A stretch of DNA of 55,841 nt. Source: a virus (lineage: Duplodnaviria; Caudoviricetes). Every line of letters begins with the position of its first letter. Within the stretch, counting starts at the first letter, position 1. Location of the stretch: positions 1 through 55,841 of the IMG/VR virus record IMGVR_UViG_3300037339_000150; one strand, given 5' to 3'. Under the pieces are notes generated by a model. That model was not told the origin of the DNA. It made no database searches and saw only the letters and a list, made by a program, of their open reading frames with translations. Positions 1 to 55,841 of the stretch are shown piece after piece. Both the position numbers and the translations under genes were made by a program.

Positions 1-470
1 TCGCCCAGAGGCTCGCCGAAATGCGCTTCGTACAGGAACTCTGCGGCCTCGGCGACCAGCATCATCTCCGGTTGCATGATGGCGAGCACCTCGCCTCGGA
101 CCTCTGGGAACACAGCCTTGAAGGGAATGGTCGGGTCTGCCGTGAAGCCACTGCGCTCAACGCGAATGACCCGCAGGCCGGGAATGTACGGCTCGAATTG
201 CTCGATGCCTTTCACCGTTCCATCGGTCGATCCGTTGTCAACGATGATGACCTCGAAGTTGCGCCACGTCTGCCGGGCGATGCACTCCAATGCCCGTTGA
301 ATCTGGGAGACCCGGTAGTTGGAAAACGCCATGAGGAACGTGAGCTTCGGAGTCTGGTTCGCCTCTCGTTTCGTGACCGGCTTCAGGTCGTCGAGTACCA
401 ACGTGGGCTGGGTGCGCCACATATCCGGGGAGTCTGGCTTGAAGGCTAGGAACTTGTCGGGCGGAAGCAT
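1..470 (-). CDS. Glycosyltransferase family 2 (partial, runs off the left edge); paralogue of 470..1501
   Basis: Not in the ORF track. Manual translation from ATG 470 (TGATG overlap with the upstream stop) gives MLPPDKFLAFKP...AFSNYR...ARQTWRNFEVIIVDNGSTDGT...AIMQPEMML, collinear with the 343 aa GT2. Confidence 0.85.
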   Translation of the reverse strand, partial: MLPPDKFLAFKPDSPDMWRTQPTLVLDDLKPVTKREANQTPKLTFLMAFSNYRVSQIQRALECIARQTWRNFEVIIVDNGSTDGTVKGIEQFEPYIPGLRVIRVERSGFTADPTIPFKAVFPEVRGEVLAIMQPEMMLVAEAAEFLYEAHFGEPLG

Positions 471-1501
471 CAGGTTCTCGCCTTCATGGCTTGGTAAACC
501 TCGGCCGGGGAGCGAAGCTCCTTGCGCGGGAAGTCGTCGGGCCAGCGCCCCTGAGCATCCAGCGCCGCCAGAATGCCGTCCTGCGAATCAAGGTACTGCT
601 CGCAGTTCTCCGAGTTCTCAAGCGGGGCAATCGCCGTCATCAGGTGGCTCTGGTGATAGCCGTAGAAGCCGGGGTTGTTGATGTCCCGATAGCCGAAGAC
701 GTGCCTGTAGTTCAGGAGCCAGAAGTCAATGCTGGCGTGACCTCGAAACACCGGCATGTCGGACCACAGCGGGTCGTCGGCCAGAGCCGATCCACAGAAC
801 CAGAAGGGCATCTGCTCGGTCTTCCACTTCTCGTTGCCCCAGTGCGCCATTCCCCGCTGATGGAGGTAGAAGTCGCGCAGGCCCTCGATGTTCCGCGTGC
901 TCCTTTGCCAATCCACGCCGTCTATCGTGTTCTGGCATGAAGGGTCGAGAAACCCGATGCGCAGAGAAACGTAGCGCCGAAGCCGCGTCATCGCGTCGAG
1001 TTCCGGCCTGTAGAAGACGTAGGAGTTGGTTCCCGGCTGTTCGGCGAAGTGCGCATCGTACAGGAAGCGGGCGGCATCCTCCACGAGCATGATTTCGGGT
1101 TGCATAATGGCAATCACGCGTCCTCGGGCCAGCGGGAGCGCCGCTTTGATCCCGGCAGTCGGACAGGCCGTGAAACCTTGGCGCTCTAGCCGGAGCGACC
1201 GCAGGCCCGGAACGTAGGGGATGAACGGGGCGATGGCGTTGGCCGTGCCGTCCGTCGAGCCGTTGTCCACAACGATCACCTCGAAGCTCCGCCATGTCTG
1301 GCGGGCGAGGCAGTAGAGCGACCGCATGAGTTGGGAGTAGCGGTAGTTGGAAAACGCGGTGATGATGGTCAAGAGCGGCGGTTCACTCGCTCCCGGCTCG
1401 CCGAACGTGGGCATCAGATCGCCCATGCGAAGCTCGGGGGCGAAGGGCCACGGGTTCTTCTCGGCTGGCTCGAAGCTCGCAAACTTCTCCGGTGGGAACA
1501 C
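470..1501 (-). CDS. Glycosyltransferase family 2
   Basis: GT-A N-terminal signature LTIITAFSN...LARQTWRSFEVIVVDNGSTDGT...ARGRVIA; C-terminal YHQSH. Confidence 0.88.
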   Translation of the reverse strand: MFPPEKFASFEPAEKNPWPFAPELRMGDLMPTFGEPGASEPPLLTIITAFSNYRYSQLMRSLYCLARQTWRSFEVIVVDNGSTDGTANAIAPFIPYVPGLRSLRLERQGFTACPTAGIKAALPLARGRVIAIMQPEIMLVEDAARFLYDAHFAEQPGTNSYVFYRPELDAMTRLRRYVSLRIGFLDPSCQNTIDGVDWQRSTRNIEGLRDFYLHQRGMAHWGNEKWKTEQMPFWFCGSALADDPLWSDMPVFRGHASIDFWLLNYRHVFGYRDINNPGFYGYHQSHLMTAIAPLENSENCEQYLDSQDGILAALDAQGRWPDDFPRKELRSPAEVYQAMKART

Positions 1502-1502
1502 C

Positions 1503-1796
1503 CTACCTCCCCAGACCTAGCCAATACCGAGCGTCGAGTTCGCTCGCTTGCTTGATAACGCCCGGCCGCTTGTTCCCACAACACCCGCCTCTGACAGCGA
1601 GCAGGCAGGGAACATCTGCGGGCGTCGCCCATGCCATGCTCACGTTATTCCGATAGATGAAGTCGTATTGAACCTGCTTCTTGTCGTCCCGGTTGCAGAT
1701 AACCCGGATGTGCCCAGCGTTCAGGTAGCGCATGGCGACCTGTCCTTCTGGGTTGGAAATCGTGCCGTCGGGGAGAACCGTGTAGGGATCAGGCAT
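1503..1796 (-). CDS. Small hypothetical protein (GGCCG motif)
   Basis: Start re-assigned to ATG 1796 (MPDPYTV) behind a GAGGAAG; abuts the next gene. The track's extension to 1898 covers a repeat-rich intergenic region. Confidence 0.65.
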   Translation of the reverse strand: MPDPYTVLPDGTISNPEGQVAMRYLNAGHIRVICNRDDKKQVQYDFIYRNNVSMAWATPADVPCLLAVRGGCCGNKRPGVIKQASELDARYWLGLGR

Positions 1797-1856
1797 GGCG
1801 ACTGCGGCTTCCTCGGATGATAGCCCATTTGTGCTGGTGGCGCAAGCATAGTACCG

Positions 1857-1930
1857 AAGTACCATTGTGGCCGGGTATTTGCTACCTAGCAGGACCAAAG
1901 TACCATTGTGCTAGGCCGAGAGTTTGCTAC
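1857..1930. repeat. Intergenic direct repeats AAGTACCATTGTG x2 and TTTGCTAC x2 (possible tandem promoters/operators)
   Basis: AAGTACCATTGTG at 1857 and 1898; TTTGCTAC at 1878 and 1923. Confidence 0.55.
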
Positions 1931-1937
1931 AATGAAG

Positions 1938-1966
1938 GAAGGCCGGGGATGCGCACCCCGGCCTTC
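1938..1966 (-). terminator. Probable intrinsic terminator after capsid copy 2
   Basis: GAAGGCCGGGG-N7-CCCCGGCCTTC hairpin ~50 nt after the stop; weak U-tract. Confidence 0.6.
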
Positions 1967-2014
1967 GCTTTGTCTAGCGTCGCCCGTCGCAGGCACGAGG
2001 CCCGTGGCCCATCG

Positions 2015-3214
2015 CTAGCCGATGACCGGGCAGGTTGTCACAATGCGGCCGGTGAAAAAGCCGCGATAGCGACCGTGAGCGCAACAGTGCTTCACGATAA
2101 GCGCCGTCTTGGCCCAGACCTCGAAGGCGATGGCCGTACAGCCGGGAGCCAAGTCCTTCAAGGCGAGGGGGATTTGGGTCAGCTTGTAAACCAGCTTCAC
2201 GCCGTTGTGCGTCATCCGCATCGCAAACAGGTCCGACATGAACAGGTTTGCGCCTGCCGCCGTCCGAGTGAAGTTGTTGTCGGCGACCACGCCCAAGCGG
2301 CCAACCCCAGTGTTGACGAACCCACCGAAGTTGAAGCCCGGAACAATCCGGTCCCCGGTGTTGAAGTTGACGACTTGCGAACCAGCAAAACCAAGCTGGA
2401 AGTAGGCGCTCATCATCTCCTGAACGGCCTGCGGATGACCAAAGATGGTCGTAGGCTTGGCGCAGGACTCGCTTAGGAAGCGGTCGAACGTCGCGGCGCT
2501 GAACGTACCGGAACTTGTTTCCGCCTTGTAGTGAGCGCAGGTCGTTGCCACTAGCGTCTCGAAGCCCGAGAAGGCCAGAGCGTCGGCCCCAGCGTTGCCA
2601 AGGACAAGGAGACGGTCCCACCCATTCAGAACGAGGGTCATCGCCAGCCGGACTTCTTTCTCCTTCAGGTCGGCGATGTATTCGTTCTGGAACGTGCCAA
2701 CGTTCGACCCGCCCGGCATTCCCTCGCTCGCAGGAGCGGGGCCGATGAGGCGGTTGATCCCGTGCCAGTTCGCGGCGGCGACAGCGGCGGAGTGCATGAT
2801 GTCGCTGATTCCCAAAGTCTTCTTCGCCCCGATGTTCTTCAGAGTGATGGTCGTATTGTCTCCGTCATGCTTGTATTCCTCGGGACACGCGCCATCGGCG
2901 AAGGAGATGTACGCCGACCCCGACGTGAACGCGAGTTCGTTCAACTCGCGCCAAGTGTGAGCCAGCAAGGAGGTGTTCTCCTCTGGGAGCGCACGCCAAA
3001 CCGAAATCTCCTCGCACATGGCAACGATTTCGGTCGGATCGAGCGGCTGGGGGTACTGCGCGGCGAAATCTCCCGGAGTTTCGTATGGCGGATAGAGCAC
3101 CGGCTCGTTCCGCGCTTGTTCTTCCGGGAAGTAGCGGGCGCGACTCACAAAGGGCTGTCCGCCAGCCATGTCTTTGACGACCTCGCCCGCCAAGTCGTGA
3201 AGGATTGGGGCCAT
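2015..3214 (-). CDS. Major capsid protein, copy 2 (HK97-fold, predicted)
   Basis: About 95% identical to 4667..5839 from PLDPTEI onward; own RBS (GGAGAGAGGAGAAACGACA-ATG). Confidence 0.8.
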   Translation of the reverse strand: MAPILHDLAGEVVKDMAGGQPFVSRARYFPEEQARNEPVLYPPYETPGDFAAQYPQPLDPTEIVAMCEEISVWRALPEENTSLLAHTWRELNELAFTSGSAYISFADGACPEEYKHDGDNTTITLKNIGAKKTLGISDIMHSAAVAAANWHGINRLIGPAPASEGMPGGSNVGTFQNEYIADLKEKEVRLAMTLVLNGWDRLLVLGNAGADALAFSGFETLVATTCAHYKAETSSGTFSAATFDRFLSESCAKPTTIFGHPQAVQEMMSAYFQLGFAGSQVVNFNTGDRIVPGFNFGGFVNTGVGRLGVVADNNFTRTAAGANLFMSDLFAMRMTHNGVKLVYKLTQIPLALKDLAPGCTAIAFEVWAKTALIVKHCCAHGRYRGFFTGRIVTTCPVIG

Positions 3215-3232
3215 TGTCGTTTCTCCTCTCTC

Positions 3233-4582
3233 CTAGCGCAGTTCGCGCCAGCGGATGCTCGCCGCGGAGTCCGTGGCGGCTTGCTGGGAGTCCATGCTCG
3301 TAGCGACCACGGTCAGGATGTCGGATGGAGTCCCGGTCGGATGCCCACCGCCAATGGTCAGGGCCAATGGGAGCCGGGTCATTGCATCCCGGACCATCGA
3401 GCCAATCAGCTTGCTCTGGTTCGATGTGGCCGCTGGAACGTAGGCGTCGGCAAGCACGAGTCCGCCAACGATGGCCGTGGCCTCCTTGTCTACCTCAACC
3501 GCCGAGTGAGTGGTGTCAAAGTTGGCGAAGGAACCTGAAGTGAGGACCCCGCCATAGACAACCTCGAAATAGGTCGGCTTGTCCTCGGCGTAGAATTGGT
3601 AGTCCAGCGGCACGATGACCGCGTGGTTGACTTTCGCCCCGTAGGTCAGGCGAGGCCGAATGGAAATCAGCGGGCGGCGAGTTGTGATGCTCTTTATGGT
3701 CGCCCCGTTCCCGGCAGTGAAGGACGGCCCAGCCTCTTCCTCTTGCCCGCCCTCGCTCATCACGGAACAGCAGATTTGCTTGAGGGTGAACGTGCCGGTC
3801 AGGGTTGGGCCGCTCTCGATTTCGTAGCGGATGGGCAGGTTGGCCGTCGCCATGTAGACGTACTCGGCCTCGTTCGATGCGTTGAAGGTATGAACGATGT
3901 AGGGCTTGCCGTCAATGACAAACCCGACGCGCACACGCCCGACCCCCAACCACTCAAGGTCAATCATCACAATCTGGACCTTGGTAACATCCAGCGTTAC
4001 GAGGGTTGGCAGGTATCCCTTGAGTGGGTCCTGCCAGTCGTTCTGTACGACCCGCTCCTCCCGCACCAGTCCGTCCAGCGAGGTATAGCGCCGGACGAAG
4101 GCCGGAACCCCGCCATCGACCTCGAAGAAGATGCCGTTCTGGGGGTCGAAGTATCCGACCCGCTGGGCAACATCAACCGGCCAGTGAAGCAGGCCCGTGT
4201 CGTCCATCAGGAAGGTAGCAAGGATGAGTTGCGACTTCCCCGGCTGGTAGCGATGGTACTGCTTTGTCTGCCGGGCGTACATGGCGTTGCCTTGAGACAC
4301 ACTCAGGAGAACGGCAGGCTCGTTGGTCGAGTATGCGGCCTGAGCCGTTCCCGTGGAGTAGTCGTTCCACTGCAACACCTTCTCGGTGTATTCCAGCGTG
4401 CTGTCGAAAAGATTGACTGGTGACGAAACGCGCAGGCGACCAAACGCATCTGCCGAAGCCGAGTCCACATCAAACGCCATCGAAACCGAGCCGGTGACGC
4501 CGATGTAGTTTCCGGCCCCAAGTCTCACGGTCGGGACAACGATGCCATCAAACCAATCATCAAGTCCTTCTAGGGGGTTCAT
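3233..4582 (-). CDS. Phage virion structural protein (beta-rich, DAFGRLRVS family)
   Basis: DAFGRLRVSSP..LFD, YQPGKSQ, RVGYFD..NGIFFE, EWLGVGRVRVGF, YMATANLPIRYEI pattern recalled from a widespread phage protein family; lies between the capsid genes. Confidence 0.65.
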   Translation of the reverse strand: MNPLEGLDDWFDGIVVPTVRLGAGNYIGVTGSVSMAFDVDSASADAFGRLRVSSPVNLFDSTLEYTEKVLQWNDYSTGTAQAAYSTNEPAVLLSVSQGNAMYARQTKQYHRYQPGKSQLILATFLMDDTGLLHWPVDVAQRVGYFDPQNGIFFEVDGGVPAFVRRYTSLDGLVREERVVQNDWQDPLKGYLPTLVTLDVTKVQIVMIDLEWLGVGRVRVGFVIDGKPYIVHTFNASNEAEYVYMATANLPIRYEIESGPTLTGTFTLKQICCSVMSEGGQEEEAGPSFTAGNGATIKSITTRRPLISIRPRLTYGAKVNHAVIVPLDYQFYAEDKPTYFEVVYGGVLTSGSFANFDTTHSAVEVDKEATAIVGGLVLADAYVPAATSNQSKLIGSMVRDAMTRLPLALTIGGGHPTGTPSDILTVVATSMDSQQAATDSAASIRWRELR

Positions 4583-4605
4583 TGAAAATCCCTCCGCAGT
4601 TAGAA

Positions 4606-4637
4606 GGGGCCGGTCGGTACGCTACCCGACCGGCCCC
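4606..4637 (-). terminator. Intrinsic terminator after capsid copy 1
   Basis: Perfect 12-bp stem GGGGCCGGTCGG-N8-CCGACCGGCCCC followed by TTCT on the minus strand, 30 nt after the stop. Confidence 0.7.
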
Positions 4638-4666
4638 GGCCTATCGCTTCTCGTGTCCGGTTCGGT

Positions 4667-5839
4667 TTACCCGATGACCGGGCAGGTGGTCACGATGCGT
4701 CCCGTGAAGAAGCCGCGGTAGCGGCCGTGGGCGCAACAGTGCTTGACGATGAGCGCCGTCTTGGCCCACACCTCGAATGCGATGGCCGTACAGCCGGGCA
4801 CCAAGTCCTTCAGAGCGAGCGGGATTTGGGTCAGCTTGTAGACCAGCGGCACCCCATTGTGGGTCATGCGGAGCGCGAACAGGTCGGACATGAACAGGTT
4901 TGCACCTGCCGCCGTCCGGGTGAAGTTGTTGTCAGCAACCACGCCCAAGCGGCCAACGCCGGTGTTGACGAACCCACCGAAGTTGAAGCCCGGCACAATC
5001 CGGTCTCCCGTGTTGAAGTTCACAACCTGCGAGCCTGCGAACCCCAACTGGAAGTACGCGCTCATCATTTCCTGAATGGCCTGCGGGTGGCCGAAGATGG
5101 TCGTCGGCTTGGCGCAGGATTCGCTCAGGAAACGGTCGAACGTCGCGGCGCTGAACGTGCCGGACGCGGTTTCGGCCTTGTAGTGGGCGCAGGTCGTCGC
5201 CACCAAGGTCTCGATGCCGGAGAAAGCCAGCGCGTCGGTCCCGGCATTGCCGAGGACGAGCAAGCGATCCCACCCGTTCATCACGAGCGTCATCGCCAGC
5301 CGGATTTCCTTCTCCTTCAGGTCGGCAACGTACTCTTGCTGGAACGTGCCTTCGTTCGCCCCACCGGGAAGACCCTCGCTTGCAGGGGCAGGACCGATGA
5401 GCCGATTGATGCCGTGCCAGTTCGCGGCGGCAACCGCGGCCGAGTGCATGATGTCCGAGATACCAAGCGTCTTCTTCGCTCCGATGTTCTTGAGCGTGAT
5501 GGTCGTGTTATCGCCATCGTGCTTGTATTCCTCGGGGCACGCACCATCGGCGAACGAGATGTACGCCGAGCCTGAGGTGAACGCGAGTTCATTCAACTCG
5601 CGCCATGTGTGCGCCTGCAAGGAGGTCGTCTCCTCGGGAAGCGCCTGCCAAACCGAAATCTCCTCGCACATGGCGATGATTTCGGTCGGGTCGAGCGGGG
5701 TCGGATACTGCGCGGCGAAGTCGCCCGGCGTCGAGTACGTCGGCGAAATCACCGGGTCGGAAGCACGGCTTACGAAGGGCGCTCCGCCCGCCATATCCTT
5801 GACGACCTCGCCCGCCAAGTCGGGAACGATGCGGTCCAT
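4667..5839 (-). CDS. Major capsid protein, copy 1 (HK97-fold, predicted)
   Basis: 390 aa, directly downstream of the protease/scaffold, strong RBS, terminator after it; HK97-like pattern ISFADG...TLKNIG...NGWDRLLVLGN...FSGI. Confidence 0.85.
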   Translation of the reverse strand: MDRIVPDLAGEVVKDMAGGAPFVSRASDPVISPTYSTPGDFAAQYPTPLDPTEIIAMCEEISVWQALPEETTSLQAHTWRELNELAFTSGSAYISFADGACPEEYKHDGDNTTITLKNIGAKKTLGISDIMHSAAVAAANWHGINRLIGPAPASEGLPGGANEGTFQQEYVADLKEKEIRLAMTLVMNGWDRLLVLGNAGTDALAFSGIETLVATTCAHYKAETASGTFSAATFDRFLSESCAKPTTIFGHPQAIQEMMSAYFQLGFAGSQVVNFNTGDRIVPGFNFGGFVNTGVGRLGVVADNNFTRTAAGANLFMSDLFALRMTHNGVPLVYKLTQIPLALKDLVPGCTAIAFEVWAKTALIVKHCCAHGRYRGFFTGRIVTTCPVIG

Positions 5840-5918
5840 TGTCGTCTCTCCTAGATCAAGTATGTTGAGTGTTGGCCGGATACGTCGGTCGCTTCACGCG
5901 GCAGAGCCGCACGCAACC

Positions 5919-7895
5919 TTACTCGTCCGACAGGCCAACCGACCGTCGGGCGATACTGCGAAGCCGACTTCCGCCCTTCTCGGGCTGACTTCGGACGACC
6001 ACACCGGGCGTTGGAGCACCCACCGAACTCCGCACGATGGCCCGGAGAGCACGCCGCTCTGGGATCAGAGAGGCTTGACGCTTCATCGGGGTCACGGGCG
6101 GAGCGGCGCGTGACGCCAACTCCGTGCGGAACGAGGCCATTTCCTGCACGAGCGGTGCGACTGCCGCACGCACAATCTCGGCCAACGCGTCTTCGTCCGA
6201 CGTTTCTTCATCCGCCGGGGCCTTGCCCTTCATCGGGGGCTTGGCTCCCTTGGCGGGGGCTTCCTTGGGTGGTACCTGCTCCTCGGCCGGAGGAACCTGC
6301 TCTGCCTGCACTTCCTCGCCTCCGCCCTCGACGTTCTCCATGATGGCGTCCGCCAGAGCGTTGAGCGCAGGCTGGATCATCTGAAGGCGGGTGGTCCGGT
6401 CTCCGCCGGAGGCCACTGCCTCATCGAAAGCGGCCTTGAGGGAAGCGTAGGCTTCGTCCAAGATGTGCGACTCGCCTTCCGGCGCTTCCTCTGGCACAAC
6501 TTCCTCTTCGACTTCCTCTTCCATCTGGTCTTCGGTTTCCTCGGCCGGTGTTTCTTCTCCGGCGGCAGGCTTCTGCTTGGCGAACGGGTTGGGCTTCTTG
6601 GCCTTGGCCGGAGCCTCTTCCTCATCGCCGAAGGCTCGCCCACGCAGGGCTTCCTTCACGGCGACCAGAGCATCCACGGCCAACGAATCAAGCCGGGATT
6701 GGTAATCCGCCACGGCCTTCTCGACCATCCCTGCCTTGCCCGGATCGCCGACAAGGTTCTTCAGGATGCCAACCAGCACTCCCTGAGCGTCCACGAAGGA
6801 CTCGCTCACGGAACGAGTCAGGAAGGCTTCTGCCTCATCCATGTTCTCTGCTCCGCCAAACGAAGGTTCTCCGCCATCAGCCTCGGCCTTGTCGTCGGCA
6901 TCTTCCTCGGTGGTGATCGGAGGGGCGACCTCGCGAATGACAATCGCCGAGGCGTCCATCGCGGGGGCCGATTTCTGGGTCAGGGTCTTGCTTCGGCGTT
7001 CCAGTTCGTCGGCCAGTTCATCGCCGACGACAGAAGCCGCGTCATCGCGTCGTGCGCTCATGGACCTTTCCTCCAAGGCAATAGTAGTTTCGACGTAAGC
7101 GGGCCTCCGTGTCAAGGCCAAATGCACCAATTGACCAGACCTGTAGACCTTCTCGCCTGCGCCGGAATCGCAGTGCGGACACCTGTCCAGCAGACTCTTT
7201 CGGGTGAAAGTGCCCGCTCCTTCGTGGTCGTGTCCCCAGTCCACGAAGGCGATTGAAACTCGAACTCGCTGATCGGTCGGCCGATTCAGCCGGATGTCTT
7301 CCTGAACAGCCTTGAATGCGGCATCGGCCAACGGGCCGTCCGTGAACGTCCCGCGGGCCTTGAAAATGTCGGCGTCAACCCACACGCGGTCGGTTTGGCC
7401 CACGATGGCCTCGCCTTCCATGTCGAGGTAGTGCGCCACGCCCAAGTAGGGAAGCCCGCCCTTCCACGCCCGGCTCGCGAACGGCTCCGGGGCCTTCTCC
7501 TTGGCCTCGATACGCTTGATGAAGTCCTTGAACAGCGGAACGCTCATCTTCTCGTTGTAGAGGTCCCGCTTGGTCCCCGAGGCCGTCGAGTACCAGCGCC
7601 GGACGCCGGTCTGGGGATCACGGCTCACCCGATTGATAAACAGGGACAACTCGGCGGTGCTTCGTCCAATGCTCCCCATCGCTCCTGCTTGCATCGCTGA
7701 CATGCTCCCGTTGGCTGGATGTGGCCGGTACAGGCGGCAGATGTCGTCTGCACTCGGCGAGACGGCTACGGTGACGCACGATCCGTTCTGGTAGGCGATG
7801 CAGTCCCCGCAACGATGCGAAGGCATCCCCATGCCGAGGCGGAAATAGGCTTCCTTGGGTTCGATGCGAACTTCGGTGTCAGCCATTAGGGTCAC
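5919..7895 (-). CDS. Prohead protease-scaffold fusion with N-terminal Cys-rich domain
   Basis: HK97/assemblin-like motifs STASGTKRDLYNEKM, VAHY (His), RVSIAF (Ser), LVHLALTRRPAY; acidic helical C-half typical of scaffolds; immediately upstream of the capsid gene. Start may be 7886. Confidence 0.8.
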   Translation of the reverse strand: MTLMADTEVRIEPKEAYFRLGMGMPSHRCGDCIAYQNGSCVTVAVSPSADDICRLYRPHPANGSMSAMQAGAMGSIGRSTAELSLFINRVSRDPQTGVRRWYSTASGTKRDLYNEKMSVPLFKDFIKRIEAKEKAPEPFASRAWKGGLPYLGVAHYLDMEGEAIVGQTDRVWVDADIFKARGTFTDGPLADAAFKAVQEDIRLNRPTDQRVRVSIAFVDWGHDHEGAGTFTRKSLLDRCPHCDSGAGEKVYRSGQLVHLALTRRPAYVETTIALEERSMSARRDDAASVVGDELADELERRSKTLTQKSAPAMDASAIVIREVAPPITTEEDADDKAEADGGEPSFGGAENMDEAEAFLTRSVSESFVDAQGVLVGILKNLVGDPGKAGMVEKAVADYQSRLDSLAVDALVAVKEALRGRAFGDEEEAPAKAKKPNPFAKQKPAAGEETPAEETEDQMEEEVEEEVVPEEAPEGESHILDEAYASLKAAFDEAVASGGDRTTRLQMIQPALNALADAIMENVEGGGEEVQAEQVPPAEEQVPPKEAPAKGAKPPMKGKAPADEETSDEDALAEIVRAAVAPLVQEMASFRTELASRAAPPVTPMKRQASLIPERRALRAIVRSSVGAPTPGVVVRSQPEKGGSRLRSIARRSVGLSDE

Positions 7896-7897
7896 GC

Positions 7898-9985
7898 CTA
7901 GAATAGCGGAAGGTGAACAACAGGCTCTCCATCCTTTTCGGCGAGTTCAACGGTCACGTCGTAAGACTTCTTTGCCTTGAACAACTTAGCCGCTTCCAGT
8001 TGGGCGGCGTACTTCGTGTCGGCATAGACCTCAATCTGCTTGCCCTTGTAGAATGCGATGTATCCGTTCTTCTTTGGGGCTGGCGTATCCGCTGGTTCCG
8101 CAGAATGGAAGTCCTCGCGCGGGAGTTCCCCCGGCATGAAGTTCTTGGCGTAGTTCTGCCCGGCGATGCGGGCCAGAACGTCGGCGTCCCCTTCCGAGAA
8201 GCCGCCCTTCAAGGCCATGTCCCTCACCTTGCCTTCGACCTCCTCGAACGGAGGACGCCCTTCGGTCGGGTAGGTTGACCCGTATTCGGCGACCGTGGCG
8301 ACAGTGTTGTTCCAATTGCGCAATCTATCGTTGTCGGTCTCGCCAGCAGGCAAAACGAGTTCGGATTCTGGCGCGGCGTCGAGGCTCTTCGAGTATTCAA
8401 GGTTCTCTTTCGATGCGTCTTCGGCCTCGGAGTGCGGTCGGAGGTCATAGGTGTCGGAGAGAATCTCGTTGAACGTCTTGGGTTCCCAGTAGAGGTCGCG
8501 CTCGACGGCTGGCATCCCCATCGGGCCTTCGACGCCTTCCATCTCGTCCAGCGAGAAGTAGCCAAACTCCTGCTCGGCCCCGTCCACTAGACCGAAGAAC
8601 GTGCGGCTCTCGGGATCGTACTCCGAGGCGTACCACGTCCAGTTGCTCATCGGCGAGAAGAACTTGACGAGGGCCACGGCTTCCTTGCCCTTCGCCTCGT
8701 TGGCATACAGGGGTGGCAGTTGCTTCTCAAGCTCCTTCGTCAGAAGGAGATGGCCTCGCTTGCCGGTCTTCGCGCCTTCATGGAAATCGGCGGCTGGCTC
8801 GGCAGGCGACCAGTCATCAGGGCCTTCGACGGTCTCGCCCTCGGCGAGAGCTTCCGCCGGTTTCCGTCCCTTTTCCAAATTGGCGTAGTATTCCTCTTCG
8901 CCCATCACGTTGTCGCTCGGCGCGGTGCCCGGAGCGTAGGACGGCGTTGATCCCCCGATGACGCCCGGCCGCCCAGCGTGTCCGAAGTGGCCCGACCCCG
9001 GACCCCCACGCAGAATGGAAATGTCGTCAAGAGTCGAGCCGAACACAAAAGGGCGGTAGCGCACTTCACCCGGAGCCGACCGAGCCGCCAGCGATGCCGC
9101 CGCGCCTCTGGAAAGCTCCTTCATGTACCAGTCTCCGCCGCCCACCGGGCGCATCAGGGTCGAGCGAACGAGGATGGCACCATCCGGCGTGTCCACGAAG
9201 CGCCGGAACAGGTACTCCTCAGGGACACCCGGATTGGAAAAGCGTTCCCAGCCCTCTTCGAGGGCGAGGTCGGCGGCTTCCTGATACCCGCGCTCGTAGG
9301 CGCGCACGTTCAGCATGGCCTTGACGGTTCGCAGGGACGCGGGCAGAGAGCGCCAAACGCCGGACGATACCTGAGCCGGGCGCATGGCCGGGCTATCGCC
9401 CTTGCCAGCCGCCAGCATCTCGGCGTCATGCTTGGCTTCAATATCGCGCTCCAACCGACGGACCGCGATGATGTGCGGATCATAGTGTGTCATGGGCTTC
9501 TTCCCTCGCTCAATCCGAGAACCGCTCAACCCGATGTCGTCTGCTTCGATGGTCTGCTTCATCGGTTCTCCGAGCTTCATGGTCTGGGTGGCCTCTTCGA
9601 CGGCCCACATTGCCTTCTCGCGTGCGCACCCCTCAGGATCAGGAGCAGTGGAGCACACGCCTTGGAGGGCGGCGTGGAAGGCCTCTTGATAAACCTGCCC
9701 CATCTCAACGCCGAGGTTCCCTTGAAGCGGAGTGGGGACTTCGGCAATCACGCCCGTCATGTCTGCCCCGGTCGCGATCAGATCGCCTTCGGCCTTCTCA
9801 ACCCACTGGCCGTCCTTGCTCTTCTTGTAAACGTTCTTGACTGCGGACCATGCGATTGATGCGGCGCAGGCATCCCGGTCGGAGCGTTCCTTGCAGGTCC
9901 CGCTGTAGGCAGACTCGAAAGCCGAGCGCCAGATGTCAGCGGCGTGGCCGCTCAGTGTCGAGGGGGCAGTGGGCTTTCCGGGCAT
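7898..9985 (-). CDS. Tagged multidomain protein: ChaB (x2) + tag + DUF2958-like + small C-terminal domain
   Basis: ChaB pattern HAADIWRSAFESAY...IAWSAVKNVYKK..GQWVEK; DUF2958-like VKFFSP.SNWTWYASEYD...FFGLVDG.E.EFGYFSLDE...ERDLYW; tag at 8948..9010. Start 9985 (RBS) or 9997. Confidence 0.8.
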   Translation of the reverse strand: MPGKPTAPSTLSGHAADIWRSAFESAYSGTCKERSDRDACAASIAWSAVKNVYKKSKDGQWVEKAEGDLIATGADMTGVIAEVPTPLQGNLGVEMGQVYQEAFHAALQGVCSTAPDPEGCAREKAMWAVEEATQTMKLGEPMKQTIEADDIGLSGSRIERGKKPMTHYDPHIIAVRRLERDIEAKHDAEMLAAGKGDSPAMRPAQVSSGVWRSLPASLRTVKAMLNVRAYERGYQEAADLALEEGWERFSNPGVPEEYLFRRFVDTPDGAILVRSTLMRPVGGGDWYMKELSRGAAASLAARSAPGEVRYRPFVFGSTLDDISILRGGPGSGHFGHAGRPGVIGGSTPSYAPGTAPSDNVMGEEEYYANLEKGRKPAEALAEGETVEGPDDWSPAEPAADFHEGAKTGKRGHLLLTKELEKQLPPLYANEAKGKEAVALVKFFSPMSNWTWYASEYDPESRTFFGLVDGAEQEFGYFSLDEMEGVEGPMGMPAVERDLYWEPKTFNEILSDTYDLRPHSEAEDASKENLEYSKSLDAAPESELVLPAGETDNDRLRNWNNTVATVAEYGSTYPTEGRPPFEEVEGKVRDMALKGGFSEGDADVLARIAGQNYAKNFMPGELPREDFHSAEPADTPAPKKNGYIAFYKGKQIEVYADTKYAAQLEAAKLFKAKKSYDVTVELAEKDGEPVVHLPLF

Positions 9986-10027
9986 GGCAAACTCCACCTT
10001 CTGCGGGCTTTCTACTCCCTAGAATAA

Positions 10028-10059
10028 GCATTTGTCCTTCCGTTGGGAAGGACAAATGC
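10028..10059. promoter_or_regulatory. Perfect 14-bp inverted repeat (operator or RNA hairpin) upstream of the ChaB-protease-capsid genes
   Basis: GCATTTGTCCTTCC-GTTG-GGAAGGACAAATGC, with TTGACA on the minus strand at 10064..10069. Confidence 0.6.
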
Positions 10060-10095
10060 ACCATGTCAACTATTCCGTTTTCGGCGGATTTGGGG

Positions 10096-10374
10096 CTAGT
10101 AGACCATCTCCGGGTCTTCTTTGGGGAGCGTCCCTACCTGCTCAAACTCGGCTCCCAAGTCCGTTGCCGCCCTTTTCGCCACCGTTTCGGCCGGGCGAGG
10201 ATCGTACTGGAACCCGTAGTTTGGGATCAGCAGGGGAAGCATGGTTGGGAGATACAGGGCGTTCAGGTTGTCCCTCAGCACCTCGTCGTCCGACCGCCAG
10301 CCGGAACCCGGCACGAACTCGGCCGTCCTCCCCGAGGGAAAGGTGATGCGGTAGAAGAAGAGGTCGCTCATCAC
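10096..10374 (-). CDS. Small hypothetical protein; possible partner/immunity protein of the upstream peptidase domain
   Basis: Overlaps the upstream stop; resembles the N-terminal ~85 aa of 21594..23102. Confidence 0.7.
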   Translation of the reverse strand: MMSDLFFYRITFPSGRTAEFVPGSGWRSDDEVLRDNLNALYLPTMLPLLIPNYGFQYDPRPAETVAKRAATDLGAEFEQVGTLPKEDPEMVY

Positions 10375-12083
10375 TCACGCTCCAATCTGAGCCAGTCGCC
10401 CTTGAGGGCAGTAATGGCAAAGTTGAACAACTCGGGATCGGCGGCGGCGAGCATCGCCGGGTTCAGCGCCAATTGGCCTGCCGCCGTGCTCAGGACCTCG
10501 CTTTGGTATCGGGTGTCGGGGTACGTCCGTCCGGTATAGGGGTCCGCGAACCTGTCGGGTCTCTGGGGGACAAGGCCCGCGAGGAATTGCGTGCGATCCC
10601 CGCCTGCGCGATGCCTGTAGAACATCCACCCCAGCTTCCTGAGAGACATTCTGCGATTTTCAATGCCGTGTATCGACTCGTGGGCCATCGTCGAGTATGA
10701 CGGATTGCCCATCGCAATCAGGTCAATCTCAGAGTTGAACTGCCCGCCGTCGTTCAAGGGGCCGGTGGTCCTTCCGACAACTACGCCGTCCAAGTCCTCC
10801 AAGAGTTCCGGGGCGACAATCGTGGAGAGCACGTTCTTCGCCAATTCAAGGTGGGTTCTGGCGTCCGGCATCTGAGCTTCCGAGAAAGGCTCATAGTCTG
10901 GCGACGGGCTTTCCTTCTCGATCAACTTGAGAGGCACAGTCTCCGGCCGCGGTTCGTCGGAGAAGGCGTTGAAGAGGGGCTTCAGGTCTTCCCTCATCAC
11001 CCGGACGGCGACTCCCGCAACTTCGCTCTGGTGCTCCGTGAAAATCTTGCGATCCCCATTGAGCTTCTTTTCGATGGCGTCAAGGCGTGCCCTATCCGGG
11101 TCGCCGGATTCCAGTAGGGCCTCACGTTCGGCTATTCCCTCCGCCAGCCGCGCGGCGTATGTCTTCTGGTCTTCTTGCAGGGCATAGGGGAGTTGGGAAT
11201 CGTGGCTGGCAACCGTCTTGCGCACGCTCTCCGCCTTGCGCATGTCGCTCATCACGGTGTCCCATCGGTCCCAGTCTTGCTCCGTAAGGCCAAAGTCCAG
11301 CGCCCGCTCGTCGGCGGCGAACTTGACGGCCACCGCCTCTTTCTGGGAGTGGTAAACACCGCGCATGACTTGGGCGACGGCCGAACGCATCGGCTCGTCC
11401 ACTGCCTGCATGAAGGCCGAATCGTAGTCGATGGAGCCGTCTATCTTTACTGTTCTTCCCAGTGAGTACCAAGTCGCGGGGTCCGGGGCCTCCCTGTCCA
11501 GCGCCAGCATGAGAGTCCCGAGCACGATGTTCGTGCGGTTCTCTCCGATGAACGGGTCTTCGTCCTCGATGCTGTCAAGGAAGTGGGATGCCCGTTGCCC
11601 GGCCCGCGTGTGGATTTCGGCGCTGGGTTCCGTGCTGTCGCCCATCTTCTGAACCGCGGCGACAAGCGCCGGGAGCACTGTTTCGATGGGAGGCAAGGGA
11701 GACTGGCCGGGCGGTTGGATTCTTTGGTAATCGGCGTAGAAGTCACGGGCGATGTCCGAGCGCCAGAGTTCCTTCGCGTGGAGGTCGGAGAGCCACGACT
11801 CTTTCTTCTTGGCACCCTCAAGGGTTGGTCTCCAAGCGTCCAGAGCGTCGAGTGCCTCTTGATCCCAGCCTCGCATGAACGTCCGCTTCCCGTCCACCAT
11901 CGTAGTGCCGTCCCCCTGCTTGGCGGGCCTGCCCCACGCCTTCTTGCCGGGCAACGAATGGAAATCGGACGGTTGTGAGCCTCCGACCTCGCCGGGGCGT
12001 CCTTCGTGACCGAAGTGCCCGGAGCCAGCGCCGCCGCGCCTCACCAGCGACAGATACCCTTCGATGGTCAGCAGTTTGCTCAT
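10371..12083 (-). CDS. Tagged protein with C-terminal zincin-like metallopeptidase domain
   Basis: Tag at aa 16; HESIH...YTGRTY...EVLS...NPA...DPELFNF. Confidence 0.8.
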   Translation of the reverse strand: MSKLLTIEGYLSLVRRGGAGSGHFGHEGRPGEVGGSQPSDFHSLPGKKAWGRPAKQGDGTTMVDGKRTFMRGWDQEALDALDAWRPTLEGAKKKESWLSDLHAKELWRSDIARDFYADYQRIQPPGQSPLPPIETVLPALVAAVQKMGDSTEPSAEIHTRAGQRASHFLDSIEDEDPFIGENRTNIVLGTLMLALDREAPDPATWYSLGRTVKIDGSIDYDSAFMQAVDEPMRSAVAQVMRGVYHSQKEAVAVKFAADERALDFGLTEQDWDRWDTVMSDMRKAESVRKTVASHDSQLPYALQEDQKTYAARLAEGIAEREALLESGDPDRARLDAIEKKLNGDRKIFTEHQSEVAGVAVRVMREDLKPLFNAFSDEPRPETVPLKLIEKESPSPDYEPFSEAQMPDARTHLELAKNVLSTIVAPELLEDLDGVVVGRTTGPLNDGGQFNSEIDLIAMGNPSYSTMAHESIHGIENRRMSLRKLGWMFYRHRAGGDRTQFLAGLVPQRPDRFADPYTGRTYPDTRYQSEVLSTAAGQLALNPAMLAAADPELFNFAITALKGDWLRLERE

Positions 12084-12086
12084 GCT

Positions 12087-13025
12087 TCATTCCTCGCAGG
12101 GATCGGGGCCAGTATACCCCATCGACCGCGCCCAAGCCGTCACGCTCGCTTCCCAGCTTTCGCAGGGTTCCGGTTCGGGGACAACCGGCGGCGGCGGCGC
12201 GGCCAGCCACGGCTCCACGGACTTCCATGCCGTCCACCACTCCTTGACTTTCAGCCCGCTGTTGAAATGCCAGTTGGACTGGCCCGGCAGGCTCAGGGAG
12301 CGCACCCGATTGGAAAACGCGATGATGCCCGGCACATCACAGGTGCCGCCATCGCCGTTATAGAGACGCCCGGCGGGGACATAGGGCTTGGGCGTGAACT
12401 TCCGCCACTGCTCGTAGGACGCGTTCAGCCAGAACTCGGCCCAGTACGCCCCCTTGTTCGGCCAGTAGACCATCGGAGCGGCGAAGTCCAGAACGGCCAT
12501 CGCCCGCTTGGCAACATCCACTGGATGCCACGGCGTCCCCTTGTTCGAGGTGTAGGGTGAGAAGAAGCAGGGCCACGAGCACCAGCCGCCGGGCTTGTTG
12601 GTCCCGGCCTTGAACTCGGAGGCCACGACATGCGCTCGCTCGGCGGCGTTCGGTTGCTTGTCGAATGCCCCCTCGGCGTCAAACTCCCAGCCGTCCAGCT
12701 TCAGGCGCTCGACCTGCTTGGCGGCGAACTGACCCTCGCCCTTGGGGTTGTAGCCCCGGTTGAAGCCCCAGCCGTCGATGCGGATGGCCCACTGCACCTT
12801 CTCGCATTCCGCCCGAACCTGCGCCACCCACTCGGGCTTCACGTTCTCGCCCCACTTCGGGTAGTAGATCGGCGAGAGCATGTAGGGGCCAGCCTCCTGA
12901 GCCGCCTTCACTGCAATGCGCTCGATGCGAGAGTCCTTGAGGGCAAGCGCCAGCGCCGCCGGATCGCCGCGCAGGACATCGGGGACCACCCAGTAGAAGA
13001 TGCTCTTGCCGAAGATGAGCGCCAT
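12087..13025 (-). CDS. Putative glycoside hydrolase / cell-wall hydrolase (TIM-barrel, GH25-like)
   Basis: GKSIFYW...IAVKA...GWGF...FDAEG...APMVYW...PAG pattern; Pro-rich linker and short C-terminal tail; no tag. Confidence 0.6.
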   Translation of the reverse strand: MALIFGKSIFYWVVPDVLRGDPAALALALKDSRIERIAVKAAQEAGPYMLSPIYYPKWGENVKPEWVAQVRAECEKVQWAIRIDGWGFNRGYNPKGEGQFAAKQVERLKLDGWEFDAEGAFDKQPNAAERAHVVASEFKAGTNKPGGWCSWPCFFSPYTSNKGTPWHPVDVAKRAMAVLDFAAPMVYWPNKGAYWAEFWLNASYEQWRKFTPKPYVPAGRLYNGDGGTCDVPGIIAFSNRVRSLSLPGQSNWHFNSGLKVKEWWTAWKSVEPWLAAPPPPVVPEPEPCESWEASVTAWARSMGYTGPDPCEE

Positions 13026-13026
13026 G

Positions 13027-14223
13027 TCAACCTCCGCTGTTCTGCTTGATAAAGTTCAGGATGTAGGGCCGGGCATACTTCCACTCCCAGTTGCCGCGCT
13101 TCACTTCGTTGATGACGCCCACACCACCCTTCTCTCTGAACTCTGAGTAGAGCGAGAACTGGTGCATGGCGTAGTTGCCGCCGGGGAGCGGCTTGAGCAT
13201 GTAGACCCAGTTCTCGGAGGCGTCCTTCTTGACCTCGCTCACCGGGCGCATCCCCAAGTCCGCCACCATCTTCTCGGCGTTCGGCATCCCGTGGTCGAAC
13301 GGATCGGTCACAGAAGGCTCGGGCACAGCCATCTTCACCAACTTGTTGCCCTTCACGAAGTCGTAGCCGTGCTTGCCGACCGAGACCTCCAACTTGGCAG
13401 TCAGGGCGTTCTCCGGCGGCGACCACGATTGGAAAAAGGCTTGGACCTCGCCCTGCTCCCCCTCCACCTTCGCCTGCTTCCCCTCGAAGCTCTGGCGAGC
13501 GATTGCCAAGTCCTGCTCGATGAAGGCGTTGGGATCGGACTCGGCGCGAGCCAAGAACTCGGCTTCCTTCTTCTTCTCCTTGGTCCAGAACATCCCGGCC
13601 AATCCGCCGGGGTGCCCCTCGTGGCCGTAGACCTTGAACAAGCGGTCGCGGGTAGCGGCGTTCATCGCCCATTCTTCCTTGCGCTTGTCCCAGAGGTCCT
13701 TCAGGGACGGAGGCCAGTCTTCGGGGTTCGCGCCGTACTTCGCCAGTTCGTTCTTGTCCGGCGCAATGATGTCCAGCAACGTCGGATTGGTAATCGGCTG
13801 GCCGGGCTTCGGCAAGTAGAGTTGTGCCACCAGCGCCCATCGGGCGTCTTGCAGGCGGGTAAGAACGGCGGGCATTGGTCCCTGAGCAGGACCCTCCTTG
13901 GCCGGAACGAACGGCACCTTCTTCTCTCCGCCGCACTGGAAGCAGACGCCCTCTGCGACGTGCTGGTACTGGTCGAGGTACCCGGTTCCGCCGCATCGCG
14001 GGCAGTCAACAAGATCGCCGGGCTTGGGACCCTCGCCCTCGGCCGAATGGAAATCGCTCGGCTGGCTCCCCCCAACCTGCCCCGGCCGACCGGCGTGCCC
14101 GTGGTGCCCCGATCCCGGCCCGCCGCGCTCGACGATGGTCCGGCCCTCAATCATCGCCTGTGCGATGACGCTTTTCGGTATGACGACGATCTTGCCGTCG
14201 GCGTCAAGTATCGGAGAGGTCAT
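13027..14223 (-). CDS. Tagged protein with CxxCxGxG zinc finger
   Basis: Tag at aa 33; CPRCGGTG...GVCFQCGG. Confidence 0.78.
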   Translation of the reverse strand: MTSPILDADGKIVVIPKSVIAQAMIEGRTIVERGGPGSGHHGHAGRPGQVGGSQPSDFHSAEGEGPKPGDLVDCPRCGGTGYLDQYQHVAEGVCFQCGGEKKVPFVPAKEGPAQGPMPAVLTRLQDARWALVAQLYLPKPGQPITNPTLLDIIAPDKNELAKYGANPEDWPPSLKDLWDKRKEEWAMNAATRDRLFKVYGHEGHPGGLAGMFWTKEKKKEAEFLARAESDPNAFIEQDLAIARQSFEGKQAKVEGEQGEVQAFFQSWSPPENALTAKLEVSVGKHGYDFVKGNKLVKMAVPEPSVTDPFDHGMPNAEKMVADLGMRPVSEVKKDASENWVYMLKPLPGGNYAMHQFSLYSEFREKGGVGVINEVKRGNWEWKYARPYILNFIKQNSGG

Positions 14224-17200
14224 TCTTCACCTTCCAGATAGGACGGGGCTGGTCCGCCATTGAGAACGAAATTGATAATCTCCCTCTGGTGTGGCGTCGC
14301 CTTGGCTTCGTAGTCCGGGTGTCTCGACATCGCGTAGCACTCAGCTATGAGTTCTTGGCGGTTCGTCGTCGCATAGAACGAGATGTTGTCCGAGACGGGC
14401 TTCTCGTAGGCGTTTTTCGCCGGTATGTCGCCAGCGCCAGTTGAGAGCAACCGCTGGCTGGCCTTCCGCGCCGAGGGGAATACATCAAGGGCATCGAGAT
14501 GGTGCCCGTACTCATGTAGGATCACGCCGGTCTCTATCGGCGAATACATCGAAGTCGCCGACATCCTTTCTGTGAAATCCCAAGCAGGCGGCTTCCCCTT
14601 GTGCTCATCGTCCCACCATTTCTGTCCGCTGACCCCGAAGAGGTCCGGGTAATCGAAGGCCCAGAACCCCCTCATGTAGGACAGGTATTTCCCCGCCGCC
14701 CCATCGTTCAGTTCGGATTTTGCAAAGGCCCCTCGCGTTGGGTGCTTTGCGACGAAGGCATCCAGTTCTTCGTCGCTCGGCGAGGGCGTCAGTATCAAGG
14801 CCATTGGGCTTTCAGCGAAAGCGCCGTCTTGCAGAAGTCCCTCGTAAGCATCGAGGTACGCTCTCGCCTGACTCTCGACCATCAGACGACCACCGCTGGC
14901 ATCAAACGCTATAGTCATTGGGTGTCGGCCTTTGTCCGTCCTGATTTCCTTGGCAACCTGCTCTTCAAAATGTCCGCGCCAGTATTCTCTGGCCTCTGGC
15001 TCGAAATCCTCAAGCCGACTCTCCATCCTTCGTTTGGCGTTGCTGTCCCACAGCTTGTCGAGGTCGTCCTTCGACCACGCCACAGTTCCCCCAAGCCTTT
15101 CGATGCGCCGTCGAGTTTCCTGCATGTCGTCTGGGTACGATCTTCGTTTCTGCGCCGAATGGAAATCGTCGGGCAGGCTTCCCCCAACCTCGCCCGGACG
15201 GCCTTCGTGATCGAAGTGGCCGCTACCGGGGCCGCCGCGTAGGGTGAGGCGGCGAGTGAGGGTGAGCGAGCGTTCAACCGAATGGACATCGCCGGAGATG
15301 CGCCGCTCCTCGCCCAACCACTCATCGACCTTGGGCTTCAACTGCTCCTCGGCTTCCCCTCGGATGTAGCGGATCAGACCTTCTGGGCCGCTCCCCACAT
15401 CCTCAACGACCTTGTAGTATTCCTCCTCGCCCTTCGCAAGCAACTCCTCCTCGAAGTAGCGGGGCGTCGTTTCTCCTTGGTAGAGGTCTTGCATGGGAAC
15501 CACTCGGGCATTGGGGATGCCCTCGCCGCCCATCACCACAAACTCCGACTCGAACCAGCATGGAAATCCCGTGTGCGCTATGGCGACGACTTTGGAGAGC
15601 GGGACATCCGCCACCATCACGAACCCGTTGTGCAGAGGGACCTCGTAATCCATTTCTTCTTCCGTGAGTTCCCCGGTCTCTGCGTCGTGTTCGGGCGCAT
15701 CTTCGCCTTCGGGCACGGGAACGGCGAACTTCAGGGCGTCCTCTACTCCGCTGGCCCACGATGCTAGGGAGTAGGTCTTGACCGTCGTGGGTTCTTCTCT
15801 CATCGCCCCGCCGGGATTCCACTTGCCAAACGTGCTCTCCCCTTCGTGCTCGTCGCGCACTCCCCGATACAGGCGCATGGTGTCCTTGTCCGGGTCCAGC
15901 CCGATGCGCCGGAAGAAGTCCTGCGTCTGAGCGTACTGATACTCAAGGAACTTGCGCGCCGCTTCCCTACCGCCCGTTCGATCCATCTGATCGTAGTAGT
16001 CCGTGGCATCAACTCCCTTGAGGAACCGGGTTGTCTGCGAGTGCAGTTCTCCCAAGTCCTCGGAGTCGTATGTGTCCCGCCCCGGAGCCTCGCCGCCCCA
16101 CAACTCGGCCGCGACCTCTGCCGTGAGGATAGACGTGGGCACGGCATTCGTCCGTGTCCAGCCCACGTTGATTTCGTCGGCGATGGCTCGAAGTTCCTCG
16201 GGAGCATCCTCAGGAACCCACTGGTATCGGTCTGCCGCGTTCAGCGCATGGACGACATTGGAAACCGTGGCCGGTCCGCGGTTCTCCTCGAACCATGCAA
16301 CGGCCTTCTTGTTGCCGCCCACCAATTCCTTACCCAGATTGTCGATGAGCGTGTCGTGAATGTCCCTTGGAATCGAGGGCATACTGGTGGACCTAGAAAG
16401 CGCATCGTAGAGTTGCTCCGCGGTGTCGAACCGGCTGTCCATCCCGGAGTCCCTTTGACTCATCCAGCCCGTGACCAACTCGACCTGCCGGGAATCCAGC
16501 CCCCTGAACAGAGGCTTTGCGTCGGCAGGTGGCTTGTAGTTCGAGGCTTCTGCCAGACCCGGAACGTCCTTCGTGTCCTCGGCCAGAGCCTTCATCTTCT
16601 GATAGAAGGCCTCGGCCTTCGCCGCTTGCTTCTTCGATGAGAAGCCAGCGCCCTTGGTAATCCGCTCGTACTCGTACATCGACATCAGGGCCAAGTGCCT
16701 CGCCGAGGCCCTGCCGATTTCCTGTACCTGCTCATCGGTGGCATCATCGCCGAACGCCATCTGTGCTTGTTCCACAAGGCTGTATCCGTTGTTGGGAACA
16801 GCCAGCCGGAGGAACCAAGACGTGCTATCGCCTTCGGCCCCGAGCGCGGTCATCGCGGCGCGTCCCGCGAACTGGTCGAGCGCGGCGTCCGCCTCTATTT
16901 GCAGATCGTCAAGCATCTTGGCCGTGGTCTCGCTCGACGGGAACTTCGCCTCCCTCGCCTCCGTCTCCGTCTTCCCTGCGGCCATCAACTCGTCAAGGGT
17001 CAAATGGGCGGTGCCGGGCTTCTTCTTGCCTTGCGCTGAATGGAAATCGCCGGGCTGTGATCCGCCGCGGTGCTTGGGGATTCCCTTGTGACCGAAATGC
17101 CCCGATCCCGGCCCCCCGCGGAGAACCGCGCCAAGTTCGCCACCTGCGGCCCGCACGGACTTCCCGGTGGCGTCCAACTGGTCCTGCGTCTTTCCGTACT

Positions 17201-17417
17201 CCTTCTCCGCCATGACCGCCATCCACTTCCAGAAGAAGCGGTCTGGCGTGACGAACCCGCCGTCGCTCTCATCGAGCGTCGGCGTGACATCCGGCTCCTC
17301 GGGCTGGCCGATGACCTTGCGCAGTTCCGGCTCCCGCTGTTCGAGCGCGTCAGCCAGACGGCCTAGCGTGCGGTCGTCACCATCGTCGGCGAAGGAGGTC
17401 TTGATAATCCGGCTCAT
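14220..17417 (-). CDS. Doubly tagged polyprotein: ADP-ribosyltransferase-like + zincin metallopeptidase
   Basis: LYRGV...LASWAS...ESEFVV (R-S-E pattern); after the second tag, HEYGH...ISFYATTNRQELIAE. Confidence 0.8.
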   Translation of the reverse strand: MSRIIKTSFADDGDDRTLGRLADALEQREPELRKVIGQPEEPDVTPTLDESDGGFVTPDRFFWKWMAVMAEKEYGKTQDQLDATGKSVRAAGGELGAVLRGGPGSGHFGHKGIPKHRGGSQPGDFHSAQGKKKPGTAHLTLDELMAAGKTETEAREAKFPSSETTAKMLDDLQIEADAALDQFAGRAAMTALGAEGDSTSWFLRLAVPNNGYSLVEQAQMAFGDDATDEQVQEIGRASARHLALMSMYEYERITKGAGFSSKKQAAKAEAFYQKMKALAEDTKDVPGLAEASNYKPPADAKPLFRGLDSRQVELVTGWMSQRDSGMDSRFDTAEQLYDALSRSTSMPSIPRDIHDTLIDNLGKELVGGNKKAVAWFEENRGPATVSNVVHALNAADRYQWVPEDAPEELRAIADEINVGWTRTNAVPTSILTAEVAAELWGGEAPGRDTYDSEDLGELHSQTTRFLKGVDATDYYDQMDRTGGREAARKFLEYQYAQTQDFFRRIGLDPDKDTMRLYRGVRDEHEGESTFGKWNPGGAMREEPTTVKTYSLASWASGVEDALKFAVPVPEGEDAPEHDAETGELTEEEMDYEVPLHNGFVMVADVPLSKVVAIAHTGFPCWFESEFVVMGGEGIPNARVVPMQDLYQGETTPRYFEEELLAKGEEEYYKVVEDVGSGPEGLIRYIRGEAEEQLKPKVDEWLGEERRISGDVHSVERSLTLTRRLTLRGGPGSGHFDHEGRPGEVGGSLPDDFHSAQKRRSYPDDMQETRRRIERLGGTVAWSKDDLDKLWDSNAKRRMESRLEDFEPEAREYWRGHFEEQVAKEIRTDKGRHPMTIAFDASGGRLMVESQARAYLDAYEGLLQDGAFAESPMALILTPSPSDEELDAFVAKHPTRGAFAKSELNDGAAGKYLSYMRGFWAFDYPDLFGVSGQKWWDDEHKGKPPAWDFTERMSATSMYSPIETGVILHEYGHHLDALDVFPSARKASQRLLSTGAGDIPAKNAYEKPVSDNISFYATTNRQELIAECYAMSRHPDYEAKATPHQREIINFVLNGGPAPSYLEGEE

Positions 17418-20400
17418 GCGTTCCTCTTTCCCTCACCCAGTTTCTTCGGGGCCTCGCCGTCGTTCGCCCAGTGCTCCCATGCGTCGGCCACTGACTTCAG
17501 ACGCTCGAAGGTGTGCAGGCCCTTGTCGGCGTGCGAGGCGATGTACGCCGGGCTGACATAGCGCCCCGTGCCCGAAGTATAGCGGCTGATCGCCCGCTCC
17601 ATCGCCATCTCCATCGGCGTGTCCACGAAGATGACGCGTGTCCGGTATCCGTGAGCGCCAAGCGCCTTGATAATCCGCTCGGCGATGTCCCCGGTCTTCA
17701 GCATCGAGTCCAGCACCAGCGGCCTGTGCTCCTTGACTGCCTTGGTCATCACTCGCTCAAGCACGTCGTCGGCCTCGTCGGCCAGCAACGGGCTGTTCCA
17801 GCCTTCGTAGTTCGGCATCCGGCTTCGCACGTCGTCGGCGCTCAGGCGGACATACCCCCGGAACTCGTGCGCCCGGTTGTTCAGGAGGGTGGTCTTCCCG
17901 GACCCCGGCAGTCCCGCCAACAGGACGGCTTCCGGCTGGTCCTGCTTCTCGCCATACCTGAGCATCTGGTTCTCGATCCGCTTGCGCGCCCGCTTGCGGT
18001 TCCCGGCGTCCAGCGCCCTGTCCTCCTTGGAAATCGTGCCCCCCGTCAGGTCGGCTTCGGCCTTCGCCAACGCCTTACGCACGTCCTCCGGCTGGCGGGC
18101 AAGCACGTCCTGAGCCAGCCGCGCGGCTTCCTCCGTGGTGTACGCCGTACCCCAGATTCCGGTCCCGTGCAGGGCAGTAGGCAGGCCCAGCAGGTCAGCC
18201 GTGCCTTCCTGCGGGGCAGGCACGGGCCGGACGACCGGAGCAGGCTTCTGGGGTGCCTGAATCAGCCCCAACGCCTCTCCGAGGCGCTGTGCGGCGTCCT
18301 GCCAGCCCCCGGCCGGGAGGAGGCGCTTGACCAGCGGCGAGAATGACAATCCTCGGACTACCGCCTCCGCCTTCTCCCAGTCTCCGGCAAGCAGGGCCAG
18401 CGTGAAGGCCATGTGCTCGGGGTCCCGGCGGGAGAACTCGGCGGGGTTGGCGGTCAGGAATTGGAGGCCCATCGAGAACACTTCCTCGCCCGACACCGGC
18501 CCGCCCTCGTTCCTTGTATAGAACCGACCCGTATACTCCGAAATGAAGGCGTCGGGCTTGACCTGAATGTACGGGTTTCCCCGGAAGGGAATGGAGCCGT
18601 CTCCCTGCGTCCGGTAAAGCAGGAACATTTTGGCTAGATCGCCGACCTTCGGGTTGCTGTCGGAGAACGCGTGCCCGTACTCGTGCGCGACCACAGGGGG
18701 AGTGGCGTTCGAGTCGATAGCCATGTAGTTCTGGGTGCGGCAGAACCCCGAGCCCAGTAGTGGATCAGCCGCACGAATGGAGAAGTCGGCCACCTTTCTG
18801 ACCAACTCCGGGTTGGCGAAACGAGCGAGCACACCCTTGACCATGCCCACGGATTCCAAGGCCATCTGATAGCCCCCGCCCCTTCCGGCTGTTTCCCACG
18901 TCTGAGCCACTGCCCTGAGTTCGTCTTCTCTGCCGGGCATCTCGCCCTTGGACTCCCATGTTGGAACCCCGGCCTCCGAAAGCGCCACGGTCACATCCGA
19001 CAGGTCAGTGCCGAAGGCCTCCATCGCCTCCATCGCGGTGCCCGCCTTCTCGGAGATTCGGATCATGTCATCGCGGTATTGGGAAAGCACGTCCGGGTCT
19101 GGTGTGGGCTTCGCCAATTCGGCTTCCAGCCGGTCGTTGACCTCAGTCAACATCTGGACCTGATGTTCGTACTTCGGCCGCATGGCGTTGAGCGCCCTGT
19201 TCACGGGGCGGCTCTGGAACTCATCCACCACGCCGTCGTACTTCTCGGTCATCGACTGTCGCAGGGCATCCCATCGTTGCCAGTCGTCCTTCGTCATGTT
19301 CCGGTCAGTCGCAACCGTGGCCTTGATAATCCCGTCGTCCACAACCGCTTGATCCCACCCCGGCCCCGCTTCGAGGATTTCTCCATGCTCGCCAACCCCG
19401 AGTTCGCCCGAGGCCCGCTCGATTTCCTGCTCGGATAGCCACGACCTGCGGCCATCCACAATCGCCGAGCCGTCATCGAACTGCTCGACGGGTTCTGGGG
19501 TCTTATCCTGTTCGCCGATGGTCAGCTTGGGGGCAATGGAAATCGGGGCCTTGACGGCCGCTGTCCCTTCGGGCTTGAACTCCTTGGCGCTGGTGTCCTT
19601 GGTCGCCGTGCTGACCTTCTTGGGAGAGGCGTTGAAGTCGTCGGCCAGAGGGATGTCCTCCAAGAGTGATCCCCACACTCCCCCTTCTACCTGCGAAGGC
19701 CGGAGAAACAGCGTGTGGACCTCAATATCCTTCTCCGGGTCAAGGTCCCTGTCTCTCGCGGCGAAGTACGCCGCCTTCTCGGCATCGGTTTCGAGCAAAG
19801 ACCCCTTGCGCAACTCGCTCGTTGCTCCGCCAGCCTTGGGCGTTGCGTGGTAGAACTTGTAGAGGCCCTCGGGCGTCCGCTCGACGCCTTGCCTATCGAG
19901 CCATTCCCCAATGGTCTCCCTTCCAGACCGGCCCTCGTACCAAACCCGCGCCCGCTCGTCTTGCTCGCTATAGCCGCTCGGGGCGCTCCCCCCAACCTTT
20001 CCGGGTCGCCCTTCGTGCGCGAAGTGGCCGGAGCCAGCGCCGCCGCGGACCGTATAGGCGAGAACGAGTTTCGGGGGGATAGCGCGCTCAACCGAATACT
20101 CGTGAGCGTCCATGAACTTCATCAGTTCGTCGCCGTAGAGATAGAGGGAAGGAACGACCGTATCTGTCGTGAACCAATCCTCCGGCTCTGGACCCGGCTC
20201 TACTTGATGCTCCTCGCCTCCCTGAGCAACCCAGCCCCAAATCCCCGGCGTGTCGCCTTCTTCGTCTTCCTGCCACTTGTAATAGATGGCCGTTTGGTTT
20301 TCTGTCTGTCTTCCGAACTCAGCGAAGCCAACATCGTCTTTGGTCATCGCCACCATCAGCCCGTTCTTGCGAATGTCATCTCTTGTTACGTCGTGAAAGC

Positions 20401-20833
20401 CCTTCCCCATAGCGCGACCAATGCCTGCGACCATTGCCGAAAAGCAACGACGTAGACCACCGTAGGAATCTTCGGAGCCAAAGTAGGAGAACTCTGGCAA
20501 TTCGATTCCTGCATCGGCGTATTCTCCGTAGGCTTCCTGAACGAACCCGCCCGCCTGAGGGAGAACGCCAAACGCCGCGATGTCATCGCCGTAGTCCAGA
20601 AGCGTGCCATGATACAACAGCCCTCGGAACTCGCTGGCCTTTGCCGATGGAGGCATCTTCCGTTCGCCTCTCTCTCCCGAATGGAAATCCGACGGGGCGC
20701 TCCCTCCCACTTTTCCGGGTCGCCCTTCGTGCGCGAAGTGGCCGGACCCGGCTCCGCCGCGCTCGACCGCCTCAGCTTCGTCCCATTCGACATCTTCCGA
20801 GGACCATTCGACCCGACGCTTCTTCTCGGCCAT
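17414..20833 (-). CDS. Doubly tagged polyprotein: two His-type ART-like domains, metallopeptidase, zeta toxin-like P-loop kinase
   Basis: LLYHGT...GVLP; KFYHAT...AAYFA; HEYGH...YTGRFY...EVFSMGLQ...DPEH; LLAGLPGSGKTT...SADDVR...LVLDS...AMERAISR..TGRYV. Confidence 0.82.
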   Translation of the reverse strand: MAEKKRRVEWSSEDVEWDEAEAVERGGAGSGHFAHEGRPGKVGGSAPSDFHSGERGERKMPPSAKASEFRGLLYHGTLLDYGDDIAAFGVLPQAGGFVQEAYGEYADAGIELPEFSYFGSEDSYGGLRRCFSAMVAGIGRAMGKGFHDVTRDDIRKNGLMVAMTKDDVGFAEFGRQTENQTAIYYKWQEDEEGDTPGIWGWVAQGGEEHQVEPGPEPEDWFTTDTVVPSLYLYGDELMKFMDAHEYSVERAIPPKLVLAYTVRGGAGSGHFAHEGRPGKVGGSAPSGYSEQDERARVWYEGRSGRETIGEWLDRQGVERTPEGLYKFYHATPKAGGATSELRKGSLLETDAEKAAYFAARDRDLDPEKDIEVHTLFLRPSQVEGGVWGSLLEDIPLADDFNASPKKVSTATKDTSAKEFKPEGTAAVKAPISIAPKLTIGEQDKTPEPVEQFDDGSAIVDGRRSWLSEQEIERASGELGVGEHGEILEAGPGWDQAVVDDGIIKATVATDRNMTKDDWQRWDALRQSMTEKYDGVVDEFQSRPVNRALNAMRPKYEHQVQMLTEVNDRLEAELAKPTPDPDVLSQYRDDMIRISEKAGTAMEAMEAFGTDLSDVTVALSEAGVPTWESKGEMPGREDELRAVAQTWETAGRGGGYQMALESVGMVKGVLARFANPELVRKVADFSIRAADPLLGSGFCRTQNYMAIDSNATPPVVAHEYGHAFSDSNPKVGDLAKMFLLYRTQGDGSIPFRGNPYIQVKPDAFISEYTGRFYTRNEGGPVSGEEVFSMGLQFLTANPAEFSRRDPEHMAFTLALLAGDWEKAEAVVRGLSFSPLVKRLLPAGGWQDAAQRLGEALGLIQAPQKPAPVVRPVPAPQEGTADLLGLPTALHGTGIWGTAYTTEEAARLAQDVLARQPEDVRKALAKAEADLTGGTISKEDRALDAGNRKRARKRIENQMLRYGEKQDQPEAVLLAGLPGSGKTTLLNNRAHEFRGYVRLSADDVRSRMPNYEGWNSPLLADEADDVLERVMTKAVKEHRPLVLDSMLKTGDIAERIIKALGAHGYRTRVIFVDTPMEMAMERAISRYTSGTGRYVSPAYIASHADKGLHTFERLKSVADAWEHWANDGEAPKKLGEGKRNA

Positions 20834-21606
20834 TAGCGCACCACCCTCAGAACGGCCGTTCTGCCGCTTCTATCAACGGACTCTACCTTGAACCGAAGAC
20901 CGCGCTCCAAGAGCAATTCGTATTCGTTTCTCCCGCCGAAGTCGCCGCCAATGTAGTAGGCATGGACGCCAACAGGAATCTTGATGAGCAGGTGCGCATC
21001 GAATCCGCCTTCGCCCTCATGGAAATCCGGGGACAGTCGTTTCTCGACCAGTGTAGTCGAGACATACGCCTTGTCGCTGAATGTGCGTCCGGCCCTGAGT
21101 TTCTTGAAAAAGTCGGCATCCACTCCGCGGTAGGCCAAGACATTCTCCTTCAAGGGGAACATTCCCAGCATCTTGTCGAGACCCTGCACTGTATTCTTGA
21201 TGTCTGCAAGCGCCCACTTCTTGTAGCCCTTCTCGCCACTGCGTAGCCAGTCGTTCACCTGATAGTGGCCGGTGTTCGAGTAGAAGCGCAGGGATTCCCA
21301 GCCCGTGCCATCGGGGTCCCGTGTCTCGTAGTCGAAACTGCGATTCCGATTGTTCCCCCACGCGTTCGCCGACCGAAACTCATCCCATCCGAAATCCCGG
21401 TACCTTCCCGGTGCCTCATGGAAATCGGCGGGCTGACTGCCGCCGACCTCGCCGGGACGCCCCTCGTGTCCGAAGTGCCCCGATCCCGGCCCGCCACGCT
21501 CGACCAAATCCTCGTCCCACGGGTCGAACGGGAACTCCTCCCCGGTCACTGGGTCCTTGAAAATCACGTCGTCAACCATCAGGTCGCGCGGGTCTATTTG
21601 CGCCAT
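20833..21606 (-). CDS. Tagged ADP-ribosyltransferase (VIP2/exoenzyme-like)
   Basis: FYSNTGHYQVNDWLR...AYRGV...DKAYVSTT...EYELLLERG: full R-STT-ExE signature. Confidence 0.9.
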   Translation of the reverse strand: MAQIDPRDLMVDDVIFKDPVTGEEFPFDPWDEDLVERGGPGSGHFGHEGRPGEVGGSQPADFHEAPGRYRDFGWDEFRSANAWGNNRNRSFDYETRDPDGTGWESLRFYSNTGHYQVNDWLRSGEKGYKKWALADIKNTVQGLDKMLGMFPLKENVLAYRGVDADFFKKLRAGRTFSDKAYVSTTLVEKRLSPDFHEGEGGFDAHLLIKIPVGVHAYYIGGDFGGRNEYELLLERGLRFKVESVDRSGRTAVLRVVR

Positions 21607-23102
21607 ATCCCTACCTCGAACATCTTGTCCATCGCCGCCTCGACGCCCTCAAACTCGTCCCACGAGTAGTAGAGCGGTGGTTCATCCGGCATCTGGGCCT
21701 TCACCACATTCGCTTCCATCCTTTCGATGAAAGCCTTGTTCCGTTTCTGGGCTGTCGGAGACGCCTTCCTCAGCTTGCTGGTCGTATACTGCATGAAGCC
21801 GCGGGCGAAGACTTCGACCTGCCGCGATATGCGCGGGTAGTGTGCCCCCCTGATCCTCTCGGGGTATCCCGAAGCCTTGACGGCCGAGTAGTAGCTTTCC
21901 ACAGCCGGGAACTTAGCTCCATCCCCCCAGTCAAAACCGAGGTGCTCGATCATGTGCCCGACTTCGTGGACCATTGTCGCCGAGGTCTCTCCCTCACTCC
22001 GAATGTCGGTGAGATTGATGGCGATGCTGTCCGCCATTCCAGCCATGTCCGTGTAGCGACCCCACAGGCTCGTGCCTCGGGTCTCCTTGACAGGCAGAAG
22101 GCCCTCGTCGGTTGGCGAGGAGTATCGGGCCTTCCACGACTCCGGCAGGCGGATACCGGCGTCCGCCATCGCCTGAAGACCGGCGCGCACCGGGTCCCAC
22201 CGCTCTGTTCCGGGAATGGAAAAGAAGTCCTTGGTCGGCGGCATGAACTTCTTGGACTTGGCCCAGTCGCCCCGCTTCTCGCTCAGTCTTGCTCCTACCT
22301 CCCGGCCCTTCGCAAACTTCTTGTAGTAGGATGCGAACTCGGCGGCGTACATATCGGCCACCGCGTCCTTCACCTCGTCCTCTGTGCCCCACGCGTCGTT
22401 GAACTCGTGGCCCGCACGAAGCAGGTCCCTTGCCGACCAGTACATATACGATGACTGGCTCCCGGCATCCAAGTCCTTGCGGAAGAAGCGGAACCAATCT
22501 CCTCCTGCGAAGCTACTGTCGGTTGGATTGCGCCAGTAGATACTCGCGAGTTCGGCGAACTCCCTGCGCATCTTCTTCTTTCCCTCGCGTGCCAGCATCT
22601 TCAGCCAGTGGTTCGGCGCTCCTTCTGGCGTCACCTTGTCCATCCAGCCATCGCCCCATACCCACTGCTTCGGGCGAGGCAGGCGGCGCTTGTAGTCGAA
22701 TACCTCTCCGTGGGCCGCGGCCGTCGTAGCGGGGGGCTTCGGCTTCTCCGGCTCTGGCGCTTGGTCGCCCGGAAGGCTCCCGCCCCGGTGCTTCGGGATT
22801 CCCTTGTGTCCGTGGTGCCCGGACCCCGGCCCGCCTCGCTCGACCACCTCCGGCTCCGGCAACTCGTCCTCTGGCGAGGCATCCCGAATGACAATCACCA
22901 GCCCGCCCATGTCCTCGGCCACGGCGTAGGCCGGAGCCATAGCTGGTTCCGCCAGATAGGCGAACATCGTTGGGGGCTTCGTGCCCGGCGGATAGTCCCG
23001 GTTGAGGAGCGTGACAATCTCATCCCACTTGCCAGACCAGCCGGTTTCCGTATCGAAGGAGAATTGCCCTTCGGGCAGAGTGACAATCGCCTTGCTCATC
23101 AC
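21594..23102 (-). CDS. Tagged protein with N-terminal partner-like domain and C-terminal metallopeptidase/LPD1-like domain
   Basis: Tag at 22776..22838; HEVGH...EVFARGFMQY. Confidence 0.78.
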   Translation of the reverse strand: MMSKAIVTLPEGQFSFDTETGWSGKWDEIVTLLNRDYPPGTKPPTMFAYLAEPAMAPAYAVAEDMGGLVIVIRDASPEDELPEPEVVERGGPGSGHHGHKGIPKHRGGSLPGDQAPEPEKPKPPATTAAAHGEVFDYKRRLPRPKQWVWGDGWMDKVTPEGAPNHWLKMLAREGKKKMRREFAELASIYWRNPTDSSFAGGDWFRFFRKDLDAGSQSSYMYWSARDLLRAGHEFNDAWGTEDEVKDAVADMYAAEFASYYKKFAKGREVGARLSEKRGDWAKSKKFMPPTKDFFSIPGTERWDPVRAGLQAMADAGIRLPESWKARYSSPTDEGLLPVKETRGTSLWGRYTDMAGMADSIAINLTDIRSEGETSATMVHEVGHMIEHLGFDWGDGAKFPAVESYYSAVKASGYPERIRGAHYPRISRQVEVFARGFMQYTTSKLRKASPTAQKRNKAFIERMEANVVKAQMPDEPPLYYSWDEFEGVEAAMDKMFEVGIWRK

Positions 23103-25057
23103 TTTGCTCCTGCGATCATGGCGAGTGTGAAGTTGAAGTGTTCAGGGTCTTCCTCGGCGAACGCCACGGGGTTGTCGTACATCCATTGCAAGCCCATCGA
23201 CAAGACCTCCGTGGCGTAGTATTCGGCCCCGTACTTCTTCCCGGCGTAGGGGTCGCGCCAGCGATCCACGGCCGCAATCTCATGCGCCTTGAAGCCGCCG
23301 CTCCACAGCCCGCTTGAGGTCTTCAGCACACCCTGATCCCGCAGTTTCTTGGCGCGGTTCCTTGCCGCGCTCATTCTGAGGTAGGTCTCGCCCTTGTTGC
23401 GGTAGCGAAGGAAGGCCACGGCCTGAGAGTGAATGCTGTCGTTGTATTCCTCAAGCCAGTGTGCGGCCTCGTGGACGTGATACTCGACGCCCGACCCCGG
23501 CGACAGGTTGTATTGCTCGCCGCTTTGCGATCCGCGGGCCACCTTCTTGCCGTTGTAGTTCAACTGGCGGTCGGAGATTACCTCTGACGCCACCATCTTC
23601 TCAAGCCACTCTCGGGCTTCTTCGTGCCTGTCAGTGGCACGCGCCAACTCGGCCGCTCCCAAGCCGCGTCCGCCCAGCGGTTTGACAATCGTGCCCTCGA
23701 TGTTGTTGGCCTCGCTCCCAAATCCGTTCTCTACGATGAAGTCCCGAGCGAGACTCTTCTGCTCCTCTAGGCCATTCTCCCATTCCTTGCGGGCCTCCGA
23801 GGCTTCGTCCCTCGCTTGGGCAAGCCTGAACCACTCGTCCGTTTTGTGTAGCTCGTCGTCCGCCTCATTCGAGAGACGGGATAGGGTCTGGTAGGCCTCT
23901 GTGCGCTTGGCGCTCAGGGATTCGTATTCCTCGTGACTCATTCCCTCTGGGAAACTGGGGGCATCGAGAATGGCTCGCGCTTCCCGGCCTTCCGCGCTGT
24001 TGTCTGCCGCTTCGTTCAGTTCGGCCTGCTTTGCGTGGTAGACGCCCAAGGCAACCGTCTCCCGGCTTTCAGCGGTTTTCACGGCCTCTTTCAGCCCGGC
24101 CAAGCCCTCCTGCCCGCCCATCGTGTGTTCGAGAAGGGACGTGCGCAGTTTCTCGCCCTCGGTCTCGGCGTAGGCGAATGCCGCCTCGATGACATCGGCT
24201 TTCTCCACCAGCTTCTTCTCCACCTGTTGCTCGATGGCGGTGAAAGCCGCCTTCTCCTTTTTCGGGTTCCGCCATTGGTAATCCTCGGTCTTGTGCTCGG
24301 CCATCATGTCCATCAGTTCGTTGAACGCTTCCTTCTCCTTACCGTTCCCGGCGATGAACTTGGCGATGGCCGTCTTCTTGTTGCGCCCGCCGTCCCGGTC
24401 GAACAGCTTGCCCTCCAAGTCCATGTAGTTCAGGCCAGCGATCAACTCATGCAGGACGTAAAACTGCGCGTCTTCGTCGGCCATCTCGGGCAGTTTGTTT
24501 TCGTTCCAAGCCTGCTTCGAGGACAGGTTCAAAAAGTAGCGGGACGCCGCTAGGACAGACTCCCTCGCCCTGTCACTCATCTGAACCCCGCGCCCGGCTA
24601 CTTCCAAGGCGTCGCCAATCGAGCGAGCGAGGCCCAACGCATCCATCCCGTGACCCTCGACGAGGTTGGCAACATAGAACTCCTTGATGCGCTCCATCAT
24701 CGCGTCGGACTGGAAAGAGCCTTGGGCGTCAGCGCCTATGCGGTTGCCAAACGGCGAGAGCCATTCAGGACCACCTCGAATGTGCTGAAGGAGCTTGAGC
24801 GATTGCTCGGTGGACGAGAACGCGGCGGGGACGGCCACATCCTTCTGGCCTCCAACATGCGTTACCAGTTGGAGCGCAAGGTCCTCGTCGGACATTGTGC
24901 GCCACTTGCCCTTCGGCTGATCGCTGGGGGCCATGCCCTCGGGGTAGGTTTTCTGGGAGCCGCCCCGATGGCCGGGGATGCCCTTGTGCTTCTTGTGGCC
25001 CGACCCCGGACCTCCGCGAATGACCAACCTGCGGGTGAACCCCGTGATTTCAGCCAT
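23099..25057 (-). CDS. Tagged coiled-coil protein with C-terminal zincin-like metallopeptidase
   Basis: Tag at aa 14; HEAAH...YAGKKY...EVLSMGLQ...DPEHFNF. Confidence 0.8.
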   Translation of the reverse strand: MAEITGFTRRLVIRGGPGSGHKKHKGIPGHRGGSQKTYPEGMAPSDQPKGKWRTMSDEDLALQLVTHVGGQKDVAVPAAFSSTEQSLKLLQHIRGGPEWLSPFGNRIGADAQGSFQSDAMMERIKEFYVANLVEGHGMDALGLARSIGDALEVAGRGVQMSDRARESVLAASRYFLNLSSKQAWNENKLPEMADEDAQFYVLHELIAGLNYMDLEGKLFDRDGGRNKKTAIAKFIAGNGKEKEAFNELMDMMAEHKTEDYQWRNPKKEKAAFTAIEQQVEKKLVEKADVIEAAFAYAETEGEKLRTSLLEHTMGGQEGLAGLKEAVKTAESRETVALGVYHAKQAELNEAADNSAEGREARAILDAPSFPEGMSHEEYESLSAKRTEAYQTLSRLSNEADDELHKTDEWFRLAQARDEASEARKEWENGLEEQKSLARDFIVENGFGSEANNIEGTIVKPLGGRGLGAAELARATDRHEEAREWLEKMVASEVISDRQLNYNGKKVARGSQSGEQYNLSPGSGVEYHVHEAAHWLEEYNDSIHSQAVAFLRYRNKGETYLRMSAARNRAKKLRDQGVLKTSSGLWSGGFKAHEIAAVDRWRDPYAGKKYGAEYYATEVLSMGLQWMYDNPVAFAEEDPEHFNFTLAMIAGAK

Positions 25058-28000
25058 GCTTCATCCCCATGAGTTCCCGCAGAGCGCCGCCGATGGTGTC
25101 CAGCACTCGCTCAAGCACGTTGTCCTGAGAGCGCACGGCCATCGTCACGTCGTCGAGCCGAGGCTTCTTGGTAATCTGGGCGCGGACGGGGTGACGAGCC
25201 GGGTCAGTCTCGTCCAGCCAGTTCAGGGAGAGGATGTCCGGTCGGATGGTCCGCCCTTCCTCGAACGCCTCCTCGCCCTTGAGCATCGCGTAGATGGCGT
25301 TGACCGTCGAGCCTGCGGGTAGGCTGTCCAGTTCCGACTCCGGCACAGCCCGGCCCCAGAAGTTGCCAAGTCCGTCAGGCACGGTCACGTCCACCAATTG
25401 CTCGGGGGAGGCGCGCAGGGTCGTCGGCATCTCCAAGTTCGGGGCGACGAAGGCATTGGAAATCTTGTCCATCAGAACACGGGCGTTTTTGTGATCCTGT
25501 TCAGTCATCGCCAGCGCCTCAGTATCGCCGGGCATCGTGAGCATATCCGAGCCTCGCATCTCGCTGGACACTACTCGGGCCACATACTCCTGCTTGATGA
25601 GGCTCTCGCCGTAACTCCCACGGAAGATGTCTTTGAACGCCCGCGGGACCTTGACTTCCTTCCAGATTTCATCGCGCCCCGAGCCGAAGGTCGCCCAGTG
25701 TACGAACTCGTGGGTCGCCGACGCCATGACGCCTTCGGTGTCGAGCGCGCCGTCCGGCTGGATGTGCTTGCCGACATTCACAAGCACCTGCTTGGTCTCT
25801 GAGTTGTAGGAGGCAAGGGACCTACCAAAGTCCTCCCGAAGCCCTGCCTCGACTTCCCGCTTGTCCTTCTCGCCCAGCTTCGCCATTGTCTCGGCGTACA
25901 TCTCCGGGATGTTCGCCTCGACGAAGGCAACCGGATCGTCGTGGATCGTCACTCCCTCGACCTGCCCACCAAACATCTGCTTGAACTCGCGCGCCGCCCA
26001 CTCAAGCGCCGCCGAGACCGCCGGACGATACTTGCTGAAGGCTTCTGCCGTCAGGTTCACCCGGTAGCCCGGCCCGATGTGCGAGGCCACTGCCCCGACC
26101 GGCTCCCGCTTCTTGGGAGGTTCCGATTGGAAATCCTGCTTCGCTTGCTTCATCTGCTCGCCGCGATCCTTGGGCAGTCGGTCGCCCGGCGAGGAACCGC
26201 CGCGCTCGCCTTCCCGGCCTTCGTGCCCGCGATGCCCCGAGCCGGGTCCGCCACGCTTCACGAGTTCATCAGCGGCATCCGACGGGGCCTTGCCGTTCCT
26301 CGTCGCGGCCAACCAGCTTGCTCCCGCCTCTGCCGCCTCCGGCAGGCTCTCGTAGTACCCACCGCCCCATTTGTTGTACCCCTGTTCAAGAGTGAGGTTG
26401 AACCCTCCCTTGGCAGACGGCCTTATGCGCGCCTTCGCGGGATAGGATTGCGGCCATCCGGGCATGAACCCGATGCGCCGCGTACCCTCTGTGATGTCGC
26501 CGTGTTCGGTGGCGTAGATGCCGCCTCCGCCATCCGCGGCGTTGCCGAAGTAGTAATCGCCAACCTTTTGCGGTTCAAGCGTAGGCAACTTGGGGCGCGG
26601 CTTCCTCGGCCTCTTTTCCTTTACCGGCTCAGGCAGTGGTTTGCCTTGCTCGTCCCTGTGGTGCAGAGTGCGCAGTTGATCTATTTGCTTGTCGAACTCC
26701 GCCTCCGTGATGTCGCCATCTTGCAGGGCGTTTTCCAGTCCGCTTTCCTCGTAACAGTAGGCGCAGAGGTCAACATTCTCTTCCGAGAAGCCAGTGGCTC
26801 TCGTCATCTTTCCGCAGGACTTACACGGGTAGACACCAGACCCCCGCCTGAAGCGGCTGTTGTCTATCGGGGCCGAATGGAAATCGCCGGGTTGCGAGCC
26901 GCCGACCTCGCCGGGCCGTCCGGCGTGCCCGTGATGGCCCGAGCCGGGTCCGCCACGCTGGATCAGCACGCGCTGTGCCCACGCCGGGATGCCGTCATGC
27001 GAGCGCAGAGCCAGCGACTTCCCTTGGAGGGTGCTGGTGAAGTGGTTGTCGGGGAGATGGAGGAACAGCCCTTGTACCCGGTTTCCGAATCTCTGGCGAG
27101 TCGGCTCGTATGCGCCGCTTCTCTCAAACGCCATCCGCCCGTCTCTTTCCACGGTGTCCTTCGCCACCTTCACGGCTACCCTTCTCTGGGCGTCCGTTAG
27201 GCCAGCCGCGGCATTCCACGAGATGCCGACATCGGGGCCTCTCTCTCCGCCCGTCCGGGAGATGCGCAGGAAGCCCATCGCGAGGATAGCGTCCTCGCCA
27301 GTGATGTTTCCGGTCCCAGACATAGCGAAGCTCCGATCCGCCGACTGGGACGTGCGGCCCTCAACGTACTTCACCAGTTGCTCCGCGGCATCTTCCTCGG
27401 TTGACGCCAGAATCGGCGGAACATGGGAGTCCGTCCAGTTGTATTCAGGGACGATGTTCTTGGATGGGTCTAGGCCAACGGCCTCAAGAGCCTCTGGTGG
27501 AACTCTAGCGAACATATAGGACCGGGTGCCCTCACCTGACCCGATGACATCAATGGTAAACGTCGATGCCTTCCCGAAGGCCAAGGCCTCCATATACTGC
27601 TTCGCCTTCTCCTCGCTCTCGAAATGCGCGAAACGGTCGCTCCCCGCGATTTCTTGGGCGCTCCCAATCCTTGAGGAGAGCATGTCAAATCTCACCGAGC
27701 CTCGATTGCTCCGGGTGATGATCGCATACTTGCCATCCTCTTGCTTCTCGACCGTTAGGCGAATAGGGAAGGCCTCTCCGGCCATGTGCGTGATGAACTG
27801 GAACGCAAGGGTCCCGTTCTCGTCACGATCCCACCCGTCTTGTTCTGGCCCAACCGTCTCGTCGAATAGCTCGATTGCCAATTCTGAGCCATCAAAGACG
27901 GTCGTTGTTATCGGGGGCACTTCACCGGCTTCCAGCTTCGCCTGCCCCAGCTTCGTCAACGCCTCCGAGCCTGCGGCATCGTGCCCTCCCATCCCTGCGA

Positions 28001-28388
28001 CGCCGTAGGCTATGCCGGAAGGCCCGACAAGGCTCTCGTTCTGGGTTGGGTCAACGACATACGTTGCGTCCGCGAACCAGTCCTCAAGCCACGCGGCGTC
28101 TTTTGGCCCCACGGGGATGTTGTTCATGGCGACCTTCATCGCCTCTTCGTCGATGCCGCTGGGCAACGCTCCTACCGCCGAATGGAAATCTCCCGGAAGG
28201 CTTCCCCCAACTTCGCCGGGCCTGCCCTCATGCCCGAAATGCCCAGAGCCGGGTCCACCGCGGATAACGGGTGCTACCTCGATGATGTCCACGTCGGCGG
28301 TAGGAACAACGCCATGCAGGTTAGCCGCGATTCTCTCTCGCGTTTCTGGGCTGTAGTAGACCTCGGACTCGGTACTAAGCGGTCTCAT
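25050..28388 (-). CDS. Triply tagged polyprotein (unknown domain, Zn finger, HExxH domain)
   Basis: Start re-assigned to ATG 28388 (ATGA overlap); three tags; CKSCG...LCAYCY; HEFVH...EYVAR. Confidence 0.8.
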   Translation of the reverse strand: MRPLSTESEVYYSPETRERIAANLHGVVPTADVDIIEVAPVIRGGPGSGHFGHEGRPGEVGGSLPGDFHSAVGALPSGIDEEAMKVAMNNIPVGPKDAAWLEDWFADATYVVDPTQNESLVGPSGIAYGVAGMGGHDAAGSEALTKLGQAKLEAGEVPPITTTVFDGSELAIELFDETVGPEQDGWDRDENGTLAFQFITHMAGEAFPIRLTVEKQEDGKYAIITRSNRGSVRFDMLSSRIGSAQEIAGSDRFAHFESEEKAKQYMEALAFGKASTFTIDVIGSGEGTRSYMFARVPPEALEAVGLDPSKNIVPEYNWTDSHVPPILASTEEDAAEQLVKYVEGRTSQSADRSFAMSGTGNITGEDAILAMGFLRISRTGGERGPDVGISWNAAAGLTDAQRRVAVKVAKDTVERDGRMAFERSGAYEPTRQRFGNRVQGLFLHLPDNHFTSTLQGKSLALRSHDGIPAWAQRVLIQRGGPGSGHHGHAGRPGEVGGSQPGDFHSAPIDNSRFRRGSGVYPCKSCGKMTRATGFSEENVDLCAYCYEESGLENALQDGDITEAEFDKQIDQLRTLHHRDEQGKPLPEPVKEKRPRKPRPKLPTLEPQKVGDYYFGNAADGGGGIYATEHGDITEGTRRIGFMPGWPQSYPAKARIRPSAKGGFNLTLEQGYNKWGGGYYESLPEAAEAGASWLAATRNGKAPSDAADELVKRGGPGSGHRGHEGREGERGGSSPGDRLPKDRGEQMKQAKQDFQSEPPKKREPVGAVASHIGPGYRVNLTAEAFSKYRPAVSAALEWAAREFKQMFGGQVEGVTIHDDPVAFVEANIPEMYAETMAKLGEKDKREVEAGLREDFGRSLASYNSETKQVLVNVGKHIQPDGALDTEGVMASATHEFVHWATFGSGRDEIWKEVKVPRAFKDIFRGSYGESLIKQEYVARVVSSEMRGSDMLTMPGDTEALAMTEQDHKNARVLMDKISNAFVAPNLEMPTTLRASPEQLVDVTVPDGLGNFWGRAVPESELDSLPAGSTVNAIYAMLKGEEAFEEGRTIRPDILSLNWLDETDPARHPVRAQITKKPRLDDVTMAVRSQDNVLERVLDTIGGALRELMGMKHG

Positions 28389-30532
28389 CGCCAGTTCCTT
28401 TCGCCAAACATGCTGTCGAATGCCGCCGCAATGGGCTGGAAATCCTTGTCCTCCCATGCCATAGGTGGATGCCCGGCCTTCGCTCCGTCTTGATAGTCCT
28501 TCACTCCCTTGAGCATCCGTTCATCACCGGAACGCACGGCGACGTATTGGGCATAGGCCCTCGCGAACAACTCCTCCGGCTCCCTGAGATAGCGCATGGT
28601 ATCGCGGTCATAGATGAGTTTCACTTTGCTTCCGGGCCAAGCCCTGTACGGCATAGTGTCCACTTTCAGGGCGTCGTATGCCTTCGATAGTTTGATGGCT
28701 TTCATCACGCCATACATGCCTTTGCTCTCAGCGCCAAGATACCAGACCGCTCGCGAGCCTTGCACTGGCTTATCGTAATCTCCCCAGTCGCCGCCCGACC
28801 TCTGTATCTCTCGGAAAGCCGACCAGTCCAGTAGATGCCCGAACTCATGGGCGACCGTGAACTCAAGGTGCTGTGGAATGCCATTTGGCGTTTCGCCTTC
28901 AGGGAGAATGCGGAGCGCCATGTTCTTGATTGCGAAATGTCCCGGCCCCCTCTCTACCCTGAGATGTCCGACATTCATAGATGTCGGGGACAACAGAGTG
29001 ACCTTCAGGTTGAGGGGAACACTGTCAATCCCGTGAACTGAGTCGATGGTTTCGAGCGCGCCCACAACCGGCTTCCACTTCTCAGTGCGCGGGACTTTCA
29101 GGGCTTCCGTTGCCGAATGGAGGTCCGATGACCGCCCGCCACGCGACTCGGCCGAATGGAAATCGCCGGGCTGACTGCCGCCGACCTGTCCGGGACGACC
29201 CTCGTGGCCGAAGTGACCGGAACCCGCTCCGCCGCGGCCAATCAGGACAGCGCGCGCCCACTCGGACATTTCCAAGAAGGAGCGTTCTGTAATGCGGCTA
29301 GGGCCGGTCGTCTGCAATGCAAGCACGAAGTCATTGGAGGGCCATTCGGTAGCCTCTCCCCATCGGACCCCGCTCTCCCAAGCAAACTCAGGGCGTTGGT
29401 TTTCAATCTGATGCCTAGCAATCTTGGTCGCCACTCTGCGCTGTGCATCCGTGAGCTTCACATTGCCGTCCCAGTTGAACCCGGAGCCGCCACCCGATGT
29501 GGTGCCGCCACGGCTGACGCGCATGAACCCCAGAGCAAGCATGGCCGTCTCGCCGTTATTGACGGCACGAGACCCGATCCCGCCAATCGTATCCCTCGAA
29601 GCCGCCTTGTTCAGCGCGTCCTGTACGGCCTTCTTGGCGTCGTCCAGTGTCTCGAAATCACCAGAGAATGAGCCTGCGTTTCTCGTATATCCGCGGACGT
29701 TCACGCTGAACGGCTTGTCTGGGTCGAGGGCCGCTACTGGACGCCATTCTGTTATCTCGCCATAGTCATAGATGTCGTTCTTCACGTTCCACTCGTTGAC
29801 GATTGGGAACATCATCTCGACGACTCTCTTCTTCATCATTTCGGCCGTTCCGACGAATGGTGTTCCCCCCAGAAGGGAGTGGTCCTCCCGGTAGTTCTCT
29901 GTCTCAAGCCTTCCGTGCCAAACCTCGAAGCCGGTATCGGGGTACGCCATGAAGTTCCATACAGGCCCCTTGGCAAACTCCATCGGATATGGATTGAACT
30001 CAAAGACCTTCCTCCGCTCGTCGTCATGGATGGTTTCCCATTGAGGCGAAGGGGCGTCCTGCGGAACCTCCTCGAATGTCAAATCCTTGATTTCCACTGT
30101 TTCAGCGGCTTCCGGGTTGCGGTGTCTGGCGTCAACGAGGGCGCGGAACGCTCTCGCCCCCACTTCTTCGTGCCCGAACGGTAGGCCGTCCGAAGCGACA
30201 TAGTTCACATCGTAGGGCTTTCCCGAAGGCCCAATGAACAATTCCGCGTTGAAAAGCTCGTCGCCGGATGGGGACCGTAGGTTCTCCGAGAGCCAGTTCT
30301 CGACCCATTTCTGGTCCTCGGCGCTCCACTCACTCCCGGCAATCCCCGTCTCGTCCGCAAGGCCCGCCGCATTGAAGCCCGGCGCGTCGCCTTCCGCTGA
30401 ATGGAAATCGCTGGGTAGACTGCCGCCAACCTCGCCGGGTCGTCCGGCGTGCCCGTGATGGCCTGATCCGGGTCCGCCACGAATGACGACCCGGCGCATC
30501 AGACCGCGGGTTGGTTGCTGGATGTCAGTCAT
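28385..30532 (-). CDS. Doubly tagged polyprotein with C-terminal metallopeptidase/LPD1-like domain
   Basis: Two tags; HEFGHLLD...YLREPEELFARAYAQY. Confidence 0.8.
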   Translation of the reverse strand: MTDIQQPTRGLMRRVVIRGGPGSGHHGHAGRPGEVGGSLPSDFHSAEGDAPGFNAAGLADETGIAGSEWSAEDQKWVENWLSENLRSPSGDELFNAELFIGPSGKPYDVNYVASDGLPFGHEEVGARAFRALVDARHRNPEAAETVEIKDLTFEEVPQDAPSPQWETIHDDERRKVFEFNPYPMEFAKGPVWNFMAYPDTGFEVWHGRLETENYREDHSLLGGTPFVGTAEMMKKRVVEMMFPIVNEWNVKNDIYDYGEITEWRPVAALDPDKPFSVNVRGYTRNAGSFSGDFETLDDAKKAVQDALNKAASRDTIGGIGSRAVNNGETAMLALGFMRVSRGGTTSGGGSGFNWDGNVKLTDAQRRVATKIARHQIENQRPEFAWESGVRWGEATEWPSNDFVLALQTTGPSRITERSFLEMSEWARAVLIGRGGAGSGHFGHEGRPGQVGGSQPGDFHSAESRGGRSSDLHSATEALKVPRTEKWKPVVGALETIDSVHGIDSVPLNLKVTLLSPTSMNVGHLRVERGPGHFAIKNMALRILPEGETPNGIPQHLEFTVAHEFGHLLDWSAFREIQRSGGDWGDYDKPVQGSRAVWYLGAESKGMYGVMKAIKLSKAYDALKVDTMPYRAWPGSKVKLIYDRDTMRYLREPEELFARAYAQYVAVRSGDERMLKGVKDYQDGAKAGHPPMAWEDKDFQPIAAAFDSMFGERNWR

Positions 30533-33500
30533 TCTTCAACCTTCGAGTGAACCGGGCGACGAAGCTCTTGGTGACGGGCTTGGTCTTCGTGAAGTAGTTG
30601 CGGCCAAACTCCTTGAAACCCTCGACGCCTTCCTCGCCCAACTGCGGCGTCCCGCCCGATCCGACCGCAATGTAGCCCTCCGGCCCGTGAATGAGATAGT
30701 CGCTCCCGGTCATCGTCGTTGAGGGAGTGTAAGCCCCGGTCGAGAAGATGCGGCGCTCCTTGCCTTCGTTGAGAATGCGGTAGGCATCGTCCACCGCCTG
30801 AGCCTTCGTCTGCTCGTTGTAGCGGGACGTGCTCCACTGCAAGACCTTGCCGAGGTTCGTCTTGGAGAGGGGCATACGGCTAGGAACTGGCATTTCTCTC
30901 CCCTCCCAGCGCAGGAGGCTCTCGCCAGCCGCTTTCGCTTCGTCCAGCGTCGGATAGACTTCCCGCCACTCCTTCTTCATGCGTTCGCTTCCGCCGCTCA
31001 CAAGAGCGACGCGCCACCCCTCGGGTTTTTTGGACGGGGAGATGCGCATGGTCCGGCCGAGGGGTTCGTCTCCGGGATCGGTTTTCAGAAGTCCCGTCCC
31101 CAAGAGACCGCCCTTCAAGTCGTCGCTCCAACCGGAAAACGATACCCTGCCGGGATCGACTGGCCCCGAATGGAAATCATCAGGCAAGTCCCACGGCTCC
31201 CGCGTGACGTGATAGGGCGTGTCGCTGAACTTCCAGCCCTTCTCCTCCAAAGAACGGCGCAATTCCGTTCCGTCCTCGGTCGAGTAGCCGAAGTAGAATG
31301 GCTCGCCCTCGAACTCGCCACGCAGGCGCTCCATCAGGGCCGTGGCAATTCCGCGACGCCGTGCATCTTCCCTCACTTCGACCATGTTGATCGAAATGAT
31401 GTCGTCGTATTCCGAGAAGTCGATGTAGCCGATGGTGCGACCTTCCGCATCGAAGGCCCTAATCGTTCCGTCGGTCTGCATGTCGTGGTAGCCCGTAACG
31501 TCAACCTCGATCTTGGCAACGCCGCTCGGCAGACTGCCGCCCTGCTTGCCGGGGCGTCCCTCGTGCCCATGATGCCCGGAACCCGGCCCGCCGCGTTCGA
31601 CGGCCTCAGCGATGCCCTGTCTGGGCTTGGTTTCCTTCGTCTTCTTGGGCGTCTTCTTCTTCGGTTCTTCCGCCGCTGGTTCTTCACCCTCGGTCTCGGC
31701 GTAATACTCGCCCACCTTCTTCCCTGCTTGGTTCGCCGGGAACAACGAGTTGATCCTGTCTTCGAGTTCGTCCCCGCGGAAGGCTTCCCGCATCTGCCCC
31801 AGCGTCAGGTCGTTGGGATCGCTGATATTGTTGGCGTTCATCGTCGCAAGCAGTTGCAGGTTGAACCGGGCCTTGTCGCGTCCCGTGAAGATTTCGTCCT
31901 CGGGATTGGAAATCGGGATCGGCTCGCCGGTGTAGGCGTTGGTGTAGTAGTTCTCGTAGCCGAGTTCCTTGGCCTTGGCGTGCGATGTCTGGATGTTGGC
32001 TTCTGCCTCCTTCCACGACTTCGCGGCCTCAGTCGCAAACGCCGTCAACTCTGGCATGTTCTTCTTGAGAATCTCCGTGGCCCGAGACGCGGCATCCTGC
32101 TCCGAGGCACCCTTGGAGACAAGGTTCTTGACCAGAGCGCCGTGGAGCACAGAGAACTGGGCCACCGCCTGCGACTGGTCTCTCGGAATCTCGAACTCGT
32201 ACTTCTCTGCTAGGCGCATCACCTCGTCCTGAAGCACCTTCGGAAGATCGCCCCACGCCGTATACCGAAGCATCTCTAGCTTTTCTGCGCGTGCGGTCTC
32301 GTCGTCGCCCTTGGCTGGCTCCACCCCGGCTGGGAACATGCCGGTCTTGGCTGGCGCTCCCTTGGGCGCTTCCCCGCCCTGAGCTTCGCCCTTGGCGCTG
32401 GCCGCTGGCTTCTCTGCCGCGGTGCCGCCTGCACCGGGAAGTGATCCGCCCTGATGCTCGGGAATGCCCTCGTGCCCGAAGTGACCGGACCCCGGACCGC
32501 CGCGCTCGATGATGGGGTCGTCAGTGAAGACGTTACCCTTCTTGAACTGAGCGGCAAGCCGGGACTTGGCGTAGAGCAGTGCTTCTCTGCGGCCATCCGG
32601 GGTGTTCGGCCACTTCTTCGTTGAACCCGTGACCGCAATGTAGTTGTCCACGGTATTGACGTGGACAGAATACGTCTTCTTTGGCCTGCCGACGATGCCG
32701 CTGTCGCCGGAATATCGTCCGGTCCCGACGGACGATCCGAAGCGCATGGTTGGATATGGCGGGACACTCACGAAATACTGCCCCTGCTGTCTCTCCAATT
32801 CTCCCTTGCCGTATGCCTCAACGAGCTTCGAGCGGGCGCGCTCGTATTCCGCTTCGCTCTCCGTGATGGAGAGCGGCGCTTCGAGCGACGCGTTGTAGTC
32901 ATTGAAAATCTTGTCGTCGGCGGATTTCTGAATGCGGTGCGCCGCTTCCGTTGCCTTGGTCAGCAGGTCCTCGTGCGTATCGCGCATCTCACGCCATACG
33001 TCGTAGTGGTCTGGCTTCAGCCCAAGACGTTTGGCAATCTCCTGCATCTTGGCTCCCGCCCGCAGGTAGTCGATGTAGTCAATCTCGGCGGCGTCCGGGG
33101 CCTCGGCCCGCATTCTGGCGAGTGTCCAGCCCATATACTCGACGTTCTCGATGTCCGCCATGTCCGATGGCTGTGAGCCTCCCCGCTTGCCGGGCCGACC
33201 CTCGTGCCCGTGGTGGCCTGAACCCGGCCCACCCCGCTCGGTGAGCGCCCTTCCGCCTCCGCCGCCGGTGGCATGGGCGGTTATGCTGAGACCAGCCCCA
33301 TGATTCTGCCCGCCGCACGAGCACTCGCAGTTCGCCCCCTTGGCATAGTAGCATCGGGCATCACAGGGGATCGTGTCCTTGTAGACACCCTTGAGCCTCC
33401 CGATTTCCTTGAGAGGGTTCCCGGTCTTCGGGTTGACCATGCGCGGCGGGTTGCCTGTGTTGTCGCCAGCGCCCCACACCCGGACATACTTGTTGGGTCC

Positions 33501-33911
33501 GGCATCGGGCTTCGGCATCAGGAAGCCCTGCCATTTCGCGGTCTTGCCCTCCGACCATCGCTTGTCGGTGATGTCCGGTATCTCGCCGCGGCGCGCTTCG
33601 GCGTAATACACCTCCGGCCACTCCATCGTCAGGCGCTCGCCGGTCACGGTATCCTTGTAGAACCATCGGCGGCTGATGGCAAAGAACTGCGAGTTGCCCC
33701 ACCCAGTTTCGTGCATTTCCCCAATGGGATACGGCTTGTTCGGCTCCATGATGGCTGGCAGTTCCACGACTTTCTGCCCCGCCTGCTCACGGACATACGG
33801 CTGGACAACAGGCGCGGTTGTAGAAGGCTCCGGCGGCTCCTCGGCCCGCTTGACCACCGTCACCACCCTTGGAAATCGTCCAGCCGTCAGGGTCGGTTTG
33901 TGGTTAGCCAT
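30525..33911 (-). CDS. Triply tagged polyprotein: Cys/His metal-binding domain and GNAT acetyltransferase
   Basis: CDARC..AKG.NCECSCGGQNHG; after the third tag GYIDF...INMVEV...RRRGIATALM (GNAT motif A). Confidence 0.8.
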   Translation of the reverse strand: MANHKPTLTAGRFPRVVTVVKRAEEPPEPSTTAPVVQPYVREQAGQKVVELPAIMEPNKPYPIGEMHETGWGNSQFFAISRRWFYKDTVTGERLTMEWPEVYYAEARRGEIPDITDKRWSEGKTAKWQGFLMPKPDAGPNKYVRVWGAGDNTGNPPRMVNPKTGNPLKEIGRLKGVYKDTIPCDARCYYAKGANCECSCGGQNHGAGLSITAHATGGGGGRALTERGGPGSGHHGHEGRPGKRGGSQPSDMADIENVEYMGWTLARMRAEAPDAAEIDYIDYLRAGAKMQEIAKRLGLKPDHYDVWREMRDTHEDLLTKATEAAHRIQKSADDKIFNDYNASLEAPLSITESEAEYERARSKLVEAYGKGELERQQGQYFVSVPPYPTMRFGSSVGTGRYSGDSGIVGRPKKTYSVHVNTVDNYIAVTGSTKKWPNTPDGRREALLYAKSRLAAQFKKGNVFTDDPIIERGGPGSGHFGHEGIPEHQGGSLPGAGGTAAEKPAASAKGEAQGGEAPKGAPAKTGMFPAGVEPAKGDDETARAEKLEMLRYTAWGDLPKVLQDEVMRLAEKYEFEIPRDQSQAVAQFSVLHGALVKNLVSKGASEQDAASRATEILKKNMPELTAFATEAAKSWKEAEANIQTSHAKAKELGYENYYTNAYTGEPIPISNPEDEIFTGRDKARFNLQLLATMNANNISDPNDLTLGQMREAFRGDELEDRINSLFPANQAGKKVGEYYAETEGEEPAAEEPKKKTPKKTKETKPRQGIAEAVERGGPGSGHHGHEGRPGKQGGSLPSGVAKIEVDVTGYHDMQTDGTIRAFDAEGRTIGYIDFSEYDDIISINMVEVREDARRRGIATALMERLRGEFEGEPFYFGYSTEDGTELRRSLEEKGWKFSDTPYHVTREPWDLPDDFHSGPVDPGRVSFSGWSDDLKGGLLGTGLLKTDPGDEPLGRTMRISPSKKPEGWRVALVSGGSERMKKEWREVYPTLDEAKAAGESLLRWEGREMPVPSRMPLSKTNLGKVLQWSTSRYNEQTKAQAVDDAYRILNEGKERRIFSTGAYTPSTTMTGSDYLIHGPEGYIAVGSGGTPQLGEEGVEGFKEFGRNYFTKTKPVTKSFVARFTRRLKND

Positions 33912-36069
33912 TTCGCAACCTCGCTCTCTGCACCGGGTACAGGTACGCCTTCATCGGGTCTCTGCTCGCCATCAGCAGGTAGGAAAGCCACCGGCGGGAC
34001 GCCGGACCAGTCTCCCAGTTGCAGAAGATCATGGACACGGGAACATCCATCGCCAGAATGGAGCCGCGCCCAACTTGCTCTGTCGCATACTCGGCCGCAA
34101 CCCCCGGAGAGAAGGTCCACGGCGACAGATTGGAAATCTCAACGTTCACCCACCCGCCATCCATCTCGGCAGGCAGGAGCATGTCTGGCGTCTCGATCAG
34201 GCCTCGGTACAGGCGGAGGGTTGAGTCCCTCTCGAACCCCTGCGCCTTCAGGATGTCCTGCGTGTCGTAGTAGAGCACGCGCACAATATCCGGGAGCATC
34301 GTGACCATCCCCCCGGTTTCCAGCCCTGCGTCCTCCATGTAGAACTCGCCCAGCAACCGGCGCTTCCCGTTGTCGTCGAGCGCCGTCCAATCGGTCAAGG
34401 CCATCTGCCCGATGACGCCGGAGATGGTCTTGCCCTTCGCCAGCACCTCGATGGTCTCGTCCGGGTCGCCCTGCACCATCGCCCACCGGGGGATCGGTTC
34501 CCCGCCGAACACGGCCGTCACCGCCTCGGATAGCGCCACCATCTCAGGCCCGAGCGTGGCCCGTTCGAGCGCCGACCCCATGCCATCCAAGAACTCGATG
34601 CGCTCCCGCATGATGGGCGTCGGAATACGGTTGATGACCCCGGCGCGCTCCCCGGCGTCCCGCATGTCCCAACCTTCAGGCATGTGGTAGGCCCGAAGGT
34701 TGTAGCCCAGCCAGCGCAGGAGGCGCTCCCTGTCCCCGTCAAGCGGATTGGAAATCTCAGGCTTCCAGTCAGTCGGGGTCTCGACATCGGTCACAACGAA
34801 CTGCTCGGGCAGGTCGATGGACAGGTAGGCGTGCGCCCGATCCACCATGTCGTCCGGCAAGTCCTTGCCAGTGCGCCAGTCGCTCGTCTTCTTCCGCTCG
34901 CGCTTGGGCGGGCGGTCGGCCCCTGAACGGGAAATGAGTTTCTGTGGAAACAACTTGCTCAAGCCAAGTCCCTCGACGGGAGGGCCTGCGAATGGGTCGT
35001 CGCCTCTCGGGACAGGCGGATCGCCGCCGAAGGACGGGGTGTAAGCAATATCCAGTAGCATGTCGAAGCTCGGGTACAGAGCGACCACGGATTCGAGGGC
35101 GTCGGCCTGAGAGCGCGTTGCTCTCCTTCTGCCAATGACATCGCCTACGGCAGATGTCGTCAGGTTCACCCGCAGATACCCAGCCTCGTACATCATGCCA
35201 ACGCAGGCGGTTTCGTCTAGGTTATATACCTGAACCTTCGCGTTGCCGTTGTCGTCGAATTGCTCTCTGAGTTCCTTGGTCGGAATGGCCTTGAGTAGCG
35301 AAGGCTCGTTGCCGATTGCGTTCCGCATGGTCGTCTTCGCCGACCGCTCGTGGTCCAGCCCGTACCCCCCGATCCACTTTCCGTTCGGCATGAGCCACCA
35401 ACTCGAATCCTGTGTCTTCGCCGTTTGCTTGTGTACCACCTCTGCGGAATCGGTCTCGGTGTACCCCGGATAGAAGTCCGCTAGATAAGCCTTCAGGCCG
35501 TTGTAGATGGCATCGAGTTGGGGGGCCGAGTAGTCAATCGCCCTCAATCCTTCGATGGACGTTCCCGGTCTTCCTGCAACCGCCTGACTGGCCTCGGACG
35601 AATGGAAATCGCCCGGCTGGTCGATGTAGGCTTGCAGGTAGGCCGGAAGGGTGCCGTCCTGAATCATGTTCGCCAGTTTCTCGTTGACGTTCTTGCCGCG
35701 GTAGGCGCTCACCACGCCATCGTCGAAGAGGGTCGCCTTGACCTCAGGCGGAATGCGGGCCTCAAGGAAGTGGGCGCGCTCGTGGGCAAGGATGTCCTCT
35801 TGGTCCGCCTTCGAGTGCCCGAAGAACTTGTCGGGGTCCACCGAAATCGTGCCGTCGGGGTTTGCCATTGCGATAATCTCGCCCCGCAACTTCTCGACGC
35901 GCACGTTGTCCGGCAGACTCCCCCCAACCTCCCCCGGCCGTCCTGCGTGATCGAAGTGGCCTGATCCGGGACCGCCGCGCTCGACCTTGGCGGAATCGCC
36001 ATGCGCGCCTCTCAGTCCCATGAAGAGGCCCTCGTAGGAATCGTCAATCACAAACCCTTGGCTCGTCAT
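33904..36069 (-). CDS. Tagged polyprotein: HExxH domain, unknown domain, degenerate ART-like domain
   Basis: HERAH; WWLMPNG..DHE..GYLRV; LYRGL...LSPWTFS...MDVP, lacking the terminal ExE. Confidence 0.78.
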   Translation of the reverse strand: MTSQGFVIDDSYEGLFMGLRGAHGDSAKVERGGPGSGHFDHAGRPGEVGGSLPDNVRVEKLRGEIIAMANPDGTISVDPDKFFGHSKADQEDILAHERAHFLEARIPPEVKATLFDDGVVSAYRGKNVNEKLANMIQDGTLPAYLQAYIDQPGDFHSSEASQAVAGRPGTSIEGLRAIDYSAPQLDAIYNGLKAYLADFYPGYTETDSAEVVHKQTAKTQDSSWWLMPNGKWIGGYGLDHERSAKTTMRNAIGNEPSLLKAIPTKELREQFDDNGNAKVQVYNLDETACVGMMYEAGYLRVNLTTSAVGDVIGRRRATRSQADALESVVALYPSFDMLLDIAYTPSFGGDPPVPRGDDPFAGPPVEGLGLSKLFPQKLISRSGADRPPKRERKKTSDWRTGKDLPDDMVDRAHAYLSIDLPEQFVVTDVETPTDWKPEISNPLDGDRERLLRWLGYNLRAYHMPEGWDMRDAGERAGVINRIPTPIMRERIEFLDGMGSALERATLGPEMVALSEAVTAVFGGEPIPRWAMVQGDPDETIEVLAKGKTISGVIGQMALTDWTALDDNGKRRLLGEFYMEDAGLETGGMVTMLPDIVRVLYYDTQDILKAQGFERDSTLRLYRGLIETPDMLLPAEMDGGWVNVEISNLSPWTFSPGVAAEYATEQVGRGSILAMDVPVSMIFCNWETGPASRRWLSYLLMASRDPMKAYLYPVQRARLRNG

Positions 36070-37487
36070 TCCGGCCTCTGCTCATAGCGATAGGTGAAAA
36101 CACCGGGGAATGCGTCGGCGACCTTCCTCCACGCCGCATCTAGGTTTTTGTAGAGAGAAACCTGTGCGACGAGGCGCTCCGATTCCGACAAGGCGGCAAA
36201 CTGGTCCGGCGTCGGCACTCTTTCGCACCCCATCTCAAGGAAACGCTCGGCGGTCTGGTTCTCGGAGTCCGAGAACGAGCGATTCATGGTAAAGCGGTAG
36301 GTCCCTCTATCTGTGGTGACAATCCCAGTGACCGGAAAACCTAGCGACGCGCCCTGTCCAATCTTTCGCTCTCCGTAAACATTGTGCATGTATTGAACGG
36401 AAGCAATGTCGGTTGGCGAAGGAGGCGACTCCATCGTTGACGGGTCATCGTCGTTTGGCGGATGGTTGTGTATGACCACGATTTCTTGGTCCCTCTTCCC
36501 TTGCTTGACTATCGAGGCGAACACATCGTCCGGGATGACGATTCGCTTGTTATCCCCAACGAGGTAGCGCCGACCGTCGTCCCGAAGGGCAAGAAGGCCG
36601 GTCTTGGTGATAGCAGAGAACGCTTCGTTTCTGTCTGTGGCTCGCTCTCTGCCCCATTCCTCAATGAAGATGTCCCTATCGGTGATGACTTCGTATGGCC
36701 TATCTGGATTGTCGGGATTCGGACCGCCAACGACCTCTGCGAACTGCCCGTTGAGTCGCATCTCCTTGGCCTTGGCGTAAGCGCCGTCTCGCGCCTCTCC
36801 CCACCAGACGCGACCCTTGGCTTTGTCTTCGGCCCCGTGGAAATCCCCCGGCTGGCTCCCGCCGACCTCGCCCGGCCGTCCGGCATGATCGAAGTGCCCT
36901 GATCCGGGACCGCCTCTAGCTACCAGCCGCCGGGTCACGCCCGAGACCTCTACGAACAGCCGGTCGCCAGCCTCTTTCGGAAGCCGGGTGGCGTCCACCT
37001 GCCGGTAGTCCCCATTCCACACCACAACATCCTCGAACCACAGGGGATCGGTAGGGAACCCGTCCAGCCCGTCCAGTGATCCACGGGGGTACAAGCCGAG
37101 GGTGATATGCGGGCGGTAGATGCCGGGCGGGGCATAGGACGAGACTTCGAGGCCCAGCGCCAGCGCCCGATTGAAAATGTCGGTCTGGATACGGGGGAGC
37201 GCCGGACACGGGTCCAGCACGAGTACGAGGTAGTCGCCCCACGCCTCGACGCGCACGCCCTCCGTAGAGAACGCCAGCGGCAGGCTCATCCCTCGCAGGA
37301 TCGCCTGAGCCGTCGCGTCGTCAGGAATGTCCGAGGTCAGGAGCGTGCAGTGCAGACGCTCTCTGGGATACCACTCGGCGCTGACGCCTTGGGCTTTGAG
37401 TGCGGACTGCACACGCGTAAGCACTCCGGGGTTTGCGACCCGGAGCGCGACGCACATGACATCCGCTTCGCGCAGGATGAGGTCCAT
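36066..37487 (-). CDS. 2H phosphoesterase (2'-5' RNA ligase/Acb1 fold) + tag + JAB/MPN-like domain
   Basis: LHCTL and PHITL 2H motifs; NE...IHNHP...SPTD JAB motif. Confidence 0.82.
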   Translation of the reverse strand: MDLILREADVMCVALRVANPGVLTRVQSALKAQGVSAEWYPRERLHCTLLTSDIPDDATAQAILRGMSLPLAFSTEGVRVEAWGDYLVLVLDPCPALPRIQTDIFNRALALGLEVSSYAPPGIYRPHITLGLYPRGSLDGLDGFPTDPLWFEDVVVWNGDYRQVDATRLPKEAGDRLFVEVSGVTRRLVARGGPGSGHFDHAGRPGEVGGSQPGDFHGAEDKAKGRVWWGEARDGAYAKAKEMRLNGQFAEVVGGPNPDNPDRPYEVITDRDIFIEEWGRERATDRNEAFSAITKTGLLALRDDGRRYLVGDNKRIVIPDDVFASIVKQGKRDQEIVVIHNHPPNDDDPSTMESPPSPTDIASVQYMHNVYGERKIGQGASLGFPVTGIVTTDRGTYRFTMNRSFSDSENQTAERFLEMGCERVPTPDQFAALSESERLVAQVSLYKNLDAAWRKVADAFPGVFTYRYEQRPE

Positions 37488-37491
37488 CCTC

Positions 37492-37788
37492 TCACTCCAT
37501 TACTTCGACGCCCCACCGGACCTTCCAGCCAATCTTCGTCAGGTGCGCGACGAATGAGAATGTGATTCCCGTGACCACTTCCGAAAGCACTGGCACATAG
37601 ATCGGTGCCACCACGTTCACACCGAGCGGCCACGCAAGGAGCGAGAACACCCAACAGCCCAGACAGAAGTCGCATCCGCCCAATTCCGATAGGAACGAGT
37701 GCAACTTCCAGATGCGTCTGGTAGGCCCACTGGTCTGCAAAGTCCAGACCAGCAGGCCACCCAGTACGCCGAGAGCGACCCAGTTCAT
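37492..37788 (-). CDS. Small membrane protein (DUF1360-like CxFCxGxW)
   Basis: Hydrophobic segments and CDFCLGCW. Confidence 0.6.
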   Translation of the reverse strand: MNWVALGVLGGLLVWTLQTSGPTRRIWKLHSFLSELGGCDFCLGCWVFSLLAWPLGVNVVAPIYVPVLSEVVTGITFSFVAHLTKIGWKVRWGVEVME

Positions 37789-38348
37789 CGCACAAGCACC
37801 CAGAGGAACGGAATCCCGCCCTGCGGGTCAAAACCCAGAGGCTCGGCGACTCTCAGCTTGTATCCCTGCGTGATGTACGCATCGAGCAGGGCGTCCGCCT
37901 GAAAGCCCGTCAGCGAATCCGGTCCGCCAGCGCCGCTCAGGCGGCGCGTCATGTGCTTTGCTTGGCTGAACGTTTCTTCGCCAACACCGAGACGCCGGAG
38001 GACCCAGAGCACATTGACGCCTTCTGGCCCGTAGCCGAGGGATCGGATAGTGAGCAGGTCATAGCCAGCTTCTAGGTACTTCCCAATCTCGGCATCAGCT
38101 TGGGCACCAGACCACACTCCTATGCCGTCTCCGAACGCGGCTAGGGTGCGTACAAGGTGCTTGACTGAATAACCGGAGTCAACGCTCGACGGCGTGAGTG
38201 TTGCCATGCCCTCACTGTCGGCATCCCCGGCCATAGGCGCAGGCGTGCTCATCTCATCCTCTATGGGAGGAGTTGCAGGGCCTCCGGCGCTCGGTTCGTC
38301 CTTGGTCACAACACTTCGCTTTGCCACTTCGTTCTCCTGCCCGCTCAC
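37785..38348 (-). CDS. Hypothetical protein with internal duplication
   Basis: KHLVRTL..QADAEIGKYLEAGY..WVLRR repeated as KHMTRRL..QADALLDAYITQGY..WVLVR; coupled to the portal stop. Confidence 0.7.
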   Translation of the reverse strand: MSGQENEVAKRSVVTKDEPSAGGPATPPIEDEMSTPAPMAGDADSEGMATLTPSSVDSGYSVKHLVRTLAAFGDGIGVWSGAQADAEIGKYLEAGYDLLTIRSLGYGPEGVNVLWVLRRLGVGEETFSQAKHMTRRLSGAGGPDSLTGFQADALLDAYITQGYKLRVAEPLGFDPQGGIPFLWVLVR

Positions 38349-40828
38349 TACTTACCGAGCCACGGCATGTAGTCGCCGGTGCTCAGTTTGGACAGCAATT
38401 CTTCGCTGTTGAAATCAATCTCGCAGTGGCACACTTCTGGATGGGCGGGCGGTGTCGGCGAACGTTCTCCTGTCCGCTTCGTGAACACCGTCTCGTATTG
38501 GTAATCCATCGGGACGAAGCCCAGTTCTTCGTTGGCTTTGCAGATGACGCACGGATGCACGTTCCCGGCCTCCGTCACGCCCGTCTTGCCCCGGTGGACC
38601 CACACCTTCTGAGTCAGACCGCTCCGCGACAGTTGACCCAGCCGCCCCATGTTCTCGGCCCGATTGACCTCGGTCTCGACGATGGATTGAGTCCGGCGCT
38701 GGCTCATGTCGGTCAGCCCGCGCTGGATGAACTCAGCCACATCGCCCATGAAGTCTTCCTGCGACAGTATCCAGTCGGCGGATACCCCATCTCGCAAAGC
38801 CCTTGCGATCTGCGGCCGGGCAAGCCCCTGTCTTACGCCAGCCATAACGATCCGCTTGACGTAATACTTCGTCCCGTCGTCCACCCAGCGCACAAGGTCG
38901 GCGGCGTAGTCCGACAACTGCTTCAGCGTCTTCTTGTTCACGAGGTCGAAGGACATGCCGAGCAGTTCAGGGGATGAGCGCAGACCGTCTTCGTACAGCG
39001 ACCGCACGATTGCCAGCGCCATGTCCTGCAAGCCCACGGAATACGAGCGGGCGAGGACGGCCACGATGCGGGTCTTCTCCAACTTGGAGAGCGTCCGCCA
39101 CCAAGGATCATCGGCCAAGTGCTTGTCGAGTTCCGCCTTGATGTCCTCGTTCGCCCGAATGACCACCGGCTCGTTCAGGTCGCTCGGCTCGTCAGCTTCG
39201 AGGGCCTCCATCTGCGGGAGATACCAACGCTCGATGGTCTCGTCGTCCATATTGGAAAAGATGCGCTGGACCGTGGGAACCATCGCCCGGACGGTCGCCT
39301 TGATGAGCCTGCGCACCCGAATGCCCTCGGCCTTCATCCCGATGGCCTCGATGCCCGGCCGGAAAAGGGCCTCCATGTCCGCAATCAGTTCTTCTCGACT
39401 CTTCTGGTCGGGGCGCGACTTGGAGCGGGTCAGAAGAGGGGTCAGGCCCCCACGCCCGCCATCCGACACGGGAACCTTGTCATCCTCGCCCTCCATTGGA
39501 AATGCGGGCTTGGCCCCCGGCTGTCCGCCGTTTCCGAAGGGCGATCCCGGCATCGCCCCGAACGGGCTGGGCGGAGGCGGAGGCGGCTCCTCGGGAGTGG
39601 CATCCGGGTCAATCTCGGTCCTCAGAAGGCCCTGCGCCACAATCTCGTGCCGGGCTTCGGACCGCTCAAGGATGGAGGCTGTGACCAACTGCGTCAACCC
39701 CTGCCCGATGGCGACCAGCGCCTTGCCGTTCGCCAGTTTGGTTTCGGAGTCGTCGTCTACCCAAGTGAACACGACTTCCTTGGGAAGAATGGAGTTGAAG
39801 TGGTTTTCCAGCTTGGAGCGCGCCAGCGCAAAGCCGTTGCGTCGGGTCTGGCGCTCGCCACGGATGACACCGGCCAGTGTCTTCTCTCCGCCCATCTCGT
39901 CCATGCCGATGTCGGAGAGGCGCATCCCATAGCCAGCCGCCACGATCTGCGCGTAGCGCAGGGTGATGGCGTCGTACATCATGTCGGTCGGTGGGCGGTT
40001 GAACGGAATCCAGACAGCGGGCTTATCGTGCCCGTATAGCACCGGGACCTTCATCCCGTCGATGCCTTGGAAAAGCGAGCGGAAAGAGTCCAGCCACTCG
40101 CCCGCCGATTCCTCGTCCATGTCCAGCAAGTCGAGGATGCCAGCCTCGGGGGTGTCGAGCAGGAGGTTCGAGTAATACTTGTCGCCCCGGAACAGCATCT
40201 CGATGGCGAGGTAGACCTTCTCCGGCGGTGCCATGCCCCAGCCCGAGCGCGTGATTTCCGGGCGAGGCGACATGAACATGCGGGCGATGTTGTGCTTTGG
40301 AAATAGGACTGTCCGGCCCGGAACTTCCTTGACCGACTGCATCACCGGGAAGTCGGGGTTGGCGGTCGGGATCAGGGTCCCGCCGTCAACGTGCTCGATC
40401 CACACTACCGGGCCTTCTGGGTCATCGTTCTCGCGACCGATTTCAGCCGCCGCTCCAAACGGCAGGTCGAGCATGTCCTGAAGCATCAGTTCAACGTAGG
40501 TGTCGAAGTCGCCTTCGGCGTGCTCCAAGAGGTCGGTGTAGAAGTCGATGGCCTCGCGCACGTCTTCCCGGCCCATGTCCTTCGACTTCTTTGCCTGAAG
40601 CGTCCAATCCATCGAGAGCACGTTGTTGATGAGGGTGTCGCGGCAGATGACGGCGATGGACTGATTCTTGACAAAGGATCGCCAGCGGTCGGCCTGCAAC
40701 CATTGGGGAGCGCCCCAGTAGGGCACCCAGCGGTAGAGGTAGTGTTCAAGCTGGACGGCCTTCTGGCCCTTCGGGTCAACTGGCTCGCTCGGTACGTCCA
40801 GAGCCTTGCTAGGCTTGTCGTTCGCCAT
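38348..40828 (-). CDS. Portal protein fused to MuF (Mu gpF/SPP1 gp7-like) head morphogenesis domain
   Basis: Start re-assigned to ATG 40828 (GGAGG RBS), 826 aa. Follows TerL; portal-like N-half (GWGMAPPE, PEAGIL, AGYGM); MuF C-terminus IVETEVNRAEN...KVW...CVIC...PPAHP.CHC. Confidence 0.88.
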   Translation of the reverse strand: MANDKPSKALDVPSEPVDPKGQKAVQLEHYLYRWVPYWGAPQWLQADRWRSFVKNQSIAVICRDTLINNVLSMDWTLQAKKSKDMGREDVREAIDFYTDLLEHAEGDFDTYVELMLQDMLDLPFGAAAEIGRENDDPEGPVVWIEHVDGGTLIPTANPDFPVMQSVKEVPGRTVLFPKHNIARMFMSPRPEITRSGWGMAPPEKVYLAIEMLFRGDKYYSNLLLDTPEAGILDLLDMDEESAGEWLDSFRSLFQGIDGMKVPVLYGHDKPAVWIPFNRPPTDMMYDAITLRYAQIVAAGYGMRLSDIGMDEMGGEKTLAGVIRGERQTRRNGFALARSKLENHFNSILPKEVVFTWVDDDSETKLANGKALVAIGQGLTQLVTASILERSEARHEIVAQGLLRTEIDPDATPEEPPPPPPSPFGAMPGSPFGNGGQPGAKPAFPMEGEDDKVPVSDGGRGGLTPLLTRSKSRPDQKSREELIADMEALFRPGIEAIGMKAEGIRVRRLIKATVRAMVPTVQRIFSNMDDETIERWYLPQMEALEADEPSDLNEPVVIRANEDIKAELDKHLADDPWWRTLSKLEKTRIVAVLARSYSVGLQDMALAIVRSLYEDGLRSSPELLGMSFDLVNKKTLKQLSDYAADLVRWVDDGTKYYVKRIVMAGVRQGLARPQIARALRDGVSADWILSQEDFMGDVAEFIQRGLTDMSQRRTQSIVETEVNRAENMGRLGQLSRSGLTQKVWVHRGKTGVTEAGNVHPCVICKANEELGFVPMDYQYETVFTKRTGERSPTPPAHPEVCHCEIDFNSEELLSKLSTGDYMPWLGK

Positions 40829-40944
40829 TGGGTGCCTCCGCCGCTTCCAGACGCGTTGAGTCGGAGAAGAATATGCCTTCCGACAAGGATAGCATAGGCT
40901 GTTTTCGTCCCTTGTGGAAGGATAAACGCACCATACCCCCAGAC

Positions 40945-42639
40945 TCAAACATGCTTGAAACTCACCTTTCTGAATAGCCGGGTGACGCCGGTCTCGTGGT
41001 TGAAGGCGGTCGAGGAGGCGTCCACCATGTCGTCGTGCTTCCCGTAGGGGAAGTTGGCGATCTGGTCGAGATACTTCTTGTTCCACGGCCCCCGGAGCAT
41101 GACGACGTTCCCGGCGTTGACCTGAGCGGCCAGCGGCGAGGCCCGCACCCGCTTGTCGCCGGACGATGGGATGCCTTCCACGTCAAAGCCCTTGAGGAGC
41201 TTGGTGTACCGGCCAACCTGCGCCTTGCCAGACTGCCCCGGCTCCTGCTCCAAGCGCACCTTCACTGCCACCCCGTCGATTTGCGCCGTTTGGAGCATCA
41301 GCGTCTCTACATGCTCAGGCCCCAGCCGGTCGTTCGTCACGTCCAAGATGTAGGTCTTGTCCTTGAAAACGACCGTCAGCGCCGAAGCTGTGGAGTCCGG
41401 GTCTGGCTTATCCACGTCCTTTTCGGTCGCCGCCAAGTCCCAGAACCGCGTGCCGCGCTTCACCCGCACGATTTCAGGGAAGGCCAAGGCGTCAGTAGCG
41501 TCCCATGTGACCTCTGCGACCTCGGCGGGAACGGCATTGACAATCTCAATGCGCCCGACCTTGAACATCGAACCCTTGGGCGGCGTCGGGTTCTGTTGAT
41601 ACTCGGCGTTCCAGACGTATTCGCCCAGCTTCTCACGCAGGTCTTCAAGGTACTCCCGGCCGTAGCGGCTGGGAGCCAGCGGCTCACCCTCCGGCCGATT
41701 GAGAATGTCGCCCTCGCCCAATGACAGCGCCGGATACGTCAGGACCTTCCATGCTCCGCCTTCCTCGATCCTGCCTTCGTTGGCGAGGATGCGGGCGGCG
41801 AGGTCATCTTCGTGCCATCGGGTCATAATGAACAGGAGGCTGGCCCTCTGCCAAAGCCGGGTCGTGAACGTGCCGTTCCACCATGCCCAGACGCTTTCCC
41901 GCATGGTCTCCGACTGTGCCGCCGCCCAGTTCTCCACGGGGTCGTCCACGATGCCCAGCCCGAAGCCGTGCCCCGTGATGGCCCCGCCCACTCCGACCGC
42001 CAGACAGTAGCCCTTGCGGTTGAGCAGGTGCCAGTCATGCTGTCGCCAGTTGGCCGGGTCCCGCATGTCTTGGAAGATGTCGAAGAACTGTTCGGTCGCC
42101 ATCACGTCGCGGGCCTGACGGCTGTTGCGGTAGGCCAGCGAGGCGGCATAGGAGACGAGGCCAATCGGCAGGTCGGGGTTGTTTGCCAGCCAGAAGCCGG
42201 GCGTCCGGGTAGACACGAGTTCCGACTTGCCGTGCTGGGGCGGGGCGAAGACCATCAACTTCGTGGACTTTCCCTCCCTAGCGTCCATTACTAGATTGGT
42301 AATCTCATCCGCAAGGTGAGCGTGGAAGCGGTCCGCCCGGTAGGCCGGATACGTCAGCTTCGTGTACGTCAACAGGTCATGCGCCGCTATCTGAACCGGC
42401 GTCTCGGTCTTGTTGATTCGGCTCTGGTCAGCCCTCATCGTCTTCATGGATTTGTGAAGGTTCTCTTGGACGACCTTGTTCTTTTCGGCTTCCACTCGGA
42501 TGCGCTCGGTGAACCATACCGCCTTGTCCTCGCCTTCGGTAACGGCCACCTGCCCGAGGGATGGAGGCTCAAGGAATCTATCGCGGTCATCGAGGTCGAT
42601 CCGTTCTGCCGGAAAGACGGTCGGAGTTCCAAGTCGCAC
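40945..42639 (-). CDS. terL: Terminase large subunit
   Basis: Walker A PPQHGKS, Walker B IVDDP, MTRWHEDDL, nuclease motifs WDLA and HDDMVDA. Confidence 0.95.
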   Translation of the reverse strand: MRLGTPTVFPAERIDLDDRDRFLEPPSLGQVAVTEGEDKAVWFTERIRVEAEKNKVVQENLHKSMKTMRADQSRINKTETPVQIAAHDLLTYTKLTYPAYRADRFHAHLADEITNLVMDAREGKSTKLMVFAPPQHGKSELVSTRTPGFWLANNPDLPIGLVSYAASLAYRNSRQARDVMATEQFFDIFQDMRDPANWRQHDWHLLNRKGYCLAVGVGGAITGHGFGLGIVDDPVENWAAAQSETMRESVWAWWNGTFTTRLWQRASLLFIMTRWHEDDLAARILANEGRIEEGGAWKVLTYPALSLGEGDILNRPEGEPLAPSRYGREYLEDLREKLGEYVWNAEYQQNPTPPKGSMFKVGRIEIVNAVPAEVAEVTWDATDALAFPEIVRVKRGTRFWDLAATEKDVDKPDPDSTASALTVVFKDKTYILDVTNDRLGPEHVETLMLQTAQIDGVAVKVRLEQEPGQSGKAQVGRYTKLLKGFDVEGIPSSGDKRVRASPLAAQVNAGNVVMLRGPWNKKYLDQIANFPYGKHDDMVDASSTAFNHETGVTRLFRKVSFKHV

Positions 42640-43463
42640 TACGATACCTCACGCGCTACGGCATCAATCGTCACTGCCTCATCTTGCTCGCCCAGTTCCT
42701 TCGTCCGGGAAGGAGATAGCTTCGGGTGGGCGGCTTCCCGCCCACCGGGTAGAACCTGCGACGCCTGCTTGTAGAAGCGCAGGCGGTCGCTGGGGTTGGG
42801 GATGTAGACCATGCAGAGTTCGAGTATCCATGAAACGAGTTCGATGAATTGGCCGGGATTGATAACCCCCGAGTTGCGGATCAGCCATTCCCTTTCGCTT
42901 TCCACCAGCTTATGATGGATGATGATGTTCTGGCGTATTTCCCCCCATGCCTGTTGTTCCAGCGCCATCGGGGCCATCGCCCGTTCCAGTACGGAAAGGC
43001 CGCGCCGGACTCTCTCTGGATCGCAGTCCATCTGAAGCGCGGCGTTGAAAACCTTTATGGCGTCCTCAACCATCCTGATCGAAACGCCCTGCTCCACGCT
43101 GTCGATGTGCGCCTGCAACTCTGAGGTGCGCGCCCCGAGCAAGGCAATCTCCGCCGCAACGGAGATGAGTTCTTCGGAGTTCATAATGCGGTCGTAGTCT
43201 TGGGAAATCTTCTTGGCGACGAAATACTTGCCGCGCTTGGGGACGTGACCGACGTTGGCTCCGTGCATCCTACAGACGGGGTAGTTCGTGACCGAGAGGT
43301 TCTTGCACTGGCGGTCAAAATCGCAGACAGGGCACTTCATCGCCTTGTCGCCGCGCTTGTAGCGGTACTGGCAACCGTTGGGGTTCCGGCAGACCTTGTT
43401 GCGGGCGTGGCACCTGACGTTGGTGTTTACTACGTCAAGCGGTATCGCCTTGCGCTTCGCCAT
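42639..43463 (-). CDS. terS: Terminase small subunit (putative)
   Basis: Coupled upstream of TerL; Cys-rich N-terminus with CRMHGA (HGG-like motif) followed by a helical region. Confidence 0.65.
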   Translation of the reverse strand: MAKRKAIPLDVVNTNVRCHARNKVCRNPNGCQYRYKRGDKAMKCPVCDFDRQCKNLSVTNYPVCRMHGANVGHVPKRGKYFVAKKISQDYDRIMNSEELISVAAEIALLGARTSELQAHIDSVEQGVSIRMVEDAIKVFNAALQMDCDPERVRRGLSVLERAMAPMALEQQAWGEIRQNIIIHHKLVESEREWLIRNSGVINPGQFIELVSWILELCMVYIPNPSDRLRFYKQASQVLPGGREAAHPKLSPSRTKELGEQDEAVTIDAVAREVS

Positions 43464-43774
43464 AGTGAGATTGGAAATGCTGTCTCACGTCCAGCGAACG
43501 TGCTTCGCGTGGTCCGTGCCCCCGTCGCGGATACCGGGGAGGCTTCGTCATCCATCGAGCAGGAACCAGCCCGAGTGCCGTGTCCGCACCACGACCCCGG
43601 AAATCAGCTTGGCGGCGACGTACAGGGCCACGCTCCCCACTACGACGCCCGTGATGACCTTCAGGAGCAGTGCCAGCAGGAACCCAAGGTCGTCGTTTCC
43701 ACAACCTCGCTCAGGGTCGCCCGCCGTCGGTAGCATCTGCCGCTCCTCGATTGGAAATCCAGACCTTCTGGCTC

Positions 43775-43803
43775 ATCATACCGGAAACGGAACAGTATTG
43801 CAA
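43775..43803 (-). promoter_or_regulatory. Sigma70-type promoter upstream of the packaging genes
   Basis: TTGCAA-N17-TATGAT on the minus strand in an intergenic gap. Confidence 0.6.
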
Positions 43804-43817
43804 GGGGGGGGCACGAA

Positions 43818-44630
43818 TCAGCGGGCGTAGTTCTGGCGCACAGCGTCAAGGTCTTCTCGCCAGTCGGGTTGGTCGAACGTCACCCAGTTCACGCCGTCAA
43901 TTCGCCATGTCGAGGGGGAGCGGTAGACCGGCTTGGGGTCCATCGTCACTTCGAGCGCCGGGAAGTAGAACTCCACTCGTTCGAGGAACCAGTCGCTCAG
44001 GGAAACGGGGGTGAAATACTGAGCCACCTGAGGCGGGTACTTGCTGACGACGACATCCTTGTACCAGCCGTTGTCCAGAACCGTGTAGCCGCCGTAGCGA
44101 TGGCCCCTGACCAGCCCCCAGCGTTCGGCGGTCTCAAAGCCAACCTCGACCGCTTCTCCGCGGCTGACGATCACGCCGTACAGGTCTCCCCGCCGGGCAC
44201 AGTCCACCACGAGGAACGGGCCTTCCCACGTCGTCACGCCCCAGTAGGCCACATGACCTATCCAGTAGGTCAGCCCCAAGTCCGAGCACGTCGTCCCGCT
44301 CACGCCATCCACGAAGCCTTCGAGTGACAATCCCCGGACCTCGGCCGTGGCCTCCATGATCCCCGGAGCGTACCACGCCGCCTTGCCATGCACGACCGGC
44401 GGGGTCACGAGGAACCACGAGGAGTTGCGGATGAGGCCGGGTATCCAAGTCTGATGATTGCCCCAGTAGCCGTCGATGGGGTTTCCGTCGTCGCAGGCCG
44501 GGGAGTCCCACTCGTCGTAGTTGGCCGGACACCCCTTGCCAGCCTCGGTCGATCCGGCGCTGGCTAGGAACAGGCAAAGCGCAAGGATGGCGACGAGCGT
44601 CGGGGTCCGTACGCGGATTGGAAATCGCAT
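43818..44630 (-). CDS. Secreted protein, possible DPBB/3D-like cell-wall-acting domain
   Basis: Signal peptide; AAWYAPG...GPFLVVDC...AVEV. Confidence 0.6.
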   Translation of the reverse strand: MRFPIRVRTPTLVAILALCLFLASAGSTEAGKGCPANYDEWDSPACDDGNPIDGYWGNHQTWIPGLIRNSSWFLVTPPVVHGKAAWYAPGIMEATAEVRGLSLEGFVDGVSGTTCSDLGLTYWIGHVAYWGVTTWEGPFLVVDCARRGDLYGVIVSRGEAVEVGFETAERWGLVRGHRYGGYTVLDNGWYKDVVVSKYPPQVAQYFTPVSLSDWFLERVEFYFPALEVTMDPKPVYRSPSTWRIDGVNWVTFDQPDWREDLDAVRQNYAR

Positions 44631-44636
44631 AAGGGG

Positions 44637-44963
44637 CTAGTCGTCCACTTCGATGCCAGCCTGTTTGAGGTAGGCTACGGCATCGTCCCGGTACACGGAC
44701 TCTTCTTCGCCCGGCCCAATGTACCCAAGGAAGTTCTGCGTGTTCTCGCAGATGGCGACTTCGGTGCCTGCAAGCAGGCCCTTGACGCCGGTGCGGTCTA
44801 TGCCTTCCTCATCCCGCCACCGGCATAGCGCCCACCCAGCAAGGGGCAGGCTGTAGACAATGCCTTCGTCCTCGGGATCGGCGTTCGCAAACACCGCCCG
44901 GAACATCACGGCATCGAGCAACTGGACGATCAGGGGGTTCCGCTCGTTGAATGGCGTGCTCAT
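44637..44963 (-). CDS. Hypothetical protein
   Basis: Likely start ATG 44963 behind GGAG. Confidence 0.6.
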   Translation of the reverse strand: MSTPFNERNPLIVQLLDAVMFRAVFANADPEDEGIVYSLPLAGWALCRWRDEEGIDRTGVKGLLAGTEVAICENTQNFLGYIGPGEEESVYRDDAVAYLKQAGIEVDD

Positions 44964-45029
44964 GGCTCCAATGATACACACTCCGGCAATCGGCGCAAGC
45001 GCCACATCCGGTGCCGGAAACGAACGCTC

Positions 45030-45440
45030 CTATACGAGCTTGAAGGATAGCACCCAGACCTCAGGATTGCCCGGCCCCTCCGGGTTGAGCTTGTCCCACA
45101 TCTCAAAGAAGGCGTACCGGCTTGGAAATCCCTCGCGCTTGGCTCCGCCAGCCGTGATGTCCGCCAGCCGCTCGCGGCGGATGGCCCGGAGTTTGATGCG
45201 GGGGCCGATGCCGGGCTTGCCTCGGCCGGGCTGGATGCTGTAGGTCTGACCCACCCGCCACTTGACGACCTCCTGCCCACTGCCCGTGCCATAGCGCCAG
45301 TGCAGGACCATCTGAATCTTGCCATCGGCCATCACCGAACTCTCGCCGGGCTTCACGATCCGCCGGGTCTCCGTCTTGTCCCCTCGGAGGATCGCCTTGC
45401 ACAACTCGGGCTTGAACAGCATCTCAGGCTCCTTATTCAA
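45030..45440 (-). CDS. ASCH domain protein
   Basis: FKPEL..AILRGDKTETRR...ERLADIT...AKREGF...VWVLSF. Confidence 0.85.
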   Translation of the reverse strand: MNKEPEMLFKPELCKAILRGDKTETRRIVKPGESSVMADGKIQMVLHWRYGTGSGQEVVKWRVGQTYSIQPGRGKPGIGPRIKLRAIRRERLADITAGGAKREGFPSRYAFFEMWDKLNPEGPGNPEVWVLSFKLV

Positions 45441-45485
45441 GCGAAAGGCGCTTTGGTTGAATAGCGCCGCCGCTATTCAAGCGAA

Positions 45486-45968
45486 CTAGAACTGCACGTC
45501 GAAGTCCAGCAGGACCAGCGGCCCAATGGCAATCCGCAGGCTGTAGTAGCCGCCCCAATTCCAGCCGACATCGAAGCCCACCATCCAGTCCTTCGAGTTC
45601 CACGCCAGCAGGCGCAGGCTGAACGGGCAGTCGAACGACCACCAGTTCCAGTCGCACAGGAAGCGGGAGTCGAACGGCTGGTCGTTGTCCTTGTCATCCA
45701 CAGCATCGCCGTTGTCGTCAACCGGCTCGTAGGTCATGGCGAAGACATTGGGTTTGCACGGATAGATTTCGCCAACCACCCCTTTGATAATCCAGTCTCC
45801 GGGCGAGGCCTCCATCACGCCTTCGTCCGTATGCAGAAGTAGCTGATTTCCGTCCATGCCGTAGCTGGCGTGCGGTCCAGCGAAACCCATCACCACATCC
45901 CGCGTCACGGGGTCGCCCTCGTAGCGCACGGCCTCGATGACGACCGGCATCTTGCGGAACTTCATCAT
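45486..45968 (-). CDS. Conserved phage protein (PGDWIIKG family)
   Basis: MKFRKMPVVIEA...TDEGVM.ASPGDWIIKG..GEIYPCKP..F..TYE; start re-assigned to 45968. Confidence 0.8.
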   Translation of the reverse strand: MMKFRKMPVVIEAVRYEGDPVTRDVVMGFAGPHASYGMDGNQLLLHTDEGVMEASPGDWIIKGVVGEIYPCKPNVFAMTYEPVDDNGDAVDDKDNDQPFDSRFLCDWNWWSFDCPFSLRLLAWNSKDWMVGFDVGWNWGGYYSLRIAIGPLVLLDFDVQF

Positions 45969-46150
45969 AGCCAGCCTCCAACCCACAGCAGAAGTGCGGA
46001 GAACAAGGCGAAGACGAGGGCCTTGAAGAGCGCGTTGGGCACCCACCCATCCTGCCCGCGCATGAAATGAAGCAGTGCGAGGATGAAGCCCAAGAGGGCA
46101 CCGATCCACATGCCACAGCCCATCGTCCCGAGGAACAATTCAGATTCCAT
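45965..46150 (-). CDS. Small membrane protein
   Basis: MESELFLG..., two hydrophobic helices, coupled to neighbours. Confidence 0.55.
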   Translation of the reverse strand: MESELFLGTMGCGMWIGALLGFILALLHFMRGQDGWVPNALFKALVFALFSALLLWVGGWL

Positions 46151-46523
46151 AGTAGTGCTTCTCCATCCTGCGCCGCCAGCGCCGGGCGTTGTCCTCGGCC
46201 AGCGACTCGCTCCCCTCGTCGGTGAACTGGTAGGTCGTCGTCCGCCGCTCGCCGGGGGCCGGAGCGATATGCGCCTGAACCACGTCCCGGCTCGACTCCT
46301 TGCGCCCGGAGGTCGTCTTGCAGTAGCCGAGGCTGTCGGGTAGGATGCGGCGCTCGGTATGGGGCTTCCCCAACTGGCGCTCGAACTCGTTGCGCATCCG
46401 CTGTGCCGATGGGAGGGATCGAGCAACCCCCCACAGCCGGATGCCGCGCCACTGCACGATCACCTGCCACAGACCCCGGCTCTCCCGGAAGTGGATGCCC
46501 TTGTACCCGGTATTGGAAATCAC
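46140..46523 (-). CDS. AP2-like DNA-binding protein
   Basis: SNTGYKGIHFRESRGLWQV...A...RNEFE; GTG start overlapping the upstream stop. Confidence 0.55.
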   Translation of the reverse strand: MISNTGYKGIHFRESRGLWQVIVQWRGIRLWGVARSLPSAQRMRNEFERQLGKPHTERRILPDSLGYCKTTSGRKESSRDVVQAHIAPAPGERRTTTYQFTDEGSESLAEDNARRWRRRMEKHYYGI

Positions 46524-47047
46524 GTCTTCGTCTCCTTCGGTTCGGGTAGAGCGGCACGTCCGACTACCGCACCGCTTAGGCCCGAGTTGTAGAGCGCCTT
46601 GGCGTTCTCTTCTCCATAGGCAATGAGCACCGATGGCCCCGGCCCCTGCTTTGCCGTGTATGTTCCGGGACGAAAGAATGCGATCCTTCCGAAAAAGAAG
46701 AGGAGCGCGTCGGCAAAGGGCCAAACCCATTGCTCGAAAGCGTCAGTCTCCGTTCGGGCGTAGGTCAGAGCAATACCGTTGCCGTGGCTCGCCATGCGGC
46801 GCACCCAAGGGCCAAGGTCTCCATAGGGCGGGTTGCACCACACCCTGCCCTCCCATTCTGCCCGCAGGCCGTTGTCCACCTGCGTCAGCATCCTGTTTGC
46901 CGTAGGCCACGTCTGACGCATGGATGCGCACGGGTCAAGGTCAAATGGTCCAAGCGCCTTCAGGATGTAGGGTGGCGTGAGCCAGTCATCGGACGCCTGT
47001 TGCGCAACCTCGTGCCCGAAACCCATGCGTTGCTGTTTCTCTTTCAT
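46520..47047 (-). CDS. Phage DNA N6-adenine methyltransferase
   Basis: DDWLTP...FDLDPC...VWCNPPYG...ARTET. Confidence 0.88.
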   Translation of the reverse strand: MKEKQQRMGFGHEVAQQASDDWLTPPYILKALGPFDLDPCASMRQTWPTANRMLTQVDNGLRAEWEGRVWCNPPYGDLGPWVRRMASHGNGIALTYARTETDAFEQWVWPFADALLFFFGRIAFFRPGTYTAKQGPGPSVLIAYGEENAKALYNSGLSGAVVGRAALPEPKETKT

Positions 47048-47382
47048 CCTTGTGTCTTCGCCTCCTTCGGCTCAAGCATGGCGGCGAGCGTGAGCGCCTG
47101 CGACTTCACCTTCCACGGCAGTCCGTCAATGTACGTTTGCATGTACGCGTAGCCGTACTGCTCGATCTTCTGTAGGAGCAGGATGCGACGGGCGTTGTGG
47201 CTGTCGGCCATCTTCCCGACGTTGTGGGCGAGGCAGACATCCGAGATGAGGGGGGCGGGGCAGGTGCGCAGAAGGTCCCGGACCTCCGCGTTGCCTCTCG
47301 CCATATTTTTCGAGATGAGGTGATGGCCGTGAAGAGGCCCCCTGCACTCGACGAGGTAGCCCTTGAGCGCACATTCCTTCAC
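47044..47382 (-). CDS. Small HNH-like/Cys-His protein
   Basis: C.GPL.GHHLI...VCLAHN; GTG start at 47382 (GTGA overlap). Confidence 0.5.
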   Translation of the reverse strand: MKECALKGYLVECRGPLHGHHLISKNMARGNAEVRDLLRTCPAPLISDVCLAHNVGKMADSHNARRILLLQKIEQYGYAYMQTYIDGLPWKVKSQALTLAAMLEPKEAKTQG

Positions 47383-47588
47383 CCTTTGGCCTGCTCCAAG
47401 ACCGCCATGAGCATCCCCTGAAGCAGTCCGCTCAGATAGACGAAGAAGATGCCCGCCACCACGCCGAGGGCCTGCGAGAAACCGAGGCCCATCTTGTCGA
47501 GGGCCAGCATGATGATGCCCATGCCCAACAGGAGGAACCCGAGGATAGTCGCCTTGGCAATCCACAGGTCGCGCTTCTCTTTGCTCAT
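47379..47588 (-). CDS. Small membrane protein
   Basis: Two hydrophobic helices; coupled. Confidence 0.6.
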   Translation of the reverse strand: MSKEKRDLWIAKATILGFLLLGMGIIMLALDKMGLGFSQALGVVAGIFFVYLSGLLQGMLMAVLEQAKG

Positions 47589-48001
47589 TCGTAGCCTCCC
47601 ATCCCCGCCCCCAGCGGCACGAGGTTGATTCCCTCAGCACCCAAGCCCAGCCCGATGCTCCCGTCAGTGATGTTCCAGCCCAACTGCAAGCCGCCAGCGG
47701 CAGGCACGCTGTACGCTGGGCTGTACGCCGGGCTGTACGCTGGGCTGTACGCCGCGCCGCCGATGGAGCACATGGCCTGCACGCCGTTGGACAGGGTGCA
47801 GGGGAACCAGCCGTGATCCGGCGTGGGGACCACCGTGGGGCACAGACAGGCGTCGGCCGTCACCGGGCACCCCGAGCAATCGACGGCCGGGCCTTGTCCC
47901 CAAGGCGTGCTCAATAGGTAGGCTATCAGCCCAAGAGTGACAATCGTTGCCAACAAGACTCCTGCGAACCGCACAACGTAGTACCGGGTGAAGTCATCCA
48001 T
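47585..48001 (-). CDS. Membrane-anchored hypothetical protein with (AYSP)n repeat
   Basis: N-terminal TM segment, Cys-rich, 12-bp tandem repeat. Confidence 0.6.
   Translation of the reverse strand: MDDFTRYYVVRFAGVLLATIVTLGLIAYLLSTPWGQGPAVDCSGCPVTADACLCPTVVPTPDHGWFPCTLSNGVQAMCSIGGAAYSPAYSPAYSPAYSVPAAGGLQLGWNITDGSIGLGLGAEGINLVPLGAGMGGYE
47708..47752. repeat. 12-bp tandem repeat GCTGTACGCYGG, ~4 copies
   Basis: Units at 47708, 47720, 47732, 47744. Confidence 0.85.
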
Positions 48002-48123
48002 CGTCTTCCCCCGTCTCCTCCAACATCCCGCCCACGAACCGGGCGAGCCAAACGATAACGCCGAGCACCACGATGATGACCGACGACCCTATGGCAAGAA
48101 TGGTAAAGGTAAGCGAGTCGCTA

Positions 48124-48561
48124 CTATAGTGCATGACCCAAGGCCTCCATCGTTTCCTTCACCTTCTTATCCTTGAACCCACAGAACATGCAGTCGTCGT
48201 TGTGTCCGACCCCAACGATGTATCTCATGCCAGCGTCGAGCCTCTTGATAACGACGGCCGGAGGCAGGCCGGTATCCGCGTAGCGGACAGTCACTTCGAT
48301 GGGGCGGTTCCCGTGGTCCGGGCGCGGCATCATCGTAAACGTCACGAAGTTCTTGGCGTCCATGCCTTCGAGCAGGGCGATGCACCGGGAGGAGAAATCA
48401 GCAATCGCGGCGAAGGATGCTTGGACCTCAAACGTGGGCTTCCCCTCGCGCTCGGAGAGCTTGACCGACTCGATGCGCACGTCTTCCAGCCGGGTCATGT
48501 TGGCTCGCATCCGCCAGTCGATGTAGGCCCCGGCCGCTTTGTCTATCCACCCGAGCATCAC
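48124..48561 (-). CDS. Hypothetical protein
   Basis: Coupled ORF on the coding strand. Confidence 0.65.
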   Translation of the reverse strand: MMLGWIDKAAGAYIDWRMRANMTRLEDVRIESVKLSEREGKPTFEVQASFAAIADFSSRCIALLEGMDAKNFVTFTMMPRPDHGNRPIEVTVRYADTGLPPAVVIKRLDAGMRYIVGVGHNDDCMFCGFKDKKVKETMEALGHAL

Positions 48562-48920
48562 CGATCCTCCCCGCTACCCTTGAGCGTGCCCCGGTCGGCC
48601 CGGTCAGCCAACTTCGCTAGGTTGTCGTTGGCGATGCCGCTCAGAGAGACGCCGAGCACGTTCGCCGCCTCCGCCAGATACCAGAGTTGGTCGCCTATCT
48701 CCCCAATCAGCCAAGCCCGCACGTCGAACGGCAGGCTCTCGGGCTTGGAAATGTCGGCCCCCTCGAAGTCGCCCCGGATCACCTTCTTGACGTATCCCTG
48801 AAACTCTCCGGCCTCACTCCCCATGCCCAAGGCCAGATACACCAGCGCCGCGTCCTTCGGGTAGACGGCGGTCTCCGCCGTGCGATCTTGATACTCGTCG
48901 AGGGTCAAAGGCTCAGTCAT
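48558..48920 (-). CDS. mazG: MazG-like nucleoside triphosphate pyrophosphohydrolase
   Basis: EYQ..TAVYP...SEAGE...KK...EIGDQLWY...NLAKL.DR..RGTLKGSG. Confidence 0.88.
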   Translation of the reverse strand: MTEPLTLDEYQDRTAETAVYPKDAALVYLALGMGSEAGEFQGYVKKVIRGDFEGADISKPESLPFDVRAWLIGEIGDQLWYLAEAANVLGVSLSGIANDNLAKLADRADRGTLKGSGEDR

Positions 48921-48981
48921 CTTGGAAATCTCTCCCTACAGACAACCGCAGTTTACTCCGGTTCGGTGATCGGCGCAAGGG

Positions 48982-49203
48982 TTAGCGCCGGGTCCAGCGC
49001 CACAGGTTGCGCGCATGGATGACGCTGTAGGCGATCACGCCCGGCAGGAAGCCCCATTGCCGGGTCCCGACCGTGTAGGCCAGCCACAGGACTTGCCCCA
49101 CCAGCCCCACAGCAGGCCCCCAGCGGCTCTTGTTGCCCATCAGCCAGAGCATCAGGCAGGAGACCGCCGACAGGACCCAAGGGAACCACTCAGCGTGTGT
49201 CAT
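48982..49203 (-). CDS. Small membrane protein (PnuC-like)
   Basis: WLMGNK.RWG..VGL..Q.LW..Y pattern, three TM segments. Confidence 0.6.
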   Translation of the reverse strand: MTHAEWFPWVLSAVSCLMLWLMGNKSRWGPAVGLVGQVLWLAYTVGTRQWGFLPGVIAYSVIHARNLWRWTRR

Positions 49204-49208
49204 GGCGG

Positions 49209-49520
49209 CTAGTCGCAGTCAATCGCTACGAAGGCCCCATCACAGGACATGCAATCGTTCTGGACCATGATGCACGCATCAGGGAGATAACCGGGGCGCG
49301 TCACGAGCAACTGATAGACTGTGGCTCTCCCAACTCTGTCGGCAGAGAGCACCACGGTCCCGGCCCCCTTCTCAATCGCCACGGGCGCGGCGGCGGGCGG
49401 CGAGTCCATTTGCGTTTCCGTTGCGGACGAGACCGGGGCGCAGGATGCGATACCCGCCAGAATGAGAACCAGCACAAGCCCCGTGTAGACAACCACCAGC
49501 CAACGCCAATTCGGTTTCAT
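49209..49520 (-). CDS. Putative lipoprotein
   Basis: MKPNWRW + hydrophobic stretch + IASC lipobox-like; start re-assigned to 49520. Confidence 0.6.
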   Translation of the reverse strand: MKPNWRWLVVVYTGLVLVLILAGIASCAPVSSATETQMDSPPAAAPVAIEKGAGTVVLSADRVGRATVYQLLVTRPGYLPDACIMVQNDCMSCDGAFVAIDCD

Positions 49521-49521
49521 A

Positions 49522-50127
49522 TCAGCCTCCCTGTTGGGCAAAATCCTTCCAGTCAACCCAGTCAATCTGCGTCGGCGGTCGTCTGATCGTCGGGCAGTAA
49601 TCCCAGACGAACCACGCGAACGCAATCATGGACGACGACTTGTTGCCCTCCCACCCGACGCGGTGCATCCGAGGCAGACGCCGAGAGAAGACATGAACTC
49701 GTGTCGGTGGATGGACTTGAAAAAGGCCTCCACGCAGTCCTTCGAGAAAAGCCAATCGCAGAAGCAGGCACGCCTTACCGCCGGTCTGTGCAATGTGGCC
49801 GATGCTTGTCAGCACGAACTTGTTTGCGATGCGATAGGGGGGATTGGTCACGATGTCGATGAACCGAGATGGAGGCGGATGCCGCAGGAAGTCCGTGCCC
49901 GTCACGATGTCCGACTCCACGACCTCGATGCCTCGGGAGCGCAGGACCTTGGAAATCGCACCGTCGCCAGCCGCAGGCTCCCAGCAAGGGGACGCCAACT
50001 TCTCGCAGGCGCACAGGGCTTCGGTTGCCACGGGAGGCGTCTCGTAGAAGTCTCGGGAATCTCGCCCGTTGTCTGTGGTAGCGCCGACTGAGCGCCCCGC
50101 CCACTTCGCGTCCCTGCTCTTGGTCAC
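49522..50127 (-). CDS. DNA N6-adenine methyltransferase
   Basis: DFYETP...WEPAAGDG...IVTNPPY...LLRLAFLEG. Confidence 0.85.
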   Translation of the reverse strand: MTKSRDAKWAGRSVGATTDNGRDSRDFYETPPVATEALCACEKLASPCWEPAAGDGAISKVLRSRGIEVVESDIVTGTDFLRHPPPSRFIDIVTNPPYRIANKFVLTSIGHIAQTGGKACLLLRLAFLEGLRGGLFQVHPPTRVHVFSRRLPRMHRVGWEGNKSSSMIAFAWFVWDYCPTIRRPPTQIDWVDWKDFAQQGG

Positions 50128-51344
50128 GCGAGTTGCCCCCCGAACAGCGGCAGGTCATCGAGGCGTCCGACCGGCGTCCGCTTGAGCACGCGCACCGCCG
50201 CCTCTTCCCGGAGGTACTGGCGACTGATGTCCAGCCCGGCCCAGTCCACGCCCAACTCCTCAGCCGCCAGCGCAGTGCTCCCTGACCCGATGAACGGATC
50301 GAGCACCCGCCCGGCGACCGGCTCCCGTGGGTCGTCGCACGAGCACGACGGCCGGTAGCGGGCAGTTGTGTAGGACTGTGACCATCCCATGCCGCAGGCC
50401 GGGCAGGCATGGCGCGGGACAGTGGAGGCGATCAGGGGCACGACCAGCGACGGGGGGTACGTTGCGAAGTGCTCGCCCTTGTAGTTCGAGCGGGCCGGGC
50501 GCAGAATGTCACGGGGATTGGCGTCGGTCTGCATGACCATCTTGGCGGCGGCGCGGTCGGCCCAGTAGCCCATGCCCTTCGTGAGCATGAAAATCTGCTC
50601 GTAGGAGCGGGTATGCCGCCACGATCCTTGCCGCAGGCGCTCAGGGCCTTCTCCGCCGCTTCCCTTGCATTTGGGGCACTTGGGGTCCGGCCCGATGTCC
50701 CCGGCCTTCCTGTAGACCCTGTGGCGCTCCACGCCTTGCTCTGCCATCTGCTCCCGGATGCTGGCTTCCCTCCGCTCAGTGGTGCAGGTGCAGGAGTCCG
50801 GTTGCCAGCGCCAGCCGTCGATAGGCTCGGGCATCACGCTGTCCTTGACCCAGAGCGGCACGCCGCGCAGGGTCCAGCCATCAGCCTGCAAGGCAAAGGC
50901 CAAGCGCCAAGGGATGCCGATAGCGTCGCCGGGCTTGAGACCTTCGAGATGATGTCCGGGGTACTTCGGCTGGCCTTCCTTCAGCCCGCCCTCGTTGTAG
51001 TCCCCGCCAGCCCCGCCCGATCCGTTGTAGCTGTCTGCGATGTTCAGCCAGAGCACGCCGTCTTCCCGCAGGACCCGCTTGACCTCGCGGCAGACAAGGA
51101 GCATGTGCCAAACGTAGTCCTCGACGAAGGTCTCGGAGCCAAGCGCCCGGCGCATCTCAGGGACCCGCGCTTCGTGGAAGGTGTTGCCTGCCATGATGCG
51201 GTAGTAGCCTCCGGGCCAAAGGATGTCCTGCTCCCCGTGATACGCGCGGAGGCCGAAGTAAGGAGGCGAGAAGACAACCGAATGGAAATGCTTGTCGGGG
51301 AAGGGCATCTGGTGTGCAGTGCCCTGAGCCATGATGCCTGTCAT
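50124..51344 (-). CDS. DNA N4-cytosine/N6-adenine methyltransferase (beta class)
   Basis: SPPYFG...RVLREDG.LWLNIAD...HFATYP...VLDPFIGSGST. Confidence 0.9.
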   Translation of the reverse strand: MTGIMAQGTAHQMPFPDKHFHSVVFSPPYFGLRAYHGEQDILWPGGYYRIMAGNTFHEARVPEMRRALGSETFVEDYVWHMLLVCREVKRVLREDGVLWLNIADSYNGSGGAGGDYNEGGLKEGQPKYPGHHLEGLKPGDAIGIPWRLAFALQADGWTLRGVPLWVKDSVMPEPIDGWRWQPDSCTCTTERREASIREQMAEQGVERHRVYRKAGDIGPDPKCPKCKGSGGEGPERLRQGSWRHTRSYEQIFMLTKGMGYWADRAAAKMVMQTDANPRDILRPARSNYKGEHFATYPPSLVVPLIASTVPRHACPACGMGWSQSYTTARYRPSCSCDDPREPVAGRVLDPFIGSGSTALAAEELGVDWAGLDISRQYLREEAAVRVLKRTPVGRLDDLPLFGGQLA

Positions 51345-51943
51345 CCGTCATCCTTCGGCTTGTTGCCCATCGCCCGTGCGCTCATGCGCCCGGCCAGCGG
51401 ACCGATGAAGTCCAAGTCCTTCTGCATCCGGCGGATGGTGCGGCGCTGGTCAGTGATCCGTCGGTGATTGCGCCGCGCCCAGTATGCGGCGTTAGTATAC
51501 CGCGCTTGCCACTTGCGCGCAACCTTCCGGGACTTCCCGATGAGCCGGAGCGCCCGCCTGTAGTTCTGCTCCAAGGCCAGAACGTTGCGCAGGGGGTCCG
51601 ACTCATGCTTCAAGGGGCTGACTTCCCGGCACAACTCGGAGAGCACGGCGTAGGCTTCGAGCGGGTCGTCCGTCGGGTACAGCATCCCCCACTTGTCGGG
51701 CATCCACTCGTACAACGTCTTGAGCAGGGCAATGGAAATCGTCCGGGCCGTGTCCAGCCGGAACTCGATGCCCGGCTCGGTCTGCGGATTGGCCGTATTC
51801 ACTCGGCCATCTGGCTCGCGCAGGATCGGGGCGAGGCTGACGTGAACCTCTCCTCCCTCCTGCCAACTCGCGATACGCCACCAGCCGAACCCGTCCGGCT
51901 CACTTGGCGCTTCGACCTTGAGAATGGCAATCCGCTCATCCAT
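51341..51943 (-). CDS. Hypothetical protein
   Basis: Coupled ORF. Confidence 0.6.
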   Translation of the reverse strand: MDERIAILKVEAPSEPDGFGWWRIASWQEGGEVHVSLAPILREPDGRVNTANPQTEPGIEFRLDTARTISIALLKTLYEWMPDKWGMLYPTDDPLEAYAVLSELCREVSPLKHESDPLRNVLALEQNYRRALRLIGKSRKVARKWQARYTNAAYWARRNHRRITDQRRTIRRMQKDLDFIGPLAGRMSARAMGNKPKDDG

Positions 51944-52481
51944 TGTTGCCTCGCAGGAACGCCCACATCGACCGGCGCTTTGGCCTCGGGAAGAAGCTGT
52001 CCACGTCCTCTCCGATCAGCGTGTACCGCGATGCGTCTTTGACTGTCCCGTTTTCCGGGGCGAATGCCGACTCGCTCAGGAAGTCGCGGGTCTTGGCGAA
52101 GGCCACGGCCTCATCCCGGTCGAGGGTCAGGCGCTTCTCCATCGTTGCCGCCCGCACGACATGGTACATCGCCCGGAGCAGGGCCTCGGCGCTGTCGGGA
52201 TCGCCGATGATGCGGTCAGTCAAGAAGGTCTGCCTCTTGCGCTTATCTTCCCGTATCCATGCTTCGAGATTCGCTTGCTCCTTTTCCTTCGTGGCCTTGG
52301 CTCGCACAGCCATCTCCCGCCACTTGTTGTAGTCGTCCCGCGTGCGCTCAGTTTCCAGATACCACTTGGCGCGTGTCTCGTCGTTCAACTGGCGAGCGAT
52401 GGCAACGACATCCGCCCGCGTCCGCTCAAGCCGCTGGTCTGCTTCCTGCCTCGTTTCCGGCACTCTGAATCCGGGTGGCAT
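51936..52481 (-). CDS. Hypothetical coiled-coil protein
   Basis: Coupled ORF. Confidence 0.6.
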   Translation of the reverse strand: MPPGFRVPETRQEADQRLERTRADVVAIARQLNDETRAKWYLETERTRDDYNKWREMAVRAKATKEKEQANLEAWIREDKRKRQTFLTDRIIGDPDSAEALLRAMYHVVRAATMEKRLTLDRDEAVAFAKTRDFLSESAFAPENGTVKDASRYTLIGEDVDSFFPRPKRRSMWAFLRGNNG

Positions 52482-52656
52482 CAGTGTCCTCCATGAAGAT
52501 GTTGTCGCAGTCGCATATACCTGCCTGCGCTCGTGTCTGAAAGCCGAAAGCGATCCCGCCAGTCGGCTTACCGCACTGCTCGCACAGGTGTTCGCGCATC
52601 TCGGCGTCCAAGGCCTTCAGGCCGTCGAGCACGCCGAAGAACTTGCTTTCGTCCAT
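52426..52656 (-). CDS. Small Cys-containing hypothetical protein
   Basis: MDESKFF...CEQCGKP...CDC with AAGGAG RBS; the 3' end overlaps the next gene. Confidence 0.45.
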   Translation of the reverse strand: MDESKFFGVLDGLKALDAEMREHLCEQCGKPTGGIAFGFQTRAQAGICDCDNIFMEDTDATRIQSAGNEAGSRPAA

Positions 52657-53519
52657 CGGTACTCCTTTCTTGCCGTCCATGCTAGGGCGGCGAATGGAAT
52701 TAGTGCGAAGGGCAGGAAGGACCCGACAGCGTGCGACAGGCCAAGCGCCACCCAACTCACCGGAACCAGCAACCAATCCGGGCCGCAGTCCATCAGGAAC
52801 ACGGTGTCGTAGTAGCTGAACATCGGAGCGCCAAGCGCCATAGCCGCTTTGCTCAGGGGATAGCTGGTCGTCAGCAAGCCGAGCAGGCCGAGCGCCGCAC
52901 CCATGCAGGCCAGCGCCCATGTCGGCAGAGCCGTTGCATTCCAGACGCCCGCCCCCGGCCACTTGTAGGCGGTCGCCGCGCTGGACACCGCAAGGTATTC
53001 CGAGTAGACCGTTGGCCGCACAACCAGCGGGAGGATCAGGAGGGCAATGGAAATCAGCGTGGCCTTCACCAGTATCCAGCGTCCCTCGCTCGTCAGCATC
53101 CAGCGCACCACGAAGAAGGGGAGCGCCACGATTGCCAACTGGGGCTTGAGGGTGAACAGCGCCACAGCCACCGCGGCTCGCCATCCGCCCTTCCACAGCA
53201 GAGGGATGAGCAGGACGAAGAACAGCGAGACTTGCCCGCTGGCGATGACATGGAACACGGGGACGAAGAACAGCCAGAGAAGAGCACTGCGCCCCTTGAG
53301 GGCTACCAGCGCCATCACGTTCAGCCCGGTCACGGTCCACAGGACCACGCCCCACGGGAGCAGGGCAAGCACAGCGAACAGAAGGACCATTGCCGGAGGA
53401 TAGGCGGCTCCGGGCAGGGCATAGGGGTTCTGCCCGGCGAGGAGCGCCAGACCACAGCGGTACATGATGTCCAAGTCGAACCCCGGCCCCGTGATGGGAG
53501 GGAGGTCAGACCAGTTCAT
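52617..53519 (-). CDS. Membrane glycosyltransferase, GT87/DUF2029-like
   Basis: DL..MY...G.NPY...YPP...GQ...LKPQ...YD, multiple TM helices. Confidence 0.8.
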   Translation of the reverse strand: MNWSDLPPITGPGFDLDIMYRCGLALLAGQNPYALPGAAYPPAMVLLFAVLALLPWGVVLWTVTGLNVMALVALKGRSALLWLFFVPVFHVIASGQVSLFFVLLIPLLWKGGWRAAVAVALFTLKPQLAIVALPFFVVRWMLTSEGRWILVKATLISIALLILPLVVRPTVYSEYLAVSSAATAYKWPGAGVWNATALPTWALACMGAALGLLGLLTTSYPLSKAAMALGAPMFSYYDTVFLMDCGPDWLLVPVSWVALGLSHAVGSFLPFALIPFAALAWTARKEYRWTKASSSACSTA

Positions 53520-53574
53520 CAGTCATCCCTCCCGGCTGGCCCCAAGTGGAAGGTGGTGTTGGCGGCGGGCATTC

Positions 53575-53763
53575 TCAGGCCTCCTCTTCCAGCTTGTCGA
53601 GAAGGCGCATGAGGCCGGTCTTGGCGCTGGCCGCGAGGTATTTTTCGCCGTGGTCAAGTCGAGCGCCGCCGTCCGCCGAGTTCTCCCAAGCCTCAAGTTT
53701 GATAATGACGGCTTCGAGCCTGCGGATCGCGGAGCGCGTGGGGGGCTTGCACTTATCAGTCAT
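53575..53763 (-). CDS. Small hypothetical protein
   Basis: AAAGGA RBS, coding strand. Confidence 0.5.
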   Translation of the reverse strand: MTDKCKPPTRSAIRRLEAVIIKLEAWENSADGGARLDHGEKYLAASAKTGLMRLLDKLEEEA

Positions 53764-53846
53764 TTCGCCGGTCCTTTCTGCATGTGTCTTGCGCTTACAT
53801 TCTCCACCCGGCCTCCTCCGGGCGCAATAGGACTTCGGTACTATGC

Positions 53847-54302
53847 CTACTTGGTCTTGCGCTTCGCCTTTACCCCGTTGTCTATCAGTTGTCCGCTCAA
53901 GACCGTCGCTCGTGTCGGCTTGCTGTGGAACTTCCGGGTCAGGTCAATCAGCGACCGCACGAACTCAGGCCCGTGGCCGAGCCGCTTGGTCAGGAAATGT
54001 GCAAGCTCGTGAAGGAGGTCCTCTTCCGCAACGCCGATGATGATGCCGGTCTTCGGATCGAGGGGGACCACGATCTTCCGCCTTCTGCGGTCAACGTAGA
54101 CCTCTTGTTCGCTGGTAGACCTTGGCGTGTACGAGTCGAGCGTCATGTGCCAGTAGCCCGCGGGAACGCGGGAGCGCCACCAGCGAGAACGAGTGACGCG
54201 CTCGACGAAGGCCGACATCCCGGCCAGCGTCCAGAAAACCTGCCCCGGCGGGCAGGCGTCCTCAGCGTCGAACACTCTCTGTCTTTGGAAATCCCTTGCC
54301 AT
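53847..54302 (-). CDS. HExxH metallohydrolase (SprT-like)
   Basis: RDFQRQRVFDAE...LLHELAH...HGPEF. Confidence 0.8.
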   Translation of the reverse strand: MARDFQRQRVFDAEDACPPGQVFWTLAGMSAFVERVTRSRWWRSRVPAGYWHMTLDSYTPRSTSEQEVYVDRRRRKIVVPLDPKTGIIIGVAEEDLLHELAHFLTKRLGHGPEFVRSLIDLTRKFHSKPTRATVLSGQLIDNGVKAKRKTK

Positions 54303-54314
54303 ACCATCACCGCG

Positions 54315-55133
54315 TCACTGGTCGCTGTAGTTTTCCCGCATCCCCTTCATGGCGATGCGCTTCATCCGCTCGCTCATTTCTCCCATCGGCTCCTCCGAGG
54401 CGACCTGCTCCGGGCCGAACGGAAGCTCGCATGTCGGGTCATAGCAGTCGTTCCATCGCTGGCGGATAGGGTGCCATTGGTGATAGACCGCGTAGGGTAG
54501 GGTGACAATCTCCCGTCCGGCGTCCACCTCGACCTGCCGCAACCAGCATTCGTCGCTCCCTACTCCTTCGTTGGCGGGGAATGCCAGCTTGTCGAATCGC
54601 TCCCATCCGCTACGCGTGTTGCTGGTGAATAGGATGTGGGCCTTCCACGCGGGCGACTCGCTATTCACCCCCTTGAAGGTGTTGGGCCAGCCGGAGAAGC
54701 CCACATTGTCGTGGAAGATGCCGCACTCGGTCCCCTTCCAGTCCACTTGGTCGATCTTCGCTGATGTCTCCCGGTTCAGGCAATAGACAGTGGCGGTACA
54801 CCGCTGGTCGCCTATCTGTGTGAGGAGCATGTCTTCGAGGGCGCGGGACGTGAAGATGAGGTCGCAGGAGCAGATAACAATGTAGTCGTGTTCGACGAGA
54901 GGCCACGCTTGGCGGACCGCCGTATTGATTGTGCGCCAGAGGGGGTTTCCCTCGCGGGACTCAATCAGTTGCTCGCCCGGTAGAAGCTCTAGGTCGCCGT
55001 TGCCGCCGTCGTTGATGACAATGAGTTGATCGGGCTTCCGAGTCTGCCTGCGCCAAGCGTCGAGGCATCGGACAACGTTCGCCCGATGGTAAAAGGCCGG
55101 GATGAGGACTGTCACCTTGCCGTTGTAGGGCAT
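54315..55133 (-). CDS. Glycosyltransferase family 2
   Basis: VTVLIPA...RQT...LIVINDGG...CD...GSDE...VYHQWH. Confidence 0.82.
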   Translation of the reverse strand: MPYNGKVTVLIPAFYHRANVVRCLDAWRRQTRKPDQLIVINDGGNGDLELLPGEQLIESREGNPLWRTINTAVRQAWPLVEHDYIVICSCDLIFTSRALEDMLLTQIGDQRCTATVYCLNRETSAKIDQVDWKGTECGIFHDNVGFSGWPNTFKGVNSESPAWKAHILFTSNTRSGWERFDKLAFPANEGVGSDECWLRQVEVDAGREIVTLPYAVYHQWHPIRQRWNDCYDPTCELPFGPEQVASEEPMGEMSERMKRIAMKGMRENYSDQ

Positions 55134-55142
55134 AGGCTCAGT

Positions 55143-55430
55143 CTATCCGCTGGCCGGGGGTTCCGCAAGCCCTTCTGCACCATGCGCAGGCCCCACAGGG
55201 CACCAATCCGGGGTAGTCGCTTCGGGCCAGATAGGGGATGGATGGCGGGGGCCAAGGGGATCGGCGTCCGGGTGGTGGCACAGGTACTCCCTGCCCCCGC
55301 AGAGGTGCAGGCGCTCGATGAAGTCCAGATGGCGGCAGAACAGGCAGGTAGCCTTGCCTTGGAAATAGGAGTGGCCGTTGTTCCCCGGCCTCTCCCGGAA
55401 GGTAGCCAGAACGCCTCTTTCGCTTCTCAT
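55143..55430 (-). CDS. Small Cys-rich hypothetical protein
   Basis: CLFCRH...CHHP...TPDWCP. Confidence 0.5.
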   Translation of the reverse strand: MRSERGVLATFRERPGNNGHSYFQGKATCLFCRHLDFIERLHLCGGREYLCHHPDADPLGPRHPSPIWPEATTPDWCPVGPAHGAEGLAEPPASG

Positions 55431-55473
55431 GGGATTCCCCGGATTTCCCCGGATTTCCCCGGATTCTCCCGGA
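55431..55473. repeat. 10-bp tandem repeat GGATTTCCCC-like, ~4 copies, intergenic
   Basis: gggattcccc ggatttcccc ggatttcccc ggattctccc gga. Confidence 0.8.
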
Positions 55474-55476
55474 CGC

Positions 55477-55841
55477 TCATCGGGTAAGCCCCTGAGCCAG
55501 CAAGTATGCGGCGAGGCACAGCCCGGCGAAGCACAGAGAGAACACGAAGCCCAGCGTCAGGCCCTCCGTCCTGCCCCGCTCGAAGCCCTTGCGCTCCTCC
55601 TTGCAGAGTTCGGCACTCAGGTCCACAGGCGGAGCCGGGGCGAGCTTCGGTCGCCGGGTTCGGTCGTCCCTCCCCAGCGCCAGCAACTCGACCTCCATCC
55701 CCGTCTGGTGGTCCTTCTCGGTGCCCACACACTTGACCCGGCCTTCGTCGATCAGTTCCTTGACCCGCGCCGTGATGGACGAGTGCATCATGTATTTCCC
55801 CAAGAGGCGGAACTCGGGCGAATCAAAGAACTTGAGGAGCC
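55477..55841 (-). CDS. Winged-helix-like protein with C-terminal TM segment (5' partial)
   Basis: Frame is open to the window edge; SITARVKELIDEGRVK..G...D..TG. Confidence 0.5.
   Translation of the reverse strand, partial: LLKFFDSPEFRLLGKYMMHSSITARVKELIDEGRVKCVGTEKDHQTGMEVELLALGRDDRTRRPKLAPAPPVDLSAELCKEERKGFERGRTEGLTLGFVFSLCFAGLCLAAYLLAQGLTR

Follow-up and report, generated by a model that had tools for sequence, protein, structure and literature searches.

A small clade of uncultured tailed phages very probably keeps a degenerate motif on one strand of its genomes, under selection that acts on the DNA itself. With the same high confidence, we consider that this selection bears on the number and direction of the sites and not on the protein, the mRNA or particular positions. 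The motif was studied in the window, meaning the whole 55,841-nt stretch of DNA analysed here (IMGVR_UViG_3300037339_000150, G000 in the genome comparison), and in relatives. Genomes of the clade are roughly 100-120 kb according to contig sizes and CheckV estimates, and encode a terminase and a portal-MuF fusion as well as arrays of "polyvalent" effector proteins that are injected.

An over-represented word in the window

The word TGGAAATC, the top-ranked 8-mer by count in the contig, occurs 36 times on the + strand of the window and once on the - strand (30089-30096), a ratio of 36:1 with which its polarity stands. Only 1.64±1.18 copies (maximum 5) are expected on both strands together from 100 dinucleotide-preserving shuffles, and 1.31 from an order-3 Markov model of the window. 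The word read backwards occurs 0/0 times. The preliminary description had located all 36 copies, at coordinates one base further 5' that include the preceding W. It was also right about some seven additional TGGAAAT(G/A) words (TGGAAATG five times and TGGAAATA twice on +), several copies of TTGGAAAA (seven on +) and about two reverse-oriented copies, one exact and one a variant at 29268 (ATTTCCAA on +). Its GC content of ~63% was close to the measured value of ~62% (0.60-0.64 per 4-kb bin).

All long ORFs of the window lie on the - strand, and the word therefore reads GATTTCCA on the coding strand, followed by A in 19 and by T in 15 of the 36 copies. GATTTCCAW, as read on the gene strand, forms the local core of a wider, degenerate motif, 5'-(G)ATT-N-Y-CA-W-3', found 78 vs 6 times by strand in the window (Table 1). 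The preliminary description did not mention this degeneracy around the 8-mer.

Using a hand-curated list of - strand genes, we found the word in all three reading frames and between genes, as had been claimed: 20 copies encode DF[HQ], 10 IS[NKI] and 4 [RG]FP, and two are intergenic (43752 and 48923). In the flank of the latter, read directly, a GGGAGA Shine-Dalgarno-like run lies on one side and the ATG of gene 48558-48920 on the other. Although GAT makes up only 29% of Asp codons in the window, 16 of the 17 DFH and all 4 DFQ are written GATTTCCA-, and 12 of the 14 ISx are ATTTCCA-. The enrichment persists under codon-preserving shuffles, with 36 copies observed against 9.63±1.92 (maximum 17, n=300) when synonymous codons are shuffled within genes and every protein is kept, and against 3.76±0.88 when whole codons of the window genes are shuffled. 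For GATTDYCA, the synonymous shuffle gives 18.5±3.3 vs 70 observed. A conserved flank, a promoter partner and a hairpin were all looked for around the sites, and none was found. The window phage also carries a second polar word, the G-rich and Chi-like GGCGCTGG (27 vs 7; 6.6±2.5 expected), which is private to it.

Table 1. Positions of the word, of the wider motif and of the linker peptide in the window
Feature	Position	Strand	Context
GATTTCCA	1754-1761	-	ISN, frame 2, gene 1503-1898
GATTTCCA	3661-3668	-	ISI, frame 2, virion structural gene 3233-4582; within the extended DNA context GATTTCCATTCGGC, which is not in frame with DFHSA
GATTTCCA	8781-8788	-	DFH, ChaB/DUF2958 gene 7898-9997
GATTTCCA	11959-11966	-	DFH directly after linker peptide, gene 10371-12083
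GATTTCCA	14048-14055	-	DFH directly after linker peptide, gene 13027-14223
GATTTCCA	15160-15167	-	DFH directly after linker peptide, gene 14220-17417
GATTTCCA	15561-15568	-	GFP, frame 1, gene 14220-17417
GATTTCCA	17041-17048	-	DFH directly after linker peptide, gene 14220-17417
GATTTCCA	18028-18035	-	ISK, frame 2, Zeta-toxin-domain gene 17414-20833
GATTTCCA	19537-19544	-	ISI, frame 2, gene 17414-20833
GATTTCCA	20682-20689	-	DFH directly after linker peptide, gene 17414-20833
GATTTCCA	21020-21027	-	DFH, ADP-ribosyltransferase-domain gene 20833-21606
GATTTCCA	21419-21426	-	DFH directly after linker peptide, gene 20833-21606
GATTTCCA	25457-25464	-	ISN, frame 2, gene 25050-28457
GATTTCCA	26128-26135	-	DFQ, gene 25050-28457
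GATTTCCA	26878-26885	-	DFH directly after linker peptide, gene 25050-28457
GATTTCCA	28183-28190	-	DFH directly after linker peptide, gene 25050-28457
GATTTCCA	28437-28444	-	DFQ near end of gene 28385-30532; overlaps start of 25050-28457
GATTTCCA	29157-29164	-	DFH directly after linker peptide, gene 28385-30532
GATTTCCA	30089-30096	+	only opposite-orientation copy
GATTTCCA	30402-30409	-	DFH directly after linker peptide, gene 28385-30532
GATTTCCA	31171-31178	-	DFH, GNAT-domain gene 30525-33911
GATTTCCA	31907-31914	-	ISN, frame 2, gene 30525-33911
GATTTCCA	33870-33877	-	RFP, frame 1, gene 30525-33911
GATTTCCA	34131-34138	-	ISN, frame 2, gene 33904-36069
GATTTCCA	34749-34756	-	ISN, frame 2, gene 33904-36069
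GATTTCCA	35603-35610	-	DFH, gene 33904-36069
GATTTCCA	36838-36845	-	DFH(G) directly after linker peptide, gene 36066-37487
GATTTCCA	43752-43759	-	intergenic per curated gene list
GATTTCCA	44619-44626	-	RFP, codons 2-4 of gene 43818-44630
GATTTCCA	45123-45130	-	GFP, gene 45030-45440
GATTTCCA	46514-46521	-	DFQ, gene 45718-46557
GATTTCCA	48923-48930	-	intergenic, upstream of gene 48558-48920
GATTTCCA	49950-49957	-	ISK, gene 49522-50127
GATTTCCA	51733-51740	-	ISI, gene 51341-51943
GATTTCCA	53048-53055	-	DFH, gene 52426-53355
GATTTCCA	54286-54293	-	DFQ, codons 4-6 of gene 53847-54302
Further GATTDYCAW with other centre, n=27	1107-51932; 9-mer starts 1107, 4582, 6699, 6937, 11724, 13787, 14272, 16654, 17401, 17667, 18343, 19323, 21557, 22888, 23682, 24275, 25168, 32902, 33031, 38498, 41537, 42296, 45526, 45784, 47554, 50587, 51924	-	motif scan; GATTACCAA x8, GATTATCAA x5, GATTGTCAW x5, GATTGCCAW x5, GATTTTCAW x4
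Further ATTNYCAW, without preceding G or with C at N, n=17	7360-55366; 8-mer starts 7360, 9015, 11193, 30769, 32065, 37171, 37554, 39496, 40297, 41699, 43471, 48745, 51282, 51918, 53699, 55015, 55359	-	motif scan
Inter-domain linker (F/H)GH(E/A)GRPG..GGS.P, n=19	8942-36881; cores 8942-8974, 11970-12002, 14059-14091, 15171-15203, 17052-17084, 19979-20011, 20693-20725, 21430-21462, 22770-22802, 26187-26219, 26889-26921, 28194-28226, 29168-29200, 30413-30445, 31527-31559, 32436-32468, 33168-33200, 35911-35943, 36849-36881	-	polyvalent-protein genes; 11-residue regex G[RIK].[GKERQ]..GG[ST].P

Peptide context, strand and turnover of the motif

In the window, the word lies within 30 nt after the linker core in 11 of 19 linker copies, and about 11-15 of its 36 copies belong to this repeated peptide, an association that the preliminary description had overlooked. 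Within these repeats GAT-TTC-CA is invariant while the flanking codons vary synonymously. The conserved linker is followed by DFH (GATTTCCA) in 11 of 19 copies in G000 and, in another frame, by GLS (gGATT[A/G]TCAa) in 6 of 9 copies in the relative G005. The same motif with two different peptides after one conserved linker indicates that it is not a by-product of the peptide.

Relatives were collected via the terminase, G005 being represented by 96 kb (79% complete). The motif is common to phages of 49-62% GC, with a preferred variant that drifts from phage to phage, and is poor in G007 and G008. GATTDYCAW is distributed 96 vs 1 between the + and - strands of G005, 27 vs 2 in G006 and 3 vs 11 in G009. 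For ATTNYCAW, counts exceed those of synonymous shuffles in G005 (151 vs 4 by strand; 56.4±4.3 in the shuffle), G006 (62; 28.8±3.8) and G009 (49 on the - strand; 28.0±3.9).

The polarity of the motif goes with the genome strand rather than with transcription. In G005, a block of 18 genes lies on the - strand (10.3-21.0 kb, codon model); - strand ORFs there match the Pfam families RlaP, GIY-YIG+NUMOD3 and GerE, and the 9 overlapping + ORFs have no Pfam match. Inside 11,550 bp of these - strand genes ATTNYCAW occurs 14 times on + and 0 times on -, compared with 110 vs 3 in + strand genes (1.2 vs 1.65 per kb). In the sister clade L012-L015/G009 (tree support for L012-L015 95/96), the motif is antisense to the terminase and to nearly all genes. 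These two cases contradict the mRNA-element and stoperator analogies of the preliminary description, both of which predict sites oriented with transcription. Its view of a polarised site selected as nucleic acid is upheld by the shuffles, the codon choice, the G005 block and the linker frames.

Individual sites change position between genomes, but their density is maintained. Aligned orthologous regions hold 13 sites each in G000 and G005, only 2 of them co-located, and the capsid gene has zero sites in both. Across the clade, density is ~1-1.6 copies per kb on one strand over the whole genome, with a spacing of 0.6-0.9 kb on the motif strand. In G000 the sites are spaced more evenly than expected at random (CV 0.67, P=0.0002; largest gap 2178 nt, P=0.007); in G005 (CV 0.91) and G006 (CV 0.95) they are not.

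Candidate readers of the motif

Our preferred mechanism is a tentative guess by analogy: the sites may be recognised by a nicking activity that is specific to this lineage and to one strand, comparable to the localised nicks of phages T5, phiKMV and tf. In the sections of PMC3517423 drawn on here, phage tf carries 14 nicks, which fall in a degenerate 9-mer and lie without exception on the top strand although its transcription units converge, and tf-related phages have the consensus on one strand only. Points against nicking are that sites are ~4-5 times denser here (61-78 in 56 kb of G000 and 151 in 96 kb of G005, vs 14 in 46 kb of tf, the densest nicked case described in those sections) and that positions, similar among tf-group phages, turn over in this clade, which is more Chi-like. 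The 3'-OH ends of nicks could prime strand-displacement synthesis or feed annealing-based recombination; such a replication role would be our own proposal, and the same sections describe nick function as not known even in T5. All 14 runs containing this DNA are available as assembled contigs, a form in which molecule ends do not show.

Nick priming would suit a phage that, like G005, encodes an SSB and a Rad52/22-family annealing protein (along with a Cro/C1-type HTH protein) but no primase, helicase or polymerase recognised by Pfam or PHROGs in 79% of the genome; none of these families was found in the window either. The clade may still have a primase or polymerase, since the G005 sequence lacks 21% of the genome and contains many ORFs without a family. 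Profiling against the motif-poor G007 and G008 linked no nuclease gene to the motif and yielded only glycosyltransferases, a Zeta-toxin module and one uncharacterised protein, whose follow-up yielded nothing. Among the proteins that the preliminary description named for binding assays, ChaB was confirmed and the AP2-like and wHTH proteins were not (Pfam, E<=0.01). A lineage-intrinsic reader of an AT-rich motif would fit, as the motif is common to phages across the GC range given above and the Chi-like word is private to G000.

We consider it unlikely that the motif is Chi-like, with a RecBCD/AddAB-type helicase-nuclease of the host or a phage switching from degradation to recombination at each site and the orientation being the one that protects rolling-circle or packaged DNA at its exposed end. 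Most known Chi sequences do not leave their centre position free for any base, whereas this motif does, and GGCGCTGG resembles known Chi sequences more closely. Five Chloroflexota genomes carrying prophages of the wider terminase family (a tree outgroup clade, hence distant host candidates only) have the motif at ~0.03-0.07 per kb per strand, equally on both strands, and the phages sharing it across 49-62% GC probably differ in host. Close precedent nevertheless exists in the parts of PMC12315714 cited here: of the 23 Chi sites in phage LLS (1 per 1.86 kb), 20 are in the active orientation, the split in Pseudomonas phage MD8 is 32 vs 0, and such sites "come and go" in the authors' words. One orientation, selection on density rather than position and independence of transcription are all features of our motif too, and, as weak support, joints between linker sites in contigs of other strains adjoin motif copies (short sides, identity threshold 85%). 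A further point against the Chi reading is that, in the lambdoid data of those parts of PMC12315714, Chi-rich phages have no Rec module, and G005 does encode a Rad52/22-family protein and an SSB.

It is decidedly unlikely that the motif is where Okazaki fragments are started by a primase or primase-polymerase whose recognition site would be unusually long; replication in one direction (rolling-circle type) would then need sites on one template strand only. The spacing on one strand, its evenness in G000, the transcription independence and the turnover of positions agree with this, as does the drift of the preferred variant, which would follow from co-evolution of the motif with a phage enzyme. 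However, known primases use trinucleotide sites, spacing in G005 and G006 is no more even than random, and neither G005 (79% complete) nor the window yielded a primase, helicase or polymerase family. A limited literature search found no paper on a one-strand-enriched 8-9-nt primase site in a phage genome.

We give little credence to a packaging or self-recognition mark, pac-like or KOPS-like in sense, which the small subunit of the terminase or a different DNA motor would read to tell phage from host DNA, with all motors running the same way. A 97-99% strand bias blind to transcription is explained only by processes that read direction, and the motif is at least ~16 times denser in the phage than in candidate host genomes. 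The small-terminase-like protein, among the least conserved core proteins (27-38% identity), could let specificity drift, and KOPS (GGGNAGGG) is likewise an 8-mer with a free centre base. Yet we know of no precedent for dispersed packaging signals in a tailed phage, no FtsK/HerA-type protein is among the Pfam matches, and in L012-L015 the motif has the reverse orientation with respect to the terminase-portal module, which is awkward if that module sets the packaging direction.

A transcription- or RNA-level element (stoperator-type repressor site, pause or antitermination site, or mRNA motif) is very improbable: in the window, the word runs in the sense direction of every gene, which taken alone would fit such an element, two intergenic copies are near gene starts and G005 encodes an HTH protein, but the G005 - strand block and the antisense enrichment in G009 contradict it, and the sites lack a conserved flank, promoter partner or hairpin. 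That the word merely follows from a repeated peptide of paralogous polyvalent proteins, codon usage or recent duplication has a practically negligible chance, since beyond the linker-associated copies at least 21 others lie in other frames or non-coding DNA, and the shuffles in four genomes, the linker codons and the G005 GLS linkers contradict it.

A word that stays on one strand whichever way the genes run marks a DNA signal that is read in one direction. We infer that copies of the motif, spread over these phage genomes, act in cis as signals for an enzyme that would move along or cut a single DNA strand during a genome-wide, one-directional DNA transaction.

An over-represented word read on one strand

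Despite being AT-rich, TGGAAATC is the commonest 8-mer of the window, with 36 copies on the + strand and 1 on the - strand. Dinucleotide shuffles predict 1.64 ± 1.18 copies on both strands summed, and an order-3 Markov model 1.31. The over-representation and the inequality of strands put forward in the preliminary description are thus borne out, and the copy positions noted there, the seven TGGAAAT[GA], the TTGGAAAA copies and the reverse variant at 29268 are all found in the window.

Coding sequence makes up 97% of this linear contig (55,841 bp, GC ~62%, CheckV completeness ~50%), and all long ORFs lie on the - strand. On that strand the word becomes GATTTCCA, and the next base is A or T in 34 of the 36 copies. 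By our own gene list the copies encode DF[HQ] (20), IS[NKI] (10) or [RG]FP (4), and 2 are intergenic. When codons were shuffled synonymously within each gene, preserving every protein and the codon usage of each gene, 300 shuffles yielded 9.6 ± 1.9 copies (maximum 17); whole-codon shuffling yielded 3.8 ± 0.9. The GATTTCCA- spelling is used in 16 of 17 DFH and 4 of 4 DFQ tripeptides and ATTTCCA- in 12 of 14 ISx, with GAT accounting for only 29% of Asp codons in the window. Neither protein sequence nor codon usage therefore explains the enrichment, which survives the codon-preserving shuffle that had been named as its check. The word has in fact raised the frequency of the tripeptides DFH, DFQ and ISx in the window.

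A degenerate motif, (G)ATTNYCAW (W = A/T), has TGGAAATC/GATTTCCA as its core, and other variants of it are also one-stranded: GATTACCA (8 vs 0), GATTGTCA (11 vs 0), GATTATCA (5 vs 0) and GATTTTCA (5 vs 1). Counts on the two strands of the window are 70 vs 6 for GATTDYCA (synonymous-shuffle expectation 18.5 ± 3.3), 61 vs 4 for GATTDYCAW and 78 vs 6 for ATTNYCAW. The base after W is preferentially T (62%), and nothing else is conserved in the flanks of the copies. A palindrome, GATT-N3-AATC, was rejected because it fits only the ~8-10 copies that are followed by AATC, as were -35/-10 promoter hexamers on the complementary strand, since the flanks hold no conserved partner element. IHF and DnaA boxes do not fit all variants of the motif.

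The window proteins that host many copies of the word correspond to the polyvalent proteins of Iyer et al. (2017; PMC5512222), very large proteins in which several effector domains are combined and whose genes adjoin a portal/MuF packaging module. The window showed neither an immunity repressor nor an integration module (see table). A duplicated major capsid gene, which the two capsid-like paralogues may represent, is unusual. TTAA and GAATTC each occur 0 times in the 55.8 kb (AATT 30, ATAT 27, TATA 24), which looks like restriction-site avoidance. The 14 runs containing window DNA are sediment, freshwater-sediment or unspecified metagenomes.

Features of the window, broadly in the order of transcription, with the tandem repeats last and placed on a hand-curated gene list
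Feature	Position	Strand	Remarks
DNA methyltransferase, PF05869 Dam	46520-47047	-	family match; among small early genes
DNA methyltransferase, PF01555	50124-51344	-	family match; among small early genes
GT2 glycosyltransferase	early region	-	among small early genes
Large terminase	40945-42639	-	
Portal + head-morphogenesis (MuF-like) fusion, 912 aa	one ORF	-	PHROGs
Very large polyvalent proteins	~27 kb of the window		Zeta-toxin (9.6e-27), ADP-ribosyltransferase (ADPrib_exo_Tox, 1.2e-19), GNAT (1.9e-5), weak LPD1 (1.1e-4, under its curated cut-off) and weak 2H-phosphoesterase domains; Pfam E-values
ChaB+DUF2958 protein	polyvalent region		Pfam; ChaB 3.6e-11, DUF2958 5.6e-15
Second GT2 glycosyltransferase	after polyvalent region	-	alongside structural/capsid-like genes
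Capsid-like paralogue	4667-5839		79% identical to a single gene, 81224-82462, of relative G005
Virion structural gene	3233-4582		between the two capsid-like paralogues
Capsid-like paralogue	2015-3214		76% identical to the same G005 gene
Tandem repeat GCTGTACGCTGG x3.8	47708-47754		inside gene 47585-48001
Tandem repeat TTCCCCGGAT x3.9	55435-55473		mostly inside gene 55427-55732

The strand of the motif in relatives

Megablast of window positions 1-25000 found no match among cultured phages, and the best cultured-phage terminase reaches 38% identity at most by tblastn; no close cultured relative is therefore available. A search of IMG/VR with the window terminase alone retrieved no relative. Metagenomic terminase homologues reach 86-89% identity, many of them on 100-118 kb contigs, and a profile built from 23 terminases led to 80 IMG/VR loci. 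The relative G005 (96,396 bp, GC 0.62) is syntenic with the window from a small-terminase-like gene (42639-43463 in the window) to the capsid genes and carries GATTDYCAW 96 vs 1. Over their whole records the others have 27 vs 2 (G006; 52 kb, GC 0.52), 3 vs 11 (G009; 29 kb, GC 0.49), 15 vs 16 (G007) and 7 vs 7 (G008). The main forms in G005 are unlike those of the window, namely ATTATCA (49 vs 0), ATTGTCA (36 vs 2), ATTTTCA (24 vs 0) and ATTCTCA (21 vs 0).

ATTNYCAW was also compared with synonymous shuffles. G005 has 151 copies against 56.4 ± 4.3 expected (opposite strand 4 against 10.0 ± 2.4), G006 has 62 (28.8 ± 3.8), G009 has 49 on its - strand (28.0 ± 3.9) and G007 has 94 on its main gene strand (60.8 ± 5.4); G008 shows no excess (45 vs 43.7 and 62 vs 62.2). 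Strand bias reaches p<1e-3 in only 3 of 105 related loci (L013, L016, L060), with L021 and L022 close behind, and no bias of this order was seen in unrelated viral contigs. The possibility that each relative has a private polar word was rejected: AAGCGAGC of G009 belongs to a 36-bp tandem array, and neither G007 nor G008 shows a dispersed polar word. That array, at G009 1-470 and 1384-1600, consists of ~16 units in which AAGCGAGCCA and AAGAAAMCCA parts are conserved. It occupies the end of the contig, upstream of the terminase genes, and could represent iterons or a pac-type array. In G006, 11-bp arrays lie at 3381-3515. The window, G005 and G006 share no tandem array or iteron that would give an anchored direction.

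Because all genes of the window point one way, the window alone cannot separate transcription from genome strand. In G005, a codon model trained on the window places an 18-gene block at 10.3-21.0 kb and four more genes at 3.7-6.9 kb on the - strand. Pfam confirms - strand ORFs there (RlaP, 9.6e-23; GIY-YIG+NUMOD3; GerE/LuxR, 2.3e-8), and none of the 9 overlapping + ORFs has a match. Within the - strand genes (11,550 bp) ATTNYCAW still lies on the + strand, 14 vs 0 (1.2 per kb), as it does within the + strand genes (66,480 bp), 110 vs 3 (1.65 per kb); the other 27 + strand copies fall outside called genes. In G009 the + strand carries nearly all of the genes (27.8 kb vs 0.45 kb), and the motif excess lies on -. 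A terminase tree unites the loci whose motif runs opposite to the terminase (L012-L015) in one clade (95/96 support) and the window with L016, L017 and L018 in another (80/86), the latter all of GC 0.62 and with the motif on the terminase strand. An outgroup clade of 9 loci, including two Anaerolineae prophages, has no motif bias.

The strand of the motif is thus a heritable property of the genome, independent of transcription. Orientation had been posed as a choice between transcription and genome strand, and G005, G009 and L012-L015 settle it for the latter. Since the strand is kept against transcription, readings as an mRNA element, a pause site or a stoperator are contradicted, and the analogies to mRNA elements and stoperators in the preliminary description fall with the 14 vs 0 count in oppositely transcribed genes and the antisense motif of the sister clade. 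Its broader claim, that selection acts on the nucleic acid as a polarised site, holds: what was observed is genuine and strong, and it was rightly read as a polar signal at the DNA level.

Turnover of sites and the polyvalent-protein linker

In aligned orthologous regions the window and G005 have 13 sites each, of which 2 are co-located. The capsid gene, the most conserved (78-81% identity between the two), has 0 sites in either genome. Density is kept and positions are not, which indicates that sites sit where coding permits. Spacing is more even than random in the window (CV 0.67, P=0.0002), and not in G005 (CV 0.91) or G006 (CV 0.95). Three comparisons at strain or population level had no power: 0 of 110 mismatches at fixed motif positions between G005 and L060 (99.5% identical, background 0.5%), 2 of 75 between G006 and L022 (98.6%, background 1.4%), and 0 differences in a strict site among 40 listed of 1,074 population differences in the window.

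A linker peptide, (F/H)GH(E/A)GRPG..GGS.P, separates the modules of the window's polyvalent proteins in 19 copies, with sites spanning 8942-36881. In 11 of the 19 it is followed by DFH(S/E/G)A, encoded by GATTTCCA; neighbouring codons vary synonymously (GGA/GGC/GGG, TCA/AGC/AGT/TCG, CAA/CAG) and GAT-TTC-CA is invariant. The linker recurs in relatives, with 9 copies in G005, 12 in G009 and 2 in G006. In G005 it is followed in 6 of 9 copies by GLS, encoded by gGATT(A/G)TCAa, in a frame that differs from that of DFH in the window; no motif follows the linkers of G006 or G009. The peptide layer at the linker is real and secondary to the DNA word, and the linker itself may serve for processing or mark a junction between modules. 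The word "linker" does not occur in the main text of PMC5512222, where the peptide may be described under another name. A DNA pattern of linker plus word matched 11 IMG/VR loci once each, none of which encodes the linker peptide; four of these records show mild bias at most (TGGAAATC 6/1, 0/4, 0/2, 2/2; ATTNYCAW 6/16, 13/9, 12/8, 5/8), and we regard these loci as chance matches. Contigs from other strains contain many joints between different linker sites, for example 14062>15172, 29140>14047, 26216>32466, 26220>20727 and 20768>29157, which suggests that effector modules are shuffled at linkers, although the sides of the joints are short and assembly artefacts are possible.

Candidate functions and readers of the motif

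In open-access papers and preprints we found no description of this motif and no phage with a polar word at a density of at least one copy per kb. Several known systems nevertheless share some of its traits. In phage tf, 14 nicks lie in the consensus 5'-TACT/RTGMC-3', every one of them on the top strand although transcription is convergent; according to the same paper, tf relatives obey this one-strand rule, site positions in the LUZ24 group are "similar", and T5 and the phiKMV group have nick consensus sequences of their own, the function of the nicks being unknown (PMC3517423). Like these, the motif is a degenerate, asymmetric word of ~9 nt found far above chance, keeps to one strand whatever the transcription (36 vs 1 in the window, 151 vs 4 in G005) and occurs in relatives with a shifted main variant. 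It is ~4-5 times denser than the sites of tf and, unlike those of the LUZ24 group, co-located in only 2 of 13 cases, at a far greater divergence (~40-80% protein identity). In sequence the motif bears no likeness to the tf, phiKMV or T5 consensus. By this analogy it may mark sites of strand-specific nicking, an interpretation that we advance tentatively and place first among the readings considered.

A Chi-like control of a helicase-nuclease is a rather doubtful alternative. Phage LLS has 23 Chi sites at 1 per 1.86 kb, 20 of them in the active orientation and 3 not; in Pseudomonas phage MD8 the ratio is 32 vs 0, and Chi-rich lambdoid phages lack a Rec module and see their sites come and go (PMC12315714). 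As in LLS and MD8 (~1 per 1.5-2 kb), there are tens of co-oriented 8-mers here, with number and orientation selected and positions turning over, and a single orientation extends over 56 kb (window) and 96 kb (G005) of contigs that are linear fragments. Unlike LLS, which uses its host's known Chi, has no recombination genes and clusters its sites at one end, G005 encodes a Rad52-family protein and SSB, and sites are spread evenly in the window. The motif is also AT-rich, with a free centre base, unlike most Chi sequences. It has the one-strand rule and independence of transcription in common with both nick sites and Chi; its sites change position as those of Chi do, its form drifts by lineage as that of nick sites does, and it is denser than either.

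The host bears on this comparison. Terminases at 37-42% identity occur in Chloroflexota MAGs (L102-L113), mostly Anaerolineae, some on 0.46-2.1 Mb contigs, which brings Chloroflexota prophages into the wider terminase family; one Atlas neighbour cluster of window ORF 43818-44630 is likewise from Chloroflexota. These sequence matches make Chloroflexota a lead for the host phylum. The motif is not enriched in five Chloroflexota genomes of 4.3-7.9 Mb that carry prophages of the wider terminase family and are distant host candidates, of the outgroup clade (37-42% terminase identity): each strand has 132-531 copies (~0.03-0.07 per kb), the two strands are equal, and the level is roughly that expected from composition. 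The window has a second dispersed polar word on its coding strand, GGCGCTGG (27 vs 7; synonymous-shuffle expectation 6.6 ± 2.5), whose 27 sites run from 542 to 55681 in all three frames; it is no signal in G005 (10 vs 11). Being G-rich, GGCGCTGG resembles known Chi sequences in composition and may therefore be a host-specific signal. A word set by the host should change with the host, as GGCGCTGG does, whereas the AT-rich motif is common to genomes of 49-62% GC; this lends mild support to a reader intrinsic to the lineage.

Priming of DNA synthesis at the motif is, in our view, unlikely. Spacing evener than random, as priming sites might show, is confined to the window, and no primase family is among those listed in G005 (79% complete, with many ORFs of no family). 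No origin was found that would identify the lagging strand, and GC skew at four-fold sites in G005 reverses with gene orientation and therefore offers no replication-type asymmetry by which to name the leading strand.

We consider a packaging or self-recognition mark improbable. KOPS, SRS and AIMS are read by the FtsK/SpoIIIE translocase and switch orientation at the origin and dif. Like them the motif is polar, 8 nt long and tolerant at its centre base, and is selected for orientation and density and not for position; unlike them it shows no switch over the 96,396 bp of G005, where no FtsK/SpoIIIE/HerA family is among those listed. DNA uptake sequences of Neisseria and Haemophilus are not known to show strand polarity, against 97-99% here, and resemble the motif in their density (~1 copy per kb) and in being forced into permissive coding places, where they shape local peptides. 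RNA-level readings are very improbable: Cluster A mycobacteriophage stoperators, which the phage immunity repressor binds, are also many short asymmetric sites spread across the genome and inside genes, but their orientation follows the direction of transcription, unlike the strand of the motif. Artefact is scarcely credible as an explanation of the counts, and the remaining probability lies outside the readings listed here.

Three Pfam/PHROG scans of G005 (20 queries from 12 distinct ORFs, plus 59 more ORFs; 25 of 26 families listed in one of the scans) identified SSB (E=1.2e-26), a Rad52/22-family protein (E=8.9e-7), a 5'-nucleotidase, two PF01555 methyltransferases, homing endonucleases and a Cro/C1-type HTH protein, a type that was not seen in the window. 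No helicase or polymerase was recognisable among the listed families either, many ORFs having no family. Profiling of gene presence for a reader returned only GT2 paralogues, a Zeta-toxin module and the window ORF 43818-44630, none convincing, and searches of Atlas and PDB with the last protein were uninformative. G005 has a tRNA-Ile(GAU) gene at 47715-47799 (7715-7799 of L094); in its + strand genes the rare ATT Ile codon is used in frame by 61 of 92 ATTNTCA copies, and an AUU-reading tRNA might offset the cost of such codons. A large sugar-modification cluster (21241-28029 and other early-region ORFs) includes a GDP-mannose dehydratase split by a LAGLIDADG intein, a DegT aminotransferase, epimerases, four GT2 paralogues in tandem, GT1/GT4 enzymes and a pyruvyl transferase, and the glycosylation may act on the virion, on DNA or on the host surface; inteins (PF14528) also occur in several related terminases.

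We speculate, with some diffidence, that the motif is a dense one-strand "direction code" (~1-1.6 sites per kb) that reshapes codons and peptides and would be read by an undescribed enzyme of the lineage, either a nickase or a packaging or ejection motor. In the first case the nickase would cut at many co-oriented sites, replacing primase-dependent initiation, and the nicks would prime strand displacement followed by SSB/Rad52-type annealing; in the second, the motor would recognise its own DNA by the polar word. Sites beside the conserved linker of polyvalent proteins would be hotspots for effector-module shuffling.

Strand-polar distributed DNA words are rare, with only a few phage cases described, and those known have exposed machines that track DNA: Chi led to RecBCD, KOPS to FtsK, and nick consensus sequences to nickases that are still unexplained. 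The present case is unusual in its strength (151 vs 4 over 96 kb), is demonstrably independent of transcription, and concerns a motif family kept across a clade spanning 49 to 62% GC that dictates amino acids at the same linker, DFH in the window and GLS in G005. The sequence, for example GATTTCCAT or GATTATCAA, can serve as bait for its reader and as a marker of genome strand and orientation in the assembly and binning of this uncultured group, and strand-specific read ends or base-modification signals are predicted in raw virome reads. Should the sites be nicks, no other known phage genome would be nearly so heavily nicked, and this one could suggest what such nicks are for.

Follow-up and report, generated by a model that had tools for sequence, protein, structure and literature searches.

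The head genes of this uncultivated phage enclose a long array (7898–37487 of the window, by which we mean the whole 55,841-nt stretch analysed) in which one glycine- and histidine-containing motif recurs, and the question is what this motif does for the proteins that carry it. A regular-expression search, run over the ORFs and over the record in all six frames, identified 20 copies of R-GG-(P/A)-GSG-H-xx-H-x-G-(R/I)-P-x-x-x-GGS, hereafter the tag, all on the minus strand and distributed over 13 ORFs with one to three copies each. An HMM built from an alignment (A1) of these 20 copies matched the same 20 places (E values of 7e-24 to 1.5e-17) and no others among the 24 candidates scored over the whole record; neither method placed a copy outside the array. 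When the residues of the 14 array proteins were shuffled 1000 times, the tag occurred 0.01 times on average, with a maximum of one. The count of 20 copies in 13 ORFs given in a preliminary description of this DNA was thus exact.

Within the window, R, GG, G-S-G-H, H, G, GGS and P are invariant, and 11 of the 20 copies continue into a P-x-DFH-(S/E/G) tail. The tags use all four glycine codons and both serine codon families, the arginine before the invariant GG is encoded by five different codons, and over 63 nt the copies are on average 68.5% identical at the nucleotide level. The synonymous sites are therefore scrambled, indicating that selection acts on the protein. Among 781 distinct tag instances, the unforced columns G-3, G-2, S1, G11, R9 and P10 were conserved at 91–100%. 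These patterns support the view that the motif is a real modular label selected as protein. It is covered by no entry of Pfam, NCBIfam, PHROGs or PDB, and literature searches for it found nothing, in line with the earlier remark that its function had not been described; this 23-residue glycine-rich motif is thus previously undescribed.

All the genes of the surrounding head module lie on the minus strand. A large terminase subunit (40945–42639; Pfam Terminase_6C 3.1e-10, Terminase_6N 1.8e-7) is followed by an untagged portal with a MuF-like C-terminal part (38348–41086; 912 aa as listed), which matched phrog_2662 portal (2.9e-14, residues 111–895) and phrog_2468 head morphogenesis (2.2e-14, residues 662–889), and whose homologues (3e-224 to 9e-290) lie upstream of arrays in related loci. 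Next come a 187-aa protein without a family (37785–38348), conserved beside the portal in relatives, and, just before the array, a hydrophobic, Cys-containing protein of 98 aa (37492–37788) that is highly conserved in relatives (phmmer 6e-29 to 5.5e-40 in nine related loci). Beyond the array lie an untagged 658-aa putative prohead protease with a scaffold-like half (p658; 5919–7895), a first copy of the major capsid protein candidate (4667–5839, 390 aa; phrog_212 major head protein at 5e-4), whose homologues come after the protease-like gene in relatives, and a second copy (2015–3214, 399 aa) 90% identical to the first, the two being separated by a 449-aa virion structural protein (3233–4582; phrog_1645 8.2e-85). 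The window's relatives arrange these genes as terminase, portal, 187-aa gene, 98-aa gene, array of variable size, protease-like gene and capsid gene.

The array genes are coupled, as described earlier: 10 of the 13 junctions are overlaps of 1–73 nt, two leave 1 and 3 nt between the genes, and one leaves 373 nt. Gene 1 (36066–37487, 473 aa) has its tag core (36855–36917) between a weak 2H and a weak RadC-JAB block. Gene 2 (33904–36069, 721 aa) has a 30-aa leader, a tag core at 35917–35979, HExxH at residue 96 and a weak DRAT-like match at 599–683. Three tag cores (33174–33236, 32442–32504 and 31533–31595) divide gene 3 (30525–33911, 1128 aa), with a GNAT domain in the last block. Gene 4 (28385–30532, 715 aa) combines a 17-aa leader and tags at 30419–30481 and 29174–29236 with a last block containing HExxH at 562 and a weak LPD1 match; residues 559–711 matched phrog_4529 ('minor head protein and DNA pilot') at 1.2e-5. 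Gene 5 (25050–28457, 1135 aa) has tags at 28200–28262, 26895–26957 and 26193–26255, a CxxC pair and HExxH at 916, and gene 6 (23099–25057, 652 aa; phrog_33618 at 1.5e-16) a 13-aa leader, a tag of the GIPGH variant (24956–25018) and HExxH at 529. A GIPKH variant is found in gene 7 (21594–23102, 502 aa; tag 22776–22838, HExxH at 379) and gene 10 (14220–17417, 1065 aa), the latter having tags at 17058–17120 (the variant) and 15177–15239, a weak DRAT-like match and HExxH at 968. In gene 8 (20833–21606, 257 aa), for which the database call begins 19 codons later, a leader and tag (21436–21498) precede an ADP-ribosyltransferase (phrog_3895 at 2.3e-14). Gene 9 (17414–20833, 1139 aa) has tags at 20699–20761 and 19985–20047, HExxH at 717 and a C-terminal zeta-toxin-type kinase, and gene 11 (13027–14223, 398 aa) a 32-aa leader, a tag (14065–14127) and a CxxC...CxxC zinc-finger-like block. 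Gene 12 (12087–13025, 312 aa) is the only large untagged member, and its homologue in L002/L007 is likewise untagged. Gene 13 (10371–12083, 570 aa; phrog_33618 at 8.4e-8) has a 15-aa leader, a tag (11976–12038) and HExxH at 468. The 373-nt gap contains an untagged 92-aa ORF (10096–10374), the start of which overlaps the stop of gene 13, and a terminator-like hairpin with a 14-bp stem (10028–10059; pattern match only) that would close the long operon; gene 14 (7898–9997, 699 aa; ChaB, tag 8948–9010, DUF2958) follows it, directly before the protease-like gene.

Solid Pfam matches in the array were obtained for ADPrib_exo_Tox (1.2e-19), Zeta_toxin (9.6e-27), GNAT (1.9e-5), DUF2958 (5.6e-15) and ChaB (3.6e-11), the last absent from the preliminary description; the 2H (0.0025), JAB (RadC-JAB, 0.19) and zinc-finger (0.0035) domains named there fell below curated cut-offs, as did LPD1 (1.1e-4) and the DRAT-like ADP-ribosyltransferases (0.075 and 0.12). 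Its figure of about 20 separate effectors is no more than a count of blocks, most of which have no recognised family. The matches support an effector repertoire of the polyvalent-protein kind.

The tag lies near N-termini or at block boundaries, as first described. Leaders of 13–36 aa precede seven of the 13 first tags in the window, and the remaining tags separate blocks of roughly 200–850 aa. Of the 150 best library proteins, 74 have fewer than 30 aa ahead of the first tag but none has fewer than 30 aa beyond the last one (median 251), so that no tag is C-terminal; inter-tag spacing had a median of 197 aa. Among 77 proteins, leaders were as short as 6 aa and always kept a hydrophobic strand. 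One homologous block forms an ORF of its own, tagged at the N-terminus, in L017, L018 and L020 and is the final module of a polyprotein of 1943 aa in L007; it starts 13–14 aa past the tag in both forms. These observations support the assignment of the tag to the domain downstream of it, each module being headed by its tag.

The motif is widespread, with matches in 3556 representative proteins and 269 IMG/VR stretches. In 71 IMG/VR loci holding 322 tags, all on one strand, an untagged terminase homologue was found in the flank of 30, and lay 48–5375 nt upstream of the first tag in 28 of these, downstream in one and within the array in one. A p658-like or DUF2213-like ORF was present in 25 of the 71 loci, downstream of the last tag in 19; in L057, a DUF2213 protein and, next to it, a capsid protein come after the array. 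Of the 36 loci that continue for 6 kb or more past the last tag, 19 showed no p658-like or DUF2213-like ORF, and the tag therefore accompanies head genes of several kinds. It is also fused to head proteins, as Portal-tag-LPD13 (L061), Portal_Mu-tag-Phage_Mu_F (L005), DUF2213-tag-remainder (L011, L031) and tag-Phage_Mu_F (L019), and L027 has a tagged 876-aa ORF with portal and 2H domains. Of 10 tagged ORFs on genome contigs, 8 have a portal domain ahead of the tag; the domains after it include Ntox50 (L082; L101, further downstream), PBECR3 (L077) and DUF4258 (L078). The genomic context supports a tie between the tag and head morphogenesis.

We suggest, giving the proposal about an even chance of being correct, that the motif forms the central part of a portable load-and-release signal, N-terminal on proteins that travel inside the phage head. 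The unit would comprise a short hydrophobic strand, one lineage-specific residue (Arg in the window phage), the near-invariant core GG-P-GSG-(H/N)-x-G-H-x-GRPG-x-V-GGS with a Gly/Ser/Pro-rich spacer, and an effector block of at least about 200 aa. The address label originally envisaged stands as far as modularity and ties to the head module are concerned, but an address alone is insufficient for portal-tag-toxin fusions, since the portal already ensures incorporation and such fusions need release. We know of no prohead-protease site near the 23-residue length of the tag core, which is far longer and in this respect weighs against the proposal. The 10-residue capsid-targeting sequence of T4 is described as targeting proteins to the head, being removed by the prohead protease and carrying foreign proteins into heads (PMC9026906); the proposed signal, combining head loading with release, would be comparable to it. 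A 2811-aa polyvalent protein was reported by proteomics in phi24B virions (bioRxiv 10.64898/2026.04.10.717836); the tag is absent from that protein, and is therefore not needed for packaging in general.

The flank assignments made earlier fared unequally: the portal was recovered by two families (2e-14), but the proposed prohead protease gave no HMM match, and the Pfam S78 and DUF2213 models had no match in the window even at E<=10. Its protease part spans about residues 85–300, and its C-terminal half is acidic, helical and scaffold-like. The nearest ESM Atlas clusters carry Peptidase_S78, S78_2 or S77 (scores of 0.95–0.93), 33 sequences share S214, D219, H222, H224 and H258 without exception, and some homologues are fused to ChaB or DUF2958; an hhalign comparison with DUF2213 aligned 29 columns at a probability of 1.4%. 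The product is thus a putative prohead protease of weak identity, designated from these clusters, conserved columns and its position. An A-(I/V)-(V/T)-(V/I)-(R/K) word conserved at its protease/scaffold junction resembles the strand plus Arg before the tags, and may be an autocleavage word; it lacks the tag core. The residue before GG (-4) was identical in 85% of tag pairs within proteins versus 28% between proteins, the largest such contrast among 11 columns tested, and is uniform within each locus. It was R in 38 of 38 tags at loci with a p658-type gene, and the 100 tags that go with a DUF2213-like gene had L, D, A or N there and in no case K or R, a link confounded by common descent, with few independent clades; the protease-like domains of the L/A loci share 47–57% identity with each other and 20–39% with those of the D/N loci. 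Position -4 thus behaves like a specificity position, and its uniformity per locus, together with its tracking of the protease-like type, points to a joint load-and-cleave junction.

It is also possible, but rather improbable, that the tags are cleavage sites for the polyvalent proteins' own zincin-like metallopeptidases, acting in cis or on neighbours, in the head or after injection, with no involvement of a prohead protease. This corresponds to the processing by such peptidases predicted by Iyer et al. in 2017 (PMC5512222). The zincin peptidases of the preliminary description come down to eight HExxH motifs, spread over 8 of the 14 array proteins (shuffled mean 0.44, maximum 4), and no Pfam peptidase model matched these regions. 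The 150 best library proteins contain 92 HExxH motifs versus 9.4 in shuffles, in the zincin-typical context T-L-A-HE-L-G-H, and within loci the motif is nearly confined to tagged ORFs. However, it is absent from 88 of these 150 proteins, from the tagged ORFs of 42 of the 71 loci, including L040 (14 tags), L057 (12), L014 (11) and L071 (10), and from one-tag minimal fusions such as L061, L005, L011 and L031, and the -4 residue tracks the type of the head protease-like gene.

Equally doubtful is a core that acts alone or on a universal ligand, independently of a phage-specific partner, by self-cleavage (invariant Ser and His), a small metal site, Gly-X-Y self-association or a GRP minor-groove hook tying the cargo to DNA for exit together with the genome. 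The core is near-invariant across phages with differing portal families (Phage_portal_3, Portal_Mu and that of the window) and differing terminases, which would be unexpected if the readers of the signal were divergent phage proteins; the lack of a shared protease-like family at the 19 long-flank loci and the occurrence of the tag on contigs of MAGs labelled archaeal also favour autonomy. Five consecutive Gly-X-Y triplets run from G2 to S16, and the R9-to-I variant has H12 in 25 of 25 cases, often with R13, a coupling that suggests a defined tag conformation. Nevertheless, an autocatalytic fold of 21–23 residues would be very small, a stable triple helix would have few triplets with five, Asn at position 3 in 48% of instances means that a His-based metal site is not general, and a net charge of about +1, far below that of AT-hooks, with Glu after GRPG in 52% of instances, speaks against a DNA hook. 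A lineage-specific -4 residue, moreover, implies a lineage-specific reader.

We consider it very improbable that the motif is a mere flexible linker without a targeting or processing role, kept as a junction for cassette shuffling by recombination. Tags do mark the boundaries of highly variable blocks (for 16 of 27 window blocks, the 71 loci contained no homologue at E<=1e-8), and gene boundaries shift relative to tags among relatives, but the low DNA identity and scrambled synonymous sites leave little homology for recombination, the tag is kept after 6–36-aa N-terminal leaders, where there is nothing to link, and never at a C-terminus in the best library proteins, and the near-invariant His, Arg, Pro and Ser side chains go beyond what flexibility needs. 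Late enzymes acting in the producing cell, with a cytoplasmic tag, are no more probable: the 14-tag array of L040 is preceded by Laminin_G_3 proteins rather than a portal, but tags are fused directly to portal, MuF and protease-like domains and keep a same-strand place between portal and protease/capsid genes, and host-takeover enzymes made only late would be of little use unless carried to the next cell.

Under the load-and-release proposal, the protease/scaffold core, here the 658-aa product, would bind the unit during prohead assembly and so draw free-standing and polyprotein modules into the shell. Once activated, the protease would cut just before the invariant GG, splitting the polyproteins into single effectors and setting free those fused to portal, MuF or protease. 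About 24 blocks, including ADP-ribosyltransferase, zeta-type kinase, acetyltransferase and zincin-like domains and many of unknown kind, would then be free in the head and may enter the next host with the DNA.

The genes of the head module lie on the minus strand of a linear IMG/VR virus record of 55,841 nt, estimated to be about 50% complete. The genes for the large terminase (40945–42639; Pfam Terminase_6N/6C) and for a portal protein of 912 aa with a MuF-like C-terminal part (38348–41086; phrog_2662 and phrog_2468) are followed by two small genes (187 aa and 98 aa), an array of fourteen large ORFs running from 37487 down to 7898, and a gene (5919–7895) encoding a 658-aa protein, hereafter p658. 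Two capsid-protein candidates (4667–5839 and 2015–3214), 90% identical to each other, flank a gene for a virion structural protein of the phrog_1645 family (3233–4582). A regular-expression scan covering the ORFs as well as the six reading frames identified exactly 20 copies of the Gly/His-rich peptide R-GG-(P/A)-GSG-H-x-x-H-x-G-(R/I)-P-x-x-x-GGS, referred to here as the tag, in 13 of the 14 array ORFs, whereas shuffled array proteins yielded 0.01 copies. An HMM built from the 20 copies recovered the same 20 places and no others in the record, and 10 of the 13 junctions between array ORFs overlap. These results bear out the preliminary description, in which 20 copies were placed in 13 coupled genes lying between the portal gene and the gene for p658.

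The 373-nt gap in the array contains an untagged 92-aa ORF (10096–10374) and a minus-strand hairpin with a 14-bp stem (10028–10059), with the ORF sitting just upstream of the hairpin. The hairpin is followed by a TTGACA-like word and stands between the long operon of the array and the final tagged gene, which has a ChaB-tag-DUF2958 architecture. The 98-aa protein (37492–37788, minus strand) has three hydrophobic stretches and a C-x-x-C-x-x-C-W word; it is the best conserved product of the small genes beside the portal, with matches in nine related loci (E values from 6e-29 to 5.5e-40), and such a membrane-like protein is unexpected for a head module. The capsid candidate is present as a single copy in related loci, and the two copies in the window correspond either to a real duplication or to an assembly artefact.

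All four glycine codons are used at the invariant glycines of the 20 tags, the invariant serines are written with both TCN and AGY codons, and the arginine preceding GG is encoded by five different codons. Over the 63 nt of the core, pairs of copies are on average 68.5% identical at the nucleotide level. The scrambled codons and the low nucleotide identity indicate that the tags are old and under purifying selection on the peptide. The upkeep of the tags by gene conversion or DNA-level homology is contradicted by this codon usage, and a recent duplication at the DNA level is ruled out by the scrambling, except for the two tags of the zeta-kinase ORF (gene 9 of the array), which are about 90% identical and constitute the sole pair that looks recently duplicated. 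A logo generated from 781 distinct instances reads (K/R/L)-GG-P-GSG-(N/H)-F-G-H-x-G-R-P-G-x-V-GGS-x-P, with a weaker hydrophobic strand at positions −7 to −5 and a Gly/Ser-rich tail downstream, and the columns left free by the extraction pattern (G-3, G-2, S1, R9, P10 and G11) are 91–100% conserved. In four of the 20 window tags (24956–25018, 22776–22838, 17058–17120 and 32442–32504), the sequence G-R-P-G-x-V-GGS is replaced with G-I-P-x-H-(R/Q)-GGS. Isoleucine at position 9 was accompanied by histidine at position 12 in all 25 cases from a wider set, and this coupling hints that the core may have a defined conformation.

The 9-mer GATTTCCAT is found 19 times on the minus strand of the whole window and never on the plus strand, with 0.28 copies expected, at sites including 3660–3668, 8780–8788, 11958–11966, 51732–51740 and 53047–53055. 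The 8-mer GATTTCCA within it is the most over-represented 8-mer of the window (36 copies against one on the other strand, with 0.59 expected). GATTTCCAT reads D-F-H in frame at 14 of the 19 sites, 10 of which lie exactly three codons past a tag, and it stands in other frames at five sites, some of them outside the array. The GAT and CAT codons are fixed despite the 62% G+C content of the genome, and the 9-mer may be a DNA or RNA signal overlaid on the peptide tail.

The preliminary description had proposed a profile search for the tag; this search, run with the 20 copies against 1.84 billion representative proteins, revealed that the tag is widespread, with 3556 matches at E ≤ 1e-3, of which 728 also reach 1e-10 and 101 reach 1e-30. 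Among these library proteins, the 150 best have lengths of 372–3154 aa and contain 2–9 tag copies each. Neither the proteins scanned nor a 45-aa tag piece had a Pfam, NCBIfam or PHROGs match over the tag, no PDB chain matched the tag profile at E ≤ 10, and searches of full-text literature with motif strings returned nothing relevant, in agreement with the preliminary description, which knew of no function described for strings of this kind. Word searches in the main text of the polyvalent-protein paper (PMC5512222) gave no sign of the motif, which its supplementary alignments may still contain. Supplementary files aside, the text of the MuF-toxin paper (PMC5576092) makes no mention of such a motif, linker or cleavage, and that of the polymorphic-toxin survey (PMC3482391) has a single ‘glycine-rich’ mention, in an unrelated context.

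A strict degenerate DNA pattern, applied to 185,579 species genomes, picked out only 33 stretches, almost all of them on contigs of MAGs, and none of 447 pattern matches from an earlier automatic scan of genome contigs was confirmed. A tblastn search with a tag against 50,697 phage records gave no match even at E ≤ 10, a result that is not evidence of absence, since the low-complexity filter probably masks the query. Neither the window portal nor an ORF from locus L019 with a tag followed by Phage_Mu_F had a match in the same records. The match of cultured-phage portals to the tagged portal of locus L061 stops near residue 504, at the start of the tag region, and none of the 718 records with such portals covers 80% of this query. 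The motif seems to occur mostly in uncultivated phages. Tags were also found on contigs binned with archaeal MAGs (L085, L089 and L093, labelled Methanomicrobiales, Bathyarchaeia and Methanomassiliicoccales); L085 and L089 carry the same tagged 313-aa ORF, and these three contigs may be archaeal viruses or may be mis-binned.

The tag has a marked polarity within proteins. The first tag is preceded by a leader of 13–36 aa in seven of the 13 tagged ORFs of the window, in which the shortest stretch after a last tag is 200 aa. Among the best 150 library proteins, 74 have fewer than 30 aa before the first tag and none has fewer than 30 aa after the last; the median length of the stretch after the last tag is 251 aa, and the median spacing between tags is 197 aa. 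In the 77 early-tag proteins, leaders can be as short as 6 aa, and a few hydrophobic residues and one residue before GG are always kept. The retention of a tag behind a leader of 6 aa would not be expected of a simple linker or of a simple cleavage site between domains, and suggests that the tag serves the block that comes after it. A homologous block is found both in stand-alone ORFs with an N-terminal tag (L017, L018 and L020) and as the last module of a 1943-aa polyprotein (L007), and it begins 13–14 aa past the tag in both forms. In relatives, similar arrays are divided among fewer ORFs, which are larger and reach about 2800 aa.

The order terminase, portal, 187-aa gene, 98-aa gene, array, 658-aa gene and capsid gene was found in ten related loci. 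The smallest array, in L060, is about 4 kb long and has one tag, and the largest, that of the window, is about 30 kb long and has 20. The cargo is hypervariable: for 16 of the 27 blocks of the window, the 71 tag-bearing IMG/VR loci contain no homologue at E ≤ 1e-8. The 322 tags of these loci all share one strand. An iterative search on untagged ORFs only revealed a terminase homologue in the flank of 30 loci, and in 28 of them this gene precedes the first tag by 48–5375 nt. Twenty-five loci have a protease-like ORF of the p658 or DUF2213 type, which lies downstream of the last tag in 19; in L057, the array is followed by a DUF2213 protein and then by a capsid protein. No p658-like or DUF2213-like ORF was found in 19 of the 36 loci with at least 6 kb beyond the last tag, and L040 is an exception in having Laminin_G_3 proteins upstream of the array.

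The tag is also fused to head proteins. Head domains are present in five of ten one-tag IMG/VR ORFs, the other five having no family. The five are Phage_portal_3-tag-LPD13 (L061), Portal_Mu-tag-Phage_Mu_F (L005), tag-Phage_Mu_F (L019) and DUF2213-tag-remainder (L011 and L031). In addition, portal and 2H domains stand together in a tagged ORF of 876 aa in L027, and L047 has a tagged Portal_Mu ORF; in these two, arithmetic from the tag coordinates places the tag about 120–140 aa from the C-terminus, past the named domains. Phage_Mu_F is present in tagged ORFs of L005, L019 and L090. In five loci (L011, L031, L027, L029 and L030) a DUF2213-like domain stands immediately ahead of the tag within one ORF, at the place where protease-scaffold fusions in other phages cleave themselves. 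A portal domain lies ahead of the tag in eight of ten tagged ORFs from genome contigs, one of the ten having Phage_Mu_F and one nothing, and four of these ORFs have toxin or nuclease modules past the tag: Ntox50 (directly in L082, further on in L101), PBECR3 (L077) and DUF4258 (L078). A toxin fused to a portal needs no address but has to be set free in order to act, and this is our chief ground for giving the tag a role beyond labelling. The preliminary description had interpreted it as an address label loading about 20 effectors into the virion for delivery with the DNA; the portable signal placed before effectors and the head-module setting agree with that interpretation, but a label alone fails to explain the portal-toxin fusions.

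A NUDIX domain accompanies the tag on the portal ORFs of five contigs labelled Clostridia/Lachnospiraceae (L082, L101, L079, L083 and L092), two of which also carry Ntox50. The residue before GG is Asp in this group, and these ORFs look like portal-borne polymorphic toxins. Domains of inteins or homing endonucleases (LAGLIDADG_3, Hom_end and Intein_splicing) were found within terminase, portal and MuF genes of tag-bearing phages in L047 (1–4262) and L090 (1751–4600).

The residue preceding the invariant GG (position −4) varies among phages (K, R, L, D, N or A) and is nearly uniform inside one. Pairs of tags agreed at this position in 85% of cases within proteins and in 28% of cases between proteins, and no other column among the 11 tested showed so large a contrast. 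It is R in all 38 tags at loci with a p658-type protease-like gene, and L (58), D (27), A (10), N (3), G (1) or F (1), never K or R, in the 100 tags at DUF2213-like loci, a link to protease type that comes from few independent clades and is confounded by common descent. The protease-like domains of the loci with L or A are 47–57% identical to each other and 20–39% identical to those of the loci with D or N. In the p658 family, an A-(I/V)-(V/T)-(V/I)-(R/K) word is kept where the conserved half meets the acidic helical half, and it resembles the strand and arginine found ahead of the tags. The pattern at position −4 fits a P1 residue read by a prohead protease that would cut before GG, an assignment that we make tentatively from these sequence comparisons.

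All 113 homologues of p658 are unnamed, and its invariant serine and histidine columns are S214, H222, H224 and H258. The ESM Atlas clusters nearest to residues 85–300 (scores of 0.93–0.95) are those of Peptidase_S78 (11% and 92% of members), S78_2 (24%) and S77 (92%), and the gene sits between the portal and capsid genes, as for a prohead protease. Searches with p658 in Pfam, PHROGs, NCBIfam and PDB sequences gave no match to a protease, PF04586 and PF09979 had no match in the six frames at E ≤ 10, and only the last strand was aligned when the p658 profile was compared with three DUF2213 sequences. Peptidase_S78 was found in one of five records of loci with K at position −4, a count that is uninformative. 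On balance, we favor a prohead protease as the product of 5919–7895. Residues ~17–66 of p658 form a Cys-rich stretch with a weak match to a small iron-sulfur protein (PioC/HiPIP, E value 0.0073), and ChaB or DUF2958 is fused to some of its homologues.

We suggest that the tag is a portable N-terminal load-and-release signal for head-internal effectors, analogous to the T4 targeting sequence (CTS); this is the reading with the best support, and we give it an even chance. The tag would load the effector block that follows it into the head and then free this block, with the prohead protease reading the lineage-specific residue and cutting before GG; the exact cut site and the enzyme are less certain than the signal itself. 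The core is far longer and more conserved than a protease site needs, and is common to phages with different portals, terminases and protease-like genes. It might bind something universal or act by itself, although we consider this improbable. It is doubtful, but somewhat less so, that many uncultivated tailed phages, whose portals and head proteases are unrelated, use the Gly/His tag as a general address that suffices by itself for loading, cutting and injection.

The HExxH zincin-like domains encoded beside the tags might also be its reader. Eight such motifs were found in eight of the 14 array proteins (0.44 expected) and 92 in the 150 library proteins (9.4 expected), a real enrichment that matches the polyvalent-protein theme. 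However, 88 of these 150 proteins and 42 of the 71 loci, including loci with 10–14 tags, have tags without any HExxH, and MPTase Pfam models had no match in the window array proteins. The large number of tagged proteins and loci lacking the motif argues against a zincin as the obligatory reader, a role to which we assign a low probability; these domains would rather be frequent cargo or helpers.

Other candidates were rejected: the core has only five Gly-X-Y triplets (G2 to S16), with the register broken on both sides, rather than the long uninterrupted run of a collagen-like repeat; its GRP (R 92%, P 91% in the logo) is flanked by H-x-G and G-(E 52%)-V, without the basic cluster of an AT-hook; the RR of some leaders is not a Tat signal, as RR also precedes internal tags and no hydrophobic region follows; and a ubiquitin-like LRGG tail for the JAB peptidase is inconsistent with leaders of 6–36 aa, which cannot be beta-grasp domains, and with the proline found right after GG in 65% of instances.

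The T4 CTS is a short N-terminal signal of IPI–III and Alt that is cut off by the prohead protease gp21; it brings unrelated proteins, an ADP-ribosyltransferase among them, into the prohead core, and it is portable, with cargo that varies among related phages (PMC9026906). The tag is similarly located at the cargo N-terminus (7 of 13 window ORFs and 74 of 150 library proteins). The CTS has 10 residues ending in (L/I)-x-E, whereas the window tag has a 23-residue Gly/His/Arg core that lies past the presumed cut and would therefore, unlike the CTS, stay on the cargo. No likeness to the CTS or to (L/I)-x-E is present in the logo of 781 instances, the residue before GG being K, R, L, D, N or A. The tag differs from the CTS in being unrelated in sequence, much longer, repeated at internal positions of polyproteins and used in portal, MuF and protease fusions, and the phage is not T4-like.

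Polyvalent proteins, known from phages and also from conjugative elements, are large and multi-domain; those of portal-terminase phages combine ARTs, zincin-like peptidases, kinases, nucleases and LPD domains, and their packaging and processing have been predicted (Iyer, Burroughs, Anand, de Souza, Aravind 2017, PMC5512222). The window ORFs resemble them in having 2–4 blocks each, beside portal and terminase genes, and in combining unrelated effector domains (Zeta_toxin and an HExxH block; GNAT; ChaB and DUF2958). Tagged proteins also have matches to LPD1 (weak), LPD13, PBECR3 and ParB_N; the LPD1 match in the window (1.1e-4, 22.6 bits) is below the 27-bit cut-off, and LPD13 and PBECR3 are above their cut-offs in tagged proteins of other loci. 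By contrast with polyvalent proteins, the domain set of the window is split over 13 coupled ORFs. The tag is absent from the polyvalent protein of phi24B, whose presence in virions is proven (bioRxiv 10.64898/2026.04.10.717836), which suggests that it marks a subclass and is not a general packaging requirement.

MuF and polymorphic toxins join a head-morphogenesis domain to a variable C-terminal toxin (Ntox50, BECR-type RNases), and a conserved ‘pre-toxin’ module just upstream of the toxin has been suggested to be where processing takes place (Zhang et al. 2012, PMC3482391; Jamet et al. 2017, PMC5576092). The tag takes the place of this module in portal or MuF fusions. However, the carrier is often the portal itself, the MuF-like part in the window is the toxin-free C-terminus of the portal (phrog_2468), and none of the array ORFs contains Phage_Mu_F or has the architecture of a MuF toxin. 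In phiKZ and SPN3US, a single prohead protease removes the propeptides of many proteins that lie inside the head and are ejected later (PMC5694885, PMC7411985, PMC10052503). These systems differ from the tag in that the sites have no long conserved core, the proteins are encoded outside polyprotein arrays and the lineages are unrelated. The propeptide sites of giant phages are tripeptide-like (A/S/G-x-E).

Encapsulin cargo-loading peptides are short and Gly-rich, and send diverse enzymes into an HK97-fold shell; they are C-terminal, bind the shell protein directly, remain uncleaved and have a sequence unlike the tag, to which they are only an analogy. The same applies to core processing in adenovirus and African swine fever virus, in which virion-internal proteins are cut at Gly-Gly-X by a packaged viral protease. 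These enzymes are cysteine proteases of an unrelated clan, from eukaryotic viruses, and they cut after GG, whereas the presumed cut in the tag falls before it.

If the general role considered here for the tag is true, each block following a tag (thousands of mostly unknown domains in 3556 representative proteins) would be an injected effector, the injected arsenal could be read from sequence via the tag, and foreign proteins could be loaded into capsids, for which the tag is a candidate portable label. Phage proteins that enter with the DNA act ahead of phage gene expression and are hard to spot by sequence; the tag would provide a sequence-only listing of candidate injected effectors in metagenomes, and most of the blocks that it marks in the window belong to no known family. 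The lineage-specific residue before Gly-Gly provides a testable prediction of the specificity of a poorly known family of prohead proteases. The tag would also carry the principle of the T4 targeting sequence to unrelated phages and to polyproteins, and would explain the release of toxins fused to portal or MuF proteins.
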